64,000 nt of DNA from Penicillus capitatus (Eukaryota; Plantae; Chlorophyta). A program made the position numbers and the translations under genes. Of the stretch, positions 1 through 64,000 are shown in pieces. The stretch lies in the NCBI GenBank assembly GCA_965649825.1, contig OZ287695.1, positions 2,035,288 through 2,099,287 of the forward strand, written 5' to 3'. The notes under the pieces are model-generated. The model did no database searches. It saw nothing but the letters and a program-made list of their open reading frames with translations, and had not been told where the DNA came from. Every line of letters begins with the position of its first letter. Position 1 is the first letter of the stretch.

Positions 1-710
1 TTGGACCTTCACACAAACAGACAGAGCATGAGAAAACGTCTTTTCAAGGAGGGCTCGTTTACCTGACAATAAAGACACCGTTTTCTGCATCGGCGGGACA
101 CGTAAACGTAGCCTCTCTCTCCGCTTCGGGGTAGACACCGTTGACGAGACATGTGCTCTCGGTTACTGCACTGATCGTAACGTTGTTTCCGATTTCAATC
201 GGGTTATTCACCAAAATGCGTTCGCTGACGTTAAGAAGGAGAACGTCGCCGTCATTCACGCAGTTGATAATGGCCTGTAAATTGTTTCCTGCTTCCACAA
301 GGATGTCGTCGTTGACAAGCCAACTACGAGTGATGTTGCCAAGACAATCTTCCTCTCGTGCGGTCAACGAAGCGCATACGGCGTCTAGGCTCGACAAAAA
401 CCAGAACGCTCCTTCGAGCACGTGCGGACAGCCACAATGCCCTACCTTCGTCGCGGCTTCGCGCATCAACGGGGTTGTCTCTTGATGTCTGCGTTAAACG
501 TCGAGCATACTGACTGTGGAGTGGAAACGTCTCGAGCAAGTGGCCCGAAGCGTGGGAACGAAGGCGCTGTGTTGTGAAGGGCAGTTCTTCACGGTTTTCC
601 GACGCGTATGCCGTCGTTTCAAGATGCGATATCTCCGCGAAGGCATCATTTTGAAGGGCGAACAAGAGTCCGAAGCCCAGAAGCACGAATAGGCGAAGAG
701 ATGACGCCAT
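1..710 (-). CDS. Secreted protein, possibly pectin-lyase/beta-helix-like; partial, continues beyond the window start
   Basis: ATG at 710 gives a signal-peptide-like MASSLRLFVLLGFGLLFALQNDAFA. A GT..AG intron joins it in frame to DAVCASLTAREEDCLG...VNDGDVLLLNVSERILVNNPIEIGNNVTISA, and the next donor is near 61. The fold call is a weak resemblance only. Confidence 0.55.
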
Positions 711-1667
711 GCGAAGCAACATGCGTTGTCAAGTGCATATGAGATATACAACACCCGGCAAATTTAAATCTCTTACGGTTGGCCGTTCGCGGGAATATAC
801 TGCTTGAGGACATAGCACGGGGTGTTGTTTGTCATAGGCCTCTCTCTTTTGCCGCGTATGTGTGCAGCAAGGCTATCTGACTCCATAACAGCGTTCGGTG
901 GGCTCTTGTCAGCACTCCGCGTTTCCGCGGACCGGAGCTTAAAAGAAGTACAATTTGTACCTTGAGCGGCTGACAACCTGCTTCGGAATTCCAAGACGCT
1001 GCTCGAGGCAGTAGAGTGGTAGAAATGTGATGCTCGCGTAGACTTCCCTTCGCATGTCTATGCCCATGCAACGGACGGAGAGGCTCGCAGATTCTTCTTG
1101 CCACGCGGTAAAGGTGCAGCATTCGTGTCAGAATGCACCGGAATGAACGAAAGGATCCTTGGTTAGAACTGTCTCTCTTCTATCATGAAACAATAGCCAT
1201 GTGATGGGCAACATCAAGGACTCTGCGCTCTTACCTTTTCGTGACTTCTGCGGCAGCCACTCTCACCATAACGCTCCATGACACTGTTCATGTCTCTGAA
1301 GTCGAGACGGCTTTGATGGCTGGTGCTTGTCTCACGTCGACTGTTACTTGCTGTCCGCTCATGATGCACGACTCCCCATTCACACGGCTCATTATTTTAG
1401 ATGTAGAATCGCGGTTTTATCCTTGCATTCTCTCAGGTACAGACAACAGGATGTTTAACACAGCCATCAGCAGCGAAGAGATCTGCCTCGATTCTTATTA
1501 GAAACGACAACGCTGAGATGACTTCATCGAGATACCAACAGCGCAATATTCTTAGTATGGCAAGCCGATCGTCTTTTTTGAAGCACTCTTTCGAAGGCGA
1601 CCGATTTCGCGCAATACTTTTGCGCATCAGGCATTCGAAAGAAACGACGTGGTGCACGATCCTGTGT

Positions 1668-2771
1668 TTAAGAAGAAAAGCTCTTGAGTTTGAGAAACGC
1701 CGTTAAGCCGTCTGTCAGTTTTGGAGGCCACCGGCGATACTCCGATAACCATTTCGGATCCGAATACCGCGGATCTTCAACCTTCTCCCATTCCGTCTCG
1801 GCTTCGCCCTCGCGTCCTTCTCTCCACAGAATTGCCACATATGCCGCACGCATGTCTGTAAACTCAGGATACTTCTGCAACAGACTCTGAATCAAACGCG
1901 CCGCCTCTTCTTCCTCTCCTGCGACACAAATCTAAACCAGATCAAGGCGCACAAGGCATAACCCTTCTGGTAGAGTGCGACAGCTTTGTTTGCTTTTGCA
2001 AATGTGAATTCAGGAGCGAGGGCACTCGCGCGAGCGTAATAGTCTGCGGCAGTGGACCAGTCGCCCTTGCCGGCGTATGAATTGGCGAGGTTGTTCCACA
2101 CTGCGGAGCACCCAAACGTCACGTCAACAACGACAGCGACGTTCGTTACCTGCTGGATCGTATGGTGCCACTTTCAGAAGCGATCGATAATCGCGAATGG
2201 CGTCATCGAATTGACCGATGCTCTCAAGAACAACGCCGCGATTCAAAACGGGATCAATGGACCAGGGACATATCTCAATGGCTTTGTTGAAATCCGCAAG
2301 CGCCGCCTCCATTTTTCCTTGACGCGACCTGCAAGCACACGCCACTCGAAAGCCAAACAGTAGAACACCTAACCTTGCATTTCCTCGGTTTGCCAATGCT
2401 CGGCCGACGATCTCGGGAACCCATGGGGCATCGACGGATGCATACGTCTGGATGATTTCTGACCAGATGCGTTCCTCTTCTGCGACATCGGCCGTCTCTA
2501 GTGCATCTTGGAGACGGCGTGCGGCGGCGCGGAGTCGAGGGTCGAACGCGTCATACAGTGACGCATCGGGTGCCAGATCAGGACGCACTTCCACCGGTGC
2601 GACGTCGACTGCCCGAGCATCATGGACTGGAAGAAACGGCACGAGCCATGACAGCACAAATGGACGCCTTTCCATGACACATTCTGCCTTTTTGAATGCG
2701 ATGGGCTGCTCTTTGGGCAGCTGTGAACAACAACGTGCGTTCAGACGAAGGGCGAACACCATACGCTGCAT
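1668..2771 (-). CDS. TPR-repeat protein, probably plastid-targeted (4 exons)
   Basis: TPR segments ALANRGNAR-SRQGKMEAALADFNKAIEICP, VLNRGVVLESIGQFDDAIRDY and WNNLANSYAGKGDWSTAADYY. Three GT-AG introns of 45, 49 and 44 nt give one reading frame ending RRWPPKLTDGLTAFLKLKSFSS*. Confidence 0.88.
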
Positions 2772-2856
2772 GGTACGACACAATTCGCTGGGAGCGTTCT
2801 TTCCTTTCCCTTTAAGACGTTGTTCCTCTACCGTCACTCTCCCTGTGCTCCCCGCC

Positions 2857-4158
2857 ATGTCATCGGATCGATACTTTGAGCACAGCATTCCCGATACTCC
2901 CTACCGTCTACCGATGGACTTGTGGCAGCGGAGTGTGACGGACATGACGGCCCAGCTTCTGAAACACCGAGCCGATGGTTCCGTCATCTATACAGGAAGC
3001 GCTGGCGTCGCTTATGCCCTTCTCCGATTGGCCACGTGCAAAGCAGTGCCGTTTCCAATAGGAGAGACACGTCAAATGACTCGACAGAGTATATGGGACG
3101 CCCTTCTGGAACAGATCGGAGAAGCACTCAGTACTGTACATCGTTCCTCAAGAAGAAGACCCGACGGATCGTTTATCTGCGGACCTGCCGGCGTTTATGC
3201 AACGGGGGCCTTGATTTATCACGAAACGGCAATGAATGGGCGTTCTCACACATCTCAGGACGCTCAGAACCCCGAACGCTATAAACAAGGCCTCGTACAA
3301 CGCCGAGATGAGATGTTAAGAGAGTTCAACGACATGGGCATGCCATTGGCATCCTGTTCAGAAACCCCTTTCAGTTTTCCACAAGACGAAGTGCTCTACG
3401 GCCGCGCAGGATATCTCCTTGGCTCGCTCCATCTGTGCCACATCTCGCCATTGCTGCACAATATCAATCGGTCTATCGTCCAGGCACTCCTGCTCACTGG
3501 CAAAGCTCAGTCGCAGAGTGAACGGCATCCGTGTCCGCTGTATTATGAGTGGCCTTATGGCCATCATCCAAAGCCGTACTTGGGAGCAGCCCATGGACTG
3601 ATCGGCATCTTATACGCCTTATTACACTTCAATGAAGTACTGGAGGAGTTAGGCGAGGAGCAAACCGTCCTCCAAGCACTTCGGTATGTGCTGCAGTGCG
3701 AGGTGGACGCACATGGCCGTCATGGAAAACGTGGTTACTATCCGACGTCACTCTACAATCAACGATCTCCTCTCGTCCACTGGTGTCATGGCTCATGTGG
3801 TGCCGTTTTCCTGTTCTGCAAAGCTTACGAGGTTTTTCGGGATGAAGATTTTCTGCAGGCGGCTGTACGAGCCGGAGAAGTGGTATGGAAGAGAGGATTG
3901 CTGAGGAAAGGCCCTGGTCTCTGTCACGGCGTCTCCGGCAATGGCTATGCTTTGTTGAAGCTGTACAAGATCACTACGGACGAGAAGTACTTGACACGAG
4001 CATCGCGGTTTGCCGAATTTATGTTTTCGGGAAGATTTCGCTTCGCCCGTGTACCAGATCGCCCTTGGTCACTCTATGAAGGATGGGCAGGCGCTCTGTG
4101 TTTTTTGCTTGATTTGGGAGAACCCACCAACGCTGCATTCCCGTTCTTCGAACCCTAG
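2857..4158 (+). CDS. LANCL: LanC-like protein (LanCL/GCR2 family), intronless
   Basis: Motifs DEVLYGRAGYL, YLGAAHGLIGIL, HWCHGSCG, GPGLCHGVSGNGY and SLYEGWAG, with the Zn-ligand Cys/His residues present. Likely start is MSSDRYFEH at 2857; the upstream part of the 2452 ORF is antisense to the TPR gene. Confidence 0.93.
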   Translation: MSSDRYFEHSIPDTPYRLPMDLWQRSVTDMTAQLLKHRADGSVIYTGSAGVAYALLRLATCKAVPFPIGETRQMTRQSIWDALLEQIGEALSTVHRSSRRRPDGSFICGPAGVYATGALIYHETAMNGRSHTSQDAQNPERYKQGLVQRRDEMLREFNDMGMPLASCSETPFSFPQDEVLYGRAGYLLGSLHLCHISPLLHNINRSIVQALLLTGKAQSQSERHPCPLYYEWPYGHHPKPYLGAAHGLIGILYALLHFNEVLEELGEEQTVLQALRYVLQCEVDAHGRHGKRGYYPTSLYNQRSPLVHWCHGSCGAVFLFCKAYEVFRDEDFLQAAVRAGEVVWKRGLLRKGPGLCHGVSGNGYALLKLYKITTDEKYLTRASRFAEFMFSGRFRFARVPDRPWSLYEGWAGALCFLLDLGEPTNAAFPFFEP

Positions 4159-4159
4159 A

Positions 4160-4830
4160 CACGTATTGCTGAGACTCGAAGTCGAATGCGTAAAGCCGCC
4201 TGCTACCAGATCACCACTTTCTTCTAACTCCCTTCGCTCTGAACGGCACTGTTGCAGTCGCGTCGCCAGTCGGCCGTCTTTGGCGTCTTTTCTGATTGGT
4301 TCGAGAGAAACGACGTCGGCGACGGCATCGCTGCTCTGCTTCGACAGAATAACACGCTGTACATCTTTCTCAACGAATTCCTCCTGGAATGTCTGTTTTA
4401 GGGATGAAGAGACAGCGCCTACGGGGCACGTTTAAGATAGCGCGATACTGTTCATCACTCGACCTTTTGCGCCTTTCGTCTGCTGTCTCTGCCAGACACC
4501 TGCAGCGACCCCTACCAAATCGTCTTCTTTTTGCAGGACATTGGATGATTCAGGCGGCAATGGCGTCGACGTGATGGACGGTATGTGCGAATAGGCAAAC
4601 ACGCCATGCTGGATGTCGTTTATTTCGAAGGATGCGGCGTGCGACGCATCAGTCTCTTGTAGCAGACGCCCTTGTAAACGGTTTTCCGCGTCTTTCCCAA
4701 TGAGATATTTCTCTGCGCATGCCACGTCAACTGCAGCGCACAGCAGAACAAATAAAAAAGATAGACAAAGCAGGGAGCTGCATGAAAATTCGAACCAAGG
4801 AAGAAAACAGTGGTACAGAGGAAGATCCAT
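4160..4830 (-). CDS. Hypothetical secreted or membrane-anchored protein; exon structure and 3' end unresolved
   Basis: Hydrophobic N-terminus (SLLCLSFLFVLLCAAVDVACA) in ORF 4432-4872, plus a further open segment (QTFQEEFVEKDVQRVIL...) downstream. No family recognised. Confidence 0.3.
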
Positions 4831-5000
4831 GCGCAGCGTGTCGTTGTCATCTCGACAAACCCGCTTCACCAAACCGTAAGGATCCCGATAACGTGGTCTT
4901 GAGTGCGAGCCACTCGTTTGACGCTTTGTCTACTCTTTTCCCCGAGAGAGGTATCAAAAGATCAGCTGCCGTTTTGGCGAGGAGAGGTAATCCTCGGACG

Positions 5001-6409
5001 ATGGCAGATAAGTATACGTTTCGCCGCCCGATAAGACTCCCGTATCGTCATCATTCTTGGCCAGTCCGACGGTACATGTCACACGCACGTGGCAGTATGG
5101 CGGCCACAACATTGAATGCTTTTGTGTATCTCAACGGCACCTCCGTCAGCCACAATGACAAACGGTCGGCGCAACAACTCCTGAAGTCGCTGCCCAAAGG
5201 CGCCTACACAAGCTTGCGCGTGGAAAAACTCAGAAACGTTCTCGACTGGAGATATCACCTTAACCGACTGAACAAGTCTTGCCCTCGCATTTCCCCTTAT
5301 TCTCTACAAGACACATCTTTTCGATCAGTTCTGTGCAGCTTTTGGCGGACCATGCACCTGAATCTTATCCCAAAGTACATCGCCTAGGGTTTTCCTCAGA
5401 AGTTCGTTTCTCCAGACAGTCATCTCTTTTGTGTGACCGTCTTTTGGCGCAGTCGCTAGAAAGGAAGGTTGCAAAGTCTCTTCAAGAAGCTCTGCTGGAT
5501 ATGGAGGCAAAAACAGTGATGCCTGAAGAACGTCCAGATCAGCTTGTGGTTTTGTTGATTACACCGGCAAAGGATGAAGATGCGGATTCCATTGGCGATG
5601 TTTATGCACATGTGCGGCATGCTCCAGACATAGGCTCCGTTGCACAACCGATTCAGGTCTGACAATGATCGCCAACAGGGCCCCCATCACACAGTTGATG
5701 GGCGTTAGGTGTGGGTACAAGGTGAAGGACGCTCTTTGCCAGAGGCCAAGTATTCCAAATGGATCACGGATCGGATTCCTCTGGAAGAGCAGAAACCGAC
5801 AGAATGCCAAGAGGTCGATTCAAAGATCCCAAGGCCGTTGCTCTGGCTGACTGCATTCGGCAGGTGGTCTTGAGAAACGACCAGGGTGGTCTGCTGGAAG
5901 GACTCACATCGAGTTTCTATGTCATCAAACGTATCGTTGTTACCTCATCAACCGGATGGATGACCATGAGTGATTGTAGGTACAAGAAACGGCGATGTGT
6001 TACAGACAGCCAGTGTTCATGACGGAATCCTGGCTGGAACATTTCGTCATGTCTTGCTGCGGGCACTCAAGGCATCATCTCTGCCGTTAGCCATTGACGA
6101 AACGTGTCCTCTTCTATCTGAATCGTCATCTTGGACCGAGGCCTTCATTTCCAACAGGTAATCTCACACTTGTCCTTCGATGTGTGAGAATACCAATGAC
6201 ATGATATGATCGTGTAGTTTAACTGGAATTCGTCCTATTGGCAAAATCGTTGTCGCGTCAGGTCGTGCACTTCGGTGTGCCTTTCTCGTTACGGAGTGCA
6301 TCTAGGCGATGGAGACGTGGTGTTCAAAGAGGTTCCGGGACCGTACACAATGGAGTTGATGCGAATGACGAGTGCCATGCACGAACGCACAGCTATTCAG
6401 GATCTCTAA
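5001..6409 (+). CDS. Class IV PLP-dependent aminotransferase-like protein (D-amino acid aminotransferase/ADC lyase family)
   Basis: Spliced segments KGAYTSLR..LDWRYHLNRL, LLEGLTSSFYV, GILAGTFRHVLL and EAFISN-SLTGIRPI; last exon ends AIQDL* at 6409. Confidence 0.8.
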
Positions 6410-6573
6410 GACCTCACCATAATCATCGAATTCCTTAAACTTCAAAGAAAAATCTACTCGAGCACTTAATCAGAAAAGCTCTCACTCAAATCACAGAAAC
6501 CAACACAATCATGCACATCTAAAACGCCCTTTACGAAAAAATGACGCGATCGATGCCTGATGCCGGGCTAGCG

Positions 6574-8067
6574 CTAGATGAGGATATGATTTTGCATAAA
6601 ACGTTGCCGGAGAAGACAGTAGTTTGCATACTGCACCCACCAGGAATGCAGTTGAACCACGCGGCTCTGCATCTGAGTTTCAGCAGAGGATACAAAACTC
6701 CAAAACGGCGTTGTCCTGCCGATGTTTCTCTGCAGGACCGGTCGGTTGGGTACGGTTATCTGTCGCTGTGCCCAAACAGGAAGCGGCTTCTCTTCTAACT
6801 CTGCCCACAGATGCGCCATCCTACGTCCTGTCATCCAACAGATGTCTTGATTTCGTAACGATCGTCATTTTATACCTATCTTGTGTGCAATGGCCCGGTA
6901 GAGTTCTCGATCTGTCCATCCTATGTGCTCCGCCATCTCAATCACGTCGCCAAAGGTAATTGGCTCCCCCACCACCACACGGACCTTCACACGGAGTCCA
7001 TCCATCAACCGTCCGATCTCAGAATGACCGCTCTGTGTACTTTGTTACCCATTTTGGGTAAGACAGAACCCGATGGCATGACATCCTGCATCCCCGAATG
7101 CACAAAAGGTATCACCACTGGCAGTCGATCGCAATTGGCCACCAGTTTTCCGATGCCCTCTCTGGGAGGCAACAGTTCTCCTGTGCGACTCCTTGTCCCC
7201 TCTGTAAAGGATGGGTGTACAGATCGGCATGGAGTGATAGTAGTGTTACCCGGGAAAATGTGAATCCAATCGCCCTCGTTTAGTCGATTCTCTGCAGCAC
7301 GCATACCCAACTGATGTAACCCGCCTCCTCTCTCGACCGGCAGCACCTTGACTGCACGAAAGAAGTATGTCAATGCTTCGCTCGAAAAACATCGGTCCGT
7401 TGCACAGATCGTCCAACTGTCATAACGAAACTGCCTGTCACATCATTTCGCACAGTCAAAAACGCACCGGACATTGCTGGGATGCAGCATGAGTGAAGAT
7501 GGCACCAGTGTTGCCGTCACCACGGGATCATCGATCGAAGCTACGTGATTGGAAACAGTAATCAGCGGCTGTCCCTTCTCTCGGTGCAGGGCTCGATGCA
7601 AATGCTCCTCTCCACGAATCACCGTTTCATTGCCGAAGGACATAAAGATTTTGCTGATGGCCCCCACTCCCAAAATCAATGACGTCTATCACAGGTAAAC
7701 GAGAATTCAGTTGATCCATCTGATCGCGATGTGACAGATGTACACGAAGAATGCCATCCTGTCCAAAGAGCTCCTGCATTTCTGGATGCTGTATCGGTTT
7801 TCGCTCAGGAGCTCTGCGGAAAACGTGTCGCAGTGTCAGGGTCCCTCTCTTGTATTCCCTCAAACGCGTCGCCTTCTCTTTTAAGCGATGGACGGCGCGC
7901 CACGGATTCCATCCGGTCCGATTGAGCAGCGTTCGGGCACGCAGTCGTATCAGCAGTTTTGAGTTTCGCCGAGGACGTCGCGACGCGTCGTCTAGGTACC
8001 CTCGCGACGAAAGTTTGGCCAGAAATGCACGATAGCCGTGCAAGAGAGATGCATGTAGAAGTGGCAT
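6574..8067 (-). CDS. TAZ: Tafazzin-like phospholipid acyltransferase
   Basis: LITVSNHVASIDDP (HxxxxD motif), LPVERGGG, WIHIFP-EGTRS and VIPFVHSGMQDVMP. Start and end are approximate. Confidence 0.88.
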
Positions 8068-8099
8068 TGCTCAACGGCGGCGTCTTCGTTGTCGTACAG

Positions 8100-9770
8100 A
8101 TGGATATCCTATCGTCTGCTCTCTGTCATGCCACTCGACGTGCCCTCATCATCGGCAACGCTTCTTATACGTAAGCATCACGTGAAGGGACGTATGAAGT
8201 GACGTCTGGGTAGCTACCGCGAACTTCTGCGTGAGGCATGTGGCGTCGCTCATCGACTCGAGCGTCTGAGCGTGACGCGGAGGGAGAAATGGGGTCCACG
8301 GATCGGACTCTGCCTGCGACCGAGTGTCGAGTACATCGCGGCGACGTGGGGAACGTGGATCGCTGGTGGGATCGTCGTTCCGTTGAACCCGTCCCAGACG
8401 CCTTATGAGTTAAAGCGTGTCGTACAGGACGCCTCGATTGCCCTTGTACGTCAGCTGTCACATCACGATCGGATCTCACACTGTGTGGCATCGAAGGTAT
8501 TGACCCACGCAGAGAATCGCCCCGTGCTTCCCTCTCTCGCCGAGACGCGCATTGGAGAGATGCCCTTCGGAGAAGAGGTTTCGTTGACAGTTCCTCGGCT
8601 GCCGAATGCAGAGGATGGGGCGTTGCTGCTATACACGAGTGGCACGACGGGACAACCAAAAGGCGCCTTGCACACGCACCGCAGCATCAATGCCCAGATG
8701 CAGAGTCTCTCAGAAGCATGGGAATGGCAGAAGGAAGATGTCCTGGTACATGGGTTGCCTCTGCATCACATTCACGGCATCGTCAATGCACTGTACACGG
8801 CGCATCGAAACGGCGCATGTGTGCACCTCCTTCCTCGTTTCTCCCCGAGTCTCGTCTGGTCGACCATTCAAGTACGACGCCGTCATGCCTTCACCATGTC
8901 CAAAACTCCTGATATTGAGATTAGGGAGGAGAGAGCACGCTGTTCATGGGTGTGCCGACGATGTACACACATTTGCTGTCGTGTTATCGGGGGAAGGAAG
9001 CTGCCGAGAAGTTGCTGTTGCAAGAAGCGGCTCGAAAAATGCGACTGTTTGTCTGCGGCTCTTCTGCCTGTCCCGTCTCGATCATGAAGCAATGGCGAGA
9101 AGTTTCCGGGCATTGGCTTCTCGAACGCTACGGCATGACAGAGATTGGCATGGCTCTCTCGAATCCACTACACGTAATCCCATCCCCTCTTCTCACACAT
9201 CTCACTCTTTTACAGGGAGAACGACGACTAGGATACGTTGGTATACCTCTCTCGGGTGTTTCTGTAAAGGCAGCGACGTCGTCGACTGAGGACGCATTCG
9301 GGGAACTCTATGTCAAAGGCCCCACACTGTTTTCTGAATACTGGGGTAACGCAAAGGCGACCAAAGAAGCTTTCGATTCAGAGGGGTACTTCAAAACGGG
9401 TGACATGGTGATAGAGGAAGGCGATCCCCCTTACTTTCGGATGATGGGCCGGCTGTCGGCTGACATCATCAAGAGTGGCGGTTATAAACTCTCTGCCATT
9501 GAAATTGAGAATGCATTGCTTGAACACCCTGCCGTTCAAGAATGCAGCGTTGTGGGATTGCCGGACGATGTCTACGGCGAGACCATTGTCGCCGTGATTC
9601 GGGTGTGCGAAAAAGATCCCCCATCCGATGCAGATCTTTTGCAGTTTTGCCGCTGTCGGCTGGCTAAGTACAAGCTGCCGAGGCGACTGATACGACTCGA
9701 TACGATTCCACGCAACGCTTTGGGTAAAGTGAACAAAAAAGATCTCCGTTCTCATATCGAGAAACGGTGA
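8100..9770 (+). CDS. Malonate--CoA ligase-type acyl-CoA synthetase (ACSF3/AAE13-like)
   Basis: AMP-binding motif LLYTSGTTGQPKG, plus LPLHHIHG, LERYGMTE, YFKTGD, DIIKSGGYKLSAIEIE and IPRNALGKVNK. First exon is MDILSSALCH..ASY, then intron, then YRELL. Confidence 0.9.
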
Positions 9771-9800
9771 TCCGTGGACGTGCGTCCGCCGTCATTCCAA

Positions 9801-11051
9801 ATGAAAATTTTCACCCAGATCGAAGATATCCGGGCTTTCTCACGCGACGCTCGACGCAATGGACGTCGCATAGGTTTCGTTCCAACGATGGTGTGAGATA
9901 CCGGCTGCGGACAGGTGTCTCTCCACTGACGCTTTTATCTAGGGCTGCCTTCACGAAGGGCACTTATCCCTTGTTCGAATTGCAAAGTACGCTCGCTCAC
10001 TGTGGCGTACGTATCTGACTCGGATGTCCATCCGCGGCAGAGAACACAGCGATCTGGTCATTGCCTCAATCTACGTGAATCCCAAACAAGTACGCACGGC
10101 ATGGATCTGTTGGAGTCCGATGGTGGAGGCAATGCACAGTTTGCAGCGCACGAAGATTTCGACAGGTATCCTTCAGAAAAGGAGGAGGACAGAGAGAAGC
10201 TCAGAAAAGAGGGCTGCGATGCCGTTTTCGAACCGCAATCCCTCTACTCCAACGGAAATAAGACATATCGATCGGAAACAGAAAACGATTTATCGTTCGT
10301 GGTGGGAAATCGGCAGCCAGACAACAGCGCCTACCAAACCTATGTCACGGTAGGACAGCAGCACCAACGTTGCCTGTAGTATTGGATGCTTGTCAGCTCG
10401 AGCATCTGGAGAAGACATTGTGCGGTATCACACGTCCACACTTTTTTAGAGGAGTGGCTACGGTGCGTGCTGCCGTTTGTTTTTTGGCTTGGTTGTGACG
10501 TGCATTGAAACGAACTAGGCCGTGACGAAGCTGTTTCACATTGTGGAGCCAGATGTCGCTGTCTTTGGTCTGAAAGACTATCAGCAATATCGGGTCATCA
10601 AGACGATGGTCCGTGAACTCGATTTTGGTATTGAGATCGTTGGCGGGCCCATTCAAAGAGAACCGGATGGATTGGCCATGAGCAGGTGACGATCTCGTTC
10701 ACACCTGTGTGCTTACCCTTGAGCGTTTGCAGTCGGAATGTCTTGCTGCATGACGAAGCGCGGCCCAAATGCGTCGTTCTCCATGAGAGCCTTAAATGGG
10801 CCGAGAAGGAGGTGCAGACACGGCAGTGCTCACTGGATCAGTTGATCCAAGAGATCCGGAAACGGATTACGGAAGAGGGAGGAAAAGTGGACTACGTCAA
10901 AGTTGTCGATCCAGAGACCTTAGAAGATAAAAAAGATCTCCAGGACACCGCATCGATCGTCATCGCTGTCGCGGCATTCTTCATCAACAAAGCCCAACAG
11001 CCAGAGGTGCGACTGATCGACAACATTCTCGTCACTCTTCCAAAGACATAG
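9801..11051 (+). CDS. panC: Pantoate--beta-alanine ligase (pantothenate synthetase)
   Basis: [18 protein letters not shown] (HxGH motif), [17 protein letters not shown] and RLIDNI across short introns. Confidence 0.95.
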
Positions 11052-11072
11052 AAACGCGAACGTCGTTTTTTG

Positions 11073-12846
11073 CTAAACGGACATTTTGTTCATTGGGGCA
11101 CCGTGCTCTTCTTGAACGGCGTTTTGCAAATCTGCCACGAATTGCTGGAAGCAGTGGAGATAGGGCGACAGTGCTGTCTCTTCTTTGTCTCTCTGTGGTA
11201 TACCCATCGTATAGTGGAATGAGGAGGTATTCTGTTTTGTTACCTGATGATCGTGGAAGTTCTCGTTAAGCTCGTCGTACAGTTCGCGAACCGTCGGTAC
11301 CGTCTCTGGATTGAATTCCCAGAGATTCTCTCGTGGGATCGGTACACAGATCCTCCCCGTCTTAGGATGCACACAGAACGGCGCCTAATGTGCAGCTTAG
11401 CTCGTCGCCAGTCACATCATTTCGATCTCTCCTCACTTTGAGCAAATGATTCTTCGTTTTGGAAACCATAATGTCCAATCGGGGATAGACGTGTGCCAAA
11501 ATGACGCGGTCGCGATTCTGGACCAATTCCTCTGCCTTTCTCCTTTCGTCCTGTTTGGCTGTCTGTCATTGATCACGACATCAAAGAGCGGATCTCGACG
11601 GCGAATGTCGTACCAGTTTCTCAATCTCTCTCTCAATGCAATGCCACGTATGCTCGTTGATGTCTTCAATATTCTTAGAAGACTTCTGAGAAACGCTGTT
11701 TCGTATTCTTGTATCGCCCAAGGTGGCGTAGATCGTCTCTGCATGTCTCTCGCTTTCAAACAGTTGCTGCTCCGGCAGAATTCTCTAAACCAGCTCCATC
11801 GTTTTCCTATCGTCCTCAACATGGAGCCTTACGTCCACCCAGATCTCGCTACAGATGTGGAGGGCTCTTTCTATCGAGGGATGCGCTCGATTTGTGAAAC
11901 TCAGTTTTGCGCGGCCTTTCTGCTGTCCCTTGTAAACAGCCAAGAAATCGGCCACGGCACTTCTTTGTCTGTCTGAGAGCTTCCGTGCCCTTCCTCACCA
12001 AACAACAGTCGCTCGGATCGCCTGTTAGTGTGCACAGCTCAGAATCACCTCGCATCGCACACCCAGCAATGAATCCCGCGTCTTCCGGAATAGACCCATA
12101 GAATGTGCCGAAATCCAAAATCCTCTCTCAAACTAAAATCCATCACCTGAAGCAAAGAGTGAGACATCACACTTTTTATCTGAAGAAGGAGACCAGTATA
12201 GCGGCTGCCATGTATGCCCAATCTTTGTGACACACTTTTCCTTCGCTGCAGCACGTCCGGACATCGTCATACTCATCCATATCAATATCAAACACCAATT
12301 CACGCTCTTTGCAGAAGAACCCATCGCCCATTCCTGCACACCATAAGACTCATCTATCCAGTCATGATGGTGAAGGATGGCCTGTATAGGTGGAGCGCTG
12401 GCTGGGATCGACATTGTAGATCCCACCGATGTCCAGTTTCTGAGGACATCGATGCACCAGGAACTCACGCAGAGCTCGGGCATGCTGTCCGACAGATGAT
12501 ATCAGTAGGGATCCGAGGTGGAAGTGTGACCTGAAAAGACAGGTAGCGTGCGAAGACTCCGGCAGAATCGGAGAAAGCAAATTCACGGCAACTCAGTGAC
12601 TGATCGGCTCCGACGTGCCCATCATCTACTGCGCCCTTTATGATAAGACAGCATAGGTGTATCGAGGGACGTTACCTTTATCGTAGGCCAGCCACTGAAC
12701 GAACGTCTCTGCCGGAAACAAACGATCTACGTCAACAACCGTCACTTGGGCGATGCCTATCGCACTCAGAGACACGGACCGTAGTAGACACGTAGAAAAT
12801 CGTCGTGCACGATAGGAAGCGTCAGGCTCCTTTTCTGCTCGTCCAT
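11073..12846 (-). CDS. PRI1: DNA primase small (catalytic) subunit
   Basis: [34 protein letters not shown]-type segment, LVFDIDMD-type acidic motif, [16 protein letters not shown] and [11 protein letters not shown]. Confidence 0.93.
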
Positions 12847-12954
12847 CTCCGCGTTCTCTGCCAGAAAATGACGAAATGAAAGTGATGGCGCCATTTGTTT
12901 GGGTCAGGGGCTTTTGTCGTCAGTGTCTTCGATACCTTGCATCGTCCTGTCTCT

Positions 12955-13709
12955 ATGTCGACCCTATCCCTGCGCAACTCCGTCCAGCCATCACGCCGAT
13001 ATGACGCTCAGCCACGATGTCGCGGTTTCTCTGTTACCTCGGCGTCAACAGGTCGACCGTGTGACTATCCTGACCCATTCAGTGGTGCCACTCTTGTAGC
13101 GACGTCGTTCAGTCGAGCGCCCTCCGTTAGGCTGATGTCCGCACGATCGATGGCCTCCACGCGGGTGAGTGCACCTCTGCACGATGTGAGGCTCCATTGC
13201 CGTTGTCTGTTTTGCAGATCTGTGCATCCGCCTCGTCCACAGAAGTGGATCCTCCTGCGGCGGAACCTGAGCTTGTGGATCCTCCTATGGAAGAATCTGA
13301 AGTGGATCCTCCTGTGGCGGCCCAACCGATTGTCCCTGCCCAGAATCCAGCATTGAACAAAAAACTGCGGATCAGGCTCAAGTCTTTTGACGTGGAGCCG
13401 ATGAAAGAAGCCGTGCAGATGATTCTCGATGTCGCCAAGAACACAGGTATCTCAATATACAGCCTCAAACTCAACGGACTCTTTGTGGAATCAGATGCGC
13501 GTGTGTCTGGACCGGTAGCGTTGCCAACGAAGAGACGACTCTACTGTCTCCTACGTTCACCGCACGTCGATAAAGACTCGCGCGAGCACTTCGAAATGCG
13601 CATCCGTTCTCGATTGATCGATATTCGAGATATGAAATCCGATACCATCGATCAACTGATGGCGCTCGACATTCCGGCCGGCGTTGATGTCAACATCAAA
13701 ATTTTGTAA
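12955..13709 (+). CDS. rps10: Plastid 30S ribosomal protein S10, nuclear-encoded with transit peptide
   Basis: KLRIRLKSFD, VSGPVALPTKRRLYCLLRSPHVDKDSREHFEMR and LDIPAGVDVNIK, with a Ser/Arg-rich N-terminal extension. Confidence 0.95.
13242..13320 (+). repeat. Imperfect 27-30 bp tandem repeat (3 copies) encoding VDPP units
   Basis: Core GTGGATCCTCCT at 13245, 13275 and 13302. Confidence 0.9.
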
Positions 13710-13780
13710 CGGCGGATGTCAGCGAACAAACGCACCGTATTCATCACATACGGATCCCATGTTCCACGCGCTCGTGTCTG

Positions 13781-15224
13781 TTAACCTGTTTCTTGGGCGC
13801 AGGGCTCTTCGGATGGATTGGGGTCGCGGATGGGGTACCCAATAGATCGACAGGCATCCAGAAATGTCTCCCTCTGTTCTGTCGTCATGGGCTGCCGCCT
13901 CTTAGCGATGTCTCGCACCAGATAGGCCATGATATCGTGATCTCCCTTTGAAAACTGCATCGATGCGAGGCCCTCTGCAAACTCGATGACTTCGTGATTG
14001 AACATCTCTCTTCGTGTCACATCCACCGTGAACTGCAGGTAACGATGGACCTTGGCCAAGAATTCTTCGTGACCAGATACGACTTTCATTTTGTGGAGTC
14101 CCCAAATGGCACGTCCCATATCTGCAGCTCGGAGTTTGATAAACCGTTTGTGATGGGACAGCTCTTTCAGACATGTTGGCACGATTTTCCATCTATCCTC
14201 GCATTCGTGCTTGCCCATGGCCCAGAGAAGGGAGGCTAGATTTGGAGGATGAACAGGGAACATGCCTTCTCGTGTTTTGAGCAGAGGATAGGCATCGTTC
14301 AGCAGTATCTCCAGTTGATTCGCATTCAATCTCTCGCCCATCAACACCACCCCTGGTCACACTTTCTGTGACACCTCTTCTATAGAATGAAAAAGTGTGA
14401 CCTTCGAGAAACTGACATCGATAGGTGCCGTCCAGATCATCGACTCTCTCAATCGCATGTTCGATCAGCAGTTCCAGTAAATCTCGAATGGATAGCGTCC
14501 TATCGTGTTGCTTCAGCTGCATGTCCATCATTCCTGGACCCAGACTGCGTTCCTGATTATCCTTGCATTCTCTTAGACAGATGTCCTACCAGGCAAGTCC
14601 ATAGAATGCATTCATCAAGTCACGTTGCCCTAAGAGGTCCAGTTCCTTAGGAAGACCACTGGCCATACGTTGGACAAACTTTCCGTAAGCATCCTGGATC
14701 CAACCCTTGTCTTCAAAGTGGTAAGCCACTCGGCCGATTCGACCCAACAGATCACAAAACTGAGGATACTCCAACTGCACAGACAAACGCTCGATGGTCA
14801 CCATCATCGCCAGTCCGGATGCCCACCCACTCCCGGTAATTCCCTTCCGTTCTCTTAATCGTGTTGATAAACATTATAGCGTCATCACGGCACTCTTTCT
14901 GCGAAGGCAGATCATCACAGTACTTAAGCCGACGTATGTTCCTGTCGTACGGCGCAATGCGATTGAACAGTACTCTTCACACGAACAAAAGTGTAAGAAG
15001 GGTGTGGGCGTATTGCTTTACCTCTTCATGGTCGTTACTTTTTTCTCCCGTTGGCGATACGGCCGTTGATCGATCGCCGCCGGATCTTCGTCCTCACTGA
15101 AGACATAGGCGGTGTTGCTCGGCGAGTGGGTGGCAGCATCCGAACAGAAATGCCGCAGGGACGTCGGGCGTCTCATCGAGGCAATACTCACCCCACGTGC
15201 ATACTTCTGATGCAGAAGTGTCAT
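13781..15224 (-). CDS. Organelle-targeted helical-repeat protein (OPR/HPR/FASTK-like RNA-binding candidate)
   Basis: Targeting-peptide-like N-terminus and repeats LMNAFYGLAW, PNLASLLWAMGK and DMGRAIWGLHKM. Family is inferred from repeat character. Confidence 0.55.
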
Positions 15225-15621
15225 CCAACCGAGAATCGTTCGGCTCAGTCGAGACTTCGACAGGACCTCCTTCTCTTCCTCAGCATACTTGGACTCTGCA
15301 CGATAGCCAACATCACTCGCAACCGATGGATCGCTCACTCTCTACGCTTGCCTTCGAGTATGGGACCCACTTCGTTCCATAGATCCTCTGTCCTCTTTGT
15401 AAAACGTTTTCGTAAGTGACTCGGATGCCGCGTTGCGTTTGATACGCCTCGACGGCCGCTGTTTAGGATCTCTCTGAACCCCGCGACCAGCATTCGTGCT
15501 GTTGGTGCGTTCGGTGAGCAGCCCCACGTCACATCACATGAACCCTACCGATCGAGACAGGTGCAGACAGGTATTGAAACGCTTCTGCCTTCCAAGATTC
15601 CCATTTCTGTTCTCGGTAACA

Positions 15622-17067
15622 ATGGACCAGAATGAGACGCTCGGCATCGGCGAAATGGACGATATCAACCTGCCACTTGACGAAATTATACAACGCAAAG
15701 AACAGCGTGGGCGAGGTGCAATGGGGCCACGTTCGGTTCGTCGTGGCCCCCCGCGTCGACCCGGCCCACCGTCGCAACGTCTCTTCGAACAACGGTTCCC
15801 TCGACAGGACCTCCCTACGACCCATGTCGGCACTGGCGTCTTTCATGGAGACACTCGTACACGTGTTCCTTGGACGGCAACGACGCCGGGTTATGAAGAG
15901 GCTTATCCCTATCCGCATGTAGCGCCGGTAGAATTTGACAACGGCCATCCGCCGCAGTACTGGACCCAGCCTCCACAGGTTTTTGCTCAACCGCCTCCAC
16001 CTCCTGTTCGACAGGAAGGTCCATTTCGAGGCTACCGAAATCGACATCATCACCACCATGTATGGAAACCCCTTCGGTGAGAGGAATGAGAAATACGTGA
16101 GATGTATAGGAAAGACCGATTAGAGGCGGAATTCGTAAACCTGCATTGGACCGTCGAAGAGGACGGGGCTACGGCAGGGAACGACCATATATGGGAACGG
16201 ACATTGCTGAAACACCTCAGAAACCTGCACCCAAAGAGGTAACCCTCAAAATCGACCTATACGGCTGCGCTGTATGTGGACAACGATGACAGGACAAGTG
16301 CAGCATGATCTTCGAAAAGGGAAACGCCGTGATCAAATTCAACGACATCGAAATTCTCAAAGTGCGCTTCACTCTCGATCTGATCTGCCGACAAAGGCCT
16401 CGTTGGTTAGGTGAGTGCACAAGGAGACTTGGTCTTGACAACCGAGGGACATCAAGATGTGTGACTATCCGCAGCAGATGCACGATGTTCCCTTGAGCAT
16501 CTCTGTGTCTAGGGTCGATTTTTGAAGGCCATGAATGACGTGCTGGGTTTGATTAATGTGGAGATTTTGGCCGAAGAGGATCGACCTGAGTCATGGAAAG
16601 TCAAAGACGGATACTCTTTGTTTCGATACTACGATGGCATTGTAAGCAGCAGCCTTCCCTCTTTAACCTCTCCGATGTCTGGCTCTCTGCCAAGGCTATC
16701 AAAGGAAAAGGCGATCCCACAAAGAACCGAGCGGAGTCCATAAAGAAAGCTTTTGAGCAGCCGAATCCAAAGGCACTAGAAGCGACGATCGCTTCAAACT
16801 TGGCAGGTTTCTCTCCTCTCTGTCGTCTCCTCTCTGTTTTGATCTGTCTCTGTCGCAGCTCGACGACTGGGGCTCTCTTTTGATCCCATGTCGCCTGTTG
16901 CTCCCGGAAGCGCCATTCGCATTACTCAAGATCAGCAGTTGACAAGAACTTCGAACTACAGCATTTCTGTCGTGGAGCAAAACAAAGAACAGAAAGAAGA
17001 TGTCATTCATCCCTCTCCTGTCTTCCATCCTCAAAGACCTGTGGCCACTGGCTTTCCACCTTACTAG
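15622..17067 (+). CDS. Hypothetical protein with Pro/Arg/Gly-rich N-terminus
   Basis: ATG at 15622 (MDQNETLGIGEMDDINLPLDEII). Several short GT-AG introns; last exon ends GFPPY* at 17067. Confidence 0.6.
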
Positions 17068-17956
17068 AAGTGAAGCTGCGCTCTGTGCTATGGGATGGAA
17101 GAGCTGTTGACCTTGTGAGGAGACAACTTGTTTAATCAGATCGGCAACCTCGGCACTTGATTTGCTCTCTTTTCTGAAATGATGGAAATCCTGTGCGTGT
17201 TCGTAACGTCCATGCGTGCCACTCAGAATCAAGTGGCGAGCCGTTCGGAATCGTCAGCCGAGGGAGGGCGTTATCTGCGTGGCTGTCATGCCAGCAACGC
17301 TGAGCACCATCGAATGTGGCGGCTCCCTCAGATGGCAGACGTTCTGAGATGTCCTGCTCTGCAGAGACTCGATATCGAGAATGAAGAATCTGTCCATCGT
17401 TTCGCTTCTGTATACGACAGAGGATATCGCGTCGTGATGACAGAGATGATGCCACCGCGAGAAAGCTGACGTCTTCTTCAGGCACAGTGCATGCACAACC
17501 CCGTTTCCAATTATTACAACGGCGTTCACCAAATATGATCAGCAGTCAATGTGGACAAATCTCAGATGGCTTTCGGAGATTCACGATTCTAAAGAAAAGA
17601 TGCCTCGAATGGATGGATGTGTGTGGTATAAAAAGGATAAAGATCACGATCTCAGCTTTCATGACACACGGAGGAAATAGGATTATGCAAACATGGATCA
17701 CGAGGTGATATCCAAAGCAGATCGTCTTCTGTATGCAGCATCTTAACTCAACCAGCACCTGACTAGGTCAACGGTCACTATTGACCGACAGTTTCAGCAC
17801 AAGAGGTCAGCGTCATGTCACACTGTGTCATGAATGAATTAGAAACGATTGAAAAACGGCAATGTGCCGTCTTCCTTAGGTAGACAGGACTGTTCGATTC
17901 AAAACCCCTCACCCCCTGTTTCGAAAAGAAAGGCTTGGGATGGGACGCATTCATCC

Positions 17957-20003
17957 CTACCAACCGTTCTTATACTTGAAGACGTAGAAGTCAAAATCTT
18001 TGTCGCCGAAAGACTCATGGTCGTCATCCTCATACCCATGGCCGCCATATCCGTGACCAAACCCATGACCAAACTTGTAACCCTGCTCGTGATCGTCGTC
18101 ATCGGCATATGGATTGACGAAAGATTGGGCTCTGTCGAAGACGAGGCGTCCGACCTCTCTTCCCAACACTTGTCCACCGTCGTCATCTGCTTGGACATGA
18201 ATGCCACCGGGGAAACGCGAGAATCCGGATTCGTCGGAGGCATCGGTCCAGGTCTCCCAGCAAAGCACGACATCTGTAGCGGGGACGTATCCAATAGACA
18301 TTGGGCCGGTGTTGGGGACGTCACTGAATCCAGGCAGGACGTCGGATCTGGGCTCGAAGAAAGAGGTACCCTCTTCGGAGAGATAGCACGACGGACCTCT
18401 GTATTTGTCATCGCCAAAGAAAAGGCGCAGAGCTTCGGATCCGGCAGCGCTGAAGGTGGAGTGCCCAGATGTATAGGCAGCGAAGTTAGGCGTGACGAAG
18501 TCTGCTGCCTGGAACGGGCGCCATTCGCTGATATTGGTCAGACCGACGCCCATGTATGGTCCTTGCCATGCGAGACGCGTTCTACAGAGTCACACTTTGA
18601 GATCTGCCACAGTAGAGTGAGATCTGTTCTTACTCTCCTCTGAATTCTCCGCATTGGATGACGGAGACTGGACGGGCGTAGTCGAAAGTGACCTTTGTCC
18701 TCCAGCTGGCGATACCGGCATCGTAGACGGCGTTTCCGACGACGAAGAGCAAGCGAGCTGTCTCCAACTGATCGAGGCCTTCGGCAAGAGCGGCATCTCC
18801 TGCGATCTTCCACAGATGTCCTGGTGGAGCTGTGGTATCTGGACCGTCTGCCCAGTACTCCGCAATAATCTTCAACACATCGCCCAGCGTAGCAGAGATC
18901 CTAGAAAACACGGAGAGTGAGCATCGGGATGAGTATCGTACAATGATGCCGTACTCGAGAATCTCGCGGAACTGGCGTTCGAATTCTGCACTTCCGGCAG
19001 GAGGCGGTGGCGGCAACAGTTCGTCTCCCGTCGTCTCATCGCCATCTTCGAGCGCAAACGTCGTGAAACGACCTGCCCACGGGAAGGCGAATTCCTGCGG
19101 CGTGCATTCAGTCGTTCCAAACTGCTCGAACGTTTCTGGAATGCAGAGTGGCTGCCATCTGCCAATGTCGACGATCTGGTTGTCGCAGTCCGTAATTCCG
19201 GCGAGTGTCTGAGGCACATTCAGAGGAGTGTAGCCCGTTGGGTCAACATCGCCTGGTCTCAATGTCCCGTTCGGTTCAAAACCGTCCTCTGTAATCTGTT
19301 CGAGCAAAGCGTCATACAAGCGACTTCTCTAGGCGATAGCGACTTGCCTGGTCGACGACGCGCTGACAGGCGACGGCACCGGCGACGATTTCAGCTTGGC
19401 GCTTGCTCAATTTGAACAAGAATTTTTCCAGCCGTTTAGGCGGCAGATGCAAAGCGAACTCGATCAGAGGAACGAGGTCGTCGATGGTCATGCCCGAGAA
19501 GGCTTCGTACTGTTCGAAGACCAAGGGGAAAGTATCGAAGTCTTCGAAGAGTGCCTTGACCGCCCAGAATCCGGCGCCGTCCATAGTATTGGTCACCGAA
19601 TCCTCGTCGCTCTTCCATGGCAACTTGAACGGATTACCCGTTGTCGAACTGAATCCTGTAAAGACATCTAGAAAAGGCCTACTAACGCGCGAGGATCCTC
19701 ACGTTTAGTGGTGAGCGCAGCTGCCTCGAAGAGACATGTTCCTGCGAGTCCGCATACGCGACCGGCACCAGGTGGCGTAATAGCGCCGAGGTTGAACATG
19801 ATTTGGAGTTGCGCTACGATGGACCATGCGAAGGGGCGATTATCCGCATCGTCGACGGGGCCTTCGGCAGGGATGTTCTCGATAAAGTCCGAAGCCGTTG
19901 TGCATTGCGTTTTACAGACATCGCGCGAAAACTGAACACAGCGACCGACGCCCGAACACAAGAGCACGGCGACAAAGAGAAGCAAATGCTTCGTCGGCAA
20001 CAT
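17957..20003 (-). CDS. Vanadium-dependent haloperoxidase-like protein, copy 1 (secreted, 5 exons, His/Gly/acidic C-tail)
   Basis: Signal peptide; IIAEYWADGP; WRTKVTFDYARP (K..RP); FAAYTSGHSTFS; SRFPGGIH. These are the PAP2/haloperoxidase motifs. Confidence 0.88.
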
Positions 20004-21679
20004 TTGACGCCTGTTAGATAACGTTCGTGAAACGGTGCGACGCGATATGGTCGAACGTTGGTACGGGGATGTTAAGGTCCAATACCCAAGCAGCAGTGAA
20101 AAGTATGGAGAGATAGCTGGAGAGCGCCTATCGGTTTGCCTTTATACCTCAAGGCAAAGCAGGGACGCGTCCTCACAGAACCGCAGAGGCAATCCGAACC
20201 ACTCGTTGGTTTGGCGTATCTTCCAGGGAATTGTGGTCCGCGTGATGTTCGCAAATAGCAACCGCATCCAGGAGTCAAAAGACTAAACGGGTCAGTTGCC
20301 AAGCTCACCCTCGAAACGGCGACTGCAACGGTTAGGCGCGCGCCCCCGTTCTCCGGTGCGTGTTTAACGAATGCTTCAGGTGGATAGCTCCTTTTCGGAT
20401 AACAGTTCGCGGAAATGAACGAAAAAAGCGAATCGACGGGTATAGTCGGTTAGCATTCATGAAAAACATTCGATCGATATGAGCATAGACTGAAAACAAG
20501 AGAAATACACAAGGCTTCGATCCTAACAGTCCTACGTCTGATCTAGATTATTATCTATCGGATATGAGCTCTGTATGTTACTTTCATGCCAAGGCGTATT
20601 GAACAAGACGGCGCGCGTGGACGATATTGCGAGCCGGTGCTTCATCTTGGACCGATCCTCTGGTTTCGGCAAACTGAGCAGCTCCCTTGACTGCTCTTGT
20701 TGCTGCCTCGTTGCAGTACTTTAGATGCTGGTTTGGGTATTGGCGATCTGTCTCTGTCTGATCGATGTCATGACTAAGGTAAGTAGGTCATCGAGTTACT
20801 CGGCAAACCAACTCCGACATCACAACCAAACGACTGAGCGCCAATTCGGCCGAGGCGGCAGCATGGTCTTCGCCGCAGGCTATGCACGCTTCTGTTTCCA
20901 TTCGCTCGGCGCCGATGCCGAGAACGGTAAACCGTAGCTCTCTCTTCCCAAGCAGCACAATGCGAATGTGGCCTTCGACGGAAGCGCACGGTCGTTCTTC
21001 TGCGCACCGCTGCGTTGTTGGACCGCCTAAGCGTTTTGAACGCCGTCATTGTGCTCGTCCATCTCCTTACGGTCGACACGGCAGGTAAGTGCATTGCCAG
21101 CAGCGAGGTGGTACACTTGCGTCGACTCCATCCAACACGCCACTAAGCGCATTCGGCCCGCTTTAACGGCGATAGCGCAGCAACGGCGCAAACACAGAAC
21201 ATAGATTCTCAGCATCATAAATGCGAATTGCAGAACATGCTTGTCGAGCCTATAGGCAGTACAGCGATCTTTTCAGCAAGTAAGCAAGCAAAGGGGCTCC
21301 TCATTTTCTATCGTTATCTCCTCCTACCACCATCCCACGTGTCAGGAACAAAAAAGATCGGTGCTAGTGACAGTATTGGAAAGAAAGATTTCTTGCGAAA
21401 GCGCTTGGCATGGACACAGTGGTGCCTCCTTTGAGTACGTCTCTGCGACTGTTGACTCTTAGAGATTGGACATTGTCTAGCGACCGTGCATTGAGTTAAA
21501 CAAAGAAATAAATAATACACAACCAACCAACCAACTGGCGGCCATTCTTATAAGAATCGATCGATTTTCTTCAAATTGGACCATTCATTCATCAACGACG
21601 CTCTGTTACTTCCGTGCGGTCTTATCAGCATCTCGGCTGGATTGTTGAGGTGGTGATCGAAAGAATAGAGGATCCGTTT

Positions 21680-23046
21680 TCAGACGAGAGCAGTTTGTGC
21701 GTGGGCAAAGGGACAATGGCCAAAGGACGCGCTCAAGATGCGATAGAGGCCCTCTGGATTGTCGGTATGCACCCAATGACCGGCATTCTTTAACAGATGC
21801 ACTCGGTGACCTAGAACAGCCCATCACGTCACATCACACAGAAAGAAGGTGGAATGGGCTTCACTGACCCAATGTCTCGATCTGGTCTGCTAGCTGATCT
21901 GTCCATTGGAAATGGCTGTGCTCTGCACGGACAAAATCGATTTCGAGTCCTTCTGGCGGCGTGTAGAGTAGCGGCCACAGAGAGGTCGTTTCGTAGGATC
22001 TGTAGAGTTCTTCGATTCCTTCGAGATCAAAGGCCCACGTGAATCCCGTCCCTTCTTGTCTCAAATTGGTCGTCATCCAATTGGCGATCGATGAACTGAA
22101 GCCGTGGGATGTTAGATATCGAATCAGGCTTGCTCGGCTAAGAATCGGCAGCGGCATATTCTGAAGGGTTTTGATCAGGTCAAACGGACGATCTTGTTGC
22201 GATGTCTGCATCCAGGAGGCCTCACCCGGCAAAGTATCGAGCACCCATACCTGTCCAAACACTCCATATCCTTGCAATGGACGCCGTAGCGGACGGAGGT
22301 ATACCTGTACAGGTCGAGGGAGTCTCTGGCCGAACTGGTGTGCCATAGACATCACGACTTTTCCACCAAAAGAATGGCCGATGAGAACGCGGGGAAAGAG
22401 TTTTAAGTAATTCAACAGCTGCAGGATATCTCTGGCGGCCGATTCCACTGAGTGCGAGCCAACGTCGGCGATCCGTGGACATTGAGAGTCTCCGTGGCAG
22501 CGCAGATCGACCAGTACTGCTTGCCAAGAAGGATGTCTCTATGTCTCACACATTTCCACGATGCCGATCACACTTTGATGTCGCTGTACTTCGAGAATGC
22601 GTCTGGCAAATGCATGGAGGTTCTTCTTGGATCCCAAAATGCCATGAACCAGGACAATGGTTGGCGGTGTGGATGATACGACATCGCAATGCCGTACCAA
22701 TGCTCCTTGAAGGACTTCAAACCCCTAGAGCGACCGCTAGGCACAGATCTCCATCAGGAAGTGTTCGACTAGGCGAGGCTGCGTTGGAAAGGCGTGAGAT
22801 GAAGGCGAGTACAGTGGCAGATGCGCTGGAACGACAGATGATTTTAACAAGGTCGACACGTTATCGACCGACGCTGGCTCGATAGAAGCACAACGAATGG
22901 GCGTCCTTTTCTATCAGTACACGAAAACACGTTTGACCCGCCTCGGATGACGGGAGCATCACGGAAAAGCGTTTCTGAGGCTTGGAAAACGGAACAGTGA
23001 GAGGAAAGCCTCGAGATAGGCAACGATTCGAAGAGGTGAAGTGCAT
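21680..23046 (-). CDS. Alpha/beta hydrolase (ABHD11-like)
   Basis: LVHGILGSKKN, nucleophile motif IGHSFGGK, VWVLD and NAGHWVHTDNPEG. Confidence 0.87.
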
Positions 23047-23130
23047 TGCTGACAATCAAATTTGCGATGGAATACAGACAGACGATCGATATCATGCATC
23101 AAGGGTATTAAGATGGCCATAACGGCATCA

Positions 23131-25122
23131 TCAGAGGAAGATCGGTTCTCGGCTGCGAGGCGCAGGACGCCGCGGTCGGAGGTTGTTCTGCCGATCGTCG
23201 TAGAGGAAAACCTGTCGTCCTGTGCCCGTTTCGCCAAGGACGGGATCGACGTGTCCAGGACTCGGGGACTCGCGTGCCACCTGTTGGGTGAAACGCGTGG
23301 CGGCCGAGTCTGAACGGGATGTGTGTGATCTTGCCTTGCTGCTTGGACGCGTGTCTTTCTCCGCGATCGAATGGATTTTTCTCAGCTCTGCGGCGTTGAG
23401 CCCTGGGCCCAACGGAAAACGCGAATGCGGCGTCGCTTGTCTTCTGATGGACCCGGTCACAGAAACGCGTCCTTGTGTGGGAGACACGTCGCTGGCGGTC
23501 TCTTTGTGTGTTGGAATCGTGGCGCGGTCGCAACTCAGGCACCTGCGCGAGTACAAACACCCCTTGTCGCAGTACTTGGCGTGTATTTGTACGTAAAGCG
23601 CGTCGATAGGGCTGGCTGAGGATGTGGGGTTTGTCGATGACTGTCGTCTCGAGCGGCCATTCGTTCGTCGTTTCGGACTTCGTTTATCTCTTCGCGGATG
23701 AGTTGTCGAATCTCGTCGAGGGACGGTCGAGCTGCGAGCTCCGCTTTCAGTTCCTCAACGTCGCCGGCGGCGTATTCTGCAACCACGACGTGAGATGCTC
23801 CGCGAGATATTCCCACGCGAACCGTGTTTCGTCGCCGAGGTGAGGCTACTGAGAGCGGTGCTCATGGCCGTCTCGGTGCGCGCCTCCTGCGCTTTTCTGG
23901 CAGCCTCGTTTGTTTCCAACCACCTCTCGATCTTTCGAATGGCATTCTTCGTAGCCTCAACGCTGCACATGTCACATCACACACCTTAAGTATAAAGCCC
24001 GCAAAATAGAGTCTTTACCTATCTGCTTGGCAACGTGAGAGGTTATCAAAGCTCTGCTGCAAGAGGTCCACTCTCGAGTCCATTGTGGAGAACGTATAGT
24101 AATCGGCGTCTCTTGCCGTTGCCAGATTCCGCAGTGCCGAGAGCTCTCCTGTACACCAGCTTTCCCACCTCTCTTTCTCTTTCTACGCTAAACGCGATTC
24201 CTTTGGTGGACAGAGAGGTCAGGACGATGCCTCGATGTGGGTCAGTTTTTCGTCGAAGAGCACTTCCATCACGCGCATTCTCTCCTCCATGTCATCGAGG
24301 CGCCTCTGCCAACGCTCCTGCCTCTCATGCCATCTTGGACAAGAACAGATTTTGTCGCCAAATTGCATCGACGTGACGCCTACATTTCTTCGAAACCGGG
24401 AGCTTCTGTCACGGGCGCCGTCTTTTGTGAACTGTCCCCTTGTGTACACGTCTCTACTGAGGCCGTTCGTTCCGTTTCTGGCCCGTTTTCGATTTCGTCC
24501 TCGTCAGGCTGATCCAGGGGCTCCTCGTTTTCGGCGGATATGGTTGACGCAGAGTGAGGGATAGCCGTTTCGGTTATGTGCTGCGTTCGGATGGCATCTA
24601 GCTTGTAATCCAGCCGTAGCTCCTCGAGCTTAACGTTCCAATGACGTGACTGTTCCCTTAACGCCACTTCCAAACGATCGATGCGTTCCAGCACTTCGGC
24701 TTGAACAAAAGGCGAGAGTTTCGAATGCTTGAGCTCAGCGAGCTGCTCTTCGGTTGCTCGCAATCTTTCGAGTTTCGATTTCATCTCCTCGTAAGTCACC
24801 TCCTGTGACTGAACCTTTGAAAAACAGGCACCACGATAGAAACAGGCCATACGAGAAAGCACAATGCCGCACTCTGTGATTCAATGCCTCTGTCGTTTCG
24901 GCCTGTTTTCGTAGACGCTTCTGGATCATCTCCAGCGATACCTGCATGGACACTGGCGCTAAAGTACTGCCCAGTGTGTAGGCGGGCTACCTGAAGTGGC
25001 GTCTGAATGATAAGAGATGCCGACAGCGATCGCATGTATTCTCCTTCTTCGTCCAGTTGCGCCTCGTCCTTTCGTTGCACGACGGCCGCATCGCATTCGA
25101 CTGCCTCTTCTCCTCCATCCAT
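23131..25122 (-). CDS. Hypothetical coiled-coil protein (multi-exon)
   Basis: Chain of same-strand ORFs with heptad-like Glu/Lys/Arg-rich segments (EEMKSKLERLRATEEQLAELK; VEELKAELAARPSLDEIRQLIREE). No family recognised. Confidence 0.55.
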
Positions 25123-25354
25123 TGTCTCTCCAGCAGAAATACTCTACGCTATCGCTGCGCCTCTAGATAGGAAGACCATGGAGAAGAGAGCAATTTCGCT
25201 CCAGCGAAACGGGTCGCCGAAGCGTTAATCCCGAGGAGATGCGCCATACTTTACGTCCCTGACGCGAACACAACGCCCGGACCCGATTTCGGGTTTGGTC
25301 AACGCCGACGCGGGGTCTTAAGTGACGGACGGTGTGTCAGAAGTCAGCAGACGG

Positions 25355-27656
25355 ATGCATGCGGCAAAGACTCTGGAACTCGTTCGCAACGATGTGCTCC
25401 AGACAGCAGCTACACGTCGGGGGACACTGGTCGTCTTTCCCTCCAGTGCTCACAAGCAGCAGAAGATCGGCACTGGCGATTTGAGTGGCGTCGTTCAGTG
25501 CTTCTCTGTCAAAGGCCAAGACATCAAGACCTCATTCAAATCACTCCCGACACGCCAGTCCATCACCACTGTTGCTCTCGGTCACGGAACCGCGCAGCGC
25601 GATCGAATGTTCTTCGCCGAAGACGCCGTTGTGCGTGGGATGACCAAAAAAGGAAAAGAATTCTTTCGGTTTGATACAAATTTGACCGAGAGTATCAGTG
25701 GCCTCTTCGTACAGGACACACTCCTCGCCGTTATGGGAGAGTACGTCTGCGTCGTTTTCGAAGACCACAGAGAAAAGAGTTTCTACATGTCACCCGATCG
25801 ACTCAATGCCTTCGATGCCTGGACGCACGAAGGAAAGCTCGCCATTGCTCTTGCCTGTCAAGACAGAAGGATTCGGATTCTGGAAGGGAGTAACGTCGTG
25901 CATCAGATTGCCCTCCAAGGCGTGGCGACGTGCGTTGTGCATGTGCCAGAATCGCATGATCCGCTGTGCCGCTATCCCGAAGCGCGTGAGCTTCTCTATG
26001 GAACGGAGAATGGAATCGTGGGGCAGCTACTGCTTGACAGCGCGGGCTTGCATGAGGGATTTGCTGTGGGCAATCCTGAAGGGCACAGTTGTGTGACGGC
26101 CATCTATGCGGGCATTGATTTCACACTGGACGGTTTGAACGATATCGCTGTGGGCAGAGACGATGGGCGGATCGAGATTTACTCCGTGGATGAAACGGGC
26201 GTGCCGTACAGCGTCTTTGAAGTTCAGCTGCCCAACCGAATCAATACTCTGGCTGGAGGGTGCATTACCTCCCCTTACGTCCAAGACCTCATTGCACAAA
26301 CATACGCCGGCAGAGTCATTGCTTATACCAAGAATGCCGACCGATGGTTGACCGATCCTGCACGAGGCTCGCGGATATCCGGCGAACAGCGCCAGGAAAA
26401 CACCGAAAGGCTGGAATTCCTGGAGACCAGAATCCATTCGATGAAGACGCAGGTCGGTGCTCTGGCCCAGCAGCTCAAACAGAAAAAGCACGTCGTGCGT
26501 CATGTTCTCTCGTTTGACGTTTTCTTGCTTTGTAGGGAACAGCTTGGCTTCTTCCTGGATGCGTCTCTGGATATGACGATGGACATCAAGCACCGTTGTC
26601 GATTGGACGCCAGTCAGAATTGCTTTGTTCTCACGATCGAATCCGAGAAGCCCATCTTCTGCATCGGAGTGTGCTGCGACGTCGAGATTGAACTGATGTC
26701 GCCTATCAATAGTGTGGCGATCATGAGTGTATCTCCCCCGGATGCCGAGCACGGATATCCAGTGCTGGCTACTTTTCGCTGCCAAGAATCTGCAAATCGA
26801 TTAGATGTGCGCTTTCGTGCCTGCGAAGGACGACCTGGATGCATGACCTGTTTTGTTCTTCCAAAGACCAGTACAAAACTCGCCGTTTTGTTAAGACATC
26901 GAATTCTACCCCTCTGTCTCCACGAATGCATACCAGAAGCGTCACCAGAGAAGGGATCGCTCATGAGAATTCGTGGAGAATTTACGGACGAAGAGCTGTG
27001 TCTATGGCTGGCAGCTGCTTTGCCAGATTTTCCAAAACGCTGGCAGTCGGATGGACTTCTTCTCTTTCGCAACACTCAGTCCAACCAGATCATGCGCTTC
27101 GGAAAACTTGAAAACGGCGCCGCCGCCGCCGAAATCGAGTGTCCAGATATCTGTGCGCTCAACGTCCTTCGAGAGACACTCTTGCACGAGGCCTCAAAGC
27201 GGAATCATACACTGAACGTGGAATTGAAGATCGACGTGGACGGTGTTCGGCATTCTCTGGAATGTTTGTGGAGCGAGATTGAGACATTCAGAGACATCGA
27301 CGCAAGAGCATCCCTTGGCAAAGCACTTGCCGAGATCCAACAGCAGGTCGAGCGATCATCGCATGTTCTGAAACAACGTTCTCCAACTCATGATGCGTCT
27401 GTCGCTGCAGGACGAGAACGAGATGCCTTTGCTCGATGAAGACATGGAAGATACACTACAAAGCGTCGCCGTAAATGAAGAGCTCTTACAGCAGAAAGAA
27501 ATGCAGATGGACGGCACTGCCGTTTCGATCTGCCTCCTACTCGATCACTACTCAAAGCTCACCGGGACGAACAAACCGCAGACAAAGCTAACCGACCTAA
27601 AAACGAGACTGCGAACAGGCGATGCTGTTTTTCAAGAACTGTTAGATGTGTTGTGA
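25355..27656 (+). CDS. BBS7: Bardet-Biedl syndrome 7 protein (BBSome subunit)
   Basis: QKIGTGDLSGVVQCF, VRGMTKKGKEFFRFDTNLTESI, LACQDRRIRIL and TFRCQESANRL match remembered BBS7 motifs over about 700 aa. Confidence 0.92.
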
Positions 27657-27792
27657 ATGCATCTGACAGCGCCATCTGAAATGGCGCCCATCCATTTCTA
27701 TGACGGTTTGCATTGTCCTGCAGTGTTGATTGCTTTACTGCAACGTTTCGTCGTTCATCGAGTCCTCCCGACACGTACCGGAGTTGTCAAAG

Positions 27793-29746
27793 ATGTCGTC
27801 CATTGCAGAAAGATGCGAGAAGAAAGGCAAAGGTCAGAGAAGGATGCAGCGGATGGCCCTATGGACGTTACTCCTTTCCCTTCACGTTGCACTCCTCGTG
27901 GTTATCTTCCATACAAACGTATGTACGAACATGGACTGCGCTGATGTCAGTCCCGATTTGTGTGTTAGACATGTGAGGGAGTCAATAAAGACCCTACTGT
28001 TATCCACGCGTCCCTGCACAACGATATGACAGAAGAACTGCATCAGGGATCAGCTAAGGTCGCTTTGTGTGTATTGCTGCGAAAGTGGAGGGCGATGAGC
28101 TGCTGACAGGTTGCTTTGCTGTTTCTCGCGACGGGGCCTATCCACAATGAACCGATCTGGAGAGCCTTCTTTGAAGCGGCAGGTGCCATAAGCCCAAGAT
28201 CCGGCTGTGCTGTGTGACACTGCTCCACGCAGGAAAGCTCTCTCTGCGACAGAACACCTCTGTCCCCCCGTCTGTCACATCGGAGAAAGATCTCGTAGAC
28301 AACCGTACAGAAATAAAACCCGTACGTCATTGTCACACAAATCGCCAATGTGTGACATCTGTTGGACAGCCTCGGAGAAATCTGATGTCTCTGGAGGGCC
28401 GCATCAACCGAACAGCATGCGGAGATGAACGGCAACGGATCCGAGAAGAAGTAGAGCGTCTTATTAACGGTAGGTGAGGACCAAGCCTCCGACACGAGAT
28501 GATCATTTCGGTGTCTGTGCTGCCAGATAAGGCAGGTGTTCGTGATTTGATCGCTGCACAGTCTCTTTTTACCGTATACGTCCATCCCGGCGTCTCATAC
28601 CGTTTCCCGGATGATAGTCTATTCCACGGAAGGGAGACAGAGTTATTGGTCGACACCCGTCATGCCTGGTCCACCTTTATGATCGTCGAAGGGGAACTCG
28701 CTCTCCTGGCATCCGCCCTCAAAGATCCCAGTAACCAGTGCGTGATCTCCACCACCACCTTACGGGTACATCTCACCCGTGCCATACCTATGTGTCCGTA
28801 GTAAGTTCGTGCTGCTCTCGGACTCGTGTATCCCACTCTATACACCGGAGGTCGTTTACGCTCAGTTTATGTCGGAGAAACGGAGTCGAGTACGGGCTTG
28901 CCATCCCTGGCACGGTGTCGATCTCTTCCGGTGCATCTCTTGAGCCTTGATCTGCAGGCAAGGGTGGGTGCTGCTGTAGGTATGATACACAAATGGATGG
29001 AGAATACCTGAATCAGAGCCATTGGAGAAAGAGCAGTCAATGGTTCAGTCTTTCGCGATCCCATGCGCAGCTATTAGTACAGGACCGTTATGTCAAGCCG
29101 CGATTCCAGAAGTTCTGCAACGGCTATCGCGATGGGCAATTCTGTGTACCAGATGAGCATTACGTACCGACGACCCTCGCCGTATACGGAGCCCAATCCG
29201 AGGTGACCTCGCCCAAAGCTCCTCCCCTATACAAAAGCTAACCGCCGTGCAGACGGACTGTTTGGGCCAGATGACATTCACCAGATTCGTTGGTGGCCCT
29301 CATCCATTCGGATTCGAAAAAATGCCACTCTCGCCGAATCTCATTCGATCGTATGTACATCGCTCTCATCGCTGTTTCTATGGAGAGCGGTTTTGCGCAT
29401 TGTCTTCTAGATTACGGCATCAAGATGGAAAGTGTGATGTTGCCCAGGCACGTGCCACCGCTTCGCATCTACTTGACGGTATCCCGGAAGAAGGCTCCTG
29501 CCTTTTCCGCAATATGACCCGTCGGCATCTCTCGATCGATGACATTCCCGCTCACTCATGGGTCACATCACATCTTCATGCACATCTCCGTGCGAACATG
29601 CATTGCTCTAGGTGGAGAGGAGCGGATATGTACCACTGGGGTACAACTGCGTTCTATTTGCACGCAAATTCGATAAATCGATCGTGAACGAGACGCTCGC
29701 CGCTTCACTCTCGTGCACAGGAGGGGCACTTGGCTATTGGTGTTGA
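27793..29746 (+). CDS. Core-2/I-branching beta-1,6-GlcNAc transferase family (GT14-like) type II membrane protein
   Basis: N-terminal TM anchor, HWRKSSQWFSLSRSHA, CVPDEHYVPT and LFARKF. Confidence 0.85.
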
Positions 29747-30247
29747 GAAGCGTGCAGTCGTGTCGTCACGTCCCGTTCAATTATAAACGTCTTGTTCGGC
29801 ATTCAATTTCAACCGATCCTCAGATGTGCGCCGCCGGCGGCGTGCCTCTCTACCTCTATCGGGGCAACACACGTCATTTGATCTCCTTTTTGGAACATGG
29901 AGGGAGGGGTGCGATTGTCTGCGTACAGCGGAACGATGGCGAGTGTTGTATACAAGCACTTCCCAAATTGGACACACACATCTCTGCGTTCACAACAACG
30001 ACGAATCAACGGTATGGCACAGAAGAATGACATACGATGGCAACAGTTCATGCTCGACGCAGCCAAAACTTGAAAGAGATTCTTCACTTAGACACACAAG
30101 CATGGCACCGCCCGCCCACGCACCCACCTGACCGCATAGCCGTATGGACACTTGGGCAAAGGGGGAGAGAGACCACTCTGCTGCAGGGCACAACGAGTGG
30201 AGGACGGATGCCCTTGTTGATCTTACACGCATTAAGAAGAAATGAGG

Positions 30248-33002
30248 TCATGTATGTTTCAATAAGTCTGCACAACGGGGGCAGTGATAGGTACGTCCAC
30301 CATCGCCCGTGGCGTAATCTTTAAAGGTACCGAGAAACGGCCGTCGATCACAGGCAAAGTGGATCCACCTTTCGCAGTGATCGCAGCAGATCCAATCGGT
30401 ACCGGACTCGTCGTTCGATCCACACAGCCAACATCCATCCCCCGTCAGATCTTTTGGATGCACCTGGCTGCAGATCGCATTTTCTGAGCAAAAGAGTGAG
30501 AAATGCACCATCTCATATTCGCAGAGGTATGTCTGATAGTGACGTTTGAGAGCATTCCCCACTCCCGTCATTCGATGGTTGGCTGTCCAATTACGCATCT
30601 TTGGGAAGACCTGTCCTTTCCAGTTGATACCATTCCCGACACGAAATCCTCCCCGCGAGACAACCTCCTTGTAGAGATTGAAGAGATCCAGCTGACAGCC
30701 ATTGAGCACTGCCTCAGGGAATTTCTCTCGATCCAACGGTTTGCCTCGATGCGCCTAGAATACCACCATTTCGCCGATGGCCATATTTTTATCGAACCTC
30801 TAAAAACGCAACGAGGTCATCGTAGAACTCGGTCTCTGTGCAACGATTCAGTAAAGGCCGTGTGGAATGATAATCCTACATCCGAGATCTCGAGCGATGA
30901 TTCGATCAGTCAGTCAATCGTTTAGGTATTACCATGGCAGCGATATCCGGCATCTGGACGGCCATAGGTTCGTGGCTCGTTTTGGAACTTACATCGTATT
31001 CAGCATCCATTTCAATATCATAGTCCGATTCATTATCGAGGCCTGCAGTCCACAAATCTCTTTTATCTAAGCACTCCGCATGAGCATGTGTGTTGTTGCT
31101 ACTCTCCACAAAATCGACATCGACATCTCCATTGTTCTGCCCATAAGCATTTCCCTGATTTCTTGGTCGAACGGACCGAGGACGCTCGGGGTATCCAGCA
31201 TCACGGCGATGGCCCACTGGCATGAGCGGCTGATTCTGCATCCCTGACTGACTCCATGATGTTGGATAGGCAGAGAAGAATTGAGAGGGCTACCTGTAAC
31301 GATCGTATTGTATCTGAGCGTATCGCTCGATCTGAAATGCACGAGAGCGCTGCCGCCAACACCGGCAATGCCAAAGGAGACCAGTCCACGGTAGGCATTG
31401 TCCTGACATAGACCGCGCAGAACATGAACAGCCCAGACAGACGTCACCACTAATGCATCCACCACTGGCGTCCCACCTGCCACCGATGCAGAGCTCCTGA
31501 AAAATGCCACGTCGATACAGCGTAGATAGGTGCAGCTGGGACCGAGCGGTCGTGGGAGGAAAGGTTGGCGGCGGCAGGCGAAATTGCAGACAGAGGGAGT
31601 CGACAGCCAGTGTCTGACGCAAAGCGTGTTGAACGAGGAGATGATTGGACAGGACCGATGGAGGACCCCCTGCAACGACACCTGTCGATTGCTACCTCTG
31701 CATCTGTGCCTACCCAGAACGACGACTGTTTTGACGCCACTGGCACATTTGATGTGACAGCGCACAGCCGCACATTCAGATGAGATGTTTGAAGGAACGT
31801 GATCGCAACGGTCGACATCCATCACCTGGGAGCTGTCGTTTTCAGAGAGGGTCCTGTCATGGATAGTGACGGCGGACCTTAAGAGAACGCATTTCGGTAA
31901 GAAGCAGTGCCCGCAATGCTTCGCCCAGCAGACTCAGACGTGTGGCGTCGATGACCGATGGGCCGCCACAGATCAGTAAACGCACTTCGGCCTTGGGAGC
32001 CAACAGCAGGACGTTCTCCCAACCTGTGATACCTTGTCCGTGCAATCTGTCAAATCTATCAGTCTATTCGACCTGGCACGTTGGGAACATCGTCTTCCAG
32101 AAATTCAATTTCAGGTATGGGCTCCAACGGGACGGTACTGCACTGAGGGAGATCAGGTACCTTGGAGGAAAACAGACTGGGCACCAACTGAAGGGACACA
32201 TGAGGGCGCTCTTTCGCAATATCTAGCACCACATCTCCATCGACTTCGGTATCAAAACGCACGAGCAGAGGATTACTGTCACAGAAGAGCTGAACGGAAC
32301 GGGAAGCCATGGCAAATGCTTCGGAGAACGTCACTGTTTCGTTTCGAAGCATGGCAAAGAAACAATGGGCAAACTGTGAAGCCACGGCGGAGCACATGTA
32401 TCCTCCACGTGGCCAGTAGACCAGATTCTCGCAGCACTGAAACGATCTCAGCGACGCCACTAGACACAGAAAGTCGCTCTCCATCGTGTCCGCTGTCGGT
32501 GTTGAGAGTTCCAGATGCCTTGGGTCGGTGTCAAGGGAGCGTCGATGTACAGTGTTTCGATTTCTGCGCTTTGAAAGACATGGACTAAGGTGGGCACGTC
32601 ATTCCTTCCAGAGGGTTGCCCGTCGGCGTTCAACTCTGCAAAGCTCAAAGGGTTCTGCTGAGCGTTGAGAAGATCCTGGTATGGACTGAAGCCTCCCGTT
32701 AAGTACACGATATGTGGCTTGACCTCCGCCAGAAGCCTCTTGAGATCTTCCAGTGATGGATGCGGCACGACGGTGACCTAATAGCGTTCGTATGGATTGG
32801 AAGACAGGGAAGGTGTGCGTTTCTCTACGTGGACGGCCGTCCCCGGGACATGGCGCATCTCATCTGCGACTTCCGACACACAGAAACGCTCCGGCGTCGG
32901 CGGGCAACACTCGACAAACATCACACGGCGTTCCATGCTTGCAACGCACGAACGACCGTCAAACGCACGACGTCGGTAGTGGTAACGTTCACATCTTCTC
33001 AT
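30248..33002 (-). CDS. ARID + PHD-finger protein (plant ARID4-like)
   Basis: LDLFNLYKEVVSRGGF..INWKGQVFPKMRNWT..GNALKRHYQTYL, followed by C-terminal CWLCG..WICCDHCERWIHFACD..YHCPRC. Confidence 0.9.
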
Positions 33003-33062
33003 TTCGTTCTTATCTCAAAAAACGGAACGGAACGGAACTTCTTCGTAAAACGCGCAAGAAAA

Positions 33063-34610
33063 TTAGACAGCGTCCTCGTCGATGTCTGGCATGAGCGATG
33101 CAGCCTCGAGATCGGCCGAAGGCTCAGGGATATCAGATATGCCGTTTAATGACCGATCCAACGCGGCCTGTTCAACGAATGTCGACTCGGGTAGTCCAGT
33201 GCCTTCGGTGCAACGTTGTCGGTATGCGGCACGGGCAAGCTCTTCGATCTTCTGCGCCAGTGAAGGGTCTTCTTTCAAACGGGCGACGGCTTTTGCTCGA
33301 CCATGTCCAATACGCTCATCGTCAAAGCTATAGTGACTGCCGGTCTGTCGGACGATGTCCATCATCATGGCACCGTCAATCACACTGCTGACGCGACAGA
33401 TGCCTTCGCCGTAGATGAGATCGAGCTCCGTTGTGCGATACGGTGGGGCCACTTTGTTCTTGATCGTTTTGAGCTTCAGTTTGTGACCGATGATGCGGCC
33501 ATCGCTATCTTCGATTTTCTTTCCCTGACGGACGTCCAGAATCTGCGAGGCGTTGTGTGGCAATGCCCGTCCTCCTGGTCGCACTTCGGGATTCGTAAAG
33601 GGCATCGCATTCACTTTCATCCGCAGCTGATTGATAAAGATCGCTGTGCACATACTCTCCGGATCCTTGTCCGATCCCAGCACACCATTCACCAGTTTTA
33701 TCCCACGACTCATCAAACGCGCTTGGGTAGCGATCTAGGACAGAGGCGTCAGGAGAGGTTGAGAAGGAATGTCATGAACTCTGGCATCTTCGACACTGGC
33801 AATGAGCTCGTCGCTTGGTGTCATGGCAGCAACACTGTCGACGCAGATTCCGCCGACGACACGGGAACGAATAGCCGTCACCATCACATCGAAAGCTTGA
33901 TCTCCGCTGTTCGGCGACACCAGAACGAGGTTATTGGGATTGACGCCAATTTTCTGAAGCCAGATCATCGCATTGCATCGGCGCCGTCGCAGACCGGCTC
34001 TTACCAGAGCGTACTTACGATGAAAGGCATTTTCCATGTCAAAGTAGTAGACGTCGTTGTCTACCTTTTGGATCTCTGAGATGAGATGCCACGCCAACGT
34101 TGTCTTTCCACTTCCTTCGGGACCAAACATCTAGTCACATCATTTCTCACACTTTCTCGCACGCTTCGATATGGTAACCTCGATAATGCGACCCTTAGGT
34201 ATGCCGCCGCCCAGCATGAAATCCAATGTCAAGATACCCGTCGACCACAGAGGTCTGCACGATCACTCTCGACGAAAAGAGTGACAAGAAAGACGTTGAC
34301 ATGTCTTGTGGGGCGTCGTTCAGCTTCATCACGGTCCCGCTGCCGTATTCCTTGTTGATCGCTTCGGTAAGCTTCTTTCGTGCGTCCGATTTCTGAAGGC
34401 GACGTTTCGATTGGCGCCGATGCGAAAGAGATCGACCTTTCGACGCTTCTCGACGTCGTCATCGATGTCCGGACCCTTTTTCTTTGGCCGACCGACGGCC
34501 GCAGATGCAGCGGTCTTTGTCGTTCGGACCGCAATTCCCGCGCGTTTCGTAATGAGCGACGTTCCACAGAATGCTCGGAGTCCCGCAGAGCGACGAACGC
34601 AGTGTCGCAT
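33063..34610 (-). CDS. recA: Organelle-targeted RecA recombinase (divergent)
   Basis: STGILTLDFMLGGGIPKGRIIE, GPEGSGKTT, VDSVAAM, IFINQLRMK and KNKVAPPYR, with an Arg-rich transit peptide from ATG 34610. Confidence 0.95.
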
Positions 34611-34612
34611 GG

Positions 34613-35735
34613 CTACAGCGATGTCCTTGTCAAGAGATGCGATACAATGTCCATAGCCTTATCCTAACCACGCACACACAAACACATCCTGTATCGTCGC
34701 AGATCGATGTCAAACGCACCTGCTGACGCAGATAGTACGTCGCCAGAAGAATGCGCTGTTGGTGGGGGGAGAGATCGCCGTGAGCGCCGAGATGTTCAAT
34801 GCGATGACGCCGGGCCTCGTAGAGGACCATGGCAGCCGCAACGGAGATATTGAACGACTCGACGCATCCATCCATCGGGATCACCGCACAGAGATCTGCA
34901 TTTTCCATCACAGCAGGGGACACACCATCGCCTTCGTTTCCGAATACCACGGCGGTTGGGATCGTCCAATCGATATTCTGCAACGTGTCGTCGGCGTGGG
35001 AGGCAAGAGATGCGAATCGACCTGGATCGCAACGGCGTCGGAGGATGCAGCCGTGGCGATGATCTGATAGCCCATGGAACGGAGGACGGGGAAACATTCC
35101 TCAGCGCTTTGCCACGTCTTGCGATACAGCCATTTGTCTGCTCCGGCGCTGCAGCGTTCAGAGAACTTGCGATATCGATTCCTAAACATCGAACGATTCG
35201 ACCGTGGCGTCGTGGATGGAACCTAAGTGCCAAGGTTCGATGGTGTGTATGGCTCCACATCCCATTCCTCAAAGACAAGATTTTACAGAGAGTGAAGATC
35301 GGTGCTCCACGCACCGTCTGCTGTGCGCATCACTGCTGCAACATTGCCACTGTTGATCAGCCCTGACGACGGATCTCGTGACAAGACGGGGACAGAGACT
35401 TACCGTCAATGACGGGCAGCAGGTTGAAGGTTCTCTGTGCGACGACCTGTGATGTGTCTCTCGTAAGCGATCAGATCTCATCGAACGCGAAAGGGCACTT
35501 TTTGCAGCATCTCCTTGCGCCGTTGCGTCAGGAATGGATCCATTAGCCGCAAGATCGTCGCGCTGTCCACTGTGCGCGCATCGATTGGAAAGGCGTCAGA
35601 GAAGGGGAAGGTCTGCATCTCGCTAGAGAGGGGGGCGCATTCCAAGGTTCTTCGCGAGGCACGGCAGGGATGTATGGGCCATCGGTCATGCGTGATGCCA
35701 CCGACGGCGAATCGGGCCACAGCATGCAAGGACAT
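34613..35735 (-). CDS. SpoU/TrmH-family tRNA/rRNA methyltransferase
   Basis: LGNISAVMRTAD-type motif, AVVFGNEGDGVS and IPMDGCVESFNISVAAAMVLYE. The last 56-nt intron leads to DKAMDIVSHLLTRTSL* with stop at 34613-34615. An upstream start at 35897 is possible. Confidence 0.9.
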
Positions 35736-35963
35736 GATGTTTGTTTGTTTGTTCGTCGACGCGGGCCGTGTGTTCGTTCGCCATGTTCTATTGCCTCGAT
35801 TGAGTCGTTTTTTATCCGTTGGTGGGCGATCTTTGGTGAAAGCTGTGAAGCGTTTTTTTCGCGTGGGCGTCGCGCTTTCTTTCCTCGTCGTCGCCATTCT
35901 GAAACGATCTTCAAACGCGTCTGAGTTTTTGACGCCATACCCGACATTGAATTCAGGTTTTCA

Positions 35964-36971
35964 ATGGGGCGCAAACGCGCACAGATAGACGTAACGCTAA
36001 AGCTCCTCCTCGACTGTGGAGACCTGAGACCTGGAAATGGTGTCCTGCAAGTGTCGACACGTGAACAAACGCGCAGCGCAGATTTGAGTCGAGACGGAAT
36101 CATCGTTTTCGAAGGTAAGGAAGATGTGGTGGGTGGAGGCGAGATGGGCCGCTGGTAACACGTGGCCTCGTGGCCGTCCGTTTTGTGCCTCCGATGATGT
36201 GTCCGATGCGTGCGTGAGACGATGTTTTTCAGGTGAAAGGCATCGGTCATTATCCAGCTTCGCTGTGGCAGCCATCCGTTCCTGTGGCGCAGTGGGGCGC
36301 AAAACAGCGAATGGCTGGCAGGTTGTGAATTACCAAGGACGGTATGTCGCTGCTTTCGGTTTTCGCGCCTGCTGTACAATGTGGTGTTGTGAGACAGACC
36401 ATTGGAGCAGTACCGTGCAGAATTTCTAGAAAAAGAGAGTCAGGCTTCGGATTCCGGTGGCGAAGTGGAACACGTGATGCACAAAACCGGTGTCAAAAAG
36501 CGACGCATGACATGGCGTCTTCCGCCAGAAGAGACGCTGAAGCAGGAGCTGGCAGCATCGGACAGAGAAGAAACGGCGCGCAGTTCGGATTCGGGTGGAA
36601 GCCGAGTGAGTACTCCCGAAATGACGACGACGGTGGCGACGATGGTGATTCAGCGTCCCTCCTGCGCAAAGGGATCTAAGCAGAAACGCGTGCGCCCGTC
36701 GCCAACGTGGTTCGACGCTTTGCCTGTGCGTCGCGAGATGACGATGATGGAGAAAGACGCTCTGACGCCGCGTTTGTTGCCCGCTGTGAGGAAGCTACCG
36801 TGTCCAGATGCGCTCTGTGGCATGAAACTCGAGAAAACGGCCCCAATAGTGAAGCGACGCACGGCTGAAGAAGAAGATGAGGAAGATGACGCCAATCAGA
36901 GGCGTGCTGCGAATATGTGGCTGAAGAAAGCTTTGAATAAGCGCCACAGGGAAGAGTGTGGGATGTCATAA
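35964..36971 (+). CDS. RAMA-domain protein with long disordered C-terminus (3 exons)
   Basis: Spliced TLKLLLDCGDLRPGNGVLQ..ADLSRDGIIVFEGERHRSLSSFA..NGWQVVNYQGRPLEQYRAEFL resembles the RAMA domain of MPND. The first intron is 36115-36232. Confidence 0.72.
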
Positions 36972-37552
36972 TCGCTCATCGCCCGACCACCTTCATGAAC
37001 TTGCTCTCTCGCGTTTGCAACGCCACACAACGAAGCTCTTGCTTTTGTTCTTACTGTGTACCTGTTTACGGGACTTGATCGATCGAGGTTCGGGTCTCTT
37101 TTTTGCGGCGGCGGTGGCGGCGGCTTGGAGGAGGTTCTCACTCCGATATAGTAATGGATGGATCTGTGGCGTGCGGGAATGACGGACACTCTTGTATTAA
37201 GTACTAAGCTGACCTACTGAGAGTCTAGCATCAATAAATGATGGCATGTAGCACCTGGGAGTCCCACACACATGGGTCACTCTTTTTCTCTGTTTTTTGT
37301 GTCCGGCCGTGACGGTGAAACCATCACCTGCGGCTTCAGACAGCGTGCTTCCCTTACTCTAATTCTTTCAAATGTAATGCCATGAAGCCAAAGATGTTGA
37401 AGGTGCCAGAGGTGCGCAGATGTGAACGAGTGTGTCGGGATCCGGACGTGTTTAATGAACCATTTCGTTTTCTTACTTAAATCGGAGGCGCCCACATTGT
37501 TCAAAGCCTCAACAACAAACGCATATTGAAGGGAGATACATGTGAAGGCTCT

Positions 37553-39402
37553 TTAGCCAGAAGCAGACAATCTCAAACGATTGGCTTTATTGAAAACGGC
37601 AGCACCAATGCGCCGACCGAGATTCTGTCCGGCTACGTCATCTGCCTTGATGTGGATGCCGCCGTAGAGACGCGACTGTCCGGATTGTCCAGACGCCGCG
37701 CTAAACCTTTGCCAGCAGAGAATCACATCCTCTGCCGGAACGTAACCTTCCGTATTTAACCCCCTGTTGGGCACATTCGATATGCCAGGAATGGCATCCG
37801 AACGCGGTTCAAAAAGAGACTCCCCTTCTGGAATGCGATCACAGGATGGTCCGCGATAGATATCGTCACCGAAGAATAGTTGTAGTGCCTCGGCTGCCGC
37901 AGCACTGAATGTCGAATGGCCAGAAGTGTATGCAGCGAAGGCAGGAGTGACAAACGACGCCGCTTGATACGGTCGCCACTCGCTTATATTGACGTCACCG
38001 ACGCCTCTATACGGACCCATCCACGCGCGTCGAATCTGTCCTCTGTATGCGCCGCATTGGATCATTTGTAGAGGACGTCCGAAATCGAAGGACGTCTTCG
38101 TTTGCCAGCTTGCGATGCCAGCATCGTAGACGGCGTTACCTACGATAAAAAGCAGACGTGCTGTCTCGGCTGGACTCAGCTGTTCGCTTCGTGCAGCGTC
38201 GGCAGCGATTTTCCAAAAATGTCCGGCCGGTTGTGTCGTATCCGGTCCGTCGGCCCAGTACTCGGCGATGATTTTCAGGCCGTCATCGAGTTCGCCCGAA
38301 ATCCTGCACAGCACGAAAGACAGTGAACACCACACGTCGTCCGGTGAAGTGACGCACTGGAGGACTTGTTCCCACTGTTCGCGAAAATCTGTCGTTCCTG
38401 CCATCGGCGGCGCCTCGGTCAGGTCGAATCCCGTGCTTTCGTTGCCGGGCCGCAAAGCATAGGGCGTGTACCGTCCAGCCCACGGATAAAGGAACTTCTG
38501 CGGGATGCAGCTTCGCGTGCCGAAGTCTGCCGCACCCATCGGAACGCACAGCGGTTGCCAGCGATTGATATCGGCAATCTCATTGTCACAGTCTGTAATA
38601 CCGGCCAGTAGCTGCGCCTTATTCATCGTTTGATAAGAGGCAGGATTAGGCTTGTCTCCCAAATCCCCTCGCGCTGTAAAACCGTCCGCCGTATACTGCA
38701 GCAAAGACGTGGGACTCAGATGTCAGAGTGATCGGAACGCACCTTGTCGATGACACATTGACAGACAGCAACGCCCAATAGTATGGCAGATTCGCGAGTG
38801 ATGGGACCGCTCAGAACTTGACGGGCGACCGTAGCTGCCGGAAGCCCAGCAACGAATTCCATATCTGAAATGAGATCGGTTATGTTTTTGCCAGAGAAAT
38901 CTTGGTACTGCTGGTTGACGCGGTCGAACGATGGTCGATCGCCGAACAACGAACGCACAGCCCAGAAGGCTGCGCCGTCCATGGCGTGGGCCATCGTCTC
39001 GGCTGTTGGGTTTGAGAACTTGAATGCGCATTCAGTGTCCGACCGATAATCTGCAAACAGCGTTCCCACGTCACGAGAGGCGTCGGTGTTTACTCTCTTA
39101 CCTTGTCGGTTGAGGGCCGCAGCCTCATAGAGAGCGCTGCCGACGATGGCACTGATTCGACCGGCCGCTGGAGGCGAAATGATGTCGAAATTCAGCTTTA
39201 GCTGGATGAGGGTCACGATGGCCCATGCATAGGCACGGTTGTCGCCGTCAGCAACGGGTCCAGTCGTCACAGGAAGCTTAGGGATAAAGTCTCCTTGCGT
39301 ACAGGTGCTTGCGCAAGAAGGCGGGAGAAAAAGATCTGCATGAACGCAGAGGACGGGGGAGAAAACGAGAACGAACGCGAGCAGGGTGGAGGACGAAAAC
39401 AT
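37553..39402 (-). CDS. Vanadium-dependent haloperoxidase-like protein, copy 2 (secreted, 4 exons)
   Basis: Signal peptide; IIAEYWADGP; WQTKTSFDFGRP; FAAYTSGHSTFS; SRLYGGIH. Confidence 0.9.
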
Positions 39403-40641
39403 GGTACGCGTCGAGACGTCGATCAGTGGCACTTTGAACGGAGTGAGGGCCCCGTAAAAAACGTGCCCTGGCGCAAGGCTGTCTGTCTTGTAGCAACAAT
39501 GCGTCGCGTCCAAAAACGGCCACAACGTGGCAACACGTGTTGTGTGATGGGACACCTGTCACTGTCATTACCACCGTAAGCTTTCCAAGCGCTCTCCTTT
39601 TCAGCCATAAAATTATGCGTTGTGTGGAGTGTTCAGACGGGGTATCTATGTATCACATGTGGGCCTGGACAGAGTTCTCTGTCAGAAAGATCATCTCTGT
39701 GGGCAGGCAGCCAAAGCTTGGAGTTACCTCGGTAATGGATACTAGGCAATTGGAAACGGTGATTGGTGATGAGGTCATGCGTGCGTGCTGTCGAAAGGTA
39801 AAAGCCATACAGGTGACCAAGAAACGGCATCATCTCGACTTCCTGTCTATATGCTTACTGTCGCGTTCTTCATCTGTGCTTCGTGAATGAAATGACCCAT
39901 GCAAGGCAGGAGAGAACACATCGGTCGATTCTCTCTAATATGTCATGTACGAAATGAATGCCTCTCTGTGCTCTCCCTTGTTTGCAGACAGAAGTGCCGA
40001 AGGCGAGCCATGGCGGCTTCAAAAGATGTTAACCCAGTAATGGGTCGCTGTCTCATGATCCCTGCCTCTTCCAACTGTCTCTGGTATTGCTGTTGTGAGT
40101 CAAATGCTTTGTTGGATGCTATTGAATCTTCAGAAACACGGAAATCGACCTCCGGTCAAAAAGACTTCCGTAAACGACCGAACCGTTCAACGGCACTACG
40201 GGAAGATTTTTTGGATCCGCGGATTGATAAACGACAATGCGGCGCACAACAAAACAGACAAGCGCGATAGGCTACAGCTCCGGAAGGATGGACCACGATA
40301 CACGCATTCGACCCATATCGCTTCTTTTCTGTCGCTTATGATTCGTCGCCGTACAGAACGCAGAGCCGTACTGAAAAGAGCTCGTTGATCGCAGACGGGA
40401 AAAGCGTTACGCCGTTCACCTTTGTAACATCCCCCGCTTTTCTTATCTTCCTGCGAAGCGAGCGATGCAAGCTGCATAGACACAACCGCTAAGAAAACAA
40501 ATACCAGTGGACTGACAGTTCACATCATCATCGACGTCGTCAGCGAACCTCGGATTAACTGAGGTTGGACATTCGTGATAAGGCCACAAGGATCTTTGAC
40601 TCTTCTGTTCTGTGCAATTTTGCTGCTGTCGACGTTTAAAG

Positions 40642-42621
40642 ATGTTTCGAACGAGGCTTTTAGTTGTTGCTCTGCTCTTCGGAGCGAACTATGTGCAGGG
40701 CACTGTGTATTCTTCACCGTCTTGCCAGCAACAATGCACCAGCGAGGCAGATTTCGTCCATGACCTGCCGGACGAAACGGGACCGGTAGAACAGGGCGAC
40801 AACCGAGCTTATGCCTGGTCCATCGTTGCGCTGATTCAACTGAAGAGCAATATTAAAGACATCTCGCCTCCTGCCGCTGCCCGCGTTTGCGGTCTCGTCG
40901 GTACCTGTCTTTACGAGGCAGCTGCGCTCTATAATCCCAGTAAGCTCATCGCCAGACGCCCTCGCGTTTTGCGAAACGTGTCTCAGGATATAAATCTTCC
41001 GTTAGTCCGTTGAAACGGTATTCTTTTTGGCGAGATGGGACAGGACATAACAAACATATCATCCATGCCGTAAAGCGTGCAGGATTCTTGGGTGTCGATT
41101 CCTTTCTGCGTGATGGGTCGGGAGAAGACGAACAGCTCATCCACGCTATGGACGGTGCAGGATTCTGGGCTGTCCGATCTCTCTTTGGTGAAAGAGCGAG
41201 CTTTGATCAAGTCCTATCTCAATACAGAAGCTTTTCGGGTTTGGACATCGAATCTCTGATTCCCATCATTGAGGCAGCCGTACAGCATCCTCGTATCCAC
41301 GGTAAACTCATACCTGACGACCGAACCGCCGGGATCGTTGATGGTGCTTTGGCCTGTCAGCGTGTCATCGAGAAGGTATTGACTGTAAAGTATGTGGGTC
41401 AGTCATTTTAGACGTCTTCTTTGTAGTACACCAAGGATGGCTTCAATCCCGACGGGACACATCGTGACGACCAGCCGCCAGTCGTCGACTACAGACCTTA
41501 TAACCTTCCGCAACGCCTCGCAGGGATTACGGACTGCGATAACGAGATCAAGAATCCGAGCACCTGGCAGCCGTTATGCATTCCGAGTCAACCCGAGGAT
41601 TTTGGCACGACGGCCTGCACGCCACAGAGTTTTCTTGCTCCCTTCGCGGGACGCTACGAACCTTTTGCACTTCAAGCCGGCGACGAGACAAGTGGCGATG
41701 CGCTGTTGGGACCTCCTCCCGTTGCCGGGACGGCAGAATTCAGAAAGCAATGGGAAGAAGTTCTCGAGTAAGCGACCTTCTGGAAAAGGAGCTTGATGAG
41801 GAGATTTCTCCATTGTTTGTTAGATTTTCAGCGAATCTGGACGATGTCGACAAGATCATTGCGGAGTACTGGGCAGATGGTCCGGACTCCACCGCGCCTC
41901 CCGGTCATTTCTTCAAGATCGCCGCCGACGCAGCGTTGAGTGAAAATCTCGACGTCTCGGAAACGGCACGACTGCTCTTCATCGTCGGAAGCGCCGTCTA
42001 CGATGCCGGTATTGCCAGCTGGAGAACGAAGACAACATTTGATCTCATTCGCCCACTACAGATGATCCAGTGCGGAGAGTTTAGGGGACAGTACGTCACA
42101 CTTGCATCTCACTCTTTTTGACTCGTTTGCCTGGTAGGGAGAGGCTTGCGTGGAAAGGACGTTATCAAGGGATCCTCCTCACAAACATAAGCGAATGGCG
42201 TCCTTACCAAGCAACAGATTTCGTAACGCCGCCATTCGCCGCCTATACATCTGGACACTCCACTTTTAGCTCCGCAGCTGCCGAAGCGTTGCGTCTTTTT
42301 TTCGGCGATGATGCGTACAGAGGACCACGCTGTCACAAGACAGCTGAAGGTGCGTCGCTTTTTGAACCTAAATCGAGCAAGATGCCAGGCATCTCGGATG
42401 TCCCGAATTCTGGCCCGATGACACCGGGCTACGTCCCTGCTGACGATGTTGTTTTGTGCTGGGATACCTATACCGCTGCCGCAGACGAGGCAGGGACCTC
42501 GCGACTTCTTGGCGGCATTCATATTCGCGCCGACGATGTGGCTGGACAGATCCTCGGACGCTCTATTGGAAGCGACGTTTTCGACAAGGCTCAAGAACTC
42601 CTCATTCCTTATGGTCTCTAA
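40642..42621 (+). CDS. Vanadium-dependent haloperoxidase-like protein, copy 3 (secreted, 5 exons)
   Basis: Signal peptide; IIAEYWADGP; WRTKTTFDLIRP; PPFAAYTSGHSTFS; SRLLGGIH. Confidence 0.9.
41019..41174 (+). repeat. Degenerate 2 x 78-bp in-frame tandem duplication inside VHPO copy 3
   Basis: 41019-41096 encodes YSFWRDGTGHNKHIIHAVKRAGFLGV; 41097-41174 encodes DSFLRDGSGEDEQLIHAMDGAGFWAV. Confidence 0.85.
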
Positions 42622-43190
42622 TCAGACATCTGCCATTTCATCTCCTTCAAACAGATGGCGGCGCCATCGTGATGTGACGAGCATTCTTCCTCGCCGCACA
42701 ATCAATAATTTCATGCTCTTACGAGATCTTTCGTTGACTGGGACGTGATCTGCCCTGAGTAGCAGAGATAGATATTCTGCCTGTTTTCCCTAATTAGAAT
42801 TGATAAGGTCTACCATGTTTGTCCTGCACACATTTTGTGTGTGCATTCTGTAGTTGTGCTTATTGATCATTGCCGTTTTTGTCAATAAACGACAGTTTGT
42901 CCTAAGTCATGAATGCCAAACTGCCCGAGATACACTTTGGCCAAACACAGATGCTCTCTTTATAATTGGCAGCGTATCTGCCAGTTCTGTGAAGCGATGG
43001 ACTATGTCGACCACGCGCTCAACGCATCGCTTCCGAAAGAAACCGCGATCAGGATGCTGTCCGGTTGCGCTCGTGCTGTCGCGTCGCCGTTCGTCAGGAG
43101 AGAGAAGCTATGGGGTTCGTCTTACAGGATGCTTCTCCGCTGTCGCTTCGACGTCACGTCCGTATTCCTCACGTCGAATCAAACGCCTTT

Positions 43191-44041
43191 ATGGGACTCT
43201 CATTCGTGGTTGCGTCCGTTGCCGTCGTACCCTCTGCTCTTGGCTGGGCCTTACAGCCCTATCTACCCTCCCCTGCTACGTTCGTCCTCTTTCATGTCGC
43301 TGCATCAGGTTTCGCCGTCGCCCTTGCCGCCGTAGAACCATGGGCGCATCAAACGACACGCCTTCTAGGCAAAGTATCGATCCTTCCGGCGCCGTACCTC
43401 TCATCGAATGCATACGAGATGAAAGGGCGACGCTGGTAAGCTGCGCTTATGGGGCAAGGTTCTGTTTTGGCCTTTCCATCTGGGCATCCGAGTGCGGCAT
43501 CTCCTGCGAAGACGGATTTCCCACGAGCCTCCATTTCATGAAATTGCCCCTGGATGGTCTCGTCTGTCTTCTGCCTCTACATCCAACATGGCGGCGTACA
43601 GGATTGTGGGCGGCTGGCCAGATCGGCAGACATCATTGCCAGATGGAGATCCATCTGTCATCGACTGCACATGCGAGTTCCCAAAAATGCATGATACCAA
43701 ACGCTATCTCTGTCTGCCGACATGGGATACTCATGGTAACATCTCTCACGCTTGTGCCGATCTCTCATCTCCCGTTGTCAGGAGTGACGGCTCAGCAGAT
43801 CAAAAAGGGCGTTGACTGGGCCATGAAACAACGAGACGATGGACACGCCGTCTACATACATTGCGCCCATGGCCACGGCCGTTCCGTTGGCCTACTCGTC
43901 GCCTGCTTTCTCAAAGCGGGTCAGTGCCATTCCATTACCGAAGGAGAAGCCATGATTAAAGCCATCCGTCCAAAGATACGGCTCAATACCAGACAGAAGA
44001 GAGAAATCACTCGATGGATGGAGATCGAAGGATCTGAGTAA
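43191..44041 (+). CDS. Membrane-anchored dual-specificity phosphatase-like protein
   Basis: N-terminal hydrophobic segments, VIDCTCEF, CLPTWDT and the CX5R motif VYIHCAHGHGRS. Confidence 0.85.
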
Positions 44042-44050
44042 AAAGTCCCT

Positions 44051-46294
44051 TCAGTTATGGTCTCCTTGAGACGCCAACGAATCGGACGGTCGCACGTGCA
44101 GCGCGCGTTCTTTTGTAATCTGTACCAGTCCCGGCGGCGCACCACGAGGCTTGGACACATTTTCGGCATTCGTCATCGACACGGGCACCTTTCCGCCGTT
44201 TCTGGATTTGGAATAGTAGGCAGCCAGCTGTGCAGCGCACTGAATATCTTGATCTTCTGGGGGATCGGCTCTCCCATCGAGTTTTAGCAAAACGTGTGCA
44301 CCAGGAACACCTCTTGCATGAAACCACAGATCGCCTGTCTTGCCCTTCGTCTTCGAGAGCATGTCGTTCTGTTTGTTGTTTCGTCCGATGAGAATTCGAA
44401 ATCCATTGGGCGAGGTAAACAGCCTCAGGCCATCGGAGTCGGACGGTTTGGCACTGGGTGGCGCCTTCTTCATAGCTTTCTTCGAGGCTTTGGCCGCCAG
44501 ATGATGATCTGGAGGCGGTTTAATATATCCTCCTTGGATGAGCTCTTCTCGGATCTCCGCCAAAGCCTGAGCGTCTTCTTCGTCATCGGACTCCTTGAGT
44601 TCGCGCACAGACTCTTCCACTTCGCTTATGTACTGCATTTCTTGCTCCAGTTGGTCGAGCAGCGGCTGGACGCTCTCTTTGGCACGTCGCATCTTTTTGG
44701 CTCGCTTGAAGAACGTCTGTGCACTTTCGACGGCGGATTTGAGCGGATCGAGTGGGATTTCTACAGACTGGCCCGTGTCCCAATCCTCCACTTGTATCTG
44801 TGACATGCCCGGAACGTAACTAACCACTTCACACATGTTCATTCCACAAAACCGTAGCTCGAAGAGAGAACACACCTATGTAGGTTTGCAAGAATGAGAT
44901 CGCCCTTTTTCTGCAAGGCATCTGCCTTCTCTGAATCGCCGAGCGTTTTCAAAAGGTTCTTCTTTTTGCCCTCCAATCGTGACACAGCTTTTTTCAGGAC
45001 GGTCTGCAGACTATGGATCAGCTGAGATGAACCGGCATCGCTCTCAACGGATCGGTAGTAGAGGTCCAGCAGATCATGCACCGACTGAAACCAGACACCT
45101 GACACTCCCAACAAAGAATAGCTACACGAACAACAAATGGAAGCTCAGTTCGCAGAGAGCTCGATCACACCTGCTCGTTTCTCTCGAGAGCGTCGGCTCA
45201 AACGCCTTTGTCTGAAGTCGCTGTCGCCAGTCTTGATACCTCCCAAAGAGATGTCCGAGCTGATCGGATGTCAGTTTTGAAAACGGGACGTCCACGTCTA
45301 GCGATGCCTTTGTGAGGAGGTCTCGTGCCAGACACGGACTCACTCCCTGAAAACAGCGGACCAAGGCAGACACCAAAGGCTTCTCTACATCAAGCATCGA
45401 TCTCCGATGACCGCGTTCCGCAACAGATCTGTCTGTCACCGTTGAATGCCGGATCGTTCGAGATCGCTTCCAATGTCGCTGAGAATTCTTCCACGGAGGT
45501 GACACTGTCTGGTGACAGACCACTCTGCGAGGGCGGTACGCTAAAGGGAGAATCGTGATTGTATGGAGACAGCGGGAGGAGGAGGAGGTGCAAACGTATA
45601 GGGTCTGCCGACTTGCAGCTGTCTAACACTCGAGAGCTTCTTGCCGATCTGATGCGCGCAGACTTCGATCTCTCCCTTTCCATTCGTCAGGACCAAATTG
45701 GAATACTTGCCCATCACTTCACACCACAACGCATACTCTGCCTCTCGATCCAAGCTCGGCGAGAAGGTCAGATGGACGAGTCGTTCAAAAGCCACCGGCA
45801 AAGATGCCGTTTGCAGCACATAGCCTTGCAGACTCTTGTGCAGCGCCTTGCCGAAGTGGTAGAGCTCGGCAGCAGCGCCTCGCGGAGGGGATGCGCCACA
45901 GTGCACTCGAGCGGCAACTGGATGCCAGGAGAGATACATCCACGTCCGATCGTCGTCGTGGCGCAGACGGAGAGCAACGCATTTCGGATGCCACTGAACG
46001 ATCTGCCCAACGCAGCCACTCATCTCTGAGTCCTTTACCGAGACACCCGACCTGTTCGATACGGGAAGGAATCCACGACTGCAATTCGTCGATACTGGCA
46101 CACAGCGTCGTGTAGTCGACACTCTGACGCCCAGGCTTTGCAGCGTCTAACCAGATGGGCGTCTCATGTGCGTCTCGACCTGACGGTGTCGATTGCTGTT
46201 GGCTACAGTACCGTCGCGTACGCCATGAGAGTCGGATAGAAGGGGACGGTCGACTATGTCTACAGTGAAGGATCATGCGTCCCAAAGCGAGCAT
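44051..46294 (-). CDS. rqcH: Bacterial-type NFACT/FbpA/RqcH ribosome quality-control protein, organelle-targeted
   Basis: VDYTTL, FERLVHLTF, EVMGKYSNLVL and the NFACT-R motifs ILIGRNNKQND, DLWFHARGVPGAHV, AAQLAAYYSK and KPRGAPPGLV. Confidence 0.9.
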
Positions 46295-46359
46295 TTGAAT
46301 AATGAGATGAGATGGGATCTATTAAACGCCAATGACGGAGAGATGCCCATACGTTCGAA

Positions 46360-49300
46360 TCAAGAGGGGGCAGGGGTGGTGCCATTGTTCAGCACTTTCT
46401 TGCTGCCGTTCGTTGGAATCCAAAAACGTTTTGCCGTCCAGTGATCTGAACCGCGATTTCCTTTCTTCAAAAGCTTTCGCATCAGTTCCATCATGGCATC
46501 ATCTTCCAGCAAGACTTCCAGTGAGATGTGCATGCGATAGCGCCAGTAATGGCGGGGATTGGTGGGATCGTTGATCGCTTCTTCTGTAGGTGGACGCGTG
46601 TTGTACTTTTCCGATAGAGCAAAGAGATCCTGTCACATCATTGTTGTCTCGCTCAGTCCATGTTTGGCAGTCTTTGATGGAGACACACTTGAATCTGTAG
46701 AATGGCAAGCACAGATGGGCTCTGGAAATGCTGTTGAATGATGTTCTTTGCGATACCTACTGGGCAAAAGAGTGAGAAGTGTCAACGGGAGAAGAGTGAG
46801 AAACCTGGTGTGCAGGAGGAAGGGGCAGTGCCATCCATACGTAGCGTTTCTGTGTAGAATCGCTGGGATCGTTCGTGATCTTCTTCCCACCATGCACGAA
46901 TCGTCGAGACATCGTGACAGGCTGCACAGCACACCTGCCACACAACGAGTCCATACAGAGAACATCGAAAGCCCGCGCACTGTCAGATACGGATACTCCA
47001 TGGGGTTACCAAATTCGCCCTCCGTTGGCATTCTCTGGATCCGCATGCCGATCAATCCCAGCTCCTGCATGACTGGATGCACACAGGCAGGGATCATTCC
47101 TAATCCAGCAGCACCACCGTGCATTTGAGTACTGGAGAGTAAGACAGACCGAGATCTTCTCCACACACAAGCATGTCCGATGCATTGATGAGAGCAGGAA
47201 GCGTCTTCATAGCATGATCTCGCCACAGATCGTTCTGTCTCTCATAGAAGTGCTCGTTGTGTATGTGACGTAACTGCTCTTGGGAATGACTGTCCAAGCC
47301 ACGGTAGGTCTCGGTGGACACGAGATCGAATCGCTAGACGGATGACCTGGTGATGTGACAGGCCGCTTGCGGGTTTCTTACTGGATAGAAGACGTCGGAA
47401 TTGTCGGAGTCGCGAATCAGAACCACGTTTTGCACACATGTGAGCAGACCGTCCTTGACCTTCTCTGTCTCTGCAGGTGTCTGTAACCATGTGATGTATG
47501 GCTGCGGCTGAAGGGCCTTGATCTTGACTTCGGTATCGTATTCCTCTTTCAGATGGAAACGACGATGGACATCTTCTCTAAAGAATGTCGTCGCCACCAT
47601 TGGTGCCAGATCGGAAAAGAGATGCTGCAATTGACCCCACGTGGCATGGGGTTCACAGAGCCTGGCATCCTGCCCATCATTTTATGAAGAGGGATGGTTA
47701 TCATGTCACCTGTCAAAATCCCAGATGCCTTTCTCTTCGAGTTCGTGTCTTTCGACGGGCTGCGAGGGACGAAATCGGCCAAGAGTCGCCGTCACTGATG
47801 TCTCTATACCAAGACCTCTGCCTGGCTGCATCATGACGTGTATGGGTACCTGGTATTTCCCAGATGCGAAAGAATCCAAGGATATGGTCGATTCTGTAGG
47901 CATGAAAGTACCTAAGAAAACACGCGGGTCAGTTGGCAGGAAAAAAGCGAGGGCCATCGAGACTCAGCCATATGCTGCAATCGTTTTCTCCACCATCCAT
48001 AATCATCCTTCGCCATTTCCTCCCAGTGGTATGTCGGAAATCCCCAGTTCTGTCCATTGGGATCGAATCCATCCGGCGGGGCACCTGTCGACTTGTCCAT
48101 GCGAAAGAGAGAAGGATGCATCCACGTATCCACACTGCATTTGTCCACGCCTAGACACTCAATGACACAAGATGTGTGCGGGGAGGAGGATCCAGACCAA
48201 TGGGCAGATCTCCCTTCAGTGCGACTCCGTTTGCCTCGGCATAGAGCTTGACATCATTGAGTTGCCGGTGCAGATGATATTGGAGGTAGTATGTAAAACC
48301 GATGCCGTCAAAGAAACACGGATGCTCTGGTGAGACGAGCCGCTCGATGTCCTGTCGTGTCGGTCTGGCCAATTTCCCCCATGTCCAATGCTCAGCCGTA
48401 CCAAAAATTTCTTGAAGATAAAGAAAAGCAGCGTAAGGCAAGAGCCATTCTTGACTGGACTCAAAAAACGTCAAGAACGCCGTGGACTAAGGCACAACAC
48501 TCCTCTCGAAAAACGGGACCAAAAGAGGACCACACTTTCAGTGTCTCTTTGCCATGCAGTTGATAAATTGCCCGTGCCAGTTCCATCTTTTTCTTCAGTG
48601 TGGCATCGTAGTCCAATTCCGAACCGTTCAGTTGGTCCCTGGCCTCTTCAATCGCATCGACCAATCTCTTTGGCGGATCTTCCAGGAGCGTGTCGATTCT
48701 GAGATAGATGGGGTGGAGAGCGAAGACGGAGAGGGAGCTGTAGGGATAGGAATCCCACCACATTCCGTGCACACGGGTGTCATTGACAGGCAGCAACTGA
48801 ATGACATCGAAACCAAATCGCACACAGAGATCCACTAGCAGCTTCAGATCTGAAAACTCGCCTCCGCCCACGCCCCGTTCCGAACGCAAGCTAAAAACGG
48901 GTACCGCCACGCCGGTGCCTTTCCACAACTTCTCATGTCGAAAATGGCCGTCTTCCAGGACAATCATTGTCAGCTGCTCGGAGTGGCCGTGTTCACAGAG
49001 CAGCGAAGCCAATCGACTTTCTCCCGATTCCAGCACGAGTCCCTTTTCGTTTCTGAGCGCGTACTTGTAGGTAAAGGCCTTCAGATCTATCTCCGGAACC
49101 AGCACTTCGCCTTCCCATGTCGACAGCCCCACGGACGTCATCGCAAAGACCTTGTCTTGTTGCCAGTTACCCAAACTCGGCAATCCCCCTGTCACATACA
49201 GTTGGACCTCCTCCGACCGACGGCACATCCAGTTGCGTATCACAAATCGGATAACGATGTGACCCGTCTGCGGAAGGCAGCGTGGCACACGGGCGTCTCT

Positions 49301-49749
49301 GGCAGATGCGAGCGTATCATCACTCATCTCGAAACCGATTGCCTTGCGAAACGCCTCGTGCGTGATCACAGCGTAAGGATTCGATAGGTCCTGCCAGGTA
49401 TCCATCATCTGGATGCAATGCTGAGCAGAGAATGCCTCTCCCAGCGACAGACATCGCACAATCTGCTCAGAATTCGTTTCTTGATTCGATGCATCCATCA
49501 CGACGTAGCTAAACACACATCGCGATATGCAATCGATCATCTTATCGGCATTGCTTGCTTGTATTGCAGATCAGGGGTATCTGTGAAGGCAAGAGTGACG
49601 TCCCACAACAGTCTCTTGCCTTCCCAGCGACAAGACATCTCGTGACGCGAAGTGAAGACGGTTGCGGCTCCGTTCACGTGGTAGGCGCATAGAAGCAAAC
49701 GTTGTCCCCATACCGTCAAGTAAGAGACAGTGAACTGAACGCGCACCAT
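46360..49749 (-). CDS. DPE2: 4-alpha-glucanotransferase DPE2 (two CBM20-type domains + GH77)
   Basis: VQFTVSYLTVWGQ, GGLPSLGNWQ, GVAVPVFSLRS, QLLPVNDTRVHGMWWDSYPYSSLSVFALHP, LKGDLPIG, GQNWGFPTY and INDPTNPRHYWRYRMH. Confidence 0.96.
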
Positions 49750-50627
49750 CGAAACGTGCCTTCCGTCTAGTAACGATAGCGACGTGATGGTCGATATCGC
49801 GTCATCCGTACATGACCCATGGGCGACCGTCTCACCATCAAGACAGATCCAGCTTTACATAGACAGTGAACAAACAAAAAAAGTCTCCATCTATCGAATG
49901 CATGAAAAACAGAGTTTGGGTTTGGGTTGGCAGCAAAGATGACAGGGTCCGTTTATCTTCTTCTGTTAAGTCAGCCCTGTTGTTTTTTGAAATGTCGTTC
50001 CGCAGGACATCCGACTCGATCAAACGGGAGTTCTCTCCTCTGGAAGGCGGGTTTTATGAAAAGGGCGAAAGGGAGAGGCAAGCAATTGGAGATCTTCGGC
50101 AATAAGGAATGTCCATCCATCCATTCATCCGTGCTGGTTCTGGTTCTGGTGCTGATGTCGGGGCTGATCGAGTGTTGTCCTTATTGCTTCACCGGCATCG
50201 AGAATGCAATCTTCATTACACGTGGCTGCTGAAACGGTTGGTCATTTTCAAATCAAGGTTCGGCGTCCATAGTGTTGTCCGTACAATTTGCGCGTGCTAA
50301 CAAACATCGGTAATCCAAAATAGCAAGAGCCAAACAATCTAGGTGAGGCTCCTTTATTAGCAATCAGGACTGTTATGTATCACTAGCGCCGTCACTCAGT
50401 ATGCGTAGTTTCAGAACACGAGATCACTTTTGCGGCAATAAAGAAGTACATAAGATGCAAGTACCTCCTTCATTCCAAATAAGTCACACAAAGCGAACCA
50501 CAAGACACAGACGCAATCAAGTCTAGTATATTACGAAGTACTAACAGAAGGATAGTTGGAATTGTCCAAGAATAGAAAGAAAAATGTCGCGAATACTGCA
50601 GAATCAAGACGAAGGATAATTGATCTC

Positions 50628-52619
50628 TCACTTCTTGTTTTTCGGTGCGGCAAAAATCTCAACGCGGCTGACGAGTAGAGAGAGGGAACGTATAGCACAT
50701 CGTGTGTGTTTTAATCCAGCCGCAAGAAGATTACGAGATCTACGGTTAGAAGAAGCTTTTGATTTCGAAAACTTGGCTCCTTGATCGTTTCGGACTGATT
50801 CTTTTCCAGGATGCGTTTCCGAAACGGGATGCCCTTTGAAATCGATCTCTTCGAATGCTTCATAGGAAATCGAGCGAATTGGCGTGATTGCTATTCTTCT
50901 ATTTATTCCCTTGGCCTTTCTCTGAGGCAGTTTCTTAAACCCAACCCCCTGTCTTAATGCAGACGGAGGTTTTTCATCTGAATTCTCCAGGTGTCGCATC
51001 GTTGGATCTGAGACAGCAGAGCGATGGAGACAGGACTCCCCTCCATCAGAGAGACCGTCCAATTCCATATCTTCTGCATACAATGTCTTTCTCCATCGAA
51101 TCTGGAGATCGGCAACGGATTTGTTTGTCTCCGTCATCGTGCGGTGTTGATCGTCGTCATCACTTTCTTCTGCATGGCTGAAAATAAGGTTGCGCCATGT
51201 TAAGGTACCCATGTTTTCTGACCGACTCCCACTGCCTCCCAACTCACACAAGGACAACATCGGCAACGAACGGGGAGACCACGTGGATGTGCGATTTGAG
51301 GTCTGTTCCAGAAAACCTCGCCCAAACGTCTCATTCTTCATCAGCTCGCTCGGGTCCAGAGGCGACGGTGGTAGACTGAATGGTGTTTCCAAATACGAAA
51401 ACTCGGGATCGTCTGTTTCGGTATCGATATCGCCGTCTTCGGCGTCGGATATGTCACTCGGCAGCATGTGATCGCCGTAGGTGGGATTGAGTGACGTGTG
51501 TTTAATGTACTGACTGTCGAACAAGTCCGTCGATGTGGGCAATGCCAGGCATCCCGTCTTGACCAAAGACTTGAAGCTTTTCATTTTGGTTTCCGCTTCA
51601 CAATCCGTATCTCCCGCATCGGAATCATCCAGAGACTCGGCAGAGTCCCTTCTGTAAGCTGGATTGATCAACAGTTGTTGATTTCGGCTGTCATGTGCGC
51701 TCTCTTTTAGCTGATGGTCACCATCGACGAACGAAGATATGCGTCGCATAGGTGGTTGTTTCTGCAGCATCTCTGTATCTTCTTCGTCACTGCTATGGAT
51801 TCCGAAGAACGTAGGATTGAGGCCATCTTTGTTGACAAAGGACTCCATACTCGTTAGCGGCGAAAAACTGTTGCCCGTACCGAAGCCGATGGAATCGGAA
51901 TCGCCATCCGAGACAGACCCCGATGGATAGTGTGAGCAATCCCCCGACGATAAGCTTTCCACACACTCTCGATCGGCATCCAGTTGTGGCCACGGAATCA
52001 TGCGGAAGACGTCCGACAGACTGTTCCTTTTATTATAGCACCTTCGGTTTCGCACGTCCTGGTCCCGATCACTGATTTCCGTTTCCCCTCCTTGTTGTCC
52101 GACGGCATCACTGGAGACAACTGTTTCGTGCGTCGTTCGGTTTCTGTTGAGAAAACATGTCCAAAGCGAAGGAAGACGTGGTCGGCTGCAAGAACGCCTT
52201 GGTCGTACGCGGATAGCTACTTGGGCAATAGCGCTCTTGGCCGCCGAGACAGCTCTGCGTGACAGGTCAATCGAATCCTCATCCTCCGAGTCACTGCCCT
52301 GTCGCCGATTGCTCCCACGACGCCGTGCTCGTTTTGTCTTGACAAAGCAATGTGTAAACAGTGAGCACGAAAAACGCAGAAAACCGAAGGCCGCCAACAT
52401 ACTGCGAATTTGCTGGATAAACGAGGCGGCAAACTTCCGCGTGCTTTGTATACAGTGTCCCAACCAATGGTAAGTAATTGTATAGAACGCTGCGCGTGTG
52501 TCGAACGGAGACGTGTTTGCTTGAAACCCAACGCGCAGCAGTCGCGTTGGAGGCAATATAAACGGTACAAAATTTCTTGTTAAACAATTATGCAGAATTC
52601 GGCGAACCGCGGGAAGCAT
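50628..52619 (-). CDS. Intronless hypothetical Ser/Asp-rich disordered protein
   Basis: Single 663-codon ORF in a region with no competing gene. The true start may be a downstream ATG (e.g. MLAAFGFL). Confidence 0.6.
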   Translation of the reverse strand: MLPAVRRILHNCLTRNFVPFILPPTRLLRVGFQANTSPFDTRAAFYTITYHWLGHCIQSTRKFAASFIQQIRSMLAAFGFLRFSCSLFTHCFVKTKRARRRGSNRRQGSDSEDEDSIDLSRRAVSAAKSAIAQVAIRVRPRRSCSRPRLPSLWTCFLNRNRTTHETVVSSDAVGQQGGETEISDRDQDVRNRRCYNKRNSLSDVFRMIPWPQLDADRECVESLSSGDCSHYPSGSVSDGDSDSIGFGTGNSFSPLTSMESFVNKDGLNPTFFGIHSSDEEDTEMLQKQPPMRRISSFVDGDHQLKESAHDSRNQQLLINPAYRRDSAESLDDSDAGDTDCEAETKMKSFKSLVKTGCLALPTSTDLFDSQYIKHTSLNPTYGDHMLPSDISDAEDGDIDTETDDPEFSYLETPFSLPPSPLDPSELMKNETFGRGFLEQTSNRTSTWSPRSLPMLSLCELGGSGSRSENMGTLTWRNLIFSHAEESDDDDQHRTMTETNKSVADLQIRWRKTLYAEDMELDGLSDGGESCLHRSAVSDPTMRHLENSDEKPPSALRQGVGFKKLPQRKAKGINRRIAITPIRSISYEAFEEIDFKGHPVSETHPGKESVRNDQGAKFSKSKASSNRRSRNLLAAGLKHTRCAIRSLSLLVSRVEIFAAPKNKK

Positions 52620-52803
52620 CGGTGCGAAGTTTCAACCGCTGTTGACACTGCTGTCACATCATGACCACGAAGCAAATGATAATCATCACCTCGAGATCCA
52701 TCTCGCGATCCTCGCTCGCTTCCTCGTCGCGCAGATCATCCGTTTTCGCGTTTTTTAAGACGGATTGCATTGTCACATTCGTCTTTTTTTGTAAACTGTC
52801 CGC

Positions 52804-54655
52804 ATGACGAACACCTCAGCAACGGCAGTTCCTCGAGGCGGGACCGCCTCTCGCTGCCCTTTTCTTGCAGCCCAACGGAGACATTTTCAATCTATTCCGC
52901 TGACGCGACCAGGAAACCGACGGCGACACAACATCGACACCGTCCGCAGTAGCAGTGGTATGAATTTTCAGATGCCTGAATCTCATGTCATCTCGAGCCA
53001 GAAAGCACTGGAATTACTACAGGCCGACCCCTCTGCCATCAACAGTACCCCCACTCGCTCTCTCCTACACTTACATTACAGGGCTCTAACCGTACAGGAT
53101 ACGTCACAGAGAAGCGCAGCAGTATTGTGGCGATGGGATTGACGGTTCAGAACTGTCCGGTCGAAATCCGTGAGAAGCTGGCAGTGCCCGAAGCAGAATG
53201 GCCGAGAGCCATCGAAGAACTCATTGCTTTTCCACACCTGGAAGAAGCAGCGGTCCTGTCCACGTGCAATCGCATGGAAGTATACGTGGTCGCCCTTTCG
53301 TGGCATCGAGGAGTCAAAGAGATCGAAGAATGGATGACGCGTGCAAGCGGCGTCCCCATCGAACAACTCAGACCCTATCTCTTCTTGCTCAGGTCACACT
53401 TTATCGTACCTCTCTCCATCTGCTGAAAAGAGTGAGTGTGATGCAGAGATCGAGACGCAACATCGCATTTGTTTCATGTCTCCGGAGGACTGGAATCTCT
53501 CGTCATGGGCGAAGGCCAAATCCTCGCGCAAGTGAAGCAAGTGTACAAGGTGAGAGCGCCTTTCCAAGGAAGGAGTGTAGAAAAGAGTGAGATGCTGTAG
53601 GTCGGACAAAACTGCCATGGATTCGGACGCCATTTAAATGGACTTTTGAAACAAGCCATCACGGCCGGAAAACGTGTCCGCAACGAAACGTCGATCTGTT
53701 CCGGCGCCGTCTCTGTGAGCTCAGCCGCCGCCGAATTGGCACAGCTGAAGCTGCCGACACACGATTTCAGTGACGCCAAGGTAAGACTCCAGCGCGTCTT
53801 CTCCACGTGTCTTCACTGCTGCCCCTGTGCAGGTCTGTATCATCGGAGCGGGACGTATGTCATCTCTCCTGGTCAAGCATCTCGCTTCGAAAGGATGCAA
53901 GAAGATTCTGCTGCTCAATCGTTCCTACCCAAGGGCCGAAGCACTGGCCGAGGAGTTCTCGGAGATCGAATTCGATATTCATTTGATGGGCGACCTTTTG
54001 CCATGCGTCGAGGATTCTGACGTGATCTTCGCTGCCTCGAGCTCCGAAGAGATTCTCATTGCAAAGGAGCATGCCTCAAACATGAAACCTGCAGGAGAGA
54101 TGGTACACTCATGATGTGTGAGAAAAGAGTGACCGATCCTTTCGGCTGCAGGTTGGCGGAATGCGTCGATTCTTTGACATCTCTGTTCCGCGGAACATCT
54201 CCAACTGCATCAACGAACTCGACGACAATCGCGTCTTCAATGTGGACGATTTGAAAGAAGTGGTAGCAGCGAACAAGGTGGAACGCAAAAAGGCGGCGCA
54301 AGAGGCCGAAGTACTGATTGACGATGAGATAAGGACATTTGAGGCATGGAGAGATTCTCTCGAGACCGTGCCAGCTATCAAAGCGCTGAGAGGCAAAGCA
54401 GAAGGCATTCGTACCGAAGAAATGGACAAGGTTATGAATAAGATGGGGGAGGGATTAAGCAAGAAGCAGCTGCGGGCTTTGGAAGATATGAGCAGAGGTA
54501 TTGTCAACAAGCTCCTGCACGGACCCATGACGGCGCTTCGATGTGACGGCACGGATCCGGCAGCCGTCGGAGAGACGTTGGCGAACATGGAAGCACTGGA
54601 ACGTATGTTTGGTCTCTCTGAAGTGGCCGAAATGCCAGGACGTGGAAAGAAATGA
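52804..54655 (+). CDS. hemA: Glutamyl-tRNA reductase, plastid
   Basis: [60 protein letters not shown] and [10 protein letters not shown], with a transit peptide. Confidence 0.97.
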
Positions 54656-55579
54656 CGACAAAGATGTCGAGACTCGATCTGAGAATGCGTAAAGGACAGT
54701 GCCAGCCAATCGACTGGTGCCCTATGTATTGTCTTTTGTCCAGACTGAGTTTTTTGGAGATTTTGATGAAATCGGATTCTCCGCAGACTCAATTGCCGTT
54801 TATGATCCTTCATTGTTTTCCTTCTCAAGGATAACGATTCATTAGAAACGTATTCATCTCCACGAACAACACGATCCCTGGACACGCACCTCGCTGTTGT
54901 ATGTCAATAGTTAACTTCATGACGTGTGTTTGCGTCCCTCGACGGATGGTGTCGGAACCCGGACGACGTGTACGCGCAACGTCTCTTCAGTGCGCACTGA
55001 GATCGATAGGTTCAAAGAGAGGGACGGTCGTCTCTGGTACGGGCGCAGTGGACGACGGATCTGCGATCTGAACAAGCACCTCTTGGGTAGTGCTCCAAGA
55101 GAGAGCGATCTGGTCAGGAGTCAATGTCTTGTGTGTGAGACAACTGCCGATGGCCGAATAAAGACAGAGAATAGCTAACAAAGGGTATGGGGTGGTTCTG
55201 CCTAAGCGCATTTCAGAAACGACGCGCCGCCTTTACATCTCTTCCAAACATCGCTCTGCGAAATCTATGCCCTAGAAATGCGCATGGCACTTCTCGAAGA
55301 GCGAAGGCGCGGTATGGCAAAGAGTAGAGAAACGTATTCGAGGAATCTGAGCGAAAATGGCGAAGATGACGGCGTCTGCTCTGCAATGGTCTACGTTAGT
55401 GCTCGTCTTTACGAGTCAACCGCGCACGGTCAATTGTGCTCTTATCTTTTCCAAGAGGCGCCACTTCGCCGCCACTCTTCATCTCATCGTCTCCGATGAC
55501 AACGAACGGCTGGAAAGGACAGATACGCGTCGAAGTGTGCCCAAATGCCGAATGGAGAGTGCGTCGATGACCTTACGCG

Positions 55580-58500
55580 ATGAGCGGCCAACGCGACTTA
55601 TGCTATCAGGATGCCTCGTTCACCGGCGAACCTCTGACCATTGACGACTTCAATGTCACCTCAGACGACTTCGACGTCGGCGGCTACAGTCAAGACATAC
55701 TTAAGAAAAACGCCACGACGTGGACTTTCTTCGCCATTTCTCTCCTCTTTCTCTTCACATTTCTTTTGTGGTCTGTCCATTGCTGCTGCTGTCGATCGGT
55801 CACACTTTTTCAGGCGTTTCTTGAGGGTCTGTTGCGTCGTATGTTGCTGTTCGAAATCGTGCGATGAACGGCGTGCACAGCACGGGAACATTCTCTGGAC
55901 CAAACGGGCCGCATTTTTGAAGGTCCGTCGTCTTAAGTCTATGCGACTCTCACTCTTTTCACTCTTTATCTTCAGGTCTGCGTTTTCGTGACGAGCATAA
56001 CGGCAATGTGCCTTGCGGCCTACAGCTCTTCGAATCTAGAAGTTACCCTCTCGGATGATGCATGGGATACCGTCCATGTCGTTAAAGTAATCACCCATTC
56101 TTACACATTCTTCGACATCACTCTTTTTGCGCAATGGGTGGAGCACAGGACAAAGTGGCATCCGTTCTCGATGCTGGCGATTCCGTTGTCGAAGGACTGG
56201 AAGGAACAATTGACTCCCTTAACGACATCGTCCACCTACTGCAAACGGATATCAACATAACTAACCTAAGACAGGACGTTCAGGTAACCAACCCCCTTCA
56301 TACGTGTGGATCCTGCGATCGATCTTTTTCGCAGTGTATTGACTCTTTCTTGACCGAGATGCCGGATCCGGCATCGCTGCGGACATCCATCTTGTCACTG
56401 GACACAATCCTGTCCGCGACACTGACCGCTGAACTGGATCTGTTTACGACCAGACTGAATGCTTTGAAGACGGGAGCACTCGGGGACATCAGCGGATCGA
56501 TCGATACCGTCCGCGCTTCGGAAAACTGGTTTCACGATTTTGAAAACGAAATCCGCGGCGTGAATGACGCCATAGATGATCTGCCTGGGTAATAATCTCT
56601 GTCGTCTCCAAGACTCCTGATCGACGATGCACTGCTCAAATGCTGTCCATAGGAGCTTCTCTGCCGATCCTGCTGCAGCAGAAGATGCCGCAAACAGACT
56701 CCAGAGTGCACAAAGATATATTCGTCCTCTGGATGACTTTGTCCTTGACCTTGAGGATCTAAAGACAGCGCTGAACGACATTGTCGACTCGGCCGCCATT
56801 TCTCAGATGACGGACATCGAATCGAGCATCGTCTCCGTTTCATCGACGATCGCCGACACCAAGACGTCACTCCAAACAGTCGAATCCGATCTTCACGCAT
56901 TCCAAACCGAGTATGATAACGTCTCTCCCTGTCTGAACGACTTCTTCGACAAAATAGCAACCATCGGCCACGAATTCATCGAGTACGTCTGTCAAATGCC
57001 AACGCATAGGTCTGCGAGCTGTTATGCACGGTAGACTTCCGATAGAGGTCGCAGACAGTAATGATCAGCTGAGCGCCGTCATCGATCCACTGGTGCAGGT
57101 CGTCGGCGCCAATGCCTCGACTCCGGATCTCTTGGACTCGATGGCCGACATTCGGGATCGGATCGATCTTTTCGACACCACAGATCTCGAGGCGCAGCTC
57201 AACATCGCAATGGACGACGTCGCTCTGATCACAGCCGACGCTTTGGCACTCGAAAGTCATATTGACGACATCATCTCAGCCATCTCGGCCTTTCAGCCTT
57301 TCATGGCCGAGCTTGGCACGAGACTGCGCACTTTCCTGAACCCTCCATCGACCGAAGGTTCCTCATTGGGTGAAGGACCGCACTTCATCCGTCTGTCTAG
57401 GAGAGTATGACGACCTGGAAAACTATGCCAAGAATGTCTTCCTTTCGGCAACCGTCTCGCTCCTGAGCCTCTCCGCCGGTGCCACCACGCGTTTTGCCGA
57501 CACGTTTGACAGTGCGAGCAGTATGGACAGCATCGAAGGAGATCTGATATCCAAACTCGACGTCGTCTCCGCATACACTAGCACGAAACGATGGAGAGAC
57601 GTTTGCTTGGTGCGCAGGCACAGACGTCCGATCTCGCTGCGACGCGCGCCATCATCAATGACCTACCTGACCTCAGCGAGATTCTTGGATCTTTGAACGA
57701 AGCCGCTGCCGCCTACGATACCCTTGGATCCAATCCAGATACCGTTCTCGTCGATGCCCAATCCTTGCTAGAGCAAATCGACGAGCTCTCGTCCGTGACG
57801 CTCAGCAACATCATCTCCTCAGTCCATAACGCTTCGGAAGCCGCAAGACGAGCATTGGAGGATGCACGAGACGAGAGCGTCTACGAACTGGAGGATTTCG
57901 AAGAAGAAAAGCGGGACCTCAAACTGAACCACTTTATCGAGGAGCCGGAAGATATTGGCTTCGCCCTTCTCGCCGAGGACGTCAATACCAAGCTCTATCA
58001 GGTCGGATGGCGACATTGGGCGCCTCTTGATTGTTTGGTCTTCTGCAGGCAACGTTGTGTTTCTATTGCATGACCATTGTGTTCTGCATCGCCCTCATGG
58101 CGTTCGTATTCATGAACTGTCAGTTTGGTATGGGTCTAACGCTGTTTCTCTTCATCTCTGTGATCATCCTGTACTACCTCGTCGCTCTGATCAGCAGCTC
58201 CATCTTGAGCGTGGAGAATGATATTTGCGCGAACCTGGAAGAAATTGTGATCCAAGAGGTCCTATCAAATCCCTCTCTCTATATCATCTCCAGCATCTAA
58301 GTCTTGTCTGTGCAGAACTCGGATGCTAAGTTGGATCATCTTCTGCGATACTACCTCACCAATCAAGGCACAATGCGATCTGTCATGCTCGAGGCGTTTG
58401 ATTTGGATTTCGGTGAAATGGAGAACAAGGCAAGAGGCGCCGTGAGCGAAGCGGCTGAGATCATGGACGACTGGGGCACCAAAAACAGAGTACCTTCCAT

Positions 58501-58988
58501 TCGCACCCTCCAACTCACGACGGACGTATTCCTTTCAGCTAAGAGATGCACTCTTGTCTGTTCCCACTTCGGTCGACGTCATTCTGCAACGCATTGCCGC
58601 GTTGGAAAGGAGTTTTGAGTATGCCGAAATGCATCCACTGTACCAAACGATCAAAGGCTTCTTCTGCTGCGACATCTCATCTTTTCTCTACACCATCTGG
58701 AAAGATCTGACGACCACAGGCAGAGACAACCGACGTTTGGCATGTCTCGAAGAAAGGGTGTGTGGTTTAGGAGCACTCTCCCTCTGTGCTATCTCTTTGG
58801 GGTTCTTGGCGCTGCACAAGATCGATAAGATGCCACGAGTCGATTGCTGTGGATGTACTTGCCGTCGTCGTTATTTCGATGATGTTCTGTCGGAGGTGGA
58901 GGAGATCAAAATCACTGCCATGCAAAAGAGTGATACCAGAGGCAGTGTCACTCGCAAAGGCACGCAACTTGGCACAGATAGAGCGTAA
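55580..58988 (+). CDS. Tweety/prominin-like five-TM protein with very large helical extracellular loop
   Basis: TM1 followed by a CCCC cluster, TM2, a long amphipathic Leu/Asp/Ser-rich region, a TM pair, a second loop, and a last TM followed by CCGCTC. Many short introns; start uncertain. Confidence 0.6.
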
Positions 58989-59246
58989 TCTGGACAATCC
59001 TTCGTCTCACTCTCTTTTCTCACACATTTGTGTGATCCCCCTTTTTGAAAATTCTCATCCGTGGTCTTTATTGCGCGTTGTAACCGACGAGTCTGGGTTT
59101 TAATTAACGTACGAGATGTTTGAACATGATGCATTATTGCGATAGCCTGCGGATCTGCGTTTTGAGTGAACAGTATTGGAGGTGCATTGGCGTCGATTCC
59201 AGGCCCGATGGTCTAACACGACGTCCTTGCTTAGGGCTCGCCAACG

Positions 59247-59974
59247 ATGTCTTCGTACAGAACCGCTTTCGTCGGTCGGACCCTTTCCAGTCGATCGCTG
59301 CCCGTGGGCGACAGTCTAAGGACACGCACCGTCAGCGTGACCATGCAAAAGGACGGGACGATTAAATTCTCGCCTAATCCTAAAGAGGCACGTGGCGTCG
59401 GTGGCAAGGTCTGACCGACAGGCAGCGTTCTGTGCCGGATCTGGTATCCATGTTAGACCACTTCCTTGGCAATTGGAACAAAGGAAAGGGAATTCCGTAC
59501 GAAGCAGTTTGGAACACCCAAAACGCCACCCAAGATCCTCAGCAAGTCAGCATCGCCTTGTCGGCTCGCAAGGATGTCGCCTTTCAGAGTGCAGGAATTG
59601 CGACTTCTGTCGAAACTGGAATCGGCAGGTCTGCTATCCGCATTGGAGAAGAATGGCTTGACATTAGCCAAGATTGAGGAGGCAGGTTTACTGACGACAG
59701 CTGAGAAATTTGGTCTGCTTTCTGCTGCAAGTGACAGGTGCGATCTCAGAGGGAGACATGAATGCGCAGACGGTGCCTTGTTCGTAGACAGACGCCCAAT
59801 CTCTTATTCACCGTGGCGTTTGTGCTGTTTGCGATCGGACCGGCGGCCGTTTACTTGATTCCGGATGGGAGTAGTGTTTTGATCGCTGCACAGGTGGCCG
59901 TGGCCTCCATCGGTGCTCTCGGTGGGGCTGCAGCCTTTGGTGGCGCATCTCTTCTGTCGACACTGCAGAAGTGA
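59247..59974 (+). CDS. DUF1118 thylakoid-type membrane protein
   Basis: [40 protein letters not shown] followed by two hydrophobic helices. Start approximate. Confidence 0.85.
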
Positions 59975-60205
59975 GAAGAGTGACCTCATGCATTGCTACG
60001 CCGTAATGGATATCTTCCTTCGTGCCATGCATATCTCCATCGGAGATCACTCTTTTGCCACATACATTCTTGTTATTCAAATTTTGGCATGCATCTTATC
60101 AAGTGGCAGAGAGTCATTTGCGTTAACCCAACAGCTGGAAGGCAAAGAAAACAGCCCGATTGATTGAGCATACACCACTGCAGAACAGTGAGCGAGATGT
60201 TGCTC

Positions 60206-60236
60206 TGATGTGACAGTAAGTCTGCGTGTCACATCA
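60206..60236. repeat. Perfect 10-bp inverted repeat (TGATGTGACA-11 nt-TGTCACATCA) between convergent genes
   Basis: Read directly: arms at 60206-60215 and 60227-60236, loop gtaagtctgcg. Confidence 0.85.
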
Positions 60237-60381
60237 TTCGTTCGTCGATATCGCGTCCATTGAGACAGAAAACTACAAGACTCAGATAAGTATTAGATGA
60301 GTTCGAAAGACATATACATTAGAATCGCAGCAGATATGTTGCCATCTATGCAATGAGATGTGTATACATAGAGTGTGACTT

Positions 60382-62182
60382 TCAGTTTCTCAGCCGCTGA
60401 GCGCTCCTCTGAACGGACACCATAATTTTCTTCGCGCTGTCACGCCAACCGACACTTTCGTTCGAAGACGGCGTCTCCTGTCTGACGCGTCGTAATCCAC
60501 GCCAGAAGAAGGATTGAGCAGAATCATGGGTTTCGTCACGGGGCCCAAAAAGAGGGGCACATGTGTAGAAGCAAACGCTGAAGCAGCTGGCGATGAAGAC
60601 GATGTAGATGGCCATACCAAGAACTAGGAAGAAACCCGATGCGGTACCGCCGTCACCATCACCTCCGCTGCTCAACCAAAAGGCAGCGTCGCGATTGCTG
60701 TCCGATCGCACATCGTCGTCACTCAACGCGACCAACGGCGCCAATAGATCCGAACGTTCGTCGAGATCCTCGTCTTCGTCTGAACTGCACGGAACCGTGG
60801 GCCAGACGCGAGGCGATGGACGTCGTACTTATCAAGTTGTGATGATATCCACGAGTAGATGGCTGGACTCTTGTCACGGTTGCCGGCTTCATCAATAGCT
60901 CGTACTTCAAATGTGTGGCGTCCCGGTCCTGCACCCTGGAGGTCAAGACACCCCCATTGCTGTCCGTTCTTTTGCAGGAGAGACATACGATGATATCGTG
61001 GGGACTTTGACATGAAAACCAATCATTCTTGTCGAGTCTGCACTGAAAGCTATTGACGCTCCAGGCGTCTTTTGCTGTGAACACAATTCTTCGGTCCGGC
61101 TGACCGAAAAGCATATCCCCCACAATCTTCGTCCGCGGTGGAGTTCTGTCAATAATCCATGACTTTGAAGCCAAAACGTCCTTCCTTCTCGCCCTCCGCT
61201 CCTTCTACACGAAATGCACGCGTTATGCGACAGGAAGCCCACGGCGGACTGCTTACAAAGATGTCGAGGCGATAGGTTCCCTCCTTTCGAATCTGCTTAT
61301 CCAATTTCAATGGCGACGTGCAGTTGTCGACCGTCCATTCGGCGATTGCGTTTCTGATAAGGATGCATCGAAACGGCCCAGGCGTCTTCGAGGCAGATGA
61401 ATCGACGGCGAACTCCACTCGAACGCTGGCCTGTTTAAAGAAGACACGTCCGCCGTCCTCCTAGACACCACGTTACACCACACTTTTCCCTAGACAGTCT
61501 CTACCTTTGAGATATTGGGTGCTCGGCGCAGTTGTCGCCGATAATTGTGAAAGAGATGTGTTGAGGGGTCGACTTTAGCTCGCTGCTCCAATCTGCTGTT
61601 GTCATTCGCCTGCCTCGACTCTTCTGAGACACCTTAAAACGAACAGGGAGTTTGCAGAAGGTCCTTCTGAGTAAAGTACTCCGACCACTCTCTTGCCGAT
61701 GTATGCCACCGAGACCAGACGAGAAGAATAAGTTGGATAGAAACACACACCAAAAAAGACAGTTACGCAGCATGAGAATGGCGCCGTCGACAGCAAACTC
61801 TCTGGCTCGCTGGTTTGCAAATGTATTTAATGGAAGGTGACTTCTGTCTTGTGCTAACCGATCGACTTCTATTCTTCTCGACGGGCCTTTGCAGATTGCA
61901 CCCCGCACCGTGCCATTCACTTCTTCCGCAAGACGACGGTACTGCGCTGCTGCGTAAGAGGGGACCCTGACCTCACCGTCAACTTCGACGGATAGAAGGA
62001 ATACGCTCGTGTTGTGGGATGATGCATTGTTCTCTGCCATCTCGACAAGCGTAGGTCACACTGCCCGTCAAGTTGACGTATCTGCCATCGTTTTCAATAG
62101 TGCGATTCTCGAGACTGTCTAGTTGCCCGGTATGTGAGAGCGCAGTCTGTCGGGACAGTGATTGGATGTAGGAATGAGGCAT
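60382..62182 (-). CDS. Single-pass membrane protein with bacterial-type Ig-like repeat module(s); 5' end unresolved
   Basis: DRTPPRTKI..FQCRLDKNDWFSCQSP..GRHTFEVRAIDEAGNRDKSPAIYSW; an upstream related unit (FRCIL..NCTSP..EGTYRLDIFV); and a C-terminal TM (GFFLVLGMAIYIVFIASCFSV). Confidence 0.6.
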
Positions 62183-63358
62183 CAGTTAGAGTCTCTTGCC
62201 ATCTCCACTACATTGCATTTCTGCGAAGCAAACAACGTCTACAGGAATAATTCATCTGAACTCGTCTAAACCTCTTAGCTCCTCATCATTGCATACTCTT
62301 GTCCAAACGAAAAGAGAAGAGCTTATCGATTTCGATACTCTATAACTGGGAGTGTCCATGTAAGGAGTGACAAACGGTCTTCCTTTTGTTCTGACTTCAA
62401 ATCAAAGAAATGATTTCTGCGTCTGACGATCTCGTCTGACCTTCACCTCTTCTGGTATCAAATCTTGCGGACCACGATGTGTTTGCTTCTGGAAAGCAAA
62501 TGCTCTCGCTTTCTCAACGACAGACAGTCGTTTCGACGTTCAGGAAGACAAACGTGGAGTAATAGAGTGGCACAGATGCATGAACAAGCAGATGCTTGTA
62601 TTGACTAAAAGTAAAGTGTATTCGGCATATCGTCAAGATAACGGGGATGCAGAAACTTCTAAAGAGCCGTAGAGGTCATGAAAAGCCATATCCCTATGGC
62701 AACAGCATGACGTGGTGGATCCAGATGTCGCCGCTTGATGGACGTGATTGATCTTCGTCAACAATTGCCTCGGACAATCCTGGAGTTACCAAGTCCTCGG
62801 GAGTGAAAGCGACGAAGTCGACACTTCAGTCCACAGAACTTCGTCTCCTATTATAGATTCCAACGTTGTGGACGACCTGCTCCGCAACCTACTGGAGGAG
62901 CTCCGCTTGTTCTCCTTGGCGAATTTGATTGAGACGTTCCTGGAAGGTTGGATACAACGGTGGGTAAGGGACAAGCGCGCGTAGGATGTCTCGCTCGGCG
63001 TCGTGGTTGGCTAGGGTGGAAAAATGGATGCGAGACAAACGACGCTAAACAGTGTTGTGTTAAGCCAACACGCCCCTAACAATGAGCTCATCTACTTACA
63101 CTTGTGTCGATCTCCAAGCGACAGGTCGTAGGTTCGCTACACCTTCCCATCCACAAATAGACCCGCGGCTCTACGTCACAGATTCCAAGTAGATTCCGGA
63201 ATCTTCGCAGAATATTCCTTCTTTGTTACTTAAAATAAAGTACCCTATAAAAGCTTTGTGAATGTACAGATCTTGTCTTTCGTTTGTAAGGCTTTACGTT
63301 TCAAAAGGTTTACGTGCGCCCACCACTCAAATTGTTCCCATCTAAAACCCTACGCGAC

Positions 63359-64000
63359 ATGGTTTCGGAGCGAGTGCTCCCAATGCTGTTGTGGGTTCTA
63401 TGCTTTGCTACCGTCACGCACGGCGCATGGTTCGGCTGGAAGGATGGAATAGTAGAGTTACGGGATAAAACTCTAACAAGCATCCAGAACAACATCCGTA
63501 GTGGCGAAGACTGGATTGATGGATACATCGTTAACCTCGCCCACGACTTGAATACGAAGGAACCTGTCTTGTTTCAAGAAAAAGCGACGTCCACAATTCT
63601 ATACTGTACCACAGGGAAATGTGACTCGCTGACTAACGAAATCAGGGAGGAACCAGATCTGCATAAGGGAGGTTGCTTTCTGTACATCAAACCCCCGGGT
63701 GACTATTCGGTCGACGCCGGAATGCTGCAGAAAGAGATCGCAGAATTCGTCATCGGTTGTCCAAAGGGCATTATCTTTTACGATGCCACAGACGGAATAA
63801 CCATGGGCGAAGCCAACATGATGATCAAGCTTCTTAGCGAAGGTGCCAAGATCTACTGGGACGGACGACCTATATCGACAACCGACATCTCACTTTTTCT
63901 ACTCGTCCGAGGTGAACCCCATCCTGAGAATTGGGGCCAGAAGGAACTTCTGGACACGTCTAGACAGAGAGTGTACGATCTGACATACGGAGACCCTCGA
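63359..64000 (+). CDS. Signal-peptide-bearing torsin/ClpB-like degenerate AAA+ protein; partial, runs off the window
   Basis: Uninterrupted frame from ATG 63359 to the window end (absent from the ORF track): MVSERVLPMLLWVLCFATVTHGAW...LQKEIAEFVIGCPKGIIFYDATDGITMGEANMMIKLLSEG..DGRPISTTDISLFLLV. Confidence 0.6.
   Translation, partial: MVSERVLPMLLWVLCFATVTHGAWFGWKDGIVELRDKTLTSIQNNIRSGEDWIDGYIVNLAHDLNTKEPVLFQEKATSTILYCTTGKCDSLTNEIREEPDLHKGGCFLYIKPPGDYSVDAGMLQKEIAEFVIGCPKGIIFYDATDGITMGEANMMIKLLSEGAKIYWDGRPISTTDISLFLLVRGEPHPENWGQKELLDTSRQRVYDLTYGDPR

Follow-up and report, generated by a model that had tools for sequence, protein, structure and literature searches.

Three genes in the window (the whole 64,000-nucleotide stretch of DNA that was analysed), designated W1, W2 and W3, encode members of the vanadium haloperoxidase (VHPO) superfamily of the bacterial/fungal two-helical-bundle type, an assignment supported by sequence, profile and fold comparisons. 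The products are probably secreted, disulfide-stabilised, acidic glycoproteins of ~59-65 kDa that release hypohalous acid and descend from one ancient acquisition in the Bryopsidales. They are new genes within a small Bryopsidales family, not a new kind of system.

Gene models and arrangement

A sequence-only reading of the window had already placed three such genes; all were located at those positions and strands, and their models are complete (Table 1). Each is a complete open reading frame without frame disruptions. The eleven introns are all 47-56 nt long and GT/GC-AG, and the splice junctions give gapless alignments to homologues that run uninterrupted on contigs of mRNA size. W2 has no counterpart of the fourth W1 and W3 intron; the other intron positions are common to all. 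The proteins are 54-60% identical to each other, and no fourth copy or pseudogene was found elsewhere in the window. The genes had been described as clustered, which holds for W2 and W3, head-to-head neighbours, but not for W1, which lies 17.5 kb off beyond unrelated housekeeping genes. From this arrangement the W2-W3 intergenic region is presumed to be a shared promoter region.

Table 1. Positions of W1-W3 and their features in the window
Feature	Position	Strand	Details
W1, VHPO-type gene	17957..20003	-	5 exons, 613 aa
W1 exons	20003..19703, 19655..19348, 19295..18955, 18900..18634, 18581..17957	-	
W1 introns	19702..19656, 19347..19296 (GC-AG), 18954..18901, 18633..18582	-	
W1 signal-peptide coding segment	19938..20003	-	MLPTKHLLLFVAVLLCSGVGRC; maximum 10-aa hydropathy 3.45
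W1-specific C-terminal extension	17960..18103	-	~48 aa, acidic, aromatic, His/Gly-rich
W2, VHPO-type gene	37553..39402	-	4 exons, 565 aa
W2 exons	39402..39102, 39050..38743, 38695..38358, 38303..37553	-	
W2 introns	39101..39051, 38742..38696, 38357..38304	-	
W2 signal-peptide coding segment	39337..39402	-	MFSSSTLLAFVLVFSPVLCVHA
W2-W3 intergenic region	39403..40641	.	1239 bp between divergently transcribed genes
W3, VHPO-type gene	40642..42621	+	5 exons, 592 aa
W3 exons	40642-40939, 40987-41375, 41427-41767, 41824-42090, 42138-42621	+	
W3 introns	40940-40986, 41376-41426, 41768-41823, 42091-42137	+	
W3 signal-peptide coding segment	40642..40701	+	MFRTRLLVVALLFGANYVQG
In-frame tandem duplication in W3 exon 2	41031..41186	+	2 x 78 nt, 67% identical

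The same three-gene arrangement was seen again on an independent contig of 1.67 Mb from a second environmental genome. All three orthologues are kept there in synteny, including the head-to-head order of W2 and W3 with collinear blocks of 70-80% identity (L001). The dN/dS values are 0.14 for W1 (orthologue in L012), 0.22 for W2 and 0.21 for W3 (both in L001); W1-W3 are paralogues, as had been proposed, under purifying selection. The genes have the GC content of their flanks and eukaryotic neighbours (BBS7, NFACT, DPE2-type GH77 and DSP), and the window's BBS7 is closest to that of Caulerpa, then to Chlamydomonadales. Together with the introns, the neighbours and BBS7 uphold the placement of W1-W3 in the nuclear genome of a green alga.

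Secretion signals, cysteines and gene-specific features

All three proteins have a hydrophobic N-terminus with a signal peptide, an N-terminal CxxxC motif (CKTQC, CASTC and CQQQC) and extra conserved cysteines, as the sequence-only reading had described. Seven cysteines (C30, C34, C239, C266, C399, C470 and C512 of W2) show conservation of 96% or more within the algal clade, against 1% or less at the same positions in bacterial homologues. In the structure model described below, the signal-peptide stretch of W2 forms an N-terminal helix of low pLDDT. From the N-terminal sequences, and from the SignalP and DeepLoc calls published for a Bryopsis homologue (PMC13198595), we infer that the proteins are secreted; alternatively, they may be destined for the vacuole or ER.

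Two features are lineage-specific relative to the other Bryopsidales. The core of the W1 tail, NPYA.DDDH...FG.KDFDF..FKY, is also found in the L012 orthologue, compared with which the insert HGFGHGYGGHGY is specific to the window. The duplication in W3 doubles the helix bearing the DGAGFW motif, the degenerate upstream copy reading KRAGFLGV; the L001 orthologue has a single copy of the 78-nt unit. This tandem duplication went unreported by TRF.

Active site and fold

The complete vanadate/phosphate-binding set reported previously is intact in W1, W2 and W3, each of which contains W..K......RP, F....SGH and SR...G.H...D (in W1, WRTKVTFDYARP, FAAYTSGH and SRFPGGIHVQAD). Across 56 homologues K385, R392, P393, S443, H445 and H533 (W2 numbering) are invariant and R527, G444, W382 and F438 nearly so, the last pair in at least 90%. 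Residues K385/R392/S443/G444/H445 of W2 align with K353/R360/S402/G403/H404 of the Curvularia inaequalis chloroperoxidase (CiVCPO), and W382/F438 with its halide-pocket residues W350/F397; the catalytic residues, including R527/H533, align with K373/R380/S427/R490/H496 of esVHPO (numbering: PMC12633397). A further proposed signature, AEYWADGP...PPGH, stood in part: AEYWADGP is near-invariant across the subfamily, but W2 has ...QPAGH, not PPGH.

The profile search that had been suggested gave scores above the curated Pfam cutoff of 27 bits for VCPO_2nd (PF22778) in all three genes: 45.9 (W2), 35.2 (W1) and 34.7 bits (W3) on ORF pieces. Homologue matches reach E = 1e-221, far beyond chance. The N-terminal exons are without a Pfam match and the precomputed domains of algal proteins lack PF21167 (DUF6851), yet NapH1 and the model align over the full length. 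This AlphaFold (AF2) model of W2 (pLDDT 93.9, pTM 0.93) has the two four-helix-bundle fold, with N- and C-terminal bundles. Its full-length Foldseek matches are NapH1, NapH3, XhnO11, the Zobellia galactanivorans iodoperoxidase (ZgVIPO) and CiVCPO; the first four align over 506-530 columns with TMt 0.72-0.77.

The best PDB matches are NapH1 (3w36), esVHPO (9ptr), XhnO11 (9l8x) and the non-halogenating NapH3 (8cxl), with E = 4e-19 by sequence and, for NapH1, E = 3e-22 by fold. Of these, esVHPO is a secreted enzyme, as the window proteins are predicted to be. The non-selective CiVCPO (1idq) and ZgVIPO (4cit/4usz) match over the full-length fold (E = 1e-13 to 5e-18). Like the window proteins they have the acid-base His, no haloamine Lys and the conserved W350/K353/R360/F397/S402/G403/H404 set; unlike them they have no CxxxC, extra Cys or 23-aa insertion, and identity is 16-20%. 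CiVCPO is fungal and the Zobellia enzyme flavobacterial; neither is algal. The red/brown algal and cyanobacterial bromoperoxidases (Ascophyllum 1qi9, Corallina 7qvw, Acaryochloris 5lpc) have the superfamily active site in common with W1-W3, but differ in architecture and oligomeric type and align over ~230-300 columns only (Foldseek E ~1e-2). The red/brown algal enzymes are absent from the phmmer PDB matches, and a red/brown algal bromoperoxidase identity was rejected. Sequence and Foldseek comparisons agree with the earlier assignment to the bacterial type.

Alternative activities

Neither vanadate dependence nor halide oxidation can be proved from sequence, because PAP2 enzymes and apo-VCPO perform phosphatase chemistry with the same residues. 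W1-W3 could be secreted PAP2-type acid phosphatases that draw on extracellular organic esters as a phosphate source, vanadate having no physiological role, although this appears unlikely. The K..RP, SGH and SR...G.H...D set is common to class A acid phosphatases (PhoN, PhoC, E. blattae), which also have the C-terminal helical bundle in common with W1-W3, and PhoC/PhoN-type enzymes are found by Foldseek at E ~1e-4. Furthermore, the solved structure 3bb0 is a trapped phosphate intermediate in apo-VCPO, and secretion together with an acidic pI would fit a phosphatase working outside the cell. However, the PAP2 (PF01569) matches of W1-W3 are weak, at 20.2-23.4 bits against a Pfam cutoff of 27.2. 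The phosphatases are single bundles of ~230 aa that cover the C-terminal bundle only, about half of the model (TMq ~0.25), as against two bundles in the 565-613 aa of W1-W3, which VHPOs match full length. The halide-pocket residues of VCPO are also kept family-wide as W382/F438. Membership of class A was rejected on the profile score and the two-bundle architecture.

It is highly unlikely that the three are site-selective halogenases of the NapH1, Mcl24 or secreted alkyl-quinolone (AQ) VHPO type, each paralogue halogenating a single defined algal metabolite or bacterial quorum signal with no release of hypohalous acid. The best PDB sequence and fold matches include the selective esVHPO, XhnO11 and NapH1; exogenous signals are substrates of secreted bacterial AQ-VHPOs (PMC11312541); and the divergence of the paralogues could mean three substrates. 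Against this, a Lys-Ser dyad and an anionic gate are hallmarks of selective VHPOs (PMC12633397), and in the alignment the K329/S429 dyad and E327 gate of esVHPO fall at G335(P336)/H445 and A333 of W2; site-selective membership was rejected on these replacements. The AEYWADGP motif is shared throughout the subfamily, and the window protein shares only 18-22% identity with the selective enzymes. Since the window proteins have His rather than Ser at the H445 position, Gly-Pro rather than the haloamine Lys and Ala rather than the gate Glu, release of hypohalous acid is predicted.

Non-halogenating VHPO-fold proteins, whether a NapH3-like isomerase, a structural wall protein or decaying copies, are also given little credence. 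NapH3 is one of the best structural matches, the W3 duplication adds 26 aa in frame within a bundle helix, and the Bryopsis family member Bp_06 is without the vanadate His (PMC13198595). However, none of the three genes has lost a vanadate ligand, NapH3 aligns a Phe where W1-W3 have His at the H445 position, dN/dS is low and the frames are undisrupted.

Relatives and origin

The clade comprises sequences from Caulerpa lentillifera (five copies, g2552-g2554 and g2580-g2581), Ostreobium quekettii (four, CAD7698096/CAD7698095 and others) and Bryopsis plumosa (Bp_01, PQ699221), with no other named relatives, and has 100% bootstrap support. Its members resemble W1-W3 in length, signal peptide, CxxxC, full Cys set, 23-aa insertion, catalytic motifs and a spacing of 83-88 residues from SGH to SR..G.H. 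Against W2, the Caulerpa proteins show 55-65% identity, those of Ostreobium 37-41% and that of Bryopsis 35-38% (N-terminal 400 aa). These genomes also contain tandem paralogues, but the duplications that gave W1/W2/W3 arose independently of the expansion to five copies in Caulerpa (Caulerpa clade 100%). The suggestion of an undescribed system does not survive this distribution: a B. plumosa transcript of the family was listed as a putative secreted vHPO in 2026 (PMC13198595). No assayed or characterised member of the algal clade or of the bacterial DUF6851 + VCPO_2nd subfamily was found in the literature.

The roots of the algal family lie in a very large bacterial one: homologues occur in at least 575 GTDB species, including the cyanobacteria and actinomycetes that had been anticipated. 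Bacterial DUF6851 + VCPO_2nd proteins, annotated 'vanadium-dependent haloperoxidase', are 30-41% identical over most of their length and have AEYWADGP..PPGHW, WxPYQ..FVTPPF.EY.SGHSTFSAA and SRLYGGIH in common with W1-W3. They differ in lacking the clade-specific Cys, in an SGH to SR..G.H spacing of 62 residues versus 85 in the algal proteins, and in an N-terminal domain that PF21167 recognises in them but not in the algae. Bacterial contamination or a chimeric assembly is refuted, even though a metagenome assembly (ERZ25074695) is the source of the window and most of the family's members are bacterial, by the introns, GC content, neighbours, second contig and bacterial identities of at most ~41%.

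The phylogeny resolved the Bryopsidales clade but not its bacterial sister, which has 29% support. The nearest relatives of the algal clade are environmental sequences, which group with it at 100% bootstrap, carry its 23-aa insertion along with a single one of its Cys pairs, and have the look of eukaryotic or giant-virus sequences. Direct acquisition from a bacterium, as first proposed, is thus not borne out.

Discussion

The mechanism preferred here, with release of hypohalous acid, is drawn from the conserved active site and established VHPO chemistry. Orthovanadate would be bound covalently by H533 of W2 and held by K385, R392, S443, G444 and R527. Hydrogen peroxide would convert it to peroxovanadate. 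In a halide pocket lined by W382/F438, and with acid-base catalysis by H445, the peroxovanadate would then oxidise Br-, I- or perhaps Cl-, yielding hypohalous acid that is released rather than handed to one bound substrate. Outside the cell this may halogenate or oxidise wall and wound-plug phenolics, microbial signals and dissolved organic matter, and the enzyme would also consume H2O2. Circumstantially, tribromomethane has been detected in headspace samples of the bryopsidalean Flabellia (PMC5940206) and bromoperoxidase activity is reported for Ulva (PMC11915382). A single ancient acquisition into the Bryopsidales ancestor would have been followed by gain of spliceosomal introns and extra Cys, with duplication probably predating the split of the window organism from the second sampled relative.

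As for the donor, a more speculative and rather improbable idea is that the Bryopsidales enzymes came not from a bacterium but from a wider clade of Cys-bridged, secreted or membrane-anchored VHPO-like proteins of uncultured compact-genome eukaryotes or giant viruses, and that siphonous algae, each a single giant cell, then recruited them for oxidative or halogenative cross-linking of wound plug and wall outside the cell. If so, the acquisition would be part of what lets a giant coenocytic cell survive injury.

Gene models of the three paralogues

The sequence-only reading had proposed three complete genes of vanadium haloperoxidase (VHPO) type, here called W1, W2 and W3; their coordinates proved exact and each reading frame is open once its introns are removed. 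All eleven introns are short (47-56 nt), and the splice sites are GT-AG in ten of them and GC-AG in the remaining one, intron 2 of W1. Three of the eleven are multiples of three nucleotides without stops, so that ORF callers of prokaryote style run through them without a break. Introns 1-3 are homologous in position and phase across the three genes; a fourth is found in W1 and W3 and is missing from W2. Every splice junction aligns without gaps to uninterrupted homologues on contigs of about 2 kb, the size of an mRNA. Pairwise identity among the three proteins is 54-60%, and a tblastn search of the window found no further VHPO copies or pseudogenes.

Exon 2 of W3 contains an in-frame tandem duplication, found by peptide and nucleotide comparison after being missed by Tandem Repeats Finder. 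It doubles the helix that carries the DGAGFW motif, which has been lost from the upstream copy; the W3 orthologue in a second environmental genome (L001) has a single copy of the unit. An alternative W3 model with a longer first intron (546 aa) was rejected, as exon 2 of the L001 orthologue also starts YKSSV. W1 alone ends in an acidic, aromatic tail. The core of this tail is kept in the second genome (L012, about 2630-2760), compared to which the window copy carries an extra His/Gly/Tyr-rich insert, HGFGHGYGGHGY, possibly a metal- or wall-binding element.

Coordinates of the VHPO genes, their particular features and other ORFs in the window
Feature	Position	Strand	Size	Remark
W1	17957-20003	-	613 aa	after intron removal
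W2	37553-39402	-	565 aa	after intron removal
W3	40642-42621	+	592 aa	after intron removal
W1 intron 2	19296-19347	-		GC donor, CAG/GCAAGT...CAG
W1 C-terminal tail	17960-18103	-		absent from W2 and W3
W3 exon 2 duplication	41031-41186	+	2 x 78 nt	copies 67% identical (nt)
LanC-like ORF	2452-4158	+	568 aa	strong domain match, E = 2e-62
RecA gene	33063-33716	-		bacterial type, split by introns
Long ORF	35543-36379	-	278 aa	no Pfam match
Long ORF	50628-52619	-	663 aa	no Pfam match

Genomic setting and synteny

That W1-W3 sit in a green-algal genome is well supported by their eukaryotic neighbours, by the affinities of the BBS7 gene and by the GC content of the VHPO genes, which is that of their flanks. 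The neighbours encode a LanC-like protein, an acyl-CoA synthetase, an alpha/beta hydrolase, BBS7, an organellar-type RecA, a dual-specificity phosphatase (DSP), NFACT and a DPE2-type GH77 protein with a CBM20 domain; BBS7 is closest to that of Caulerpa lentillifera (47% identity), followed by Chlamydomonadales (34-37%). The nearest named relatives of the VHPO proteins are five from Caulerpa and four from Ostreobium, and the host is therefore most likely bryopsidalean. The LanC-like ORF encodes a eukaryotic protein of LANCL type and has no bearing on the VHPO genes. The RecA gene, also kept in the syntenic contig described below, presumably encodes the organelle-targeted RecA of green algae.

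The same arrangement is present on a 1.67 Mb contig of a different assembly, ERZ26696514 (the L001/L012 genome), where 5 kb separate the W1 orthologue from BBS7; next come ARID/PHD, RecA and SpoU genes, then a head-to-head W2/W3 pair and after it the DSP, NFACT and GH77 genes. Compared with this contig, the window (1-64000) shows long-range synteny at a dS of about 0.5. The window, on a 687 kb contig, and its counterpart both stem from metagenome assemblies, so that public data contain two related green algae. The orthologue pairs are 80-88% identical in protein sequence, and the synteny of all three means that W1, W2 and W3 each predate the split of the two genomes. Their dN/dS values (0.14 for W1, 0.22 for W2 and 0.21 for W3) indicate purifying selection on all three paralogues.

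Family, fold and active site

The catalytic set was found complete in all three proteins (W..K......RP, F....SGH and SR...G.H...D), as had been proposed. Each matched the Pfam VCPO_2nd profile above its cutoff, with PAP2 falling below its own; no Pfam profile matched the N-terminal exons, and no NCBIfam family gave a match. In an alignment of 56 homologues K385, R392, P393, S443, H445 and H533 (W2 numbering) are invariant and R527, G444, W382 and F438 nearly so. In a phmmer alignment the W2 residues fall on W350, K353, R360, F397, S402, G403 and H404 of the Curvularia inaequalis vanadium chloroperoxidase (VCPO), and R527 and H533 align to R490 and H496 of the Enhygromyxa enzyme esVHPO (PDB 9ptr; numbering of PMC12633397).

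AlphaFold2, given the homologue alignment, modelled W2 with a pLDDT of 93.9 and a pTM of 0.93. Searched against the PDB with Foldseek, the model matched NapH1 over the full length (E = 3e-22, TMt 0.76), as it did NapH3, XhnO11, the Zobellia iodoperoxidase and the C. inaequalis VCPO; class A acid phosphatases, in contrast, matched over only half the length (TMq about 0.25), and the Ascophyllum, Corallina and Acaryochloris bromoperoxidases barely matched (E about 1e-2). These three tiers, together with the Pfam result and the residue alignments, bear out the earlier assignment to the bacterial/fungal type of VHPO rather than to the classic red and brown algal bromoperoxidases.

Since W1-W3 have their catalytic residues in common with PAP2 enzymes, the main alternative is that they are secreted phosphatases; a fold complete with both bundles and the conservation of the W350 and F397 equivalents favour a haloperoxidase, without proving it, and we regard a phosphatase as rather unlikely. 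W1-W3 would best be read, with somewhat better than even confidence, as extracellular, vanadate-dependent, non-selective halide oxidases. As to selectivity, three features define site-selective VHPOs: a haloamine is held by a Lys-Ser dyad (K329/S429), E327 forms an anionic gate, and the vanadate site is buried; in non-selective enzymes the lysine is replaced (PMC12633397). In W2 the positions of K329, S429 and E327 of esVHPO are taken by G335 (P336), H445 and A333 respectively; 9ptr SEQRES numbering is the native numbering plus 20, an offset verified on K373, R380, S427, S429, R490 and H496. The replacement of dyad and gate, and an AEYWADGP motif that is near-invariant across the whole subfamily, suggest that W1-W3 are configured like hypohalous-acid-releasing enzymes and not like NapH1-type halogenases.

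Predicted secretion features

The CxxxC motifs attributed to the three proteins (CKTQC, CASTC and CQQQC) are all present, and at each N-terminus a short run of charged residues precedes a strongly hydrophobic segment (maximum hydropathy over 10 residues 2.7-3.5), which in the W2 model forms a helix of low confidence before the folded part of the protein. The additional conserved cysteines that had been noted are borne out by conservation counts: seven (W2 C30, C34, C239, C266, C399, C470 and C512) are clade-specific, with a conservation of 96% or more within the algal clade, the Bryopsidales VHPO-like sequences, as against 1% or less among bacterial homologues. For the mature proteins a mass of 59-65 kDa and a pI of 4.3-5.0 are predicted, and they have a conserved N-I-S sequon in common. 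Bp_01, a Bryopsis plumosa protein, was scored as Sec-secreted and extracellular (PMC13198595).

A Bryopsidales-wide subfamily and its origin

Neighbour-joining places the Bryopsidales-type sequences in one clade (100% bootstrap), within which the Caulerpa copies form their own (100%); W1 groups with W3 (67-70%) and W2 with environmental transcripts (53-71%). Bp_01 (PQ699221) is 35-41% identical to members of this clade as against 24-28% to bacterial and intermediate-group sequences (the clade's nearest environmental relatives); on sequence identity it belongs to the clade, and the family thus spans all three suborders of Bryopsidales. The system had been put forward as a candidate for an undescribed one, which does not hold: B. 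plumosa transcripts were given in 2026 as novel putative vHPOs ('group 2' of PMC13198595), and a protein of Ostreobium bears the UniProt label 'VHPO NapH1-like second helical-bundle domain-containing'. The Ostreobium, Bryopsis and Halimeda genome papers retrieved in the literature search contain no occurrence of the family. Literature searches on haloperoxidases with Bryopsidales, Chlorophyta or horizontal transfer returned PMC13198595 as the only directly relevant paper, and no enzymology of any clade member or discussion of the clade's evolution was found. W1-W3 are members of an already sighted, uncharacterised, Bryopsidales-wide VHPO subfamily.

Bacterial homologues occur in at least 575 GTDB species of many phyla, with a best identity of about 41%, and a search of 1.84 billion cluster representatives gave 4038 matches at E <= 1e-3. 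The closest relatives of the algal clade are eleven environmental proteins, the intermediate group. Like the algal clade, these have about 23 extra residues inserted between motifs 2 and 3 (85-86, versus 62 in bacterial homologues), as well as the C239/C399 cysteine pair. They start with a signal peptide or a signal anchor and are encoded by uninterrupted ORFs on dense, ORFan-rich contigs (L003 has 27% GC) that look like giant viruses or compact protists. The group is represented by L003 (ERR14788039), L010 and L011 and by proteins P0026-28 and P0217-P0229; one 33 kb contig has ankyrin and DOT1-like neighbours. Neither Pfam searches of the L003 neighbour ORFs nor a database search with its GH1 gene gave a named close relative, and cluster look-ups for the eleven proteins returned no names.

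The algal and intermediate sequences form a joint clade with 100% bootstrap, whereas its bacterial sister has only 29%. The proposed acquisition from bacteria thus holds only at depth, where the family is overwhelmingly bacterial. The CxxxC motif and the cysteines beyond C239/C399 occur in Bryopsidales only.

A first IMG/VR scan found bacterial-type VHPO copies only; a second, run with a profile of the intermediate group, hit many contigs of giant-virus MAGs. Their VHPO-like proteins were rejected as donors: they score about 100-150 bits to all groups, and bacterial proteins are at least as close to the algal clade as they are. They form a separate family (L099-L138, in many GVMAG bins) of about 520-1100 aa, whose N-terminus is conserved (MS.RIYDSSQLT.R..EKA.AGSF) and whose C-terminal domain is of VHPO/PAP2 type (K..RP / SGH / SR..G.H).

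Discussion

Some biological roles are made plausible by published work: VHPOs drive the cross-linking of phenolics into the brown-algal wall (PMC8307928), the wound plugs of siphonous green algae involve oxidative chemistry (PMC6278426), quorum signals are halogenated by secreted bacterial VHPOs (PMC11312541), and tribromomethane has been found with a bryopsidalean alga (PMC5940206). The window was also searched for functional partners of W1-W3, but neither a source of H2O2 nor a biosynthetic gene was found, only housekeeping genes.

Bromoperoxidase activity and halocarbon emission have long been reported from green algae, and we know of no green-algal vanadium haloperoxidase that has been characterised. 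W1-W3 and their Caulerpa, Ostreobium and Bryopsis relatives are defined candidates for direct expression and assay. The genes are also the record of a gene acquisition, old and shared by the whole order, that was remodelled in clear steps: the insertion and one cysteine pair came first, CxxxC and further cysteines followed, and introns and duplications came last. For biocatalysis, a VHPO that is eukaryotic, secreted and probably non-selective would be of interest; Bryopsidales being abundant on reefs, it would also bear on halogen cycling there.
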